A stretch of 63,998 bases of DNA, filler included, from Perkinsus olseni (taxonomy: Eukaryota), in the NCBI GenBank assembly GCA_013115125.1. It is 3 parts of 3 records of this genome, joined end to end, with 100 filler letters (N's around TTAATTAATTAA, not from the genome) between each part and the next. Parts side by side here need not be neighbours in the genome. Positions count along the whole stretch, not along the records: positions 23,210 to 46,149 come from JABANN010000527.1; positions 46,250 to 63,998 come from JABANN010000635.1; 1 more part is not named here. One strand, written 5' to 3'. Made by a program: the position numbers and the translations under genes. The notes below the pieces were generated by a model, which did no database searches, had not been told where the DNA came from, and saw only the letters and a program-made list of their open reading frames with translations. This document shows positions 1 to 63,998 of the stretch, in pieces (within the stretch, counting starts at the first letter, position 1; each line of letters begins with the position of its first letter).

Positions 1-1141
1 GCTCAGAAGCTTTAGTCCAGCCAATAGGCGAGGAAGTAGGAGGTGGAGATGCAAGAGGGGATGAGGCTGCTGTTGACGGTGACTGTCTTGAGAGAAGCAT
101 CTTGGCTCGCAAGCCCAACACAAGTTCACATTCTGACCCAAGATGGACCTCAGCTAGAGGAGGCAGGGACCCTAACTGTTCTAGGCCTGGGGCATTCACA
201 GCTTGAAGGACCTGTAGGACGTTGGATAGGCTTAGTTGAATAATACTAGCGGAATTACTTGAAAGAGGCCTTGGATAGCACTCCGGACCTTATTCAACTC
301 AGTGACAGCTCTCAAGACCCCATCAGTGAGGAGTCTATGATGATTTGTATACGGCGCTGAACCAACAGGCCTCTTCTGGTACTCAGCGGGTATCTGATGA
401 CGCATCTCTGTAGCATACTCACACGATGCTACTAAAGTCCAGTTACCTGCTTGTCATGCTGTTTGAGTAGCTTCCTCATACCAGCTACGTTTATGTCGAT
501 ATAGGCTAGAAGTTTATTGGCTCCTTCCGTGACAGTTTCTAATTCACGTGCTAAGTCCATCCCCAGGGCCAATGACCCCGACAGAATCATAGTCAATTGA
601 GAGTAGGCAGCGCACTGTACCAAATACCCGCTAAGTAAGCCGCCAAGTTGAGACATGACAACACATACCTGAGAGATCATCCACGTCAGCAGCAGGTTTT
701 CGAAATCCTCTGCACTAAAACTACCTGAGTTAATGTAGAAAGCAGCGCCCCATTGGGTGGTTGATTTTCCTGGTCGAGTAAGCCGGCCTGTTGAGCTCTA
801 ACCACTAGAGCCGCAACACTACGGGCTAGACTCTCCTGCTTGGTACCAATATATGTGAGCATAGCATCTATATCCGCATCCAGGGTAGCAAAGAAATGAC
901 CATCCATGATACGGATGGTCTGACATGGTTGAAATTCATCAAAGGGAGACCTCTTGGTACTGACGAGACTGACCTCCTTGCTTGAAGCAGCCTCTTGAGT
1001 TAACTTATCATCCATATCATCCAGGGCACGTATCTCACGCACTTGCCGGCTGAGAATCTCCTTCAAATGCTTATGTGAGATAAACGGCGCATCTTCTGTA
1101 TCATCTTGGAGAGCTAGGGCGAGTTTACGACCAAACCTCAT
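1..1141 (-). CDS. SPX-domain protein, multi-exon, 3' end runs off the window
   Basis: Start MRFGRKL (ATG at 1141) resembles the SPX N-terminal MKFGK motif. A later exon, YIDINVAGMRKLLKQHDK, resembles the SPX motif Y..LN..GFRKILKKHDK. GT-AG introns are visible. Confidence 0.8.
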
Positions 1142-1327
1142 AGGGACATCAGGGTCCAACTGGTGGAGAGTCGCACCCCAGTAAGACGGCCTAGCCCAAA
1201 CCAAAGCTCCTTATCTTGACGAAACTTCATGGATTGATGGTGCTGGCAATGACAGTGAATTAGGTTCGGGAACAAGAAATAACCGCATAGCCATAATGGT
1301 GTGAGTGGCGTCCTTAATGAGGACTCC

Positions 1328-4300
1328 TTATGATCGAAGTTGCAACCACTCAGTGAGGCATCTACTAGCTCTCCGAGCCCTCAGGAAGTTCTCAACCTCA
1401 GGCTGCAGCCCCACCCATCGAGGGGTGGGTTTACCCGCGAATAGCGTGTCGATCAGGGCAACGAAGTCCTCACGTTTGCGAGCATCCGGTAGATGAAGCA
1501 GAGCCTGAGAAGCAGCAAGGGTTCGAAATGATCTGTCGGCGGACTTATATGTAATGTATGGCCAGTAACTTACCCCATCTTTATCTACAGGCTCGGAGTT
1601 AGGGTTGAGAAGGAAATTCTTATGGAAAGCCTCCGGTGAGAAAAGATATTCCACGATAGAGGTCAGCGCCTTACGATCTGCATGATTATCCAATCGACCT
1701 CCGTACCTTAGATCCGAGAGACGAGTAACACTAACTTCATGGCCTGCGTATTACACAACATCGATGAGGGTCGTTCTTATAGCGTCCCAAGGTATCTTAG
1801 CTGGATCGATGTTAATAAGCTCTCGTCTAGTGGTACTATCTGTTGATGATGAAGATGCCTCCACTGCCTCATCCAACCACCTACCAACAGCATAGGTGTT
1901 GCGACTACGATGATTTGTTAATATCATTACTTATCAGTCAATTCTACCGCACAAGAGAGATCAGCTTCTGAGAAATCAAACTCCTTGGTCCAACCCACAG
2001 GGGCGTACCTGTAGTCGGTCTACTGCAGATAGATGGGTCGTACAGAAAACTGCAAAGAATGCAGTTTAGTCGAGCCTGCTTACCGGACTCTCTCCAATAC
2101 AATGGCATGCAGCCATGCCAGAAGAAAGTGTAGACGATTCCGCTCCACTGGCCCCCTCTTGACTCGTTCTGGTACCAGAACCTGCGGATATTGGAGATAC
2201 ATACCAGCGAATCCGCTACCATTAATATACCTCAGCATAGCTCCTCATAAGCGACGACCTAACACCAGTAGGTGCTTCTAACATCAATATTCGACCAGAC
2301 TTCATCAGAGTCTCCGGCAGGGCTTGCCCAGTACATGCTCCAACATCGATTGTGATGAAGAGTTTGAATTGATTGTGAGTTTGTGTGGGAATTTTCCTAT
2401 CCATCGTGCGGAAGTAGGCCAAGCAAAGATGCATATTGGTGAGTAAAGCCCAGCGGCCCTGAAGAAGGATGACAGCGAAGAGCTCACATGCTTAGGCATC
2501 GATGCTGCAGACATAGCACCTGTTGCTTCGAGGCCACTGCTACTGCTCTGTCCGCCAAGGAGTATCCTTCTGGAGATCCCATGGCCACTGTCTCCAACTG
2601 AATACCTAGTCTCTCAGCAAGATCCACGATACGCAGGGATGGATCGAATCCGGAAGTACAGGCCAGTATATAAAGGGTGGTGTTGGGCTGAGGGGAGAGT
2701 CCGAGTATGGAACAGAGAGGAGAAGGAGGAAGCCTACCATTAATGACTCGGACATGATGGAGTCTTGTAAAGATGGGGTGTTGAATGATGATGTGAGAGG
2801 CGGATCCAAAGCTAGCGTTACATCTGCATAGCGTTCCAAATAACCCTCCACCAGGTCAGGCCGCATCCATCTCGATATAATGACATTCTCCAAGCTGGCT
2901 AATACCCGGTCCTTAGACTGTTGCCACCCGTCCTGCGGTATGCTATTCGTAGTGTCAGCAGCAGTAGAAGATAGGAACGCCGTCCATCCCTGTGGATCAT
3001 TCTCAATGCTCGATTCGAGGGAAGCAGCAAACGACGAGGCACCAGCGAATGCCGCAGCGGACAGAAGCCGAGCGATGACATTCTTCTGGTCGTGGTCGGA
3101 ATTAATAGACTTTGTACATTCCGGTGGAGATAAGGGCTTTTCATCGTTCTCTTCCATGGACATAGAGAGCAGCTGCATATATCCAGATGGCGGGGGAGTT
3201 GACGAGGACATACTACTGCCTATCTCAGCAACGCGTAGTAAAAATATGAGACGGTCAGCAGCTAGTAGCCCAGACCCAACATAGTCGTATACCAACCTCA
3301 CCAAGCGCTGCCAGATAACCCGCAGGCGGGAGGTGGGAGCACCGGTAATGGACTGCGAGGATGATTGTTGTTGTTCCTGTAGCACTACCACGTTGTACAA
3401 CTCCAAGTAGCGAACCAGACCAAACTGATAGAGATTGCTCAATGCACTGAGGCTCTGGACGACGAAGAAGAGATTAGCAGCCGATGTTGACAGAGGGATA
3501 TATGCTGATGAGACAGCATCAATCTCGCGCAAGTTGACGTCGGCTTTACTGGCCTCTTCTGCTACCTAATAACGATCAAGGCAGCAATAGAATGGCGATG
3601 GTATAAATGCCGTAATTACCTCAGCTGCTTCACATTTGAGTGTCTCAAGTGTGGATACGATAGCCTCGTCTTCTAGTATACTGCCAGTCACGTTAGATAG
3701 TGCGTGAAGAAGGCCATCCTCCAGCTCACGTATCCGTACCTCGAGTGTCACTACTGACCTAGGATAGTCACAAGAACGTAAAAGGACTACTCTGAACTCC
3801 CCTTGCAGTTTGAGCGCCTTCACGCGCTTCTCTTCAACATCCGGCCTCTCACTCTTGAGCAGAGCATGCAGACATTGTGCTTGGAGTGACTCCTTGGTGA
3901 CGTTGAAGTTGACCATAGTAACTCTAGATGCCACGTCAGGAGTGAAGGTGAGCGCAGCATCCCTAGTAGTCATAAACCTGGAAATAATAAAGGGGGTATC
4001 GGGCCGATACTATCGGCTAAGGGCTAGTAGGGCTAAGAAAAGAAGCAGTACATCGAGAAGTTAGGAGAGTAGTCGACGTCCAGGTCGCCAACCGTTATGA
4101 GAGTACGACCTCCCTTCTTGTATATCTCTCGATTGAGGACCTGCTCAAAAGAAGCACACGAGATGTAGCACTATCGTCAGACAACTCCTCCGTCCATCCC
4201 TCTACCGTGTTGATGATTGGGTCCACCTTCTGCACATCGGTGACAAGTAAGGCAGTGCCAAAGCGTAGAGCAGCTTCCAGATGCTTGGTGAAGGCTGGGT

Positions 4301-7300
4301 CACTGAACGAGGTGACTTTCAGTTTACCCTGGGACCTTGAGGAAGAGAGTGTATGCTGATTGTGTAGGAATGTAACGGCTTGTCCAGATGGGTCCACTAT
4401 CATTGGATAGCGTATATACCTGGGAAACGGTGATCGTCACCACAGCCAGAATGGTCGTAGTGATGATGAGCATGATGGTGCCTACTTATCAATGATAATA
4501 GCATTCTGTATCGATAGATCATCATTTGGCAACTGGTTTGCAATCCAAGCTAATCGTTGGCCGGGTTTGGATAGATACTCAATGAGGGACAGGCTGCTGT
4601 TTATCTGACATTCGTCAGGCGGGATACCCTGACAGTTTTCCTGACAACCTCCACACCTTTGGCCCATTGTCGGTCGAGTCAAATATACGATACCACTCCT
4701 TATGCAGCTGTTCACGATAGGCATGTTCGCAAAAGCCACTGTATGTGCAGAAAGCGGCGCCCAACACTGTATCCCCGATGATTGTACCTGGGAATAGTTA
4801 TAGCAATGGTGATCGGATCCCTGAGAGGCAATGCCACTCCACCCGATTGAGTTCTGTAAGTCTCCTTCTGCATTTCCCAACGATCCTTCTCGGATGCTAG
4901 AGATGCCAAGAGATCAGAAGATCTACAACAATTGCCGGGGCTCCGCGGAGCTGCTTTCGAGCTGCTGTTGCCATAGCAGCTGCATCACCTCTTGCACATA
5001 GCAGATACCTCCTCCATCTCAACACGTATACTCTGCCCTTCACTTATAAGTTGGGCATACTCATCCTTGTACTGTTCTATCTCCCTCTCCAGCTTCTCCA
5101 AGAGCTCACTATTAGCTCGTAGCTTCTCGCTGCTCACCTACACGCGAACACTACATCATCCACATCAGCACATATTACGACACACCTTCTGTTGCGCCTC
5201 AAGCTCTGCCACCTCGGCCCTCAGAGGACCGATACTCTGCAACATCTTACCGTAGCTGATCTGACTCTTCACCCATTGAGCCAGGGGACCAGCAGCCCTC
5301 GACGCGCGCTCGATGCGTTCCATGTCCCAGGCCGAGGATTTCAAATATCTGTTAGAGAATTAGCAGCACCTCCTCCCAGCATAGACTGATAGAGTAGTAG
5401 TACCCCTCCACGCGCTCCCTCGCGGCAACGCTCAATGCATCAGTATTGAACTGTAGTACTGTGACCATAAGCTGTGGGTCTTTCAGCTCCTTCCGAATGT
5501 GATCCCAAGTTAGTTCCACTCCTGGACCATAGTTCCTAATAGACGAGGAATGGATCAATCCAGTCCAGAGAAGAATGACGTGTCACCTTATTAAGCATAC
5601 TACGGCCTCGAGCGTGATCTTAACAGGCGCGGGAGGATTCGGCAGAGACCTCATTTCGTCGACTTGCTTCCGCTGTATTGCCTGCACCAACTGCCTCGCA
5701 TGATTGAGTGCTGGCTCGACCTCAGCCAGTTCTCTTGCCACCTCTTCTTGACGAGAGGCGGCCTACAGCGTGACAGGCTGCCATCGGACGTTCAATTTGA
5801 TAGCATCATTGCCGCCTACAAGCTGATGGTCCTCACTCAGCTTCTCCCTCAGCGACTGACTCTCCCTCTTCCTCTGCTCTGCCTCGCTTTGCCCCTTGAC
5901 CATTTGAGCCATCTTAGCTTCAGCAAGCTTATTCTTCTCGGCTAATAGTTCCGTTTTGCTCGACAACTGGGTCTAAAATCGAGCGAAGTCCTTATAGCGT
6001 CAGTGGCACTACCATTCCAGCGTACTTTCATCTCTGCCACCTGCTGCCCTGTCTGATGTAATTTCTCAAGACCGAGGTTCAAATGCCGCTGCTGCTCTGC
6101 CCACTCAGCCCGTTTGGTGCTGTAGAGCGCCTCGAAGTGCCTCAAAAAGTCCATGTAGTCCCTCGGTGTGACGTAGGCGAATCGCTTGTTGAGGGCCCGA
6201 AGCGAATCATGGAGTTTAACCACACTCTCATGAATGCATACCATACTGGTGGCTACCGATATGGCCTGTAAAGCGGAGTGACGTCGAGGTCGTTGATGGT
6301 ATAGCCAGCTGGTGGCGACTACTCTTTCTTCTATGTCCATAGTCGCTCTAGGCTTATGCTTCCCAGCATCATCAGACACGAAACAGTTATCGGGGAGGTC
6401 CAAGCGGGTAAGAGAATCGTGAGCGATCTGAAGAATGCCCAGCGTCCAAATTGCAGGTATGAGCCGCCTCACCTGTAGCAGGGCGTCAGTAGGCCAATCC
6501 CCGACCCAGTTGACCACGCATCGGTTGAAGAGGGCTGGGGATGTCGCTTTACGATTATGAAAGTCGGGGTTAGCTGGATTCATAGTGAAGACTATGTGTA
6601 GATTCCGCTGAACCTGAGGAGGAGAGGAATATTACTATTCAACTCCCGAAGCGGCGGCAGCTGCAGGGCAGCAGACTGCACAGAGTCGAGCCCCCTAAGA
6701 CCTGTTTGGTAAAGTTGGCGAAGAGCTCGTTAGCGTCAGCTGTATTGGCGGCCTCGCTGATGGTACGACAATCTTGAATCAAAATCTGGTACTCATCCCC
6801 TTCGAACAAGCCTGGAACCTAAGGGGTCCCACGTGTAGGTGGGTAATGAAGCCGTGATTGCTGCTTACCTCTCCACCTGCTAGCAAGGCGTTCATCCTCT
6901 CAAGGAATGCTGGGCCGAGCACGTTAGACTCATCAAAGACGAAGCAAATTTTCTCTTCCTTCACTCCAGCACGCTTCATGACATGGCGCAAGTCGGCCTC
7001 GAAGGAGTGGAGATCATATGACTTCCCGACCTGGAAATGGCCCATCTCTCCGAGGACATAGGCTGCTAGAGTAACTTCTACTTTCAGCTGATAGACAGAT
7101 AGACCATTCATCCAGCTGACGAACTTGGACAGCACTGTTTTACCGACCCCACTAGCCCCGACGAGAAGCATGTGACCTACTAGAAACAGTCCCAGAGGCT
7201 TCATAACCCGGTTCCTAGCGAACTGGGGTTCTCACCTAGAGGTTGTCTCAAGACCCGATCGATCCGGGTCATGTGGTCTAGCATGGTATCGAAGACCGAT

Positions 7301-10300
7301 AGCTTGACAGATAGAGACTCTTCGTAGAACTCCTCCAACTTAGCTCCGACGAAGACTCTCAAACGCTCGATGCCGATCTGAGCAGAAGTGACCAATGCGA
7401 GCAGGTGACTGAGAGAAACCAACACGTGTGGGAACCGCGGCAGAAGCAGTAGCAGTGGGAATGCTGTCTTACCTCAGTATAGTATTTACTGCCGTAATGG
7501 GAGAACATGAGTGGCCTTCTAAGCTCTCTGTCAGTTGCTCCAAAACACTCTTTAGCAGCATCATCAATGATGCCATCAGCGCTCCCACGCTCCTCACTTG
7601 TTGTTAATCGGTCACGGAAGACCCGCATGGCCTCATGAACGAAGAGTCGTATAAGTTCCACGCGGGACATGCAGTCGTACTCTCCCATAGCCTCATACAA
7701 GGCGATCTTCCATCGAGTAAGCTCTCGTGGTGAGTAGAAGTAGTGTGGCTGGCCAGACCCCACCACAGTGAATGTCTGTCCTATCTTGGTGTATACAGAT
7801 ACCATTGCCCTGGTAAGCATGTCAGCATACTCTTGGAGCTGTGGTTGTAGCCTGAGCATGGCCCTAGCGAAGGTACCGTAAATTTGCAGCAGGGACTGGG
7901 TCGAAGGATAGTCCATGAAGAGGACGGGCACATGGCGTAGGAATCTATCGCTCATAGCATGGCGTCCAGCATCACTAGAAGGGTTGCATGCACCAACAAA
8001 CAGGATACGTTCCACTTCGACCCACGATCTATCACTCGGACGGTAGAAGCCTTGGGCCTCGATGATCTGCCTTATAAACATAATAACCCGCTGGGTGCCG
8101 TAGTCATCGGGTACGGGCAAGTTGATCTCATCACAGAACACCACCAGCCACTTGTCGGATGTACCGGCAGTCCCTCCCGAAGGCCGCAGCCTCCATCCAG
8201 TAGATGTTTGACAACACTCACAGTACATCATCAACGTTCGCATGAGGAGCTCCTGAGTGGACTCGCTAGAGAAGTTCAAGGAGACTACGTCGAGTGTATC
8301 ACCCAAAGCTCGTAGCGCTGAGAGTAGAGTCATGGACTTGCCCGAGCCAGGTGGACCACAGAGGATGAAGTGCCTCCTTGATGCGATCCAAGCGTTGATG
8401 CACTGACTATGCCTTTCAGTGTCGATCGTAGGTATAACAAGGTCAGCGTCCAGAACTTGGGAGGCATCGAGATCAACACTTCGGACCTTGTTAGTCCATG
8501 GCGCCCACTCACCATCCATTACTCGGACTTCGTAGTCCAGCAAGCACGACGATGAAGTCGAGTTTACGGGTACAGGCACGCCACAGGCCTCTGCCTCTGA
8601 TGCGACAAATCGTGCGAACTGTTCTCTATCAGAGAGAGGCAGGGAAGAGCCGAATCCCCAGCATACCGAGAGTATCAGCGCCTTATCAAGGTACTTCTCC
8701 CTTATTGATGCATTACGACAGGAGGTGATAGCCTGATCCACGTAATGACTGAGCAGGCTGAACATCGCGTTGATGCCTCTTGTAGAAGTAAAGGGCATTA
8801 TATGAGTAGTAGCAGGCAGTTCCTTGACGTAGCTTAGAGATCGGCATACCAGGCCACCAGGGTGGAAAAAGCGGAGAAGAGTATCAACACATCCCTCACG
8901 CGAGTCTCCTTGGGAGTCTCCTAGTCTTCCACCCGCTGGCAAGAACGGCAGCATTCGCGCACTGCTGAGACCCTTGAGCTCCCTCAAACAGATCATCTCA
9001 TCGGTGACAGTCTCCGGACTGAACCAAATCATACCGCACCTAGACACCGTAGCCATTGTAGCATACTTCAGAGAATCGACCTAAGCAGCAGCAGTAGTTG
9101 TACTATTGCGCGAGGCTGCAGTGTCACCTCGAATAATATCCGAACACTGGGAGGGAGCAGCAGGCGCTCACCACTCGGTAAGGTGAGCATCTTGTTATCA
9201 TCCAGTACCGAGTTAAGATTCTCGGCCCAGTTAGGGTCGACATCACCATCGAAAACAATCCAATAGTGTCGTAGTAGCGTTATAGCGGAATTAGGGTGCT
9301 CTTGTTGCATCTTCCCCTCCTGCACATGTTCCCTGTTGGAGTTATCGTGGGAGGGAGGTGGCATGGCAGCGCTATTTTGGACAATGATCTTTCGGAGTAT
9401 GTCAGTGAACACACCATCAGTCCATTCTCGTGTAGTAGGATCCAATCGACCATAGAGATCATCCTTCATCATCGCCTTAGGCTCTAATACATACAGTTTC
9501 GTCACTATTCGCTCATGCCGCTGTAGCGCCTCTGATAGCACGGCAGTCACCGCTGACCTGAGGCATCGAGAGAGTCATTACTGAAAATTGAGAGCGAGGG
9601 TATATCCTACTTGCCGCTGCCCACAGGCCCAAATAGAATGATACCATGATTGAGCTTCTGCAACTGGTATAGCTGCAGGCACTTGTCAATAAAGGGATCG
9701 GCAGGATCCAACCCCCTTTCCTGGCACACGTCTACGATGTGTAATCTCAGACTGGCCTCATCGAAGGCCACGGCCTGAACCGAAGAACAGTGGGATCGAT
9801 GAGAACGATCACTCGAGCAGCGCTGCACCGCTTACCTGAGTCTCCGGGAATACCTCCCCCACTAGCTTGGACATCTTCGTAACATCTTCCCCCACTAGCT
9901 TTGGCACTACAGCGTTGGCAACGGCTTTCAGTATCATCGTGTCCTCGGTCACTTCTACTCTATCCACGAGCTGCTCTTCCTTCTCCGGAAGCCCTGCATT
10001 GTTTGCTTGCTGTAGCGTAGACGAATAGCGCATCAAGCTGCCGGCACTAGCCAAGACGCTCTTGAGAGCCCTCAAGCCAAAGTCATAGTGAGGTTGCTTT
10101 GACAGTTCAGCTAAGCATCTATCGAAGAGAGCGACCACCCTTGATGATAGGACCTCGGCCTGCTTGAAACCCTGTGAGAAGAGCAGCACTTGAGCTATGA
10201 GGATCTTGTCTGGGACTATCATAGCCACCTGCCTGAACAGCTGCTTGAGGTTATCGGGGAACTTAGACCTGCCTGCGTACCCTGGATTAGTAGTAACAAA

Positions 10301-13300
10301 GATGCCCACATTAGGAGACAGTGATACCGGTCTGTCGAGGATGGCAATCTCGTCTCTTCGATGCCTCAGCCCCGATTGGATGGTGAAGATCTGTTGACTA
10401 ACTGCCGATAATATGCGTTCCTCCAGACGGTTAAACTCGTCGAAACAGCCCCACGCTCCAACTTGACATAAACCAACAAAGATGCGTCCCATAGCAGCGA
10501 AGTCGAAGCTCTCATCACAACAGAAGACCATCACCAAACGTCCTAGTTGGGCACCAAGGGACTTCACAGTTTCAGTTTTACCAGTACCAGCAGGACCAAA
10601 CGGATTACCACCAAGTCTCATGTCCAGAGTCTGTGTTAGTGCCATATAACAGCGATCGGTTAAAGGAGTCTGGACTAACTTATCACATACTCCTAGATAC
10701 TCAAAGCCATACTCAAAGACTGCGTTACAGATCTCGACATCAAGCCTCATCTCGTTGGGATACCATCGATGCTTGAGTATTCGGAGCCATTCAAAGTGTT
10801 GAGAGCTAGTGATGCCCTCATTGTCGAGGTGACGGCTCATTTCTCTCTGGTGGATGACCTCGCTGATCAACTGCTCATATTTCCGCCGCAAGAGGGGATC
10901 TCCTTGTACAGCCCCGCCCGCTGCCGAGAGTGCCTCCAGTTCGGCCTTGCAGTCCTCGGCAACAGCTGCACTGCCACCATCTATACCAAGAGCTGCTGAT
11001 TGTGCGTTGCACCATCGAGCCTGAGACGCTAGAAGAGCCACTTGAGCCGGGAACCGTTCAGCCAAGTCTATAATCGTTAGGCTAGGTTCCATAGCCTTCG
11101 TAAGTAACTCTGGTAGACGTTTACGCATAGCAGTCTCGATAGAAGTCAGAATGTAGTGTATACCACGACGACGTCCCTGCCCCTCCGGCTGATCAGCAAC
11201 CCCAGTCCCATCAATTGATACGTCTATTGGTATCTTGTGGTTATCCCCGAGTTCTACAATCTCCGACTCCTTACTCCGGAAAGCCGTTATCCAAACAATG
11301 TTGGCATCATGCTCATCTGTGCATGTCTCCAAACCGGATATCCCGGCAAACATCTTATTTACGTGCTGTGTGATGATAGCCAAATCTTGCGAGTTGCCGA
11401 TCATCTCCAGGAGATCTTCATCACCAACGAAGTAGAACCTCGGGAACTGAGCCCTCTGCATCTCGAGATAGTCTCCCAATGCCTTCTGTATCCTAGTCAG
11501 CGTTCTACCTAATCTTTCGAGTGTCTTCATAGTGTTATTACTATACTCGGTAGTCATAATGTCCAGTATGCTGACCTTAGTATCAAACACCTTCTTCATA
11601 ATAGATACGTATTCTGCGTCTACTGAGCCGAAGCGCGAGGACTCGGTTGGTAGTAAAGTACGAATGTCCTCCGAGTGGCAGAAGATACCCTCAAGATAGA
11701 CGTAGCGTCGCTGCACATCAACCCAGATATCCAGTAATAGTCTCAACTTAGTCAGCCTGTCCCCCCAGGCTATAGTGTCAGCCTCGAATACTTTGTAATG
11801 TGGTGAGTGCTTCATAGCATCTAGTGACCCAATATGCTCATCAAGCTGAGCGAAGAGATCCTCCCATCCCTTCACCAAATGGCACTTACCCCCACCATAG
11901 GGTATCAGATCGAGATTGAGCGTAGTCCAATAGTCCTTCACCGAAGAGATGAATTCTTCCAGCGCGAGCTCACCTGCGGCCTCTGACATCAAGCCTCGCA
12001 GCTCCTTCTCTCGCTCCCTCATAGCGCTGCTTTCCCAGAGCTGCCCAAGTAGAAGTCCATTAACACCATTACTGAGGGTACCAAGCGATAAAATGAGGAG
12101 AATCTGCTTCCAATGACGGTCCTTCAAGGCCTCGGACTTCAAATCAGCTATCATTGGGTGAAGGCTGAGGGCAGCGTTGACACGAGTACGTAGGTCGTCA
12201 TAGGCATCGTATTGACGTAGAGCATCAGGTAGTTGTGCTAGTTCTTCCAGCAGCTGCTCGAGCGAATTCTTGACCTTTTTCGGTACGACAGCTGGCCAGG
12301 GAGTATCAGAGATGTCAGACAACTTGTGGTGCACTCCACCGAGGCCCTCCCACACAGCCCTCAAGTTGGATACATCTTCCCGTAAGGGATCAAGTCGACG
12401 CTGGTTGCTGCAGTCTAGATCCAATACCAGCTTTGCCTTGATGACCTGACGGAAGAGAGTAGGAAGGCGGGGGCAGTGAGTTCTACACACCTGCGATAAA
12501 TCAGCCTGGACTTTCTGTAAACGAGAGTCGAATACAGAAATGGTTTGCAGTGCTCTGAGAAGAGGAGGGTCTTTTGCTTAAGCTATTCTATAATGGTATC
12601 GATACTACCTTGTTGGTGACTCAGTGGAAGCCCCCACCGTCTGATGACTCCTCATAGTGCCCCACTCTTCATAAAGGCTGTCAATCTGTTCCATAACCTT
12701 CGTATCATGGAAGGCTATCATGTGCTCGACTTTATCCTTGCTTTCCTCCAAGAGCTTAACACGCCTATTGAGTACCTTGACGCAGTCTTTGAAGGCAGTG
12801 AGTGGTTATAGCACGATAAGAGGCTTTACTTGTTCTAAAGCGGTCCACTCTCCTTCCACTCTGTCCGTCCATACCCAGTCACGTGGGAATGCGTAACGTT
12901 GCCTTTCCAGTAGCCTCTCCCCTGCTCTCAGTGATACCACCCTCTGAGCCCATGCCTTCCCCGCATTCCCTTGAGCTTCCCTTACACAGGTCACAAATTC
13001 AGCTATCTGAGAGCAGCAGTAACCCCTAGAGCCCACGCTGAAGCGACCGACCTCTCGGCAGCTGGTGACGGCTAGGGTCTGCCGCTCGAGTGATCCTCTT
13101 GCCTTCTCCAACTGGGAGAGCATCGATCTAGTTTGATCGGCCATTTGCATCGCGAAGGCTTGCAAGACTTCTCTCTGCCATTGGTCGTACTTGTGTAGGA
13201 CTTGCTCCTGTATCGGGCTGAAGTCTATCGCCACTGGCCCAAAGGCTTCAGTGTCTCTGGTAGCATCCACGGCTGTCCTCGCAATCCTAATCTCACTCAG

Positions 13301-16300
13301 TAGCTGCTGCCATGCCTCTATATCATCCCCTAGCTCGTTAAATAGCGCCGAAGGCTCTGCTCGCCACAGGGCCTCGTACTTCTGCCAATCGTAGACATAC
13401 TTAGCCATACGACAGACGGTCGAATCAATAGCCTCGTAGGCCTGGCTTAGTACTTGGTCATTCGGGTAGTTGCTTACCAAGTCCATGAAAGAGGACGAAA
13501 CGCCTCGCTCGTTCTCATTAGCGCCATCCTTGCCAGATGTCGTCACATTATCATAGCGACCATGCCGTATCCTAGGGAAATGGCATAGCTTGGCCAAAAG
13601 GACCGAGAGCCTCTTCATGAGCCCCGCCCTTGCTTCCTCAATACTCGGTTTGAGGACTAGACGAGTACTCGGGCCGTCTTGAAGCATGAGTAGTTCGTGA
13701 ATGGTGATGCTGTCCTCTGGTATAACTCTAGTACCATTGCGAGGCCAGTCATTGAACTCGTCAACCCATATACCAACGACCGCTGATAACTCCATGTGAA
13801 GTCTAGCCTCCAGTCTAGCATTCAAGTCAGATACGTAGGCACGAAGATTAGAGCATCCAGCCAAGTTAAGATCATCAACTATCTTCTGTACTTTACCAAA
13901 GATAGCCAGCACCTGATCTACGAAGCTATTGGTGGACCCCTGCCCTTGCTGTTGCTGATCGATAGTTCCAGCAGAAATGAAGGTAGATTTGTGTGTCTGT
14001 AAGAAATCACCAGAGTTAGCCTGATATAGTGGGCCATCTATCATATGAAGACAAGGTAGTTGATCATCCAGTAGATCTTCGATACGATTAACCATACGAA
14101 GAACCTCAGTCCAACGATCTTGGAAGGGGAATACCAAGTCACTTAGCTCCGCTGTATATGAGTATACGCCCTCAATGTCATCCCAGCCCACATCACAAGC
14201 TGAAGCCAAAGCCTCTTGAACCTTAGCATGATATGATGCGAGTAGTGACGATACTTGAGGTTGCTGAGAGAGTCTATTTCCTAGGGACATGTAGGTCTCA
14301 GCACACTCGCGTAGGGTAACCGATAGGGGATAGATCTTCCTTATCTCTTCACCTTTGACTTTAACAGCGAATGGTATCTGGAAGTGTAGGCTCTCCAAGT
14401 AACCAAGCTCTTGACACAAATCGAGGATATCAGGATCGAAATTCATCTTGAGAGCTAGATTGCCATTTCTAGCTCTGTGGACGGCCAATACTCGAGCGCC
14501 CCAATCTATAGATACCCCTCGAGCATTCTTTACCCAAGCTTCGAATAGACGGCTCGTATCTAGCTTTTTAGCGAAGAAATCACACTCCTCCTTGATTCTT
14601 TGCCCATCGATATGCTTATCCCAGGTTGGTCCCAATACTGATGCCACTTGATTGATGAGGGTAGTAAGCCTTCGACTGATCTGTCTAGCCCACATAATCT
14701 TAGCACTTAATGATGGTATCCCTCTCTGTAAGAGCATCGTCTCGGTGCCAGATCCCTCAAAGCCCTTCTTGAAGGCCTCCTGTAGATCGAATATATCGAC
14801 TTTCACTTTACTCAGCAGAGCATTCTGATACTCTAAGACTGCACTCCTGATACGCAGCCTAAAGAAGAGTGGGTTGAACTTTGAAAATGCGTGGAACATG
14901 TCCTTTGTCGTAGCGGCATTGCCAAGAGTATCCCTCATATTGGATATAATCAGGCTTTCAGCTCTAGTAATGAGATCAGCATACTCCTGCTTGGCCCGGT
15001 CCCAAGCATCAGTCCCAGTTGGTGTGGTATCCACAACATCTACTGCTAATACCTTATCATAAGCTGCCACTACTGCATTCCTAGTAGCGGTCGCTGCAGC
15101 AGTGGCGTTGCTGGTGGCTGATGCACTCCCCTGCCTCGACACTTGCGTAAATACCTTATCCAGAGTCTGGACAAACTGCTCATGCTGCTTGCGGAATTGT
15201 CTAAGTTCACTTATACGATCCTGTAGTGGCTCATGAGCAAACCTCATCTTGGCTGGTACCCTCTCGGCCGACTGACCACTGCGATGCTTGAGCTCATCAC
15301 GCAGCTGTTGCTTAAACTGTCTGGCTGAATCAGCCCACTGAGCACAGAGCTCCCTGCATGATCCAGTTAACAGTTCAAACTCGGCATAAGGTAACTGCAT
15401 AATAGTAGAGTCTCCCTTGGGATGCAATACTTTGTTTAATTGCACTAGTAGATCTCTCGATACATCCTCCATAAGTACAGCTGCCCTATAGACGGGATAT
15501 CGCCTAGCCTTCCGCAACGTTCGTCGAATATGATTAAATAAACCAGTGACAGCATGTGATATTCCTTCAATAGTTGTTGCGTTGAGCAGGGCATGTATGG
15601 GTAAATCTCTCAGTAGCAACAGACTGGATTGGGCGAGCTCCAGATTGTCTGGCAGCTCTACATGGGCTTCAAAGGAGACTGTAGACAGGAACCTTCGACC
15701 AATTCTCAACGCCTCCAGTGCGAATTGAACCTGAACCGCCATGATGCAGTCCCGGGCACTTGTTGTTACCCATTACCATTGGATCTTCCAGCTGCTGTCT
15801 AACACTGAGTAAGGTTGCTTCAACAGCTATGAAGAACTTGACCTCCATAACAGCAACAGAGCCAGTATCACTGAGTTTGCCACCGGCGGGAGAGGTGAGT
15901 CTATCATGCTGGAGCTTGATGACTCTACCGATGTCAGATATCCACTTGTTAACCTTGACGAAATCACTCGTACTCGGTGACTGTCTTTATATCCGGAATC
16001 CTACCGAGCTCTGAACAGCATCTAGAAATGCTGGGTCTCTCAGCTCCTCATCTGGAAGATGTTCCTTGGCTGATACTGGGCTAGAGGGATGCTCACGCTT
16101 CAACTTCGAGTACCTACAGCGAGCCAGTTCTAGCGGGTCCTCGAGCAGTCCGGCTGATTCGTCACTACACTTTCACCACGAAGGGATCCACTGTCAGGCT
16201 GGTGGCCAGTACGGCTTCATCCTTGCACCCATCCATTAGGGATAATTGCATCCAACTGTCATCATCACACCGCAACGTAGCCTTGCTCCTGGCACATTTT

Positions 16301-16553
16301 GTCCATACCCGCCCGAGACCTCGAATGGAAGCGTAATACATCCAGGGTCCTGGGATCTCAGCCATGGCGTAGACATCGCGCACCATGGCCCGATTGATAT
16401 AATACTCAGCTACTCAACAAAGCTCAAGAGAGACCTTGAGTGGGCGGGGACATCGATCATGAAAGCGCAGTGAGAGCTCATCGATCAAACCTCCTCAAAC
16501 CATCCTATTCCGCCCCCAGATGTTTGAATAGCAACTGGAGCAACACGACGCAT
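1328..16553 (-). CDS. DYNC1H1: Cytoplasmic dynein 1 heavy chain, multi-exon
   Basis: Tail and linker exons are present. P-loops: AAA1 [15 protein letters not shown] (cytoplasmic-type signature), AAA2 GPVGSGKS, AAA3 [11 protein letters not shown]4 GASGVGKT. Stalk coiled coil and MTBD at ~5000-6100, then AAA5/AAA6 exons ([42 protein letters not shown]). The start ATG at 16553 is tentative. Confidence 0.95.
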
Positions 16554-16934
16554 GGTGGCGGCAGACGTTTCGCTCTTGCCAACCTCGTTAATTCTTCCTA
16601 AAACGAGAACTTTCGGGATGGGATTTGAGATATTCAGAAGGCTGAAACATCTGGAGTATAACTAAGTGTCAAGTTGACCGATTAGCCTGTCAACTGGCTT
16701 GAGGAGGTAGGGTCGAGGTAGGCTTCCCCTCGGGGGAAGTGTCAAAGTCGAGGCGGAGCGAAGCAACTCATGAAATGCATTTTCGTCGAAGCGACTTCTG
16801 CCGACTTCGTCACCTGCGCTTGGGCTGCTCACTCATGAATGAGACGTCATACGTTTGCCTTGTTTCTCCCTAGGATTGCTATTCTGTCTGTAGTTGATTT
16901 TGTGGCTTCATCTGCGGCTTCTACTGCCAACACG

Positions 16935-18355
16935 ATGATAGACTGGGAGCTCATCCGTTATGCAACCAATACGGATAATAAGCCTACTCCTGGTTATGCC
17001 TTCAATGATCTAATCACCAATATCAGAGAGAATCCACAAGGCGTCCCTGATGTCGCTGCTTACTTGGCTGAATGTGTGGCTGGTGAACATGCACACGTTA
17101 AATTGAAGGCTTTACTATGCATGAAGCATCTGGCGAATAGAGTACCTCCCTTCCGTATACAATTAAGATCTTATGCTGCAGTGATAGAGCAGGCTACTCA
17201 GTTTACAGGGCCTCCTAGCCCCACGTATGGTGATGAACCATATCGTCTAGTTCGGGATACTGCTACTGCTGTTTGGGACATCACCTTCAATCAGGTAGGG
17301 CATACACCTCCTTCATCTCTGGTACCGGCTTCCTCAGGGTGATGATATCGATAATGCAACACAATCCTTGCAAAAGAGGATTCAAGGATTCGGATCAGCT
17401 CCAACCACTGGCAATGCCAACGGGCCATCAGTAGCTAGTACAGCCATCCATGGTGCAGCAGATTATGTTGGTGATGCCATTTATGTAGTACTTTGGGAGC
17501 GGCTTCGCCGGACTTGACTGTTCGCTCGATTTCTCACCCACTACTTTCGTGATGTGCCCATCCTCCCCTTAGCCCGTCGTGGTCGAGCCTCATCACTGCT
17601 TTCCATGTTCAGGATGTCGTGCTCGACTACCGGGAGAAGGGAGCAGTTGGCACGTTACGTGATGCAACCCTTGATGCCGCTGATTTGGTAGCAGATGGTT
17701 TGGAAACAGCAGCTGGATGGATGCGAGACATGTTGGCCGGTAGTGCTGCTCCACCGCCTCCTCCTCCCCCTCCTGCCACTGGTGGAGGGGCCAACATAAC
17801 ACTGCCTCCGAACATGGCTATCTGTGACCAGCCTATAACGTCGACTGGTGGATTCTTGGAGCAATACAGACAGCAGAACGGTAGCCAGTTTGCGTCGGTC
17901 TTGGAACGTGGTGGGGAGGCCGACGGTGATTCGTCCTCTTCTAGTAGTGGCGGTGAGGGCGCGAAGGTATTGGGGCCTGGTATCGATATAATAGTTGATG
18001 GGCAGGGAGCTGCCACGATCATATCAGTTGATCGCACTCTGAATCCTCCACTCATTGTTGTAAGATTGGCCAAGGATGGTTCTAGAGTGGTAGTAGACGA
18101 GGATAAGTGTCATATCCATATAGCTGACCATACGCCATCAGCAGAGGACGGCAAGGGGGAGAATGTTGCCACAGCCCACACTGAGGACTTACTTGATGTC
18201 GGTGCCGAGGATAAGACCAATGACAGTGGTGCTGTTGATATCGGTGATGGCTTCAAGGCAGTTCCTATGGTAGGGTCTACTCCTGCCAGTAAGATATCCG
18301 ACAAGGCTGCTGATACCACTAGCGGTGAGGATGAAGGGGATACACCCGCGGCTAG

Positions 18356-18397
<42 letters not shown>

Positions 18398-18509
18398 TAC
18401 GGTTGTTACTACTCCTAGTAATGATCTTCTAGGGCTACAGGATAGCCATGAATTATTCCACGATCCTGCTCTCAACACATCTCTAAAGAAGGCAGGGGTT
18501 AACATTTAA
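16935..18509 (+). CDS. Tepsin-like ENTH/VHS-domain protein (AP-4 accessory)
   Basis: ATNTDNKPTPGYAFNDL...HVKLKALLCMKHLA matches the tepsin ENTH motif AT.D..P.PGY...KLK.L. It has two GT-AG introns and a disordered C-terminus. Confidence 0.75.
18357..18395 (+). repeat. (GCT)n microsatellite encoding poly-Ala
   Basis: About 13 consecutive GCT units inside the tepsin-like last exon. Confidence 0.9.
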
Positions 18510-18658
18510 AGGACCATTCACCGACCATACTCCCCGTAATATACTACCACTAATACTACAACAGTAACGTTTCTCCACTTCTAAAAGCCCTTCGTTGTGT
18601 CTAGTAGACTAAGACTATGATGTACCCATGCCGGTGATTCTTTCTCCTTATCATCACC

Positions 18659-21600
18659 ATGTCTGGGGCAGCTGTATTCAAACGTCTCCCACTGGCGGCG
18701 AAGGGAGTACAGGTTTATCAGGTACTCACCACTGATAATGCGCGTATCAATGATTGTCATTATTCTCCAGGTTTCGTCGGCAACCTATCGTGCTGGTGCT
18801 GCCTTGGGTATGGATCTATCTGTGACGAAGAAGCCCCTCAATCAGGCATTGGATGCCGCTATACATAAGCCACAGTTTTTAGAGGTTGACACTTTGAAAG
18901 GTGATAATATCAGTATAGTGGAGTGTCAACATACTACCAGCAACGGCACCCCGTCGTATACAATGAACGGGCAGTCCTATTGCCTCGTTCATGCGTAGAG
19001 GGGGTTGCTGTTGGTGTTCGCTGTTACCGGCGGTATCGTCTTCTTGTGACAGGAATCCCCGTGGACACGTCCCTGAGCCAGAGCTCACTCGTCGATCCCT
19101 ACCTTTCTCGGTACATCGCCGACTTGAATACCGTATATTTTGCTGATGCTAAGAAGTGATGGTATGAGATGATGGTGAAGATGGTTTCCCAGTAGATGAT
19201 AGTTACTACTCCTATCACCCAGTCGATGTGTCTTTGGTTAGTAACTGTTGAATGGCCGGTCAGGCAGGGATGCATCCAGCGTAGTCTGAACTGAATCTCT
19301 CATCTTCGCATCACTGTGGCACCCGAATGATTCAATCGCTCGTAGTTGCTGTTGCTGTGTGGGCCGCAGTATAGGTAGAATGCCATCGGCTGCTTCTAGA
19401 GGGGTGGGTGGAGCTAAGGAGACGAACCCTCTACTGAAGGATCTCCCTAAGGATACGGCAAAGACTTGGGAAATCGATATTGTACTAGTCACAGTAATGC
19501 AGAGGTTCATGAGCTGCCGTGATGTTAGGTGGAGTGTCTGGAGAAGCTCAAGGTAGAGCTGTTCGACGATGACGACAATGAGGAAGGTATTAGGTTGAGG
19601 GAAGTGTCGATTCATAGTCAGTTCCCTGATTAGAGGGAAATGAAAACTCACACCCCATCAACTTCGCCCAAGCTGCCATTGGCCTGTATCATAGCGCTAC
19701 TGTGTATGCGAGGAAGGTAAGAAGCAAGGGGCAGATGATTCAGCGGTGAGTTGTTAGTTGTTATCATCAGATTGATAGTCTGTATCTCAAAATGTATGAG
19801 ACGATGGAACTGCTTGGTCGCGGAGTTGGGCAGAAAGAGCGGAGGAAGAATGCCAGGGAGGCCCGGAAAATTCGTACGTTCGCTGCGGCTGTATATACCA
19901 CCAGTGTTGTTGTTGTTCTGGCCGGCGAAGTATTATTGATTCCGTCATCTGGTCACCGGAACTGATACCGCTTACTTACATTCAGGAAAAAAGTTGGGTA
20001 TCTTCGATGATGGTGATGGGTGTGAACTGCTGGACTCTAAGATCACCCGAGCGCCTGAAAGCCAACTAAATATCTTGAAGGCTGCTGGTGGTGGTGGTCA
20101 CAAGATATCGACAAACCGCAGCTTTGTACATCGAGTACCGCTTTTCTTGGTGGGACAACTTCGACCCAAAGACACGATCAGATGGTGCCATCCCAGGTAC
20201 CGCGAGAAGAAGGCGATCGCAAAAGGCCAGAGTACAAGGTCAGCTCCTGTACTATGCTGGCTATGATATCACGCTGGTAGCAGCCCCATCTGCCATAAGG
20301 TACGGTGAATCCCTACAACATGGCCGTGCTCTTGCCGGATTTAGAAGGCAGATGTTATACTAATCAAGAGGAGTATTGCCTACTACAGGAGAGCTCCGGT
20401 AAGGTTCACCAACAGCTACCTCTCATACCCCATGCATACTCAGGGAATCCTCATGATGGAGCTGAAGATGCAGCACCTCTACCACCACCTCCGACCCAGA
20501 ACATTATCGAGGATCCAGGTGTGGCCCCTTCTGTTGTGGATGATAGCCCGGAGGCAGATGACGGAGGAGCACAGGAGGACCATTCCCTCATTGTGGACTC
20601 AATTCACGTTGGTTGGCCTCTGTTCAGCATTGGGTTAGTTATCGCCCCTATACCAGGACGACGCATCCCTTCCTGATCATGATGAATATGACACTGCTAG
20701 GAATGATGCGGACATGGCGCCAGCCGAGGTTGACGAGACGGCGGGAGCTGCTCCTGGTGCTGCCGATGCTGATACTACTGCCCTTGATTGTGAGTACTCC
20801 TTCTTGATTCATCATATTGTCTTATGTTATCAGCATCCGCCAATCCAACAGCGCAGGGTGATTTCAGTGTAGCGAATGGGAACTCCACGGCAGTAGAGGA
20901 AGACGACGATGATGACGACGAGGTACGTTACTGGCGACCCGAATGGACTTCCCGCATTTGTCTTTCAGGGGCAGTGGACTCTTCTAGACCCTTTTGTGAA
21001 CCCTGGGAACAAGCCACAGAAGTAACCCTCGCAACCTACTGCCGGGATTGTTGGCACCCTCCTTTCCGTTTTTGGTGGTAGGGCCATGAAGATCGGCCGA
21101 GTTGGCAAACCTACTCCCGTCAAGACACATACTGTACACAGCATTAAACTGTCAACTGGACGTAAGAGGTCTTTCTTTCCTCGTCACGGTACTGTAATGA
21201 TGTTAGGAAGGGCGGCCATGAACTTGGACATTGCGGAAGATTCAATCCTACCTACCACTACTGAGAAGCCAGCTTTGGTTTGGCAGACCATGGGAGAATA
21301 CCCTGAAGCCAGTAGTATAGAGAATAAGCTCGCACAACAGGCAATAAAAAAGGCATGGATGCCATCGGTAGCATACATCACTTGAAGGCAGGTATCGAAA
21401 CATCGTAAAGAGTCCAGAAAGGTTGTAAGGCAGTGGAATGAGCGAGCATCCATACAGCGCCTCGAGGCTCTCCATTTACTCAAGGCTACTCGGAATGTGA
21501 GGGCCTTTCGATGGCGGAGCTCTCCGAAAGTAGACTCTCTATCATTAGGTGGTCACAGAAGCAGAAAGGAGAGAGGAGAAGCCACCGCCCAGAATGGATG

Positions 21601-23107
21601 AAGGAGGGGAGTCATCTGGTAGGACAGTGTTCATCTTTGGCGGGAGATGTGGTACTCCATTCAGACTCCGATGATGCTAACGAGGATCAGCTGCATGTAG
21701 CAGATCGGCGAAGCGTGGTCTCTGCCCGTTCGGTGGGAATCGTGTCTCCGTCCAGTCCTCATTGAATATTCCATCTCTATCAGCCGGGGCTCAGCCCAGC
21801 CCCTCACGGAGGGGATCCCTCCAGACTGTCACTGGGTAGCATCGACGCTAATAATACTAGTGCTGAGTATTCGGCAATGCTTCCTGTAAGGAGAGGGGAT
21901 GAAGGAGGCGATCCAGTACTAGGAACTGGTAACACTATGAACGAGAGGGGATACTGTTCTCTTAGCCATTAGTATCAGGGTCGGCAGCCCGGGCTGATAT
22001 TGCTAAGGAAGCTCAGTTCAGGGACTTGCTCAGACGACAGGAAGAATATGCTAGCGTATGCCACGGTTATGGGTTCCGATGAAGATAATGAATGCGCATG
22101 TCACTGTCTTTAGATCATCCAGAAATACTTATTGAAGGAGTTCCAGGCAGGGAATGATGGCGCTGATGGGCCCAACAGCCCCGGTGAAGCGTGAGATAAA
22201 TGCTTATCTTGTTAGAACACTGTGATCATGCTGGCTATGTTTCTCAGTCGCACGGGCGTAGATCTCCTGAATCGTGATTTGGAACGCAATGCCCAGAATA
22301 TCTACGCCAAGGTTCGCAAATGGCAAGACCAGGTGAGATGTAGCCAAGTGAGAATTGGCGTATGAGTTGGTATGGTAGTGGTCAGGTGGAGCCCCTCCTC
22401 GAGGAGCAGGATAATAGACCCCCCTTTACTCTAGAGTCCTATACTAAGTAATTGGACGTTGTGGGAGGTGTGCTGAGTGATTCATTCAGGGATGTTATTG
22501 AGAAGGTGAAAACATCGAATGAGAGGATTGCGGAGAGCCAGGCGGTATGATAGACGGCGCTACTAATGGCAGCCTTAGTGATAGTTACACTTTTCTTACC
22601 AGGTATCGAGAACGCAGCGACCACGACAAGACGATGAGGATACTCCCATGCTTGGTGATGACGATGATGATGATTCCCCTCCACCAACAACTCTGGATGA
22701 TATTCTACAAGGAGAGCCTGCCTGGAATGTTGGGAGGTACTCATATACCGCACCGTGTACCGATATCACTCAACTTCCTCATCTAGGTTATTCTTATCAG
22801 CTTTGATTCTCACTAATAATGGTAATATGGATATATTCGATAACCCTGGAAATAGTGTAGGCTAAGAGTACACCCCTCCACATGTTCAATCTCCTTGCTG
22901 CAGGCCGAATCTCCTGGAAGCCCTGGTACCGATGAAGATGGTGCAGCCTCGGCTGTGCCTAACGACACCCAAGAGGATGCCGATGCTAGTCAACTAAGCG
23001 TACAGGAGCGAAGAAGGAAGAAGAGAGACAGGAAGAAGTACAGACCGTGCATTTTCGATAAGCAAAACAGAAATTTTATCAGTTCTTCGCTATTAATCTA
23101 CGTATGA
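18659..23107 (+). CDS. NCAPH2: Condensin II kleisin subunit CAP-H2, multi-exon
   Basis: Exon NFAQAAIGLYHSATVYARK (~19660-19716) matches the CNDH2_N motif NF.EAAL..Q.SA.VYS.K. KVRKWQDQ/VEPLLEEQDNRPPFTLESY and VCR/LFLSALILTNNGNMDI match CNDH2_C. Gene ends are approximate. Confidence 0.8.
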
Positions 23108-23109
23108 AT

Positions 23110-23209
23110 NNNNNNNNNNNNNNNNNNNNNNNNNNNNNNNNNNNNNNNNNNNNTTAATTAATTAANNNNNNNNNNNNNNNNNNNNNNNNNNNNNNNNNNN
23201 NNNNNNNNN
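23110..23209. other. Assembly gap with artificial TTAATTAATTAA six-frame stop linker
   Basis: N-run, linker at 23154-23165, N-run. Confidence 0.97.
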
Positions 23210-23927
23210 AAGATAGGATCGGCAATAAAACCATCATAACTGCGCGGAGAGGACTCTTTGTTGGAGATGGATTCTTCGAACAGGGACAGTGCCCCTGGGA
23301 CACTACCTTTCAGAGGTCTATTCGGCGGGTGAGGCCGCTATACTGTTAACCATTAGGGAACTCAAGTCAATGGTTTAGTGGAATTCTGAGATTCTGTCTT
23401 CGCACCTGAACTACAGTAATAGGATCATCAACTAGCGTCGGCTAAGCTTAGGTTCCAGAGTTGTGCACTCGCACAACTACATATACCCAGAAACAAGGGC
23501 CGGAATGGACCCCATCTCCACGTCAGGGGACCCTACTCACTGCGCCACGAACTTTTGTCTGGAAAAAATCCCTTCCACCCAGTATTAACAACGCGAGATT
23601 ACTCGACAAGAGAGTTATCTGAAGCTGTCCGAGTTAACCCATCAAAGCTCGAAGCAGAGTCTGCTGCGCGGACAAGAAGGCTCCGAGATAAGGTGCTTGG
23701 TTTCGTTTGCCATCAGCAAGCTCCTGAGGTCCAGCATCGAATGGTCAAGAAGTATCGAATCGGATGGAAAAAGTTTCATGGTATATTATACCAGGAAATT
23801 ATGGTATACCAGGTATAATAAGGGAAGGCGTATGAGAGATGAAGTTTACGGACATCTGAGTCGGGAATCATCATCCGAGCGGACTCCCGAGACGTCCTCG
23901 TGCTTCCCAGCGGCTGAGGTAGCCGGG

Positions 23928-24070
23928 CTAGCGAGGTAAGCCACTGGAATCGTCGGGTATAGCTATAAGGGGGTACTTATAGATCCTGTAACAATTAAAA
24001 CCGAGCAGCATAGTGAACATGTCATTCAATGGATCGTGCGGATTCTCTCCCAGTCCTCGAGTTCGTCGTT
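23928..24070 (-). pseudogene. 3' fragment (copy C) of the tandem secreted-protein family
   Basis: Reads ELEDWERIR / HDPLNDMFTMLLGFNCYRIYKYP with a frameshift. It is homologous to the C-terminus of 27785-28198 and the 5' part is absent. Confidence 0.7.
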
Positions 24071-24722
24071 TGAGAACCACAATTTGTTTCTCAAACGAAT
24101 AACAATTCCACTAAGTGGAATTGGTTTCTATGGCATGCCAGTAGAAACTTCCTCATGGTACGCTAGTCTAGGGCACACCAGCATTCCTAGCACCGGTGCT
24201 CACCGTCGTGCGAGGTTAATCTTACTACAGAGAGGATAGAACTTCAACTTGTTCATATTGATATATATAGGTTCTCGATAGGATCCTTCCCACATTGGCA
24301 CAGCCATTGTGGCGCAATGGCAGTGACGTAGTGGCGCAATGTCGTCACTACTTCACTGAAACAGTGCACCGTATACCCCGAAAAGATCCATTGAAGTAGT
24401 CTCCAGGACTGACCCGTGGACCACGGGCCGTGGTTAACAACGCGAGAATACTCGGCTGTAGTGCGATTTCAACCCATCCCAGCTGGCGACAGGGAAGGAG
24501 GCTCCGAGATACACTGCAGCAATCGATCAGCAACCTGCAAGCTCCTGACGTCATCGCTCAACATCGAATGGTCAAGAAGCATCGAATCAAAGTTAAAAGG
24601 TTATTGAATCATAGCGGAAAGCGTACGAGAGATTGAGTTGACCGAAATCTGATTTGGGAATCGTCATCCTGGTGGACTCTAAAGGCTTCCCCCTGCCTTC
24701 TAGTGGTTAACGTGACAAGCCG

Positions 24723-25161
24723 CTAGAAGTGGCGAACGGGAAGGGCCAAAGAGCGTAGCAACCAACACGATTCAGCATAACAAATATGTCAGAAGAGTCA
24801 TCGTGGCGGATTCTCTCCCAGTCCACGTAATCGAGGTCGAATGTGCTCGCGAAGGCGATGAAGTTCTCATCTGATGTATCTAGACTAGATAATCTAGTTT
24901 CATCGTATACTCATTAGCGTCTACATCATATGGAATGTCACCCGTGACGTACCAGTCGATGTACGGGAATTCTTTGGTGGTACATGCAGCAGTGATGTTT
25001 ACAGTTCCTGCAGGGTGGGGTCGACCGGGTGTAGCGGAAGGGCTGAACTTCCATGTAGTCTCGAAGCTGTCATCGCCAGAACTGAAATACACCTTGCTTG
25101 GAGGGAAGGCGGCCTCCGGGTATGTGAAGACGATTATCAGCAGGGTGAGGAGGTGAGACGT
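24723..25161 (-). pseudogene. Copy B of the tandem secreted-protein family, frameshifted
   Basis: Clear paralog of 27785-28198 (AFPPSKVYFSSGDDSFETTW...WYVTGDIPYDVDA). The aligned start codon is ACG, and a 14-nt insertion at 24881-24894 shifts the frame. Confidence 0.8.
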
Positions 25162-26333
25162 ACGGAGTGATGCACTGCAGAACCAGGCAAATGAGGCCAT
25201 GAGCGTAAGTATCCCAACGCGACTCAGCATGAGGCGCCGAGCACGCATACACGATGAAGAAGATGCATGCGGGTCACCGGAACTCGATTTCCGGTGCCAG
25301 AAGTCCTCATTCCGATACTCCTGGGTCTAGGGAGTTTTTACGCATTTTTCCTAGCAAGCAAATTCCGGCTCAACTCGGAATGTGATGCACCGACCACTGC
25401 AGTCTCGCGATTGAAGACCTGCTGTCTTGGATCATCCGACGACATGATGTTCTCTTTATGCCTAGAAGGCACTTCCTACGAAGGGGACAGTGGGCTCGAG
25501 GAATTGATCGGCTCATGCTGGGTCTGGACTCTGGAGGCTCAACTCCTTGAGGGGCCGAGTATCTTCGCCACTCGACGGTTGCAAGGTGCGTTACTCTTGG
25601 AACAATTTTCTGACTGAGTAGTGCCACACAGCGACTATTGATACGCGGCACGTGTGAACCTTTGTGGGTGCAGTGTCCCGCAGATGCTGTCTCCGGCCAA
25701 AGGAGCTGCTGGGAACATGTGGCGTGCGGGAACTCGGAGATCGGCAGCTTCAAAGGTCTCCTAGGATGCTGTTACCAGTCATGGCAAACCCAAGTACTTA
25801 AGACTTCTCAAGAGACTATAATTAAGAGTACATCATCATTAATAAATGGGAATCGCTAGGCTAAGATATGGGGACTGATATCTTGTGTGCTGAGTGGTCA
25901 GGGACACTGGCCACCAGTCACACAACAGATGCCATTCACGTTGACTCAATATGAATACGCGGATACTCGAACCGCTCTACTTGCAATTCGCAAGTTGCAA
26001 ACGACACCAGCCCTTCAGTTCGCGCGTTTGGGTCACCGAAGTAATCCCAGTAGCCGCGTCGCACGTCCTCATAGATCTCATACGCTTACGACTCGTAAGT
26101 TACGAGGACCGCAGGCTATGTTCTAGGTTATGATCACCGGAGAAAGATTTGACCGAACTCTGTGAGTGGAAATTTCACCCATTAAATGTGACATATAGTA
26201 TCCCCGTTCTATTTCTCATGTCACAGGGTAGGCCATGCCCGGTTTGAGGATAATCTTTCTTTCCTCAGAGGAGACAGAGGAGCCTCCTCTGGCTTCGACA
26301 CGTTTAATAATATCTCCACGAGAGATACTACGG

Positions 26334-27099
26334 CGGGATGTTCATGTTTCGTACACCAAATAGTCGTACATTTTCGACTCATGTCTCCAATACTCATACA
26401 CTTCCTAATCGTACACGAAATACTCGTACACCGAATAGTCATACTCAAAATACTCATACACGAGAGATTCGTACATATAAAACTCGTATACATGATGCTC
26501 GTATACGTAATACCGGTACATATAACACCCGTACACATAATAGTCGTACACTTTCAACTCGTATACCAGCATTTCATACACTCTTATTTCGTACACAACC
26601 CCAGTTTCAAGTCGTACACCGTCATCTCGTACACTTCGCGAAAATTTTTTAGGCAAGTCGCGGAGCTGCTCCGCGACTTGCCTAAAAAATTTTCGCGCCG
26701 GCTTCGCAGGCGCTCTCGCACCCCTTAGTGCCACTCTGCTTCCTCCCTGGTAAGGGAGTCCCTGCACATAGGTTTGAACCAGCGGTCTCCCGATCGAGAG
26801 TCCGCTACCTTAAGCACCATACCACTCACACTAATAAACTTTTTCTCACAGAGTGGCGCGAACAGTTCGCTCCCTATAGACAATATAACTTCCTTCGCTC
26901 CGTCATTGCACCCAGCGCGCGGCCCAAAAATGCGACTCAGCAAGCATGGTGTACGAGAAACTTGAGACTCGTACAATACGAATCTCAAGTGTACGAAATG
27001 ACGATGTATGAATCCGATGAGTGAACGAGTACTCAGTGTACGAGCCGTGTACGAAGCGATAGTGTACGAGTTTTCGGTGTACGAATCGTAATACACCCG
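26334..27099. mobile_element. Non-autonomous foldback/MULE-like DNA transposon with tandem-repeat TIRs
   Basis: Termini CGGG...CCCG. A ~15-bp-period TCGTACA array on the left (~26347-26633) is mirrored by an inverted GTACGA array on the right (~26950-27085). Flanks ATACTACGG / AGAGGACGG match 6/9, a possible degenerate 9-bp TSD. Confidence 0.7.
26637..26697. repeat. Perfect palindrome, 30-bp arms, 1-nt centre
   Basis: CGCGAAAATTTTTTAGGCAAGTCGCGGAGC-T-GCTCCGCGACTTGCCTAAAAAATTTTCGCG. Confidence 0.95.
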
Positions 27100-27784
27100 A
27101 GAGGACGGCTTCGGGGTTCGTTCGGCCATCTGCAAGTCCCTGGGGTCCTACTCGTTCAACATTGAGTGATCAAGAAGTACCGAATCACGAGGAAAAGTCG
27201 AGATCAAAGTCGAAAATGTGAGAGATCTAGGTCTTCAAATTGTGTCGATTGATACAGATAGGTTCGATAACTACGTAATGTGCGACCGTGTTTCAGTACT
27301 CCCTGAATATCACCCTGCTTACCGGTGGAGAATAGTACAGTACTACTAGCACTGTGCTAGTAGTACACGTACGCTAGTAGCGTAACGCTACTACTCTAGC
27401 AGTACACCATGTACTCCTGACCCGCCGCATCCGGCTGAAATCACGGGCTATAATTCGGAAACGAACCCTCCCCGAACAATCTGCTTCGAGTAGTCTCTGG
27501 GAGCGACTCAGGATTAACAACGCAAGGATGCTCGGCTGAAGAGCTCTTTCAATCTATCCCAGCTTGCAGCAGATAAGATGGCTCAGAGATACGCTGAGGA
27601 GTTCGGTCCGCCATTTGCAAGCTCCTGACGTCCTTGCTCAACATCGAATGGTCAAGAAGTATTGAATCACGTTGAAAAGTCATGGAATGATAACGGAAAG
27701 CGAACGAGAGATTGAGTTAATCGAAATCTGATTTCGGAATGGTCAAATTCCTGTTGGACTTCTGGGGCGTCCTCGCGCCTTCCT

Positions 27785-28198
27785 CTAACGTGGTGGGAAC
27801 GGAAACGTATAGAGAACGTAACAACGAACACGGTATAGCAAAATGAACATGTTATCAACGTGATTGTAGCGGATTCTCTCCCAGTCCCCGATATTTAGGT
27901 CGAAGGTCGCCGCGAAGGCGATGAAGTTCTCATTTGATGTGTCAAGTTTCAGGACAGACTCATCAGCGTCCACATCATATGGAATGTCACCCGTGATGTA
28001 CCAGTCGTAGAACGGGAATTTCTTCACGAGATACACAGCAGTGATATCCACAGTACCCGCAAGGGCTGTAGCCGAAGGGCTGAAAGTCCAGGCAGTCTGA
28101 AAGCTATCATCACCGGCACTGTAATACACCTTTTTCGGAGGAAAGGCGACCGCCCCGTATGTGAAGGCGACTATCAGCAGGGTCAAGAGGTGAGGCAT
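27785..28198 (-). CDS. Small secreted protein of unknown function (137 aa), intact copy A of the tandem family
   Basis: Signal-peptide-like start MPHLLTLLIVAFTYGAVA, an open intronless frame and two local paralogs. Confidence 0.75.
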   Translation of the reverse strand: MPHLLTLLIVAFTYGAVAFPPKKVYYSAGDDSFQTAWTFSPSATALAGTVDITAVYLVKKFPFYDWYITGDIPYDVDADESVLKLDTSNENFIAFAATFDLNIGDWERIRYNHVDNMFILLYRVRCYVLYTFPFPPR

Positions 28199-30942
28199 AC
28201 GAAGTGGTACACTGCGGAGTCAGGCGGATGGAACCATGAGATTGAGTGTTTCATCGCAACGCAACGTGACTTGCCTAGCACGCAGACACAATAGGCAAGG
28301 CATGTAATGCGTGCGGGTCACATTGGCACGATTGTCTGTACCAGAAATTTCTATACTCGTATCTGTGCTAAGGATTTTTTTCGCACGTTTCATCAAGCAA
28401 CCAAAATACGACACAGCTAGAGATGTCAGTGCACCGACCACTTCAGTGTTTCGACTTAAGACCCCTTATATTGGAAAACCCGACTGTCGGATTACCCTCT
28501 CTGTGCGTAGAAGACACTTCCTACGGATGGGACAGTGGAATGAACTGATTAATGGCTGGGCCTAGGTCAGACGCTTCGGCTCCATCATGAAGCCTGCATG
28601 ATGGGTCCAGCATTTCTGCGACTCCACAGTTGCGAAGAGCTCTACTCTAGAAACAACCTCATGAGCAAGTAGTCCCACACTGCGACGATTGGAATGCGGC
28701 ACGCGCGAACCGAGCTTGCGGGCGTCCCGAAGTCACTGTCCCGGCCGGAGGAGCTATCTGGAGCCACTGGCATACGAGATTCTCGTCACGATATTCCGGT
28801 GATCGGCAGCTTCACCCCTGAAATACCAGTGGAGTGGACTCAAAACGGCTACGTTGACACAGAAACCCCCTCTTCTTGCAACCGACCACGAGCCCTTCAG
28901 TTCCCGAACTTTTCTCGGGGACAGTTCCCCCTAGTGGCTGCGTCACGAGTCTTCGTAAGAATCTGCAGTGCAGATTCTGCAGCCCATCGCTGTTTCTTGG
29001 CTCCTTTGGTAGGGTTTCACTTTCATTACACTTCGGACGCCTTTTCTAGGTTAGAATCACTGCGGAAAGATGATATCGTCCGCCGTGTGTCGGACATGTC
29101 GTGTCCCCGTTATATCTTTCACGCTAGCAAACTGGAAAGCAGCAAGTCGTGTTAGAGTTTTCCGAGTTCACTGCCTCCGGCATGGTTAAGCAATATCCCC
29201 GACGTACTATCACGACGAGATATCCCGGCATAGCAATATCCTCTCCGATATCTATCTTCGAGTAGAAGACTCTCTCCACTCGCACGGTGCGAGTCGCACC
29301 ACGTCATTTCATTCCGATCCCCGTTCTCCCAAAGCAACGGCCACAGTCGAACGGTGCTACGAATATTGCCCTCTAACTCCGCCCTTACCGTATACTATAC
29401 GGCTAGAGAGTCTCTAGCGTTGCCTCCATGTCACCCAGTATCAATGCACGAATTTCTGCGAGAAGTGCTGCGATTTCCTCTCCAAAGCTCGAATGGTTTG
29501 TCCCAGTCGCCAAGTCGGCTGATTTACGCGGCGTAAATTACGCCAACCCGGCCGATACAATTTCTGTAACAGAGATGGAATTTCTATTCCGCCACATAAG
29601 TTACTCCGCTGCAGATTAACTTGATCCGGTTGAGTGAAGGATTGCACGTTCTCTACGTGACGTGGAACATGTCTCTTGGCCAGCGGGGACATGTCTCCTC
29701 ATGCGTAGCTAAGGAAGGCGAAGCTGATTCTGCGTGTCAAGATAACCAGAGCCTTTCTCATGATGCGCACCATCGTCGAAATCTTAATCATCATGTGCCT
29801 ACGTGGCACCCTGTCAGTCATCGAGATCAAAAAGTCTCCCAGAGGAAACTTGTGAGTAGACCCTCGGGGCTTGAGGATACCACGCCCTTATGTTATGGAA
29901 ACATCTGCCTGCACTCATACTTAGATGAAGTGCTGTATACGTGATATCCAATATTACGCATTGCTACTGAGAATCTCAGTCTGAGATGCTCCCTGGTCGA
30001 GTGCCACTCATCTCCACATTAAGTCATAGTCAATTTCTGCCTCAAGCAAGTTCGACTCCAAGTTAGGGCGTACTGCCTTTTTCGGATCAGATTTTTCCCA
30101 ATGTTTCGGTATGACATCTCAGAACCTCTTGCCAAAATTATTTTGGCAAAATGTCCTACGCTTTGAGCCCGAAAGGCTGAGTTAACGTTGTTAATTCAAT
30201 AGTTGTAGGAAGGTACCTCGGAAGCAGCAGTGAAGGTGGGGGTGGTGAATAGGCCAATTATAGGCTCTTGCACTAAACGGTTGCCGGAAAGCTCAACGCA
30301 ACCGACTGTGATTAAAGCTCGGGATTTCATCCAGAACCCCATGCAGTGAGATCTCGATTCCAGATCGGTGTCATAGTTTCGCTCATACTACTACGCGACA
30401 GGGACGTGAATTAAGATACGCTGCTATCGTGATTTACGTTTTGGCTTCATTGGACCGTCCAATTAAAAAAAATCATCTGCCTCATCATCTGCCGTCCAAA
30501 TTGGACCAATTTGAGGCGGTTGAGGTTAGTAACTTTGTAATACCAAGATTTGCAACCAAGGCATGGTGCCTTCAATTGTAAGAGATCTCTCAACGAGACG
30601 CATCACTTTTACTCAGCTCAACAGTTAAGCTTTCGCCGATTCAGCTATTTGCTTATGTGCAAAGCGAAGGACTCGACTCATTGCTGTCCTCTGCCAGATT
30701 CAACATGTGAAGACTATCACCTGCACACCTCAGTAACGACTGTAGCGTCGAATCCAGGCGAGTTATCTGACTCCCCAAGTTCAGAACGGGCATCTGCTGC
30801 TCCTTAGAGGGACGCTCACAGTGGGTGTCATGTGACGTGACGTGACTCACGCCGCCTGTGACGCAACTCTTTGCCAGGATCCAATCACCGAGCTGAGAAG
30901 CTTATGACTGTATCCAAGCAGGGTGCTATCAGTAACCTTCTA

Positions 30943-31786
30943 ATGCAGACCATCGTCGGGATTATATGCTTCGCTTGCCTGAGCGGCGCCATCACTAGTG
31001 ACCGCGCTAAGCGCGGCGCGCTTGCACTATCTCGTTGCAGTAGGTGTAGTTGTAGAACACAACATAAGTAGATTGGGCTCATAGTGAACGAGATAGAGCA
31101 GATAGAAAGGTCGAGTAGTTGAGAGAATGGAGTGATAATGCGAGGCTAGTATGAGCACAGCTCCATTGTGTTATGTAGACAGTGCACGCTCACCTCGAGA
31201 GGTCTCCCAAGGGGTACTCGTAAGTGGAGGAAGAGGTTCCAGATTACTCGTGCTCCCTCTTCAGCATAAGCATGATGCCGTTCGCTGGCCTGTCAAGAGC
31301 TGATATTATCCCTGCAGGTGAGACTCGACTATGCGCAATTTGCATACGCGTTTTCAGACAACTTAACCGGGGCGGACTACGGGAAGCCGATGATGCCGGG
31401 GCACCGCTGCGACAGTGGGAGACTGTTTGGCGGTGGAGTGAGTTGGGGAGTAGCAGCTTCCCATCGCGATGTCTCTATATACTTCTACTCACTCTTTTCG
31501 AGAGGGCGATGGTGTCGTTACTCCGCTTTTCTGCACAGGATTTTGCTGTTTGCGCTCCAGCCTGTAACGTAAGCAGCGATTGCTCCACCCCACCCTTTGG
31601 CACGAAGGCATGCAGTACCGGGCGTTGCTATATGAACTGCACGTCAAATGAAGTACGCAGACCCGGCAGATGGGTTTCCGATCTTCATTTCTGCTCCCTC
31701 AGGAATGCGGAGCGGGCTCCCCAAAAATGGGTTGCATTTGGATGCCGGGCTTGAAGTTGAGTACTTGTATGTATTTAATGAGCTAG
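30943..31786 (+). CDS. Small secreted cysteine-rich protein, multi-exon
   Basis: Signal-like MQTIVGIICFACLSGAIT. Exons ...YGKPMMPGHRCDSG, DFAVCAPACNVSSDCSTPPFGTKACSTGRCYMNCTSNE and ECGAGSPKMGCIW...TCMYLMS* are joined by GT-AG introns. Confidence 0.65.
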
Positions 31787-32024
31787 AACTATTCGGCCCT
31801 AGTTAAACGAAGAGGCCAAGTACGCTTGCCTCTCTGTTAACCATCAACTTTATCGTCTCTCTCTGCTGCGGTTTATACCCAGATGGTGTGCAAAGTTACA
31901 TTCATATGCAACATAAAGCGCGCGATATGATTTTTACTTGCCGATTCAAGTCATGAGTGTTTCGTTGTCTTCCGTGAAATCTGCTCCGTCTCAAGCGGAG
32001 CTCGTGTACTGTAGTTTCACCCTC

Positions 32025-33904
32025 TCAGAACGAGTCTCCCGTTAATAGCAGCTCCACAGCAATCTCCGTTGGAGGGGTATTGTACGCAAGTCCCGGCTCA
32101 CCTCCACCATTCCACTCGATGGTGGAGTTGTGCAATTCCCACAAAGCCAGCTGGTCACTTGAGATCAAGGCTGAGGGCAATCGATTGGCGAGCGTCCCTA
32201 TTGAGTGACTCAACCAGAAGCGAGAATCGTCGAACAACCTCACAAAGCATCGGCATGCGTAGCATCGACTACTGTGACGGTTTGCCGTTGATGAGATGAC
32301 CAAGCTTCGAGTACAACTCCTCCAACTGGTGAGTTGCACCTAATTAACTCTCGGTGAGCTTCTTTCGACTCGCGGTTGCCTCTAAGTACCCCGGCAGCGG
32401 TCACATGAGCAACGAAGCGAACACCCCACCTTCTAGAGCCGCAGCCTGCTTCCTCTCACTCTTATCGATGCCGTCAATCATTACAGCGGGATTCATCTTA
32501 TCTGAGGAACGCCAAGTCCCTGAGGTTTCTTCTGAAAGCTTTCAAGAGGCAATGATAGAAGCATCCTGAACTGAGTTCGTGGATGGCAGCCGAGAGCTTC
32601 GTAGAGAGACCAGAAGCTCATACGCTATCCCAACAACTACGTTCTATATAAACAGATACGCGTGTTTCAACTAGTTGCCAAACTTCAGGGCTCGCACCAC
32701 TCCGAAAAGCATACTACGACTCATAACAGAATTATTCCCAAAGTCTCCCTAAAATGATTGAGATGATTTATGTCGCTATAAAAGGATATGCTACACCGGC
32801 ACCTCTATCAGAAAGACCTACAGTGACGCACCTGAAGTCTTCAGCTACCTGGCTGCACTTCTTATACAACTGCAGGGGCGCACGCCCTACATGGTCATAT
32901 TGCCTACTGCTACACTCAAGCGACTCCTCGGGCGAGAGAGATTGGCTTCTCCGACATCCTCAAAGTGGAGAAAACAAGAATCTTCGAGTTGGCGACCGAA
33001 CCAAACAACAAAAAGTGTTGAGTAAAGCCCGCTTACTCAGTCCGAAGGGCGGTGGAGGTAAACAGCAACGTCGACGAATCGTACTCACCATCCTCATGCG
33101 CTCTCTCCATCAGAGACACTGCTCCATTGTTATCATCCGCATCGTCACCCGCCATGCCAGGTTCCACCAGATGCAGCTGCACAGCCACCAGAGGCTTCTT
33201 GTGTCCATGACGAGACCTTCGCTGCAGGAAAGACTTCGGCGGACCTGCCGAAAGAACTCTGCCGATCCGCGCTGATGCAGCAAACCCACCCTGCTCGTCT
33301 CCAGCTCTGTCCATCGGCTGCATCACCAAAGGCTCCATCAGCTTCGAGCGGGCATTCCTACAACAGGAGCTGCTACCACCAAGCGGATATGCGCCGGTTT
33401 CGGTAAAGTACTGTAGTGATGAATCATCACTGGGAATCATCACTGATGATTCCCTAGTGTTGTCTCCGTAGCTAGCATTCAATTCTATCACCCATGCGCA
33501 GCTTATGACATCTGTTGATTCCTTTAATGGGAAACACTAGTTGGTTATCGGCTTGTTGACAACGGCAGAATCTCTGCGAGGTAGGTGTCAGAGCTCCACC
33601 CGTACTGAAGGCGAGCGACGACTATTGAGAAGGTTGCTTAGTAGATTACGAACGTGCGGGGCACAGAAAAGCATAACAGTAGGAGGCACAGGTACCAGTG
33701 GTACCTACCACAACTTACTCTAATCTCGTTCGAGCGGCATTCAACGACTCCATCAGAGACTCGATATTCAAGCTCCCCTCGGACGCAGGCCTAATCAGAA
33801 TCAACTCTCTATCGGTGATCACAGCCGTGGCGCTACTCGATGGCCGCAACAACTGTCGCGATAACGATGAAGATAATGAGAGTCGCTCCGGAAATGGCAG
33901 ACAT
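32025..33904 (-). CDS. Hypothetical secreted or membrane protein, multi-exon
   Basis: Hydrophobic N-terminus MSAISGATLIIFIVIATVVAA, a long exon at 33033-33491 and a last exon ending IAVELLLTGDSF*. No family was recognised. Confidence 0.5.
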
Positions 33905-34073
33905 GTAGATTCAAAGTAATGGCTAAGTTAAGGCGACCCTCTCTGCTAGATGGCTAACACTCTCCTCGAGCCAGGTATCTCCATCTTCGGCAGCAGCTCT
34001 AAAGACGACCCCTTCGACCAGAGGAGTAATAGACTATAGCTACGTGCTCAGGATTATCGTCTGAGTTCGATAT

Positions 34074-34246
34074 AAAAACCATTGGAGTTTCCCCCGCGAT
34101 ATGAAAAACACTAGTGAAATACGCACTTCACATCGCGAAATTCACACTCGACAAGTCAATAACGCGTGAAACAGCTTAGGTGTTTCTCACTCGCGATGTG
34201 AATGGGAAGCTACTTCGCGTATTACTGGTGAAACTCCATTGATTTT
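34074..34246. mobile_element. MITE-like fold-back element (~175 bp)
   Basis: Terminal inverted repeat AAAACCATTGGAGTTTC / GAAACTCCATTGATTTT (15/17), plus a perfect inner 12-bp IR at 34127-34138 / 34191-34202. It is intergenic. Confidence 0.55.
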
Positions 34247-34312
34247 AGCCCTTATTATCATACCAGGCTCTACCTTAACATTGATATAAATACGATTTGG
34301 TCCCCAATAATT

Positions 34313-37300
34313 TTAAAAATGTGTTAACAGAGGTCGGGAGACAGTGCGCCGCACCGCATTGAATGCTCTGAGTAGGAACTCACAGCCAACCATCTTCGGC
34401 ACGAAAAATGACAGTCCACCCGCTGCCCCGATTGAAGAACGAAACACTGAGTCTGCACGATAAATCATGACGACAACATCATCACAAAATTCGTCTGGCC
34501 GAAGGGCCTGTGAGTATATTTCCAACGCTCCTGTCGCCGTCTGATGAAAGAACTAACCAGTAAGAACAGCCACAGTTGAGACCTTACTCGGAACTTCTTC
34601 TGGTAAAGTCCTGTCGGCTAAAGATTGTGACGTCGTGACACGGCGCCAAAGATACGATCCAGCCACCGGCGGCGCTGCTGGTATGGCGTTCAATCGGAGC
34701 CCCCAATCCTGACCTGAAAAATCTTTCTACTGCGTCAGGGCTCCGAGGCAGACAGCAAGAGGGTAAGGAAACGGAAGGCTCCAAAGTGAGAGACCCCTGG
34801 TAAGCAAGAAAACCTGCGAATAACAGATCACCACGATATGTAGCCTCACCGTCAGTCCACCCGGCAGCAGTGGGGCTTCGCCCAACCCTCTGAGGTCTGT
34901 CAAGTCGTCTCCTGCAAGACCACATGGTAAAACTTAAAAATATTCTTCCATAAAAAAGGAAAATTAAAGCGCGCTCTCAAGATGACACGCAACCACCCAC
35001 CACCATGTCGATCACCCGAGCGACGAGGCCTGATTGGGCTAGTCAGTTCCCACCTGAGCGCGGATGTTGACGAAGCCATTCCAGCAGTCCGGAATTCTCC
35101 ACCGCCAGCGGGTTCGTGCTGAACTCAAACTCTCCCGAAAAACACCAGCCGTTGGATGCTCACTTTCCTACGGCGAGGGGCGCTCGCCGTGAATGGCGTC
35201 TTCAACACGCCCGGCCCCGCCGTTCGACACAGATAAAAGTAGGACGCTTCTAGGGCAGCAATAGACGATCGCAACACATCAGGAGGAGTACCTCTGCGGA
35301 GTTCACTCGGTGAGGAGCCCTCTAGCGCCCGGAATTGATCCAGCGCTGGCGTGCTCTTCGACTGCTGCTTGCCACGAGCTCCTCGAAACTCTCGAACGAC
35401 AGTCTCTGGACTCCCGCCTGATGGGAAGGTGAAAGCGTTCGAGTCCGATCGAAGTTGTCTAGAGCTGATCTAAGCCATTCAAGGTGTGAATATTGAAGCG
35501 GCACCTGGCCCAGTAGATCAGAAAGTAATACAGCTGTCGAATAATGAGCTTCGCGCGTGCAGGTGTGAATTTTAAGCCCATCGCCAATAACCGGCGAAGT
35601 ACGACCAGCCCAGTTTCAAGAGGGGCGAGTTTTTAACTTTAAACTTGAAGTCTAGGCAAGCCTACTGAGCACAGAAAGTGTATTTGAAATGATGTAAGAT
35701 TCGGGAAACACAGCTCTTCCACCCGACTGTATTACTTCTCCTAATGGCGCCAGCGGAAGTGCCCGGCCTGGTCCCAGCGGATTCGTCCGGCCTTCTCAAG
35801 TACTGGCCAAACCCACCGCCGCTCTTGGGACGCATCCTTTCACCTTGTGTAGGGCCTGAGATCGCCCCTGAGTTTAAAGCCACGAGCAACCTCCCTACTG
35901 AGCGTTTCATTTTGTTGGGGGAAGCAGGCCGTCACGCCGGGAGACAATCCCTTCTGTTGATACTCTCCTCGCGGACCAGGTAGTACCGAGGGCAGTCGCT
36001 GAGATCAAAATCGATCAGATGATCGATCTCGCCAAAACCACCCACTTCGAATTCAACCTTCTCCGGTTCTTCTGCTTCTAATACCGGCACCGACTCGGTC
36101 GTATCAAGGCCTTGAGGAACTGAACCGCAGCGGACTCTCCCGATTCACTACGACGTAAATTTACCCTCACGTAATGTCGGCTGCGATGTTGAAGCCCGTC
36201 GGGGACCCTCTGGAGGGCTTCGTACTTCGTACTTCAAAGCACAGCGAACCGTGGTGCGGGCCGGTACATACAGGCGACGACCAGGGCGGAAGTCGAGCTC
36301 CACCATGGGACAGATAGAACCTAAGATACGCTATAGCGATCGCATCGGAATAGTTTCTGACCAGCTTTCATCAGGTCAACGTAGAGGTTCTCCAAGTTAC
36401 TCCTGATGCTGCCCTCTACCCGCAACAAGGCCACCAGTGATGTCGCCTGAGAGATACTCGGTGAATCATACTAACACTACAGGCAATGCAGAGAGCGGAA
36501 AAAAAACTGTACAGCCCGAGAACTTTCCACTTACAACGAGTTAGAGTTTAACTTCATTTATGTGCTTTAATGAAAACCAGACCGCAAACTCGAAAAAAAT
36601 GATTTCACCAATCCCAAGACTAACCTCCGTCACGCGAGAAACCGAGCTCATGCCTTTTCCGAAAAGAAGGCTTCTGCCTTGCTTCGATACAAGGTCCGGG
36701 TAGGATGAATCCTGAGAGAATTTTTTCCCGACAGACACAACGGCAGAGGCAAAACTCACCTGAAGCATCCTCACTATGGCGACTACCCTCATCAGCTCAC
36801 TGCGGACCAAATCAAATACCATCTCCCGCAGTTCTCCTAGCCGCCTCAGCCGATCCAAGACGCCTGTCGCAACAAATTCGGATTTTTTCCGCCCGAAAAT
36901 TCTCACTTTTCACAAGTCTGGTAAACCTGTGAACTCTCGTCATGCCGTCGCCGTACCCGAACGGAGGCTTCCTCGCAGCATGCAGGACGTCCATGTACCC
37001 CTCCCAAACCGTCCGCGCCAGAAGGTCCAGCTCCTGAGCGGGCAATGCGCATCCGAAGAGACGAATCTTTCGCTCACTTCCAGCTCCATCTTGAAGACAT
37101 CCACTGGCCCATCTCTCTCGTCGGGAGGTGTCCACGCCATGAAGAAACCAGCGTCATCAGACAGGCCTGAAGAGAATTTCCTCCGCCGGGAATCGAACCC
37201 GGGACCTCCGGCATCTTACCCGATATACAGGTCTGAACGGCAGTGCCACTACCATCATCAGCTTCGCTAAACTCTTCATCCGGGAATCCCGATTTCCTCC

Positions 37301-40300
37301 TCTCCCTACCACACCAATAGTAACTCATCCCACTTCCGAGGATACCCACTTCTCAGTCCTCTCAGCTTGCTCAGCCTCTCTCGCGTCCGCCAGCATCCTC
37401 TCCAAGACTTGTATTTGACCACGAAGAGTTGCAACTGTGGCTCGCAAAGATTCTATCTGAAAACGCAGTCCGCTCGAAAAAAGTATCTTCCCATCCGTCC
37501 GACCTCTCCCCGCAATTCCGCTTCCCTCCTCTGCCCTGCCTGCTTCTCAGCCTCCATCGCCTCTAAAAAAATATACCCTTCACGCTCCTTGCAATCAACA
37601 ACAACATCCTCAAAAATTTGATCGATAATTAACGATGGAGCTGCCGGTCTATCATACTACACAAAAATAAAAACTTGAAATATTTATAAATTAAAAATTC
37701 ATGATGATACTCATTATCAATACCGGATACCAGTAGGAACTAAAAAATACCGAAATACTTTCGCTAAAGCATCAAGTATCATGGAAAAGAGAAGGACAGT
37801 ATATCGAACTTCATTCATTTCGCCAACACTTCCTCTCTAATCGACAAAACGCCTAATAAATACAAGGCGCCGATATATCGACATACCCATTTTTCGTCGA
37901 AAACACCGGGCCACAAGTGACAATGCAATAACGCACCCTTGCGTATAATATCCCTGATTATAAGTGTCATAATATTGTTATCTATCCAACTTCATTCCTC
38001 CCACCAAGAGTTCCTTTCTAAGCGACAAAACGTCTAAAGAACATTCTTCGCTCCAATACAAGGCGCTGCTCTAGCAAGGTTATCGTACACCAAAGCCCAT
38101 CCTTCCAATTGCAAAATTACAGCACAGTAACCCACCCCTGAGCATATCTCTTTCCTTCTCCGTCTCCTCTTGCTGCTTCCTCAACTCAGCCATCACTTCC
38201 TCCATCTGCCTCGCTTTCTCAGCAGCTTCTTCCAACTCCCTTAGTGCCTTCACAACAATACCGTGCACTCCATTCCGGAACCAACCAGTTCGATGATTTC
38301 CCCGTGGAGCGGTAGGAAATTCACGGGCAGCTCTTCTTAGACCAGAAGAAGATTCACGGGCAGCTCTTACTTACTAATAAATTATTAGTATTATTATTAT
38401 ATTATTAGTATATATAGACGTATAGTGAGTTACTATTAGTATTATTAGTAATAATACTAATAGTAACTCACTATACGTCTCCTCTCGTTCTGAGCCGATT
38501 TCGGCCAGGCAACGGACCAACAACCGGCAGGCAGTCGGCTGTTTATAAGGTCGGGGTGCTCAGGTTAAGTAACTCAGCGCTGGGCTGAGTTTTTTTTTCG
38601 CACATCATTCGGCGCATCCACAAACAATAATCAAGCCTCCCCCATCACTCACCACAGCGTTGGCATCCCGTCCACTTTCCTCCCCAGCCACCACCAGTCG
38701 ATCCACTTCCTTCTGCAGCACTTCCTCTCTACTTCTCGCCTCCTCCAACGCCGCCTCAGCCTACTCAAAATATATATAATCTCGATAGGAGCGCTGGCCT
38801 ACCTTCTCAACTTCCCTTCTGAGACTCTCCAGCTCAGTCTCGCGAGATTTCAGCCCTTCCAAAGCTTCCGCCAAGGATTTCTCCAGAGCGGCACACCTGA
38901 ATTGGCAACGCCGATTTGCGTTAGGAAAGAGCAAGATAGCAAGATATGGCAGCCACGCCGAAATCACCTCTCTTCAGCAGCTTCCAGTTTCGCCTGAGCT
39001 TCTCGTAACTCCTCCTCTCCTCCGACCGACTCCGCCGCCTCTTCCACCACTGGTGGCGGTTCTTCCTTCCTCGCGTTGTCGAGTTCTTCCCGCAAATTTT
39101 GAGCCTCTCGCTTCGCTCCGTCTACTTCTCGCTGCATAGCCGCCAATTTTCCTTCCAGCTCCGCAACCTGGCAAGATACTACATACTCGCGTGTCGTTTT
39201 TCTTCTCGACAGAAGAGCGTATCATGTCGTCATTCGGCGAGTCGAATCATTAAAGCGCTGCCCCAGGATTTGCTGAGTCCCGCCCTGAGCCTCATTTTTG
39301 CATGAGGTTGCATCTTCTTCGTGACGCACAGTATGAAAAATCAACTCCGATCAACGCTTCCCCCATCACTCCCTTCTACGACGGAAAATAGGAAAATCAA
39401 CACCACTGATAGAACTCCTCTCGGTGATACATATACCGATATGCTGATACCCACTATAAACACAGACTCTTGAGCTCAAAATACCGAGAAAGATACCCCA
39501 GCAGACGGATGTAGCAGACGGGCGTCTACTACATTTTCCTGCCACTTAGTTCGCTCCTGCTTCACCCTCTCATCAACCGTTCCCTCCAAGCGGCTTCGTT
39601 CGTCCTGAGGAACCAAGAGTAGCGAAGGACGTAATATACTTGAGCTCAACCAGAGATGGCTTCATCATCACTACTAAATCAACGATGGGAAATTCACGAT
39701 GAAGCCAAAAAAATTATTCTTCTTTTCCTGAGGAACGAAGGGTAGCGGAAGACGTGATAACCTTGAGGTTTTGCCAGATGTTACTTGCTACTACCAAAAC
39801 TACTAGTACAGACGGAACACCATAGTAGGCAGCAGTCTAGTCCGGGAAGAACGCTGCAACGACGGAACTTTCATAGAAAATTAACGATGCGGCCAAAAAA
39901 CGAAAATTCTTCCGGAATTTTCACCCTAGGCGCGAGAAATGAGCAATTGCCGATGGCACCACTGGAGAGCGGCAATTCCGAAGAGCAGAAAATCAGCTTA
40001 AAATGGTTAATAACGGAAGGACTTCCAAGTCACCTCTGATGCTTGTGCAACCGCGACCTCAACTTCCTTATCGATGCGCGGCTGGACATGCTCGCTGATG
40101 ACCCCTGGGTGGACCTAACACAGTGACAAGGAAATGTTATCGGACACAAGCTCGTCGACAGTGACCTAGCAAGTTGGTCATGGGACGGTGATACATGGTA
40201 TATCGAAGAACCAGAGGCCTGGCTACCAATCGTCAACTTTAACCGCCACGAGGCAGCCCACTAGGGTCTACCGTGATAGACCTATCTCACGAAAAAAAGT

Positions 40301-42892
40301 GAGGCTATCGCCAAATTCAGCGTTCACCTTAGTAACCGACCCTCGTGACCGCGCGCCACGAAATACAAATACTGGACTAATACATCCACAGCATGTGAAC
40401 CCCTTTAAAAAATAATAGAACATCGCAGGTTTAGAAAATTTCTCGGAGACTATTGCGATTCATTGCCTCTACGCTTACCAAAACAGTTTGCGTTTATAAT
40501 ATCTGTCCTGTATGATGAAGGCCGCAAAATTTCCCAGCGAAAATCCCCTGGCCATCCGATAACCCACCTCGGCGAAGGCGGCAAGCACGTCCTCGGGACG
40601 GAACTTGTTACACAGCTCGGTGACTTCCTCCTCCACTGACAGCGCATGGATGAGCTCAGCTCGAACTTGCACGACCGAAGGCTTCCTGAGAACCCAAAGC
40701 AAATCAAATTGGGCTGCCGAGTGGCGACTATGAGGAACTCTTCCAAAAAATTTCTGCCCATCGCTTCAAAAAGGAGCGAAATTCTGTGATCAATCCCAGT
40801 TTTCGGCCTCGGCCATGGACGAAGATAAGGTCGTGATAGTCGCGTAAAATAAAGGCATGATGGCGAAGCTCTATGGGGCTACGTAGATTTTGCCTCTCGC
40901 AAAGTCACCTTAAAAATTCTGTCATCAGTCACAGGCGGGCGCATGCGTAGCCTTGGACGAAAATGAATCTTCCCGCGCGGAATGCAGTCACGACGAAAAG
41001 GCTCACTTTTCTGTTAATCGCCTCTTAGCTTCCTCTTCTTCCTCCCGCTTCTTCAACTTCTCACCTGTGTATCAAATCTGTGGCATGTGGCAAAAGAGGA
41101 AACCTCCGACCGTGAACCATGGCACACAGGCAGTGACGTCACCACGAGAGCCCCCTCGAGAGACTTCTCATTTCAGCGCGTTCGAAGACCCCGGAGTTCT
41201 ATCACTATTCCGGCGAGCCTTACGAAGGCCATCCCTGGCGATGATGCTCTCCAGCTCAGCGTTGATGTCTTTCAAATTGTTAAATCTCGTCACCCAAAGT
41301 TCCACCGATAACTTTATCTTGTCATTCAGCAACCTGAGAACAGAGATCGGATCTGGACTCTGCACGTAAACCCTCGGACTCCGCGGGAAGAAGCAAACTG
41401 TGCGCTTTTTCAAGGACGGGAAACTTCTATTTTTATAACGCTGATAGTCCTATCTTATGCTAATAACGAACCGCTCAGAGAGACCGGCTGCAAAATTGTG
41501 GGAGCCAGAGTGCAGCGAGCTAACCGATCAACAACCCAAGGCCAAGACTTTCGACCAGCTCTTACTCTCTGAGTTCTTCCTCTATGAAGTCGGTCGGATC
41601 GAAGTAGTAGGCCTCATAAACATCATCTTCCGTGTCTTCTGAAGACAGCAAAAGGCATCTTAAGAGGGAAGAAAGCCCACGACGACCCGTTTCATTTTTC
41701 AGTCGGGAAACCACAACTCACGCTCCGCTCAACAGCACGGCTCAACTCAGAGAGGCACAAATAGTTGACTAATTTTGAAGTAATATCCGAGCTCAGGACT
41801 CTTAAACTAATCACGTGAAATGTCAGATACAAAATCGATTCTGAGATTCAGATTGAACAACGTGTCACTCTGCTCAAACCCAAGGAGCCCTCGACCAGCA
41901 CCGGCTGAACTACGCTTACCATGGCCACGGGATTGTCTTTGGCGCTTTAGGTAAATTTGATTCCTTAAGTGCGTGAGCTCTCGGTAGTAGGCCAGTCGAC
42001 AACGTGACAGGAGACTGAGAATAATAGACTATCGAAACCGAAGCCAGCATTAGACCAAGCCACATACTGCGACCTCGTCAAGCGCCAGTAAGGACCTTCT
42101 AGATCTGCTCTCGCTCAGCTAGCCACAATCAGGACGAGTCAGGAGGTCACCTCGATCGTTCAAGAAGGGCCTCCTCGACCGTCTGCATTCTCTCGACGAG
42201 AGCTTGGTTCTGCCTAAGGATAGCGTCGTGATACCGCACGTTTCGCACGGGTATCTGAATTGAAGCAATGCCCTCGATGATCCACACCAACCACTCTACC
42301 GTATCGAGGCAGAGAGAAAGCACGCCGTCGCAGAGGTTGCTGAGGACGTTATCCACCACGTCCGTTCGAAGATCGACTTTGGCGAAGTTCCGAAAAGGCA
42401 GGTCGTCCAAGTCGAGCACCTAAGAGTCTAGCGATGGAAGATGCTCGTTTACAGTGGAACGACGTACGTTGTCAGCTGCTTGCATCAAGGGGTAGTCGAC
42501 CCGTGCGGGATCGATCGGCTCGCCTCGTTGAAGCCTCTCGGATATTTCCCTCACGCACTGTCCGAGCAGCTCCACCAACTTTGTCTTGTGCTCGGCGACG
42601 CACTTCTCGAGCGACTTCGATTTGCGTAGTCTCGATCGTGCAGCTGCTACTAATTGCTCTTCATTTGGTTTGACGTGCCGAGGCGTGTCAATTCCCTCCG
42701 TCATTAACAACCATTTGCTAGACAAACTGCGATAGGAGCGTTCGACTCGAGAGAAGCCAAGTCGAATTCGACCGATGATCATCGTCATCAGGGAAGCGCC
42801 TCAATCGACATGAGCCAATTCGTAGATCACCGGAGGAGGAGCGGAGAATCTTCAATGGCGACCTCAGTTTCCGGGCGAGCGCTAAATAACAT
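34313..42892 (-). CDS. Large multi-exon coiled-coil hypothetical protein (possibly two genes; may extend to ~43730)
   Basis: A chain of GT-AG-bounded exons rich in E/K/R heptads, e.g. ALRELEEAAEKARQMEEVMAELRKQQEE, LEKSLAEALEGLKSRETELESLRREVEK and DERSRLEGTVDERVKQERTKWQEN. Ends are uncertain. Confidence 0.55.
37178..37213 (-). pseudogene. tRNA 3'-half-like fragment inside an intron
   Basis: Minus strand TGCCGGAGGTC-CCGGG-TTCGATT-CCCGG-CGGAGGA-A gives a perfect T-arm/B-box and a 3' acceptor strand. No matching 5' acceptor strand was seen. Confidence 0.5.
38416..38480. repeat. Perfect palindrome, 32-bp arms, 1-nt centre, intronic
   Basis: AGACGTATAGTGAGTTACTATTAGTATTATTA-G-TAATAATACTAATAGTAACTCACTATACGTCT. 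Confidence 0.95.
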
Positions 42893-43218
42893 GCTTTTCG
42901 AGTTTTCGCGCGCGCCCAATATCGCCAAGCGCGGACTCGACAGAGGGCACAGAGGGCTAATCGGCCAGCTGATGCACATCAACGTCGATTTCTAGCTGGG
43001 GCCGTATGTGGATCCTGATGCGTGCATCGCTACCCCTGAGTAAAATCACCCTGTGATCCCGATGCGTGAGTAAAATCGGGTAGTGGTGCTGAGTACGTGA
43101 GTCGGATGAGTCATGCTTAACACAGCGCGCTACGCTTGAAGTGGCATTCTGGAGAGTAGCGGGAAAGGGTTCTTCTGGAGCACGGACGACTCGAAGACAA
43201 ATCCAGCCATACAAACAT

Positions 43219-43290
43219 AGCCACTTGCCAGGACTGAACTGACGACCTTCTGCTTACGAAGCAGACGCTCTACCACTAAGCTAAAATGGC
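43219..43290 (-). tRNA. tRNA-Thr(CGT)
   Basis: Full cloverleaf GCCATTT-TA-GCTTAGTGGTAGAGC-G-TCTGC-TTCGTAA-GCAGA-AGGTC-GTCAG-TTCAGTC-CTGGC-AAGTGGC-T with anticodon CGT. Confidence 0.92.
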
Positions 43291-44523
43291 CCATGCAAAT
43301 TTCTGTCCAGATACTAGCTGCCCCCGGGACAAAGTGCGCTCTCCTACCGAAGAGTTATGCAATCTTACCAAGAACCGGCAGCATTCGTCAGGATTGATCT
43401 GAGGATTTTCTGCTCGGCTGCCAGTCTTCCAAACTTGAGAATCTCAATGGATCTTCAATTCTCTGCTCTTTAACCCGTCTGACTATGAAAACGAGCAAAG
43501 GAAGGATAATCCCGCGGAGATCAACTCAAGGAGCGAAGGTCGCCGCGCGAGCCTTCCTCTTTCCTTGCTTCTATCTACCAGGGAGAAGACTTTATCCGAT
43601 GAACTAGCGAGATCGTACACGCTGGCCAACACTTTGCCCTTTGTGGTCCGCCCTCGCCATCAGACGTGACGTCAGCCCAAGCGGTGAAGTCTTCGCGGAA
43701 CTTTCCGACCAGCGCCCGAACGCATTCGAATCTCGTAAGATTCCCTTTGTGGGTAGATTACAAACTTAGCAATACCAAGCGAAAAGAGAGATGCCGTGTT
43801 GTGCCGTTGGGATTTCTAGTCTCAATTCTTAGTTCTCTGCGCGTGGGTCAAGCTTCTTTGTCGTCGTATCATCGCCAAGAAGTTCCATTATAGATCTTCG
43901 CTTGGACAATCACACCCAGTCCTCATCCTCGCAGACCGCGAGTCGCGGTGATCAGGACGGGGAAGGAAGATTTTGGAAGCGTACGGGGTTGTGACGACGC
44001 GAGTCACGAACGACGCTTCACGCGATCACAATTACATTCAACGCGTAACCAGTCGAGATTTGATCGACTACTGTACGAATAGCAGGCAGGTCATAACCTC
44101 GGGATGAACTCTTCGCCGATATTCGATCACCACCGAAGCCATCACCTCCCGTGGCTTCCCTCGTGTTGCGGAGGTACAGACGCTCGCCGACAACCCGCGC
44201 GTACACATGATGACGGGACACCGCATTCGAAGCTAGACGATGTAGTCACTACATTGCATAATACAATGATTGTATTGGAGACACCGCGGCGCAATTGAGT
44301 GCTTCAAGAGTGGTGCACGACTGGTTTTCAACCTGTGATGAATGCTAGGTGAAACAGCTCCGGCATACAAACGCATGTTACACAAGCGTGTCTAGAGACG
44401 AGTCTTTGACCATCAACAGTTGCTAGCGTCACGCTACAAGAGTTCGAGCCCGTTTAGTAAACAGTGTTTTCTACCGAGCTCGCTAGTTAACTGATCTCTC
44501 TATAGCATCTCCTCGGCTCTTGC

Positions 44524-45408
44524 ATGACCCTCAAGACTCCCAACTACGAGAAGGACCACGTCTACGCGTAAGCCTCGAGTGAGTCCTCGCTGGGACTCTC
44601 TGATTCGTTGTGTGTTAAGTACGTGCTTGTGAATCATCATGGTGACGGCAAGGCCTCATCGGCCAGCCACTTTTGTACCAAGCTTCATATTTGGCTCGAG
44701 CTCGCGGGGTTGCCGTACACCCTTCTCGCGGCGAACGGGCCCGATGGTCCCTACGGTGAGTTGTGGTTGAACTTTATCGACGTCTCGTTTTTATCTTTCC
44801 TTCAATATTCAGGAAAGGCCCCCTACATTGAACTCAACGGCCAGGTTTACGGTGATTCCAGTGCTATTGTGAGGATGCTCTCGGAGAAGTACAAGAAAGA
44901 CTTGGACGCCGACCTCACTCCCGAGCAAAAGGCAATGAGTGTTGCCGTCCAGCGAATGGTCGAGGAGCACGCTTACTTCCTCAGCATCGCCGACATGTCA
45001 TTGCAAGAAGGCGCCTTCGATGTCCTCGTGAACAAACTCATGAAGCTATCTACTGTCGCCAAGTGGGTCTTCCCGACCTTTCTGATGCGCAGTCTCAAAG
45101 CCAATTTGAATGGTCAAGGCATTGGACGCCTCCCTGAAGCTGAACGCCGTCAAAGAATGGAGCAAGATATCGAGGCACTCTCGGTTATCCTCGGCAACAA
45201 GAAGTACTTCGTGAATGATGAGAAGCCTACTACCATCGACGCTACTGTTTTCGGTTATCTATGGTCCAACTTTGACACTGATTCAGAGTTCACTAAGTTC
45301 ATGTCTTGCTGTGAAGAGTGTAGGAAGTACGATAACTTGATGGCTTACTACAATCGTATGCGTGAGATGATGCTGGCGTCCGCCGACAAGTGGGCCATAA
45401 AGGCGTGA
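44524..45408 (+). CDS. Glutathione S-transferase-like protein, FAX/metaxin family
   Basis: Motifs SASHFCTKLHIWLELAGLPY, GKAPYIELNG..YGDS, QRMVEEH and LGNKKYF..KPTTIDATVFGYL. First exon is MTLKTPNYEKDH(VY), with an in-frame intron at ~44756-44812. Confidence 0.88.
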
Positions 45409-46077
45409 AAAAATCGAATTTTATCATTTAAATTTCATCGATTTTGTTTTTTGCGATCGGTTGTGTTCGCCTTAAGTGGATTTAGGGAGTTACAATTGCC
45501 TGGTGGCAATCCGTCGAATATTCAGGAGGTCGATGTTGCGCAGCCGTTGCTTTGCATGGGTGACGAATCCTCCTACCGAGAATAGGCTTTGAGAGAAAGA
45601 TTCCACTCAGTTATAGGCCATAGTAGGCATTCCGCAGACGATGAGATCGCATGTTGTCTCCTCTTCATGATGAAGAGATCACTTTGAACTGAGGGTTATT
45701 CAGTTCATCGATGAGAGTGCCCGGTCTGAAGCGGCTTGATGCTGCGGTCAGCAGAATCATAGTGGAAGGACCTTGCCTGTGGTTGGTGTGCGCCGCTACT
45801 GTAGAATCAGGCTCGGACAGCGTGACGCGCTCCATGACGACAGAACTAGCGTGCCCGCATGCACAACCCAGACTGGAGCCTTCTCAGATAACGAGTCCGG
45901 TAAGTTGAGCGCACGGCGAGGACATGTCGGCACTTAGTAGATTGCAGTAGTCGCCCGCTGGGCGCTGCCGGAGAGGCAGAATCATCTCCAAAGTATTGTG
46001 CAACCCGAGCTAACTTCTTGCGCTTTCATTCGTGTCGCCAAGAAGAGTTGGTAGTTCAACCTGGGAGTTTCGTCACA

Positions 46078-46149
46078 CGGTTACCATACATCTGTACGTA
46101 TTTTCATCCGTACGTATTGACATCTGTACGTACAAATCGTCGCGCGCCA
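46078..46149. repeat. Tandem CAT(C/T)TGTACGTA-like repeats at the contig end, probable terminus of another foldback element
   Basis: Starts with CGG, then three ~15-16-bp-period CATCYGTACGTA units, and is cut by the gap. Confidence 0.45.
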
Positions 46150-46249
46150 NNNNNNNNNNNNNNNNNNNNNNNNNNNNNNNNNNNNNNNNNNNNTTAATTA
46201 ATTAANNNNNNNNNNNNNNNNNNNNNNNNNNNNNNNNNNNNNNNNNNNN
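46150..46249. other. Assembly gap with artificial TTAATTAATTAA linker
   Basis: N-run, linker at 46194-46205, N-run. Confidence 0.97.
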
Positions 46250-46437
46250 CCACAACTCCGACTCCTACTACTGCCACTCCTACCACCCAGGCGGCTACCA
46301 CTCAGGCCGCGACAACCGCGGCTATTACTCAGGCTGCGACCACCCAGGCGGCTACGACTGCGGCCCCTAGTTCCCAGGCTGCCACTACACAGGCTCCTAC
46401 TACTCAGGGTTCTACGACCGCGGCTCCTACTGTGTAG
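46250..46437 (+). CDS. C-terminal fragment of a mucin-like Thr/Ala/Gln-repeat protein
   Basis: TTPTPTTATPTTQAATTQAATTAAITQAATTQAATTAAPSSQAATTQAPTTQGSTTAAPTV*. The 5' part is lost in the gap. Confidence 0.65.
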
Positions 46438-46886
46438 GTGCCCAGCTAAGTCTTTCACGTTACGAGCTTGAGCGTATAGTGGAACTATGATCTCGAGCGT
46501 TGTAGTCCATTCATTTCGTGTAGCAGATGCTACCTCCTGCCCGGGATTCCTGGGCGATTCATCGTATATCTTGGACTCTGAATCTTGGCACTATCTTGTC
46601 ATTCCATATGATTTGAGACGTGAGTCGTGCATGCTACCTCGTGAAGGTTTCAAAATGTTGTTAAGTTGTGTTCAGTCGATCTCACTTGCTGATTCAAAGG
46701 GCGGTTTCCCATTATTGAGCGTACTTTGAGAACAGCAAGTGGCTGGAGTCTGATGGGATATTTCGATGTAGGAGGTCGCTGAGATTTGTTGTTGATTCAG
46801 GGGACGGGGGAAGTGGTAGAGCATGGAAATGGCCCTGTGATCGGTGTAATTTGAGCACTGCAGGCGGTCCTTTAGCCTAACTTGCG

Positions 46887-49800
46887 ATGTCTACCGAGAA
46901 GGAAGGGCAGGGATCTCGTATTATTGTCAAGAACCTCCCTAAGTAGTAATCATCTCGGGAATAGGTCTCGGTTTCGATTATCTTCGAGAGTGTGGCGTCA
47001 ACTAGGTCTCGTTATTCCGAACACAGCGAATGGTGTATCAGGCATGTGGATGATGCCCGATTGAAGGAGTTCTTCTCGGCTCATGGCGAGGTCACCGATG
47101 CCCGTGTTATGAAGACGAGAGAGGGGCGGAGTAGATGCTTCGGTTTTGTTGGGTTCCGATCTCCAGGTAGTTGGGCGATTCTCCCGCAACTGTGAGTGGT
47201 CTCGGTGGTGCGCGTAGCGTCGTCGCGCAATACAGCCGGCTCGGGGGCTGTGTGGATCTTTATTGATCTTTAGCTGAAGCCAAGAAGGCGTTACGAGCAG
47301 TTGACAAGACTTTTATGGACACGAGTCGATTGCAGGTAGTGATAGGATAGCGGGCGTTAGATAGCGCGCTCAGTAGACGACTGTTAGTCGGAGCTCGGTG
47401 ACTCTCTCCACTATGAAGCTTCTAGGTTGCTATGGCGCTTGCAGCACACTCTTCGGGGCTGCCGAGAGCTTGGAGTAAGTATTCCAAGGCGGAACAGAGT
47501 GCACAGGAGCACCCGGCGACCGGGGCCCATCACAACGCACCAGCTGTGAAGTCGCGGGAGGAACGCCAAGCTGAGGAAGAAGAACGTCGAAACGCGGTGA
47601 TCGCGGGTAACGCTGAGGTAGTAATGGTACGGTCTAAGAGAGGGCGGATCAATGCCGCGGTCAAGCACGTTTTGGTATCCGATGCAGCGAATGACAGAGA
47701 TTAGCGTCCCGAAGAGGTTATTGCGGGCTGTCGGCATTTGTAGAGGAGTTGATCGGGTGGAGTCGGAGTTGTCGGTAGACGTCTGTATTCTCCAGAAAGT
47801 CGAGCATGTGGGCGTTCGGAGAGGCAAGGCTGGTGTGGCAAGCGTGCGGACTCATGTGGCCTTCAAGGACGAAGATGATGACTCTTCTGACGATGAAGGA
47901 AGCACCGTTGAGGGTGAACAGTAATAACGAGCTCAGACGAGTTCCAGCCCTATCGCTCCACATTGGGAGTCGCGCTACTGCTGAACCCATCAATTACTCA
48001 GGCAAGATGCCCAAACGTTGAACTTCGAAGCCGCTGATGACCACCAAGCTGCTCAGAGTGGCTTCGGTGGGGGTGGGAGCGATATGGAGTAGGTGGGGCT
48101 ACCTTCTGTGGGCACTCTATCTCTTTTTTAACAGTGAGCCATCGCGAGAGGGGTGGGTTACTTCGCGTTTGTCAGTTTCTTGCGGAGTAAGATGGTCTTG
48201 TCCGAAGATAAGGAAGACCATGAGGCAGCGGAAGATGGGGAGGAGGTAGTCAATCTACGGTTGTTCGCGCCGATGTTTCGGCGAATGAACATCGTGAGGG
48301 TTTTTGGATTCGGTACGGTAGCACCGACCGCCCGACTACATCGGGGGCTTGACGGATTCAAGGGAATTCCTCTATACCCGAACCTTCCGAGGCCTGTCTC
48401 TCAGGATAACGAAGAAGCTGAAGGCGAGAGCGACGCTGGTGGAGAGGATTCTGATGCCGTATTGATGGACACCGCGAGGCTGCTGCTGGTCAATTTACCC
48501 TACATTGCGACAGAGGATGACATAAAGAAGGCTTTTCAGTAGTTGGCGGGTGCTGAGCAAATACCAATCCAACAACTTGCCGAGGTCTCTCGTTGGGCTC
48601 CCGACTGCTGGTTCCGTCGTACGGTGAAGTCGCTGGATCGGGCCCTGTGATTCTTGGATGCTTCGGAGATCGTCCGCAAACCGCGTGATTCGTTGGTTTG
48701 TCCAGGAAGTTCGGGTCCATCGAGGATGTGGTGGTACTGAGGGATGAGGACTCCAAAAAGTAAGAACGGCACGCTGCTTGAACTGTCAGCGAGCGCTTTG
48801 CAACGCTGGCGGGAGTACCATCGGTCGGTCTTCACAGGTCGCGCGGCATGGCCTATGTGACCTACCTCTTTCCCGAACATGCTGTGAGAGCGAAAGCGGA
48901 AATGCATGGAAAGGTAGGTGGTCGTTCTTCGGTCTCTCAAGCATCGGATGAAGCATCTCGTGTAGTTGCATATCTCCTATGGCATCCTCTGTAGGTTTTC
49001 CAAGGCCGCGTCCTGCGTATCAAGGCAGCTCAAGCTCGACCAACGAAGCATGTCGAACGTGACGAGAAGCGATTGAGTCGTAAGCAAGAGCAGCTGAAGA
49101 AGAGGAGGGAGAACGCGGAGCAGCACACTTGGAACCTACTTTTCGTATCTGCCAACTCCGCGGTCAGCGCTGCTGCCAACAAGCTTGGTTTGACCAAAGC
49201 TGATGTAATATTTCCGTAATATTTTTGGAGGTTGTAGCCCGCCGTGAATCGAACAGAGCGGAGCCGGCGACGGTCTACTCCGATTGAACCGGAAATCCTG
49301 TGATGTTTCGGTTCTGTGACAATCCGGTGAGGATAGGTACTGCTCACGCAGCTGAGACTCGTCATTGATGAATCCTAGCTAAATAACCGCTGCCCATATT
49401 GGTCGTGATAGGAATGAGTAGCTTGGATTCTTGCTCTTCCAGATCATGGATGTCGAAGCTGATGACCTAGCTGTCCGAGCAGCTGTTGGTGAGACTGAGG
49501 TTGTCCGAGAGGTCAAGCAGTGGTTAAAGGAGGAAGGAGTGAGAGTCGACGCTTTCGAGAGGAAAGGTAATAATCGTCTGCTGTGTAGAGTTATGTCGAA
49601 TCTCGCTTATGGTGTACTTAATTAACTAAGCGGTGGTACAACATCACACTACTATTATCTCGAGGTACATCTTTACTGACATCAAAAGCGACAACTTACG
49701 ACGCTGAGGCAACTAAGCCTGGGAAAGGGAGCAAGGGGGAAAAGCCAAAGCTTGCTAGATCTAAGGATACGCTCATACTCAAGCATCTTCCGGCGCAGTC

Positions 49801-51363
49801 TGTGACGCTGGCGGAACTCAGGGCTGTTATTGGGAAGTACGTCAGCGCCGCGAAGGAAAGTGAACATTCAGCCATGCAGAAGTAGGGCGGCCATACACTG
49901 TGAGATCAACGTTTACATTTGTCTTCAGGCTGCTATTAGCGCCAACGAAGACGGTCGCTATCGCTCAGTTCGTGGACGAAAAGACAGCACAGCACGCTTT
50001 CAAGAAGCTCTCATATCGTCGCTTCAAGAACGCTCCGCTTTACGTGGAGTGGGCACCTGAGAACATCTTCGAGCCGAAGAGGGATCAGGAGGAGGGAGAA
50101 GAGAAGGTCGCCAGTGATGAACGTGATGGAGCTGCGGAGCAGGTATGATTCAAGCCTTATGTACACAGCATTTGGTGAATGCCTACCGTGCATCTGGCTG
50201 CCGGTATCATGGCATTTTCGGCGTCGTCCCTGCTGCCCTGCACTGCTGGGCTGCTCATGATCGCTCCTTGGTGATCAGTCATCCGTCCAGATGGAGGGAG
50301 TCGAGGAGAAGGAGGCCGAACCGCGGGAGCAGCCGAGTGCATCGACGGAAGAGGAGACGGCTCATGAGGAGGAGGATGTCGCCGGCAGTGTTAGCGTCTT
50401 TGTCAAGGGGCTGAACTTCGACACGACAGAGGAGGTAAAGTGCTCTTGGAAAGGCAGAAGGCCGCTCGCAGCTGTCGCTGTCAGGCTCTTCGTCAGCACT
50501 TCGTGAAGCAAACAGGCTACATCAAGTGTACGATATCCCGGAAGACTATGCCCGACGGCCGACAGCTGTCTATGGGCTTTGGCTTCGTCGAATTCAAGAA
50601 CTCCAAGGGTCAGTGGACCGGAAGTGCTCGTCAGTCGTCTCACCCGGGATTTTCTCTTCTCCGTCAGCTGCTAAGGAGTGCATCAAGCGTCTTCAAGGCA
50701 GTTCGCTGGATGGGCGAACTCTGGAGCTACAGATGGGGAGAGGAGACAAAACAGGAGGCGGTCATAGCGCGTCAAACGTGGCGCAGGCTGGTGTCACTCA
50801 AGCGGATACCAAGGGCGCTACGAACAGGTAGGATGCCTCGCTCTAAGGTGGAACTGTGCCTGCTGATCTCGGGGAGGTATCTTTGTGACCTGTGACATGC
50901 CAGGTTATGCGTCCGGAATGTTGCATTCGAAGCATCCCGCAGAGATATTCGGAAGCTCTTCTCCACCTACGGCAATGTTGTTGCGGTTCGAATGCCGCTG
51001 AAAGTTGACAGGTGAGTCAGGCCATTCTGTCGTCATTTACGCTTCCTCGCACGCTGCCTCTTAGGAGCGGCCATCGAGGTTTCGCTTTCGTCGAGTTCGT
51101 TTCGAGATCGGAGGCCCTCGCTGCGATGGAAGCTCTGCAACATACCCATCTCTATGGGAGGAGGTGAGCTGCTCAGTCGCGGTTGTGTGATGACGGAAGA
51201 GCAACGACCATTTTTCATCAGACTCGTGCTAGAGCCAGCCGCTCATGAAGACACTTCAATTGAGACCGCGAGGCTGAAGCAGGATGTGAAGGAGGAGCGA
51301 AAACGCCATGAGAGGATGAACGAGTCGGCTAAGCGACGGAAAATCAATGCGCTCGAAGAGTAG
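46887..51363 (+). CDS. RBM19: Multi-RRM ribosome biogenesis factor RBM19/Mrd1, multi-exon
   Basis: RRM1 SRIIVKNLPK...SRCFGFVGF, RLLLVNLPYIATEDD, TWNLLFVSANSAV, AVRAAVGETEVVREVKQWL, LSYRRFKNAPLYVEWAP, SMGFGFVEF, VRNVAFEASRRDIRKLF and HRGFAFVEF...HLYGRRLVLE. Confidence 0.92.
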
Positions 51364-51523
51364 CTCTTCGAGGGATCGCCGGTAGTCGCCGGATCCCAAC
51401 GTCTGTTCACGTAGTGTTTCTACTGTTACTTGTACGAAACAAGATTCATCGACTTGGAGCGCCGAGTTGGTCATTCTGGTGAGGGGTCTGTAGGAATTCA
51501 CCGTCATCGCGAGGAGCAGTAAT

Positions 51524-52422
51524 ATGGAGTGTACACAACGACGTGTGGTGAGAGGGAGGGAGTGTCTTGCAGCAATTAGAGAATGCAAAGCGTTCTTGCG
51601 AACGTATGCTAAGGAGCCTCCCGACTCGGGAGTCCCGAGCTTTGCGGATCTGTACGAGAGGGAGCGTAGCGTGACCAGTGAGGTTGTAGTGGAATGCTCC
51701 ACAGTCCTCTCTCGCCAACTCTAGCTGGGGAACGTGGCATAGGGTATCGGGAGGCCGAACTATGAAGGCGCGAATGCTCGTTGCTGGCTAGCATAGCGCA
51801 TCTCTCTACGAAGCATAGTGTCACGCTGTCTCAAGCGAGAGTCGTCCCAGCGATTCTACCGCATGCACGCAAATACCGGCCCTTCAGCTCCTCGTTGACA
51901 TCGCTGAAAATTCAAGGAGTGCAGGGGAGTATTCGTCAGTGGCAGAAGTCATTCGTCACGCGGGGTTCCGTTAAGTTTGCTCGTCGAGAACGCTGAACAT
52001 ACGGTTCCCTAAAGATTTGGAACTGGCAAGGGCAAACTTGCTCCTCCGGCCCATCGACAACCTCTGCCGAGTCAAACACATTACTTTCGGCTTGCATGCT
52101 GTACGCAACCAACGGTATGGAATCCCGCTGGAATATCACTCCTGGCGTCTTCCATGATGGTGACTTCCGGTTTGGCAGTGTCTGCATGTTGTCTATCGTC
52201 GGAGGCTCTCTTATGGGGTCTGTTGCAGCCGGAACCCTGTGGTACTGTATCCAAGGTATCTCCACTAAGGATGGTATGAGTATCGATTCCCATGCGGATG
52301 CCGAATCTGAGGATATTATTCTCACGACCAAGCAGAAAGTATCATTCAACAATGTGGAAGGAGGTTGGAATTTCGACGTCGATTTCAAGGCACCAAGAAG
52401 CGCTCCTCTTCCACAAGACTAA
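51524..52422 (+). CDS. Hypothetical protein with a C-terminal transmembrane-like segment
   Basis: Exon-like ORFs with splice signals and a hydrophobic stretch VCMLSIVGGSLMGSVAAGTLWYCI. No family was recognised. Confidence 0.35.
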
Positions 52423-53382
52423 TCGCTAAGGGTATCCTCTATGGCTGATTCCGCAAACGGAATCCTGAGGTCTTGCCTGAGCCACACTTCTCTCACCATC
52501 TACACCGAGGTTTATTCTTTTCTGTCTTGCATCTTGTGCCGTGGGTGGACCCCTCACCCCAGTCACAAAGCCGATAGCGATATTTTTCCTTCTGCCCCTA
52601 TTGTGACTCGCTATTTGTGAGAGGTTCAACAATAACTCCGTATGCCGCGAGCGGGCGTGTCGGTCGTTCGCAAGGAACTGCTTCCATTACATCCACAATT
52701 TTGCTACTCGTTGACAACCTATCACCCGAAGATAACATTGAGAGACGGTCTTTCATTCTCTTCCGACCCCAATGCGTTAAGTTCTACAGGGGACTCGTGA
52801 CCAGGCAACACAACATCCACCACGAGAGAAGATGCTATCGGTGAGTTAGGGGGCGTACTCCGTACTGGCCCACATCCATCTCCTCGCAGAACACTGAACT
52901 CGGGAATATAGTGATACCAGTGTCGCGCGACGAAGGAGGCTCCCTCACTGCCACTTTTTTCCTCCCGTCCCGTCCCCACGCTCCGTAATAGCGCTCGTTT
53001 TGGAGTTCCGCATAACACCAAGGTGAGAGCCCTGGTTGCTTCGATCGCAGCTCCGTGCTCGGTACAAAGTTACAAATCGCGGTAAACCTTCCATCGTAAC
53101 TTGGGCTCTGACTCCCTCTCATCGGGCCACTGACGATTTTAGAAACTCAGAACGGATTGGAAGGGACTATCCATCATTGAAGCTCGAATGACTTTGCTGA
53201 CAAGATGACGACGAGATAACGACGAGATGGTATCAAGCCGACCGCTGCTAATGGACGTAAGGAGCCCAATCAGCACCCTGCGAGAGCAAGTCTCGTCGGG
53301 CGATGGTCTGTCAATATGAAGACAAAAGTAATAGGTGCCAGAATCTTTTCGACGACGCCCGACTGATCGGGAGATGCTCGAT

Positions 53383-55410
53383 TCATCTGCGAGCCGCCGC
53401 TTGCGCATAAACTTCGTCCAAGGCAATGCAGAAATTATCGACATCATCCTTGGTAATGCACATCGGAGGTGCTATTCTGAAGATGTTGCCATGGGGCCCG
53501 GGGCCACCAACTAGGAATCCCTTCTCCTTCAGTCGGTTCCACGCCCACTTCATCTCGGCAGCTGGACTCTCTCCGATGTGCTCTATGCCGATGAGCAGAC
53601 CGACGCCCCGAACGTCGCCGACGATATGCGAGTGTTTTACCTGCGTTGGCGATTGATAGAGATGCTTAAGTTAATCTCGGAGGCCCTTGCCTTGAGCACT
53701 TCTAGACGGCTCAAGAAATAACAACCGATATCCCTGCAATGGTCCATGAGTTTCTCATCGTCGATGATCCGAAGCACTTCCCGCCCCACTGCCGTTTGCA
53801 CAGGGCCGCCCCCATAGGTGTTCTGAGAGGCCGATACCATCCACGGGCGTTCACGGAGGCTCCCTTTGATATTGAATACAAATACAGCAAGCCGCCGCTC
53901 ACGAAAAATGCCTTCCTTCCCAGCTCGTTCATGATATCTTCACGCGCGGCGACGGCTGCTAAGGGCATGCCATTACCGATGCTCTTCGCCATTGTAACAA
54001 CGTCCGGCACGACTCCTACATGAAGCAGAGGTTGCAGCGTTTCATTGCGAACGTAGACACATTCCGGGCCTACCGTGATTCTGGAACCCCCAGAAGTTGG
54101 TCCCAGTTCGGCCGAAACCCGTCTGCACCTCGTCCGCGATGCAAATACCTCCAACAGATCTGATGCGGTCGTAGACGCCTTGCAGATATCTACCGATCGA
54201 GACGGCAGATCAGGGCCGACGAAGGACAACAGGACGCCTCTTACCCAGGAGGCAGAGTGACGACACCACCAACGCCCTGTGTAGACTCGGCAATGAAGGC
54301 AGCGACCTGAAGCAATGTAGGCCTCTCCCCAACAGGGGCTCTCCGCTCTCACCTGCCCGTCACTCATGCAGGAGTCCAGGTGATCATCTAGGTCGTTGAG
54401 ATGATACCGGACAATGTCCTTCACGGAGGCCTCGGGGCCGAGCCTCGACTTATACCTATTCCATCGTAAGGCTGGGACAATAATGGTAGAGGAATGAGTT
54501 GTTATTCAACAAGCCACTACCCGAGATGGACAGCGGCAAACGGTCGAGAACTCACACTTTAGGGACAGCAAGATGCTCAACTCCGAACCCAGCGGGCACT
54601 TGATGCTTGTAAAAGCCTGAAGGACAGTAGCAGTGCTTACTATCCTACAAACTCCAACAACCTATTCGACCTACCGACTGCTGTTAGACCCTGCGTGCCT
54701 CCGGTCATGCCATGATACCCATTGCGCAGTGCCACGATGGGCCATCGTCCTGTGTAGAGCCTCGCTAGCATGACGGCTAGGTCCTGAGTGAAGATTGGGC
54801 ACAGAGAGGCTTCCATGAGGTGAGGTTACGTTAGCCTCGGAACCCGAGTTGACGAAGTAAACCTTCCAACCCTTCCCATCGGGGCGTTGAGGAAGGCGTT
54901 CCACCAACTCCTTGGCGTACAAGGTCTACGACAGCGGATGACAAGGAGAATGACAGCATCCTGATTACCGGCTGAGGGTGGGCATAGATCGGTGAGGTGT
55001 GTACTAGCTCAGCGGCCTGCCTGTGTATAGCCTCGGTTATGCGGGGATGGCAATGGCCGACAGAAACCGTGACAATTCCCCCCAGTAAATCTGAAGGCAC
55101 CGTCCCTTCGTCGCGCACGGACGGGCTTACCGAGGTACTTCCGCCCGGAGTCATCATAGAGGTACTGCATGCGGCCTTTGGTGATGACAAGGGGTTCACT
55201 ACAACGGGATTCGTTGAGCGGCGAGTTGAGATGCTAGGCCCACTACTTGTAAAGTGTGGTCAGTGGCCCATGGTACTGCTGCCGTATTGACAGGATTTCC
55301 GATCGAGAATACCCTTCCGTAGCGGCACTCGAAAAGAATACACGATTGCACGACGATGATGGTCGGGGTAAGAATCCCCAATGGGGCGGGTGAAGAGCTC
55401 TCAGCATCAT
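53383..55410 (-). CDS. AGXT2: Class III aminotransferase, alanine-glyoxylate aminotransferase 2-like, probable mitochondrial presequence
   Basis: Motifs [69 protein letters not shown] (PLP lysine), [13 protein letters not shown] and [16 protein letters not shown]. Confidence 0.92.
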
Positions 55411-55953
55411 GAGGGACGTCTCCCACGACAGACTCGACAAGCTGTACGGCCGGGGATCACACCCTCCCGGGCCCCCTTGCAATATGGTCGATGGCAAGCA
55501 CTCTACCCCTGGGGGCAGATGTACTCACTGAAGAACACAACAAGCTTTCACCACTGCCAGAAAGGAAGTGAAGGAGGGATTCACTGGGGAATCCCCAGTG
55601 GGGATGCCGCAGACAACCGCCGCGCGCGCTGTTTCCCTCTGCGGTATCCGCGGTGTTTCGTAGATGGTGCAGTCCACTTGGGGACGGTTCCGCGAGAAGG
55701 CGGAAGCGGATCTTCACTCAAGTTAATCCCCGCGATCTCTCGCTCTTAAACCGGAAGAAGGTTTACGTTTGCATCGGCGTATCTTGGGAACGTGCGCAGC
55801 CGTTGAGATAATGCAAGATTTCAAGATGTCATTGCCTTCCTGGGATCGAGGGATCCCCAGGGGCCATCGTGGCCAGTGTTGGGCGTTGTCGAGGCTTCGT
55901 ACTCATTGCGACCAATGACGCCTGAACTGTAGACCTTCATTTACCCTGCTATA

Positions 55954-57204
55954 ATGACTACTTTAAACTTCTCGAGGAGTTACAGTGCGGCCCCGGCGGT
56001 GTACAGTGGTGGCTATCGTGACTACTACAAGGACTGGTAGGGAGAGGGTGGGCGTCGCGGATCACTTCATAAGTAGTAATTTTCAGGCGCGGTGACTCTA
56101 GTCAGAGGAGCCAGTCCAGAGGTAGGTCTCAGTGGAGGACCTACAACAAGGATTGGGACACTTGGGGCAAGGGTTATTACTATTCTTCTTACGGCAGTGG
56201 CGATCGCAGTCCTTCCCGCGGGCGCTATGGCTCATGGGGTCGCTACGGCGACCGGTCTGGCGACTGGTATGATTATAATGATTATTCTAAGGGAGGCTAT
56301 TGGGTCGGCAATTGGTGGTACTGTGGTGATGGTGATTGGTACTGGAGCCGCGACACTGGTTACACCGAGTGGAAGAAGGAAGAGGAGAACAAGGAAGAGG
56401 GGGAAGGGGAGGACAACTACTATGATGATTGTAGCACTATGATGAGTAGGCTTCATTAGATTCTTCGTGATGTTTGCAGATTACTACAAGACGTCCGACT
56501 ACTGGGAGTGCACTCCGGAAACGCCTAAGAATGATTGGGGGCAAGAGCAATGGGCCACCTTGGAGGACCGCAATCGTCAGAACAGTTGGTGGAACAACAA
56601 TGAGTGGAACACCAGGTGGGAGCATCGGCTGAAGCGCTATTGCTGTACTATGGTATCAGGTACTACTACTACGACGATGGTAAGGATGCTGCGGACAATG
56701 AGGGCCAATGGGAGAACCGCGTTGATTACGGCTGGCATTTGAGTTCTAAGTTCCCTAGGGCACCTAAGACCTTAGAAGAACAGTAAGGCCTGTGATTATC
56801 ACCGTTTCCCTCCTCCGTAGTCCGCGTCCTTCGTCAGTTACGAGCCCAATGAGGACGCTGCTGCGACACCAGGTAATCCCCATAGCCCGTGTAGAGCCTC
56901 TGAAGCTGCCGAGTTCTCCTGGAATCCACCACAACCACTACCATTATCGCCATCACCATCGCCCCCCTTGGCTGAGCCCCTGGTGCAGGAGCAAACCTCA
57001 GCGGTTATTGCTGCAGAGAACACAGTATGGCGGCTCACTTTGGGGGGCGGCGGCGATGGCGGTCCCCCCACAGCCTCTCATAGTGATGGTCTTCAGATGC
57101 TGGAGGGTGGTACGGCACCGGTGGAGAGTACGGAGAGTATGGCGATCAGACGAACGAACAGTGGGAATGAGGAAGTTGACAGAAGCGAAGAAGTTGGCTG
57201 TTAG
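55954..57204 (+). CDS. Tyr/Trp/Gly/Asp-rich low-complexity exons, probably the N-terminus of the CCR4-like gene
   Basis: WDTWGKGYYYSSYGSGDRSPSRGRYGSWGRYGDRSGDWYDYNDY...WWYCGDGDWYW in GT-AG-bounded exons. Confidence 0.6.
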
Positions 57205-57306
57205 CTATTTATTTCCATGTCATCAATATGATTATTATTATCATTATTTTCCGAGCTGTTTGAGAGTACATTATTGTCTAGGGGAGCTGCATCGCTGCTG
57301 ACCTCA

Positions 57307-60300
57307 GTGGTTGCAACTGGCTCGCACGTTGATTATACCAGGACCCGAGGCTACTCAACCTGGTATGACCGTCATCATGGTGTTTGGTTCGTGAGTGGGT
57401 GAAGGAATGGTATTCGGAAAGAAAGGTTAGCGAGCCCGATTGAAAATCGCATTGCACTTCTCGTGTCATTTGCGAGTTGCCACCTGAGGTCGAGACGTGT
57501 ACCTCAAAAGGGGTCGCACGAGGCCGTTGTGGTCGGAGAGTTGCCGACGTGCATGGTCTAGTTGCTGGTTTTGTCATCGAGTTATCGAGTCGCCTGGATC
57601 GAGGATAGAGCCTGGTCAGGGGGATGGGGATCTTCTATTAACATCGCTCCTACGCCTAGGATATCCCGGTGTCGTGGCTGCTCATCTACGACGGCGTAGA
57701 GCTGGAAAGAGGCGTGATGACCAGGTGGCGATGTGACATGACTGATGTCCTGTGTCCAGGCGCGTGCAATGGTCTGCTGCTGCCCGTATTGAGGAACACT
57801 CGTGGAGGCTTCCAGCGCTTCGACTAAGAACATTGGGTTAGTCCGGCTGGTCAAAATTAACCAGAAATTATCGAGTGTAGAGTGAGAGTATTCCTATTCT
57901 GGACCCTATGCCGGGGAAGCGCATCTGGAGAGTACGCATGAGGTAGTTTCTCACCATGCCACCGCAGGCGTCAGTCCCTGCCTCCTTCTCCTTCTTGACC
58001 TGGAACGTGTTGCACTCGGCGCACTATCAACGGCTATTGGCTGATCCAGCATTCAACAACCCTAAAAGGAGGTATAGCTACCACCTTAGACAACATCCTG
58101 CGGTAGGAGTACTATCATTCTCAGGGCAGTAGCGCCAGCAGCCCGACTGGTGAACCTTACTAATCACTTACTGAGACTGAATGCTGACATAGTGGCTCTA
58201 CAGGTGATGCAGAGATGACAAGGGGGAGTCCAGAGGTTTGGTCCCTGGTACTCTAACGCCTCCACGGGCGAAGGGAACGTCTCTCAGGAGCTCGACATCG
58301 CCACCCTTCCTAGCGTGAAGAGTACCCTCGAGTCTAAGGGTGGGTACCGGATGGTCACGGCTATGATAAACGAGGCAGTCCAAGCTAAGGTGCTGCTGTC
58401 TCTTACTCGTTCAAACGGAAGTGGTCGTTCCGCCGCAGGACGGTTGCGCCCTATTCTGCAAGACTGATCGCTTCGAACCTCTGGCCACTACCGAGTTCCG
58501 AATGTGCCATGCCTTGGATAGATACCTCCACCCGCTGGCTCAGTCCCAGGGGGGCCTCGCAGGGGCTCTGTAGTACAACCTGCTGCCTCTACAGCATGCG
58601 AGGGCTCCTAGCAGGTACAGGGAAACACGGGAGAAACTCAACCTGTGTGTGGCCGCCCTGCTGAGGGACCGGCTTACTGGTTATGATGTTCTTGCAGCCG
58701 CCACACACTTGTTTTGGAGCCCGAAGTGAGGGGATAGTCCGGAGGTCCTCAGGGGGTCAGTGAGCCTGCCCGCTCCTGTCAGGTTCCCCGATATAAAGCT
58801 GTTACAGGCGTATCTACTATCACGTCAATTGGAGGACTTTGCAGGTGAGCATAAACTCGGCAGTGGCTTACTTCTAGCGCGGGTATCTGCCAACCACCGG
58901 CCTGCTAGGCAGCCATAGGATTCGAGATTTACGGACTGGAGCTGATGAATCCTTCAGAATGAGAGTAGCGCGCACATGGGCAAGTTGATTCAGATTCAAC
59001 TCAAATTCAAAGTTCCGAACGAACTTAGAGCGTGTGGCCTACTACTGACACCGCCCAGCTGCGCACCTGGAAGGTACACGCTTTAGGGACAGACTTGCGC
59101 AGTGATGGTCAAATCGAACGACTGCTGCGTAATGTCTGTGCTTTGCGTGCTTCTGCTCTTTGATTCGTCGTCGACGCCATCCGCGCAGTCCCCAGTACAA
59201 TACGTTGGGCAATCGGGAATGAGGCCAATCGCCATACGAATCCTGATCTCACTTAGCACTCATGTCTCGTGGGAATGCTCCCGGACGATGCGTCATCAGG
59301 TGAACTTTCGAGCTCTCCCGCTCCTGCTGTAGTACTCGGTGGAGACTTCAATAGCACTCCGCCCGACAGCGCTGTGTAATAGGGAAGATCGGCATTGATT
59401 CGTGCCCTCCCGGCACGCCGGATCGGGCCACCCAGGATTCAATCAATACGATAAGCTTCTGATTCTTGGCGCCGCGGCGGCGCGGTTGTCCGGCTGGAGC
59501 CTCTTGAACCCCTCACGAGCTCTCTTGCACTCCCATACTTTTTGTAGCCTTTTGATACTAGAGGAGTCGAAGCATCGTTGACAGCCAGGACTCCGTCGTT
59601 CGAGATCGCCTCCTTGTTTCTCCTCCCGGAATGGATATGGAATGGACCTTCAGTAATGCAGTTCTCCTCTCAGCTACCAACTGCTCACTAAGGCAGCGGT
59701 CGACGTCGACCACCCCGAGCATCCGGTATCATTGCGACCAGGAAATAGAATTGTAATCATCTTCATCGAGCTTAGGGATCGCCCAGGATGAGGCATGCCG
59801 CTTAGTTCTTTCGAACTCGTGTGTACGAAACTTGAAGACTCTTTGCGAAGCACGTGTGAAGTCTTCGCGGGACATATTTTATTAGCGTTCACTTTCTTCC
59901 GGCACGATAGATGATTCATGCCTTGCGCAGATTCCGGGTGTCACGGAAGATGCGGTCGGTCCTCTGCGGCTGCCTAGTGGGCCCTTCATGAGCTCTGCGA
60001 GGACAGTGCTGGGAAAAGAACCGGATTTTACTAATTACACCCCCACCTGGCAGGGTTGCCTGGACTATGTTTTTTACAAGGAGGGCCGTGGAAAATTAAA
60101 GAGTAAGAGCGATCGCATGGCTCCTCCTGCCGTTGTGGCCGTCGCCGAAGATGCTGAACTGCCGCCATTAGTAGCTGCTCTCTGTAGGTCTTTCGATGGA
60201 CCCTCTCCCTAGTGTCGATATCCTAGCCAAACAGGGTACACTGCCTAACTCCGACATCCCCAGCGACCACATACCTTTGAAGGTTAATTTTAAATGGCAT

Positions 60301-60315
60301 GCTGTTGTTGACTGA
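57307..60315 (+). CDS. CCR4/PDE12/nocturnin-family EEP deadenylase-like nuclease, multi-exon
   Basis: Motifs LLTWNVLH, ADIVALQE, DGCALF, ATHLFWSPKFPDIKLLQA, VLGGDFNSTP, EPDFTNYTPTWQGCLDYVFY and PSDHIPL. Confidence 0.9.
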
Positions 60316-60421
60316 TGTTTCTGATGAATTCATAACTGAACATCTTCGTGCGTTCCTCAATAGGGAGCGATGGTAAGCCCGAAATAGAGGACTCTCCTTT
60401 TAGTCACTTGACCTTATTAAT

Positions 60422-61472
60422 ATGGAACGAGCGGCGGCCTATGCCCTGATCTTGTGGATTACTTGCAATCTCGTCGCGGGTGACTTCATCTGGTGTCTAT
60501 CGAGCTTATCAGGGCAACAGTGGTGTTTGACTCAGCACGGTAATGCTTCTTTCGATCCAGTGAGAGCGGTGGTGCCTGGACAGGTGAGGGAGGCGTTTCA
60601 TCAGACACCCGGGATTGAGTGGGTCAGGTGCATTTGGATCTCTGGCGATCTCGCGTTATACTGGATCCTTACTATGGCTACAACGACACGGCGTAGGACT
60701 CACCGTCAATGTCAGTGTTCACTGTAGGTCATCCCGTTTAGGTTGCGGTACATTGCCGAGGCGGATCGGCTCTACTCGGCTGAGTTCGCAGTGCCTCCAG
60801 GGGCCTGTGGTGACAGACATGTGAGGTTCCTCCAGCACCAATCATCCACTAGTGCAGCAGGTCTCCCTGCCAGCTACGATAATTCAACAGGGCCTTGATA
60901 CCATCACTGGAGTCTCAGTGAACGGCGCTTCATTGTTGGGGCTTATAACACGCATAGGACGTACAGTGCTCCAATGGGGAGGGGCAGCTGCTGTCACAGC
61001 AGCCTTATCTGGGTGCGCGCCGCGAACCCCAGGTGTGCGCTCGTGAACGCCGGGTGCGGATCCGGTATCGAGCTATGCACCTCTGGGATGCGCAGCTCAG
61101 TACCACTCCGTTGAGCATGTACACTGTATTCGCTATCGACAACGCTCCCGTTGTACAAATCTTCTTCGTACCCTTCCACGCTCGGTGATCAGACCGTTGA
61201 TGTGGATTCATCCGCCGACAATTTCCGCTAACCGAGTTCAACGAACTGAGATATACATTTTCTGTGGTCTAACCTCTCGCAATAGTGGTCGCGAAATTTC
61301 CAGTTCTCGAGGGAGTCCTGTGAAGGCGGGAATGGAGGGAGCAGAGGCCTATGAAAAGCAGCATGCCGCCGATTGGCCGAAGGGAGTGCTGCCGAAGAGC
61401 TTGCCGTCTGCATGGAACGGCTTTGATAGAGTTCAGATAGTGAGCTTACAGCCTATTGCCGCTCTATCGTGA
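60422..61472 (+). CDS. Hypothetical protein with a signal-like N-terminus, multi-exon
   Basis: Begins MERAAAYALILWITCNLVA and is followed by several splice-bounded segments. The structure is unresolved. Confidence 0.35.
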
Positions 61473-61611
61473 GGACAGTCAGTCTACACTACCATCGCTA
61501 TTAACACGTTACTTAATCGCCCATTGGCCTAGTCACCCATCTCTCCTACTTTCTTCAATGCCTTAGCCGAAGAGGAACACGTGCATTGAGGACCCTCGGC
61601 AGTAGAGGCCT

Positions 61612-63440
61612 TCATTTATAGGGTGATGGCCCATCACTGATGGGTAGATGACGTAAGGAACCGTGCCCCTCCGGGTGGGACTGGGGCCCAGGTAGGCCGT
61701 CTGCGCATGGGTTGGCGACTTTGATAGCGCCTGCCGTCGCAAGGAGCTCACAGTGGGCTTCACGACAATCGAATTGGTCATGGAAGATGATGGTCTGAAT
61801 GTCTTGGAATTCCTTGGCGTTTGAATACATCCGAGAGAATCGAAGTTAGAAAGAAGGTGAACTCCTCTGAATTCCGTCATACTCCACGTGCCTCCGTCAT
61901 CCCCCTATAGGAAGGTTGAAAACAACGACTTGCACGTATTATTGGTGCATCAGCAAACGCTCGTAGTGACCAACGGATTGCTGCGTTTATATCCAACGGG
62001 ATAAGGCCGAGGTTCTACGTCGACCGAATTCGGCATCGAACGCGAAACTAGAGCATCAAGCAAGACCAATAGAGCCTCTATGATAGAGGTCGCCCGCTGT
62101 CATTTCACAACATCCCTGCGTCAAGCCCACCATCCTCTGGCTAATGATCAAGTAGGCTACTCGCGTTTGATGGCGAGGCCCTCGAGTTGTTCCAGCACTA
62201 GAGGTGTGCTACATAAGAAAGTAAATGGGAACCGCAGTCAACGCAAGCAACTTGCAAGCAACCATTCATTGGTCGGCGTTGATCCTACTCGAACACAACA
62301 GGAGCTGACTGAGTAGCTGACCACTAACATCCACATACATTGCCGCGTTTCGACTTGCAGCAGACAAATGATTGATAAATATTTTCACATGGATAACAAA
62401 TTCCATGTCGAACTTGGTCTAGCCCGGCCTGGTTACCTCACATCGGTACCCAATTCTTCTATTATATTTCCAGCCGTGACGTTCAGCATCGAGCAAGGCT
62501 CCTTCAGCAGCCTCTTGGCAGGCGGCACACAAGTTCTTGAATGATTGACCGTAATGCTGCTGAAGACGACCGACCGCAGCCCAACACACATTCTCAAGTC
62601 TCTTCAACACTAGTCCAACGCCATTTTTCGCTTTGTTACTGTACCATCTCTCACGTCGAAGCGTTGTTTAGTGTAGAGGTAACGGTCGTAACCGTGGAAT
62701 CCACTATTCTTTATCCTAGGAGCCGAAGGACGCACCGCCGACAAGGCCGCGCTTCTCAGATCCTTCATTCCTTCGCTGATGCGAGTCACGTCGATCTTCT
62801 TGAGCGGATCCAAGCCGAGGGAGCTTTGAAAACCAAAAAAGAAGTTGCTCTCTTCCAAGGGACCATCGTAGTTCCTTCGATAGTCATGGATGCCTTCACC
62901 GCCGTGCCACCTAAGACCACCGCAGGAAGCAGTTTGTACTACCGGGAGACGCGAAGCCTCCAGTACTAACTACCACGACCTACTTCGCTTGAAACGCTGG
63001 CAGGTGTCTTTCATCGTCCGCAGGGCACCCAATGGTGCCGCTATGCAGCCCCTTCTCATCGACTGTGAAGATGAGATGACCTTGGGAATCCGGCTCACGC
63101 CTGTTGAAGTAGTCACCGGAGTAGCATTCCGCTTCCCTCGCGGAAGCATCGAACTGAGTACTACCATTCAGAGGGGGGTAGCCCTGAGCAGAAGAAGACA
63201 GTTGAGCGCCGATCATCAGGGTGTCCCATAGCCAACGATGCCTAATACAATTGACGTTTCGAAGAGCAATGGCTCGGCATAGGTTATCTTCTGGCGGACA
63301 GATTCCGCCGATAAGCCACCAAGGAGCGAGAATATTTTGGTGTCGACAACGGATATTGCAACGCCTGCGATTGGCTCGGATTTCACCTTCTCCGAGCACT
63401 CAGATGTAGCAGGCTCGAATAACTGTATTTCTGGCGACAA
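61612..63440 (-). pseudogene. Decayed DNA-transposon (MULE-like) transposase remnant
   Basis: Broken, intron-poor frames. ESNFFFGFQSSLGLDPLKK...GFHGYDRYLYT resembles the region before and around the first catalytic Asp of MULE transposases. A Cys cluster near 61930-61960 may be a SWIM remnant. Many stops and frameshifts. Confidence 0.4.
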
Positions 63441-63998
63441 TCCGTGAAAATGGCTACTACTAAATATCGTTGTCGACGAACTTGTATCTCGTCATCAAGG
63501 CACTTACGTCGAGTGGGCCGGCTCTAGCGCCGGTACGGATAGCTTCGGTGTGGGGTAAGTTGGGCAGGAACACTGCATAGAGAAATCCAGCTGCTGAGAC
63601 TCTCATGTTGTTGTTGACGAACCAACTGTAAACGGGCATTGAATGTTTTTACTATTGATAATGAGACTATCATTGATAGTTGCAACTGCGGCACCTCCTG
63701 AAGCCGAGGTGGTAGACTCGTAAGGATGAGCGCTGTCAGTGAGCTCCGCCTAATCAACGCCAAGTGAGACCAATACGACGGTCCAGAAGGGCACTGTCGC
63801 ATTAAGGGAGGCGACCCCCGGGGCATTTAAATGTCATCTAAGATGAGGCTGCGTATCCCCTCGTAACAAGCCATCATAACCGGAGACGGAATCACCAATC
63901 GGTGCGAGTGACACGCGCTCACCATTTGTCGCGGTACTGACTTGGATATCACTTAGGGGAAACTCAACAAGCGGATGTCTTGTGCCAGAATAAGCCAA

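Follow-up and report, generated by a model that had tools for sequence, protein, structure and literature searches.

The window, i.e., the whole 63,998-nucleotide stretch of Perkinsus olseni DNA analysed here, holds a dynein heavy chain gene, two paralogous copies of a coding exon of unknown function, a GGG-ended non-autonomous element and many palindromes with a single unpaired central base (Table 1). Such spacer-1 inverted repeats with arms of at least 7 bp number 51, against 4.2 ± 2.1 (maximum 10) in 100 local dinucleotide shuffles, and those with arms of at least 9 bp number 10, against 0.21 ± 0.41 (maximum 1). Among spacers 0–6 at arms of at least 7 bp, spacer 1 alone is enriched relative to the shuffles: spacers 0 and 2–6 show no enrichment, with 2–5 cases each where about 3 are expected, and spacers 7 and 8 gave 7 each, also against about 3. 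All 17 palindromes named in the original prediction were found where it placed them and with the arm lengths it gave; the excess it described stands, and its list was incomplete (ten, not seven, at arms of at least 9 bp).

The palindromes are not each a separate event, as had been supposed, since 24 of the 51 are paired halves of 12 events. Of the palindromes listed there, seven each make up one half of an exact 22-bp motif and two have a partner with one mismatch; one (38416-38480) belongs to a two-hairpin scar, and six are single-sided. The remaining one, 26637-26697, was among the two longest examples offered and is an internal repeat of a MITE family rather than a scar; of 19 further loci compared, 15 copies carry the 61-bp palindrome in imperfect form. 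That all sites lie outside intact exons holds only because the scar at 24877-24898 itself breaks the frame of a coding exon, which is intact in another isolate's protein. The palindrome centred at 27729 was discarded as a scar: paralogues carry near-identical sequence without an indel, so it is ancestral and due to chance.

Table 1. Features of the window, with positions along the whole stretch; T is the 8-mer on which a scar is built.
Feature	Position	Strand	Remarks
Exact 22-bp scar	3996..4017	.	T=GTATCGGC; in dynein heavy chain gene, probably intronic; sole exact scar in 1-16000
Decayed 22-bp scar, 2 mismatches, within repeat	23282..23303	.	another copy's contig 14 bases shorter at 23284, 4/4 runs
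Two-hairpin scar	23779..23818	.	centres 23786, 23811; T=TGGTATAA; weak arms 7 and 6
Single-sided palindrome, 10-bp arms	24103..24123	.	probably a single hairpin that was opened, its counterpart flank having been trimmed
Exact 22-bp scar	24413..24434	.	T=CCCGTGGT; +14 bases vs paralogue at ~27506
Coding exon, unknown function, copy A	24710..25158	-	split by scar; 92% and 90% identity to P0015, in two frames, one on each side of scar
Exact 22-bp scar	24877..24898	.	T=TATCTAGT; frameshifts gene at 24710-25158; +14 bases vs paralogue
Exact 22-bp scar	26085..26106	.	T=CTTACGAG
Non-autonomous element, MULE/foldback-like	26335..27098	+	GGG...CCC ends, 15-bp-period subterminal repeats; encloses 61-bp palindrome
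61-bp palindrome, internal inverted repeat of GGG-ended MITE family	26637..26697	.	not a locus-specific scar
Nested-scar cluster	27332..27393	.	exact 27370-27391, T=TACGCTAC; one-mismatch motifs at 27339, 27346
Intact paralogue, copy B, empty site	27788..28198	-	from paralogue comparison
22-bp scar, one mismatch	28961..28982	.	
Exact 22-bp scar	29279..29300	.	T=CTCGCACC
Two abutting single palindromes, different T	29388..29418	.	unexplained variant
Exact 22-bp scar	29523..29544	.	T=TTTACGCC
Exact 22-bp scar	29966..29987	.	T=ACTGAGAT
22-bp scar, one mismatch	30132..30153	.	
Exact 22-bp scar	31002..31023	.	T=CCGCGCTT; last base = first base of 164-bp MITE
Two-hairpin scar	33415..33454	.	arms 8 and 11, common T=GTGATGAT, joined without annealing
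Two-hairpin scar	38372..38480	.	arms 9 and 32, common T=CTAATAAT; AT-rich filler; 65-bp palindrome inside
22-bp scar, one mismatch	43928..43949	.	
Exact 22-bp scar	51618..51639	.	T=CTCCCGAG
Exact 22-bp scar	55584..55605	.	T=CTGGGGAT
Exact 22-bp scar	61623..61644	.	T=GTGATGGG
22-bp scar, one mismatch	62068..62089	.	

The spacer-1 palindromes are paired 7 bases apart and form a unit T[1-7]+revcomp(T)+T[2-8] that can be built on any 8-mer T. In 516 kb, a centre spacing of 7 occurs 122 times, whereas none of the other spacings as far as 40 exceeds 11. We found 150 exact motifs of T=8 in 780 kb, built on 150 different T, and none in shuffles; other lengths gave two (T=7) or none (T=9). A further 80 motifs have one mismatch, as expected of 22-mers decaying by point mutation, and only 13 of the 150 lie in long open frames, which cover 24% of bases. 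The genome as a whole would hold, as a rough estimate, 5,000-10,000 exact scars. The full-length product was seen 144 times against 0 in the null, whereas short footprints of the Ac/Ds type are near chance (observed/null 15/17, 120/117, 40/31, 14/5 and 24/5); precise excisions and deletions are invisible to the motif scans used. Adjacent 6-bp duplications are also in excess (756 vs 246), which we judged to be generic tandem duplication and did not attribute to excision.

Comparison with homologous DNA shows that the palindromes are derived insertions, the empty sites holding one T and being 14 bases shorter. In the paralogue pair of the window both motifs tested are +14, and the orthologous protein of another isolate reads through the site of the scar at 24877-24898. 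For the two-hairpin scar at 23779..23818, 34 alignment columns are absent from two paralogues, with 32 expected. Allowing up to one mismatch gives 304 motifs, and for 23 of these the sampled DNA contains a homologue: the modal gap is -14 in 12, -13 in four, 14+3 in one and 0 in four (three self or overlap matches and one 95% duplicate), and two are off-register tandem repeats, one of which also has six homologues at -14.

Read-derived contigs from three runs of two studies, one run possibly being the source sample, match the window with 0-1 differences and no gaps over 23622-25799, about 27900-31051, 31160-38445 and 38451-43000. At 38372-38480, the three runs show each arm continuous with its own flank, at single-copy depth; among the contigs listed, none spans the middle of either long palindrome (61 and 65 bp). 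In run X7 (~7% diverged), a contig of 604 bases corresponds to 618 window bases around the scar at 24877-24898; the difference, whose position was not displayed, would fit an empty site there. The interval 37391-45375 was considered as an element on account of an 8-bp repeat and a 12-base TIR-like match; its depth is about single-copy over the part covered, and we judged the match to be chance.

A second class of scar consists of two separate hairpins that share one 8-mer, both opened and not annealed (35 pairs, some overlapping, against 1 in the control). That T=8 far outnumbers T=7 and T=9, together with these shared-8-mer pairs, shows that both classes are built on an 8-bp target-site duplication (TSD). 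Three hAT-type elements with nibbled ends (C2503, C2314 and a second C521 copy, whose two flanks come from separate contigs and were matched through their common T rather than a spanning read) have opened hairpins of one T on both sides, and a fourth, C398, shows the same at the single end seen. In the paired classes and at these trapped elements, the palindrome centre is the complement of T8 or T1. A long-range pair 824 bp apart (L079) was not counted as a trapped element, since it seems to have arisen when an existing scar was later duplicated in direct orientation. The genome contains 11 PF05699 matches, in line with the expectation of a hAT transposase, and two hAT elements, C521 and C293, with TIRs and 8-bp TSDs, one of them with an 819-codon open frame, PF05699 and 16-bp TIRs; the intact transposase belongs to the DUF4371-bearing type. 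In a CAGGG-ended MITE family, all six copies with two intact ends have an 8-bp TSD; from its ends and TSD, and with no transposase linked, it is a putative hAT family.

Most one-base-loop palindromes are scars of transposon excision, and the 22-bp and two-hairpin scars are very probably footprints of the hAT superfamily. The hairpin-opening reading first put forward is borne out by the derived state, the 8-bp duplicated target and the tie to hAT elements. We propose that an element inserts and duplicates T, as seen for resident elements, and that excision would then close each flank into a hairpin, with the complement of the element-adjoining base at its tip, leaving a single unpaired base. 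In hAT cleavage the first nick is offset by one base. The geometry here matches such a tip, which is established for Ac/Ds, whose footprints are centred on the complement of that base (PMC5873905). Arms of up to 32 in the two-hairpin class suggest that the host opens both hairpins at least 8 bases from the tip, which would produce a 3′ tail with rc(T) on one side and a 3′ tail with T on the other. The tails would anneal over the full 8 bases as target-site microhomology, with flaps trimmed and gaps filled; this route is suggested by the observed product, since opening at any distance of at least 8 bases gives the same T[1-7]+rc(T)+T[2-8], which exceeds the empty site by 14 bases. Ligation without annealing would give the two-hairpin scars observed, at times with filler or the trapped excised element. 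Against this reading, 19 of the 51 window palindromes have no partner, where about 4 are expected by chance, and at least one palindrome (centre 27729) is ancestral; nor did any site show an occupied allele alongside a scarred one.

It is improbable, in our view, that MULE-like elements such as the GGG-ended family made most scars by the same chemistry. Muta1 makes flank hairpins (PMC5499845), the genome has 18 PF10551 matches, several in long open frames, and the GGG-ended family has 8-bp TSDs (perfect in 4 of the 9 copies for which both ends are present) and flanks with a similar, weaker target bias (T2/A7 in 23/68). However, opened hairpins adjoin 0 of 44 GGG-family ends, with one palindrome further out in a flank, while they are present at four hAT-type copies, and no transposase is tied to the family. 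According to PMC5225508, Muta1 TSDs are of 8 bp (21) and 9 bp (39) with little target preference, and its excision in yeast is ~90% precise; the lack of exact T=9 motifs argues against any maker of 9-bp or mixed 8/9-bp TSDs. A MULE with 8-bp TSDs only is possible as a maker. The GGG-family repeats were not found in the sampled MULE or hAT contigs, a Mutator PF20700 profile search, itself uninformative, gave no match, and C3177, tried as autonomous partner of the family, proved to contain a nested LTR-retrotransposon-like frame.

Still less probable is a transposon-free origin, by template switching during replication or by snap-back at ordinary breaks. The 22-mer might formally be written as a double switch, and the single-sided palindromes need no duplicated target. 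Such an origin explains neither the fixed length of 8 nor the T2/A7 bias, and gives no reason for two separate hairpins with a common 8-mer or for elements trapped between them. It is largely refuted for the paired classes and possible for the single-sided palindromes, and the transposon-independent variant originally entertained is not needed. That the scars are library fold-back, assembly artefact or chance is hardly credible, the unbridged centres and the possible source run notwithstanding, as the 22-mers are unchanged at single-copy depth in contigs of three runs from two studies, decay by point mutation and avoid long open frames.

RAG and Transib cleave at the boundary, which gives palindromes without a central base, and have a 5-bp TSD. 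That geometry is absent from the P. olseni sample (T+rc(T)+T in 780 kb: 0 for T=7-9, 1 for T=5, 0-2 across T=5-9), and a search of the genome for the RAG1 family, run without a positive control and hence a weak negative, gave no match; the RAG/Transib branch of the original prediction is not supported. An exon-wise search for the Merlin IS1595-type transposase gave 0 PF12762 matches, which is likewise uninformative as to its absence. Where Tam3 and Ascot-1 excise, the TSD is found duplicated in inverted orientation. The excision chemistry is already known, and what is unusual in P. olseni is the stereotypy and density of the scars. V(D)J P-nucleotides share the flank hairpin opened off-centre (PMC6900584). 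Ac/Ds in plants, S. cerevisiae and C. albicans resembles our case in its palindromic insertions, hairpin opening and frequent microhomology (PMC5873905 and PMC4561436), but its footprints, recovered at a reporter, are heterogeneous and mostly short, with arms of at least 3 in 2.3% (Candida), 20-30% (Arabidopsis) and 47% (yeast, maximum 20), whereas one full-length product dominates in P. olseni and the scars are fixed genome-wide. Hermes/hobo-type hATs share the 8-bp TSD and, according to PMC10368747, Hermes prefers nTnnnnAn targets. This pattern occurs in 28 of our 150 T against 9 expected; the bias is weak in P. olseni, with T at position 2 or A at position 7 in 129/300 positions (43%, p ~2e-12), and probably mixes several families, and the intact transposase is of the DUF4371 type. 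Muta1 shares the flank hairpin, a possible 8-bp TSD, and GGG ends with subterminal repeats as in the window MITE; it differs in its mixed TSD length, slight target bias and mostly precise excision (PMC5225508).

The genome carries a polymerase theta gene, with helicase, POLQ_helical, HTH_61 and pol A domains in a single frame, as well as Pol X, Ku80-like and ligase IV-like genes; a Ku_N profile search, also uninformative, gave no match. The 8-base annealing and the filler would fit joining by polymerase theta, which we somewhat favour as the enzyme; Ku/ligase IV, whose genes are also present along with Pol X, is the alternative. The one DRMBL gene found is nearer SNM1A (2e-45) than Artemis (9e-18), and a split gene could escape the search. 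We tentatively hypothesize, at a little under even chances for the whole, that the default route of P. olseni differs from those of model systems, in that it lacks Artemis-type near-tip opening and combines distal opening with polymerase theta annealing over the whole TSD, so that most imprecise hAT excisions would leave one self-identifying 22-bp mark, amounting to ten to twenty thousand dated records. If true, such records far outnumber surviving elements, and excision scars are a major source of isolate-specific frameshifts.

Cut-and-paste excision is usually invisible in one genome, so that few good measurements exist of natural excision rates, of lost insertions or of their cost. A fixed, self-identifying scar shape, with 14 internal constraints not produced by chance, lets past jumps be counted from a single genome sequence. 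The scars record the target sequence, read out the repair of hairpin-capped breaks in an early-branching alveolate, and supply many homoplasy-resistant markers between isolates; the 22-bp pattern is also a cheap screen for other eukaryote genomes. Their depletion in long open frames serves as a test of selection, and arm mismatches as a clock: the ratio of 80 one-mismatch to 150 exact motifs gives ~3% mean divergence, a rough single-age estimate.

Perfect inverted repeats with one unpaired central base (spacer-1 palindromes) are in strong excess, as the original prediction had claimed, and in the window they far outnumber those of other spacers; all 17 that it described were found again (17/17). 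At arms ≥7 there are 51 against a null of 4.2 ± 2.1 (maximum 10) from 100 shuffles preserving dinucleotides within 2-kb blocks, and at arms ≥9 there are 10 against 0.21, while the remaining spacers in the 0–8 range give 2–7 cases at arms ≥7 (null ≈3–4). Read-derived contigs of runs X1, X3 and X4 (three samples from two studies, one of which may be the source sample) match most of 23622-43000 at 0–1 differences; at the centre of the 65-bp palindrome they end on both sides, which is expected because the arms exceed the word length, and this centre is therefore not directly bridged.

Two spacer-1 palindromes whose centres are 7 bases apart occur 16 times in the window, and the other contigs (516 kb) give 122 such cases. 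Such a pair equals T[1-7]+revcomp(T)+T[2-8], where T is an 8-mer, i.e., a 22-bp scar. We found 150 exact copies (12 in the window, 85 in those contigs and 53 in 200 kb of additional sequence) with 150 different T; the same scan gave two copies with a T of 7 bases, no exact motif with 9 or 10, and none in shuffles. Near-exact copies number 80 at one mismatch and 95 at two (null ≈3.5). By partner, 24 of the window's 51 palindromes belong to exact pairs, five to one-mismatch pairs and three to pairs with two or three mismatches; 19 have none. For the 39.9-Mb assembly we estimate ≈7,400 exact copies (5,100–10,000; bootstrap of 70 non-random blocks, from contigs picked for length or for holding a search hit) and, with overlapping motifs counted in, ≈16,000 when at most two mismatches are allowed.

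The paired motifs are derived insertions, a polarity that the original prediction left to be checked. Two window scars exceed their paralogue by 14 bases (see the table of coordinates), and in two frames (92% and 90%) the exon holding one of them matches a P. olseni protein of another assembly; since that protein is uninterrupted, the scar is derived and variable between isolates. In all DNA scanned, a homologue was found for 23 of 304 motifs. The modal gap was −14 for 12 of them and −13 for 4; one further motif gave 14+3, four gave no gap (one a 95% duplicate, the other three self or overlap matches), and two were off-register cases in tandem repeats. Multi-copy MITEs carry the 22-mer in one copy and a single T in 6–9 sister copies. 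Long stop-free frames cover 24% of bases yet contain only 13 of the 150 exact motifs, a shortage expected of a frameshifting insertion under selection.

Coordinates of features (window positions unless a contig, G000:Cnnn, or locus, Lnnn, of the same genome is named)
Location	Feature	Observation
23110-23209; 46150-46250	N runs with TTAATTAATTAA linker	Scaffold joints; palindromes rejected as artefacts
23577-28550	Short Perkinsus gene present as three partial paralogues in tandem	Hydrophobic start; no known Pfam family
24413-24434	Scar	Exactly 14 bases longer than paralogue 3 kb away
24877-24898	Scar inside coding exon	Exactly 14 bases longer than paralogue 3 kb away
26335-27098	GGG-ended foldback-like MITE	15-bp-period subterminal repeats; conserved internal hairpin, its arms different in distant copy L092 yet still pairing
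29388-29418; 44240-44276	Nearby single palindromes, T differs	Possible joining, after a deletion, of flanks from two separate insertions
31023-31186	164-bp MITE, TGCAC ends	>40 genome matches; 4-bp TSD in at least 6 copies
38372-38390	Left half of two-hairpin event	
38416-38480	65-bp palindrome	Right half of the same event
L062 (G000:C293:336-4429)	4.1-kb hAT element, 8-bp TSD	Contains two exact scars left by later elements
L066, L071 (G000:C226, C184)	MULE-domain frames	Adjoin frames with helicase-like P-loop motif
L124:110-138 (G000:C3003)	Older one-mismatch scar	Overlaps trapped hAT's target site, offset one base; suggests repeated use of the site
L128 (G000:C2191)	Third ATP-dependent ligase-like gene	Beyond ligase I- and IV-like loci
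G000:C573:80-128	Two GGG-family left ends back to back	5 bases between; resembles circle or tandem junction
G000:C3177:1600-5900	1435-codon LTR-retrotransposon-like frame	Nested within GGG-family copy

The host is P. olseni (100% protein match), and its genome holds the hAT transposases anticipated earlier: 11 PF05699 matches. One intact element (C521 type) has an 819-codon open frame with both DUF4371 and PF05699; its 16-bp TIRs and its 8-bp target-site duplication (TSD) are perfect. A second copy lacks 4 and 2 terminal bases and has opened hairpins of one T on both sides, its flanks lying on separate contigs paired through that common T. Likewise, the ≈600-bp CAGGG-ended hAT-type MITEs have perfect 8-bp TSDs in 6/6 copies with two intact ends; two more copies, with nibbled ends, sit between opened hairpins of one T, and of the copies with a single visible end one adjoins an opened hairpin and two do not. 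The nibbled elements seem to have been ligated back into the break that their own excision made. T is biased as well (T2/A7 at 129 of 300 positions; nTnnnnAn in 28 of 150 against 9 expected), in agreement with the Hermes target preference as given in portions of PMC10368747 and PMC6900584.

It is very improbable that MULE-like elements, such as the GGG-ended family, make most scars. The genome has 18 MULE transposase matches, Muta1 also makes flank hairpins (according to parts of PMC5499845), and nine two-ended copies of the GGG-ended family show an 8-bp TSD in four, a near match in one, 7 bp in one and none in three; T2/A7 at 23 of 68 flank positions fails to separate the family from the scars. 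However, 0 of 44 ends of this family adjoin an opened hairpin, and Muta1, in the sections of PMC5225508 that describe it, has mixed 8/9-bp TSDs and mostly precise excision. The family has 34 left ends in the genome, and a search for its transposase found none.

Products, TSD length, polarity and trapped elements are direct observations; for the repair of hAT breaks, we lean slightly towards distal hairpin opening followed by polymerase theta joining. The first hAT nick is offset by one base. It is established, in the available parts of PMC5873905 and PMC4763223, that the centre of a hAT flank hairpin palindrome is the complement of the adjoining base. The hairpin would be opened at least 8 bases out, on the strand giving 3′ tails; rc(T) would then anneal to T, with trimming and fill-in, and because annealing runs over T every opening position would yield the same 22-bp product. 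Footprints of the short Ac/Ds-like kind stay close to the null (one base on each side, 15 vs. 17; one base on a single side, 120 vs. 117) and others show small excesses (14 vs. 5, 24 vs. 5 and 40 vs. 31). The full product stands at 144 vs. 0 after a low-complexity filter, a dominance limited to recognisable products since precise excisions and deletions leave nothing visible. Among the repair genes sought, polymerase theta and ligase IV-like, Ku80-like and Pol X genes are present; there is also one DRMBL nuclease, nearer SNM1A than Artemis.

In a second class, both flank hairpins were opened and joined without annealing. Spacer-1 palindrome pairs with a common 8-mer (≤1 mismatch), 12–289 bases apart, number 35, a few of them overlapping, against 1 in the reversed control; the common 8-mer means that two T copies (the TSD) were present before the event. 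Their arms extend into their own flanks by up to 32 bases, and the class shows that hairpins were opened far from the tip.

The chemistry and the transposon family are already known (general background in parts of PMC8101967 and PMC4561436). The literature searched, which took in few subscription journals, showed no report of such scars in Perkinsus and no genome-wide scan for them. What differs from model systems is the near-uniform full-TSD inverted product, the trapped elements, and fixation of the product at a density near one exact scar in every 5 kb. Scars are clustered in the 780 kb scanned, with a mean of 0.9 and a variance of 2.4 per 5 kb, and up to 10 in a single bin.
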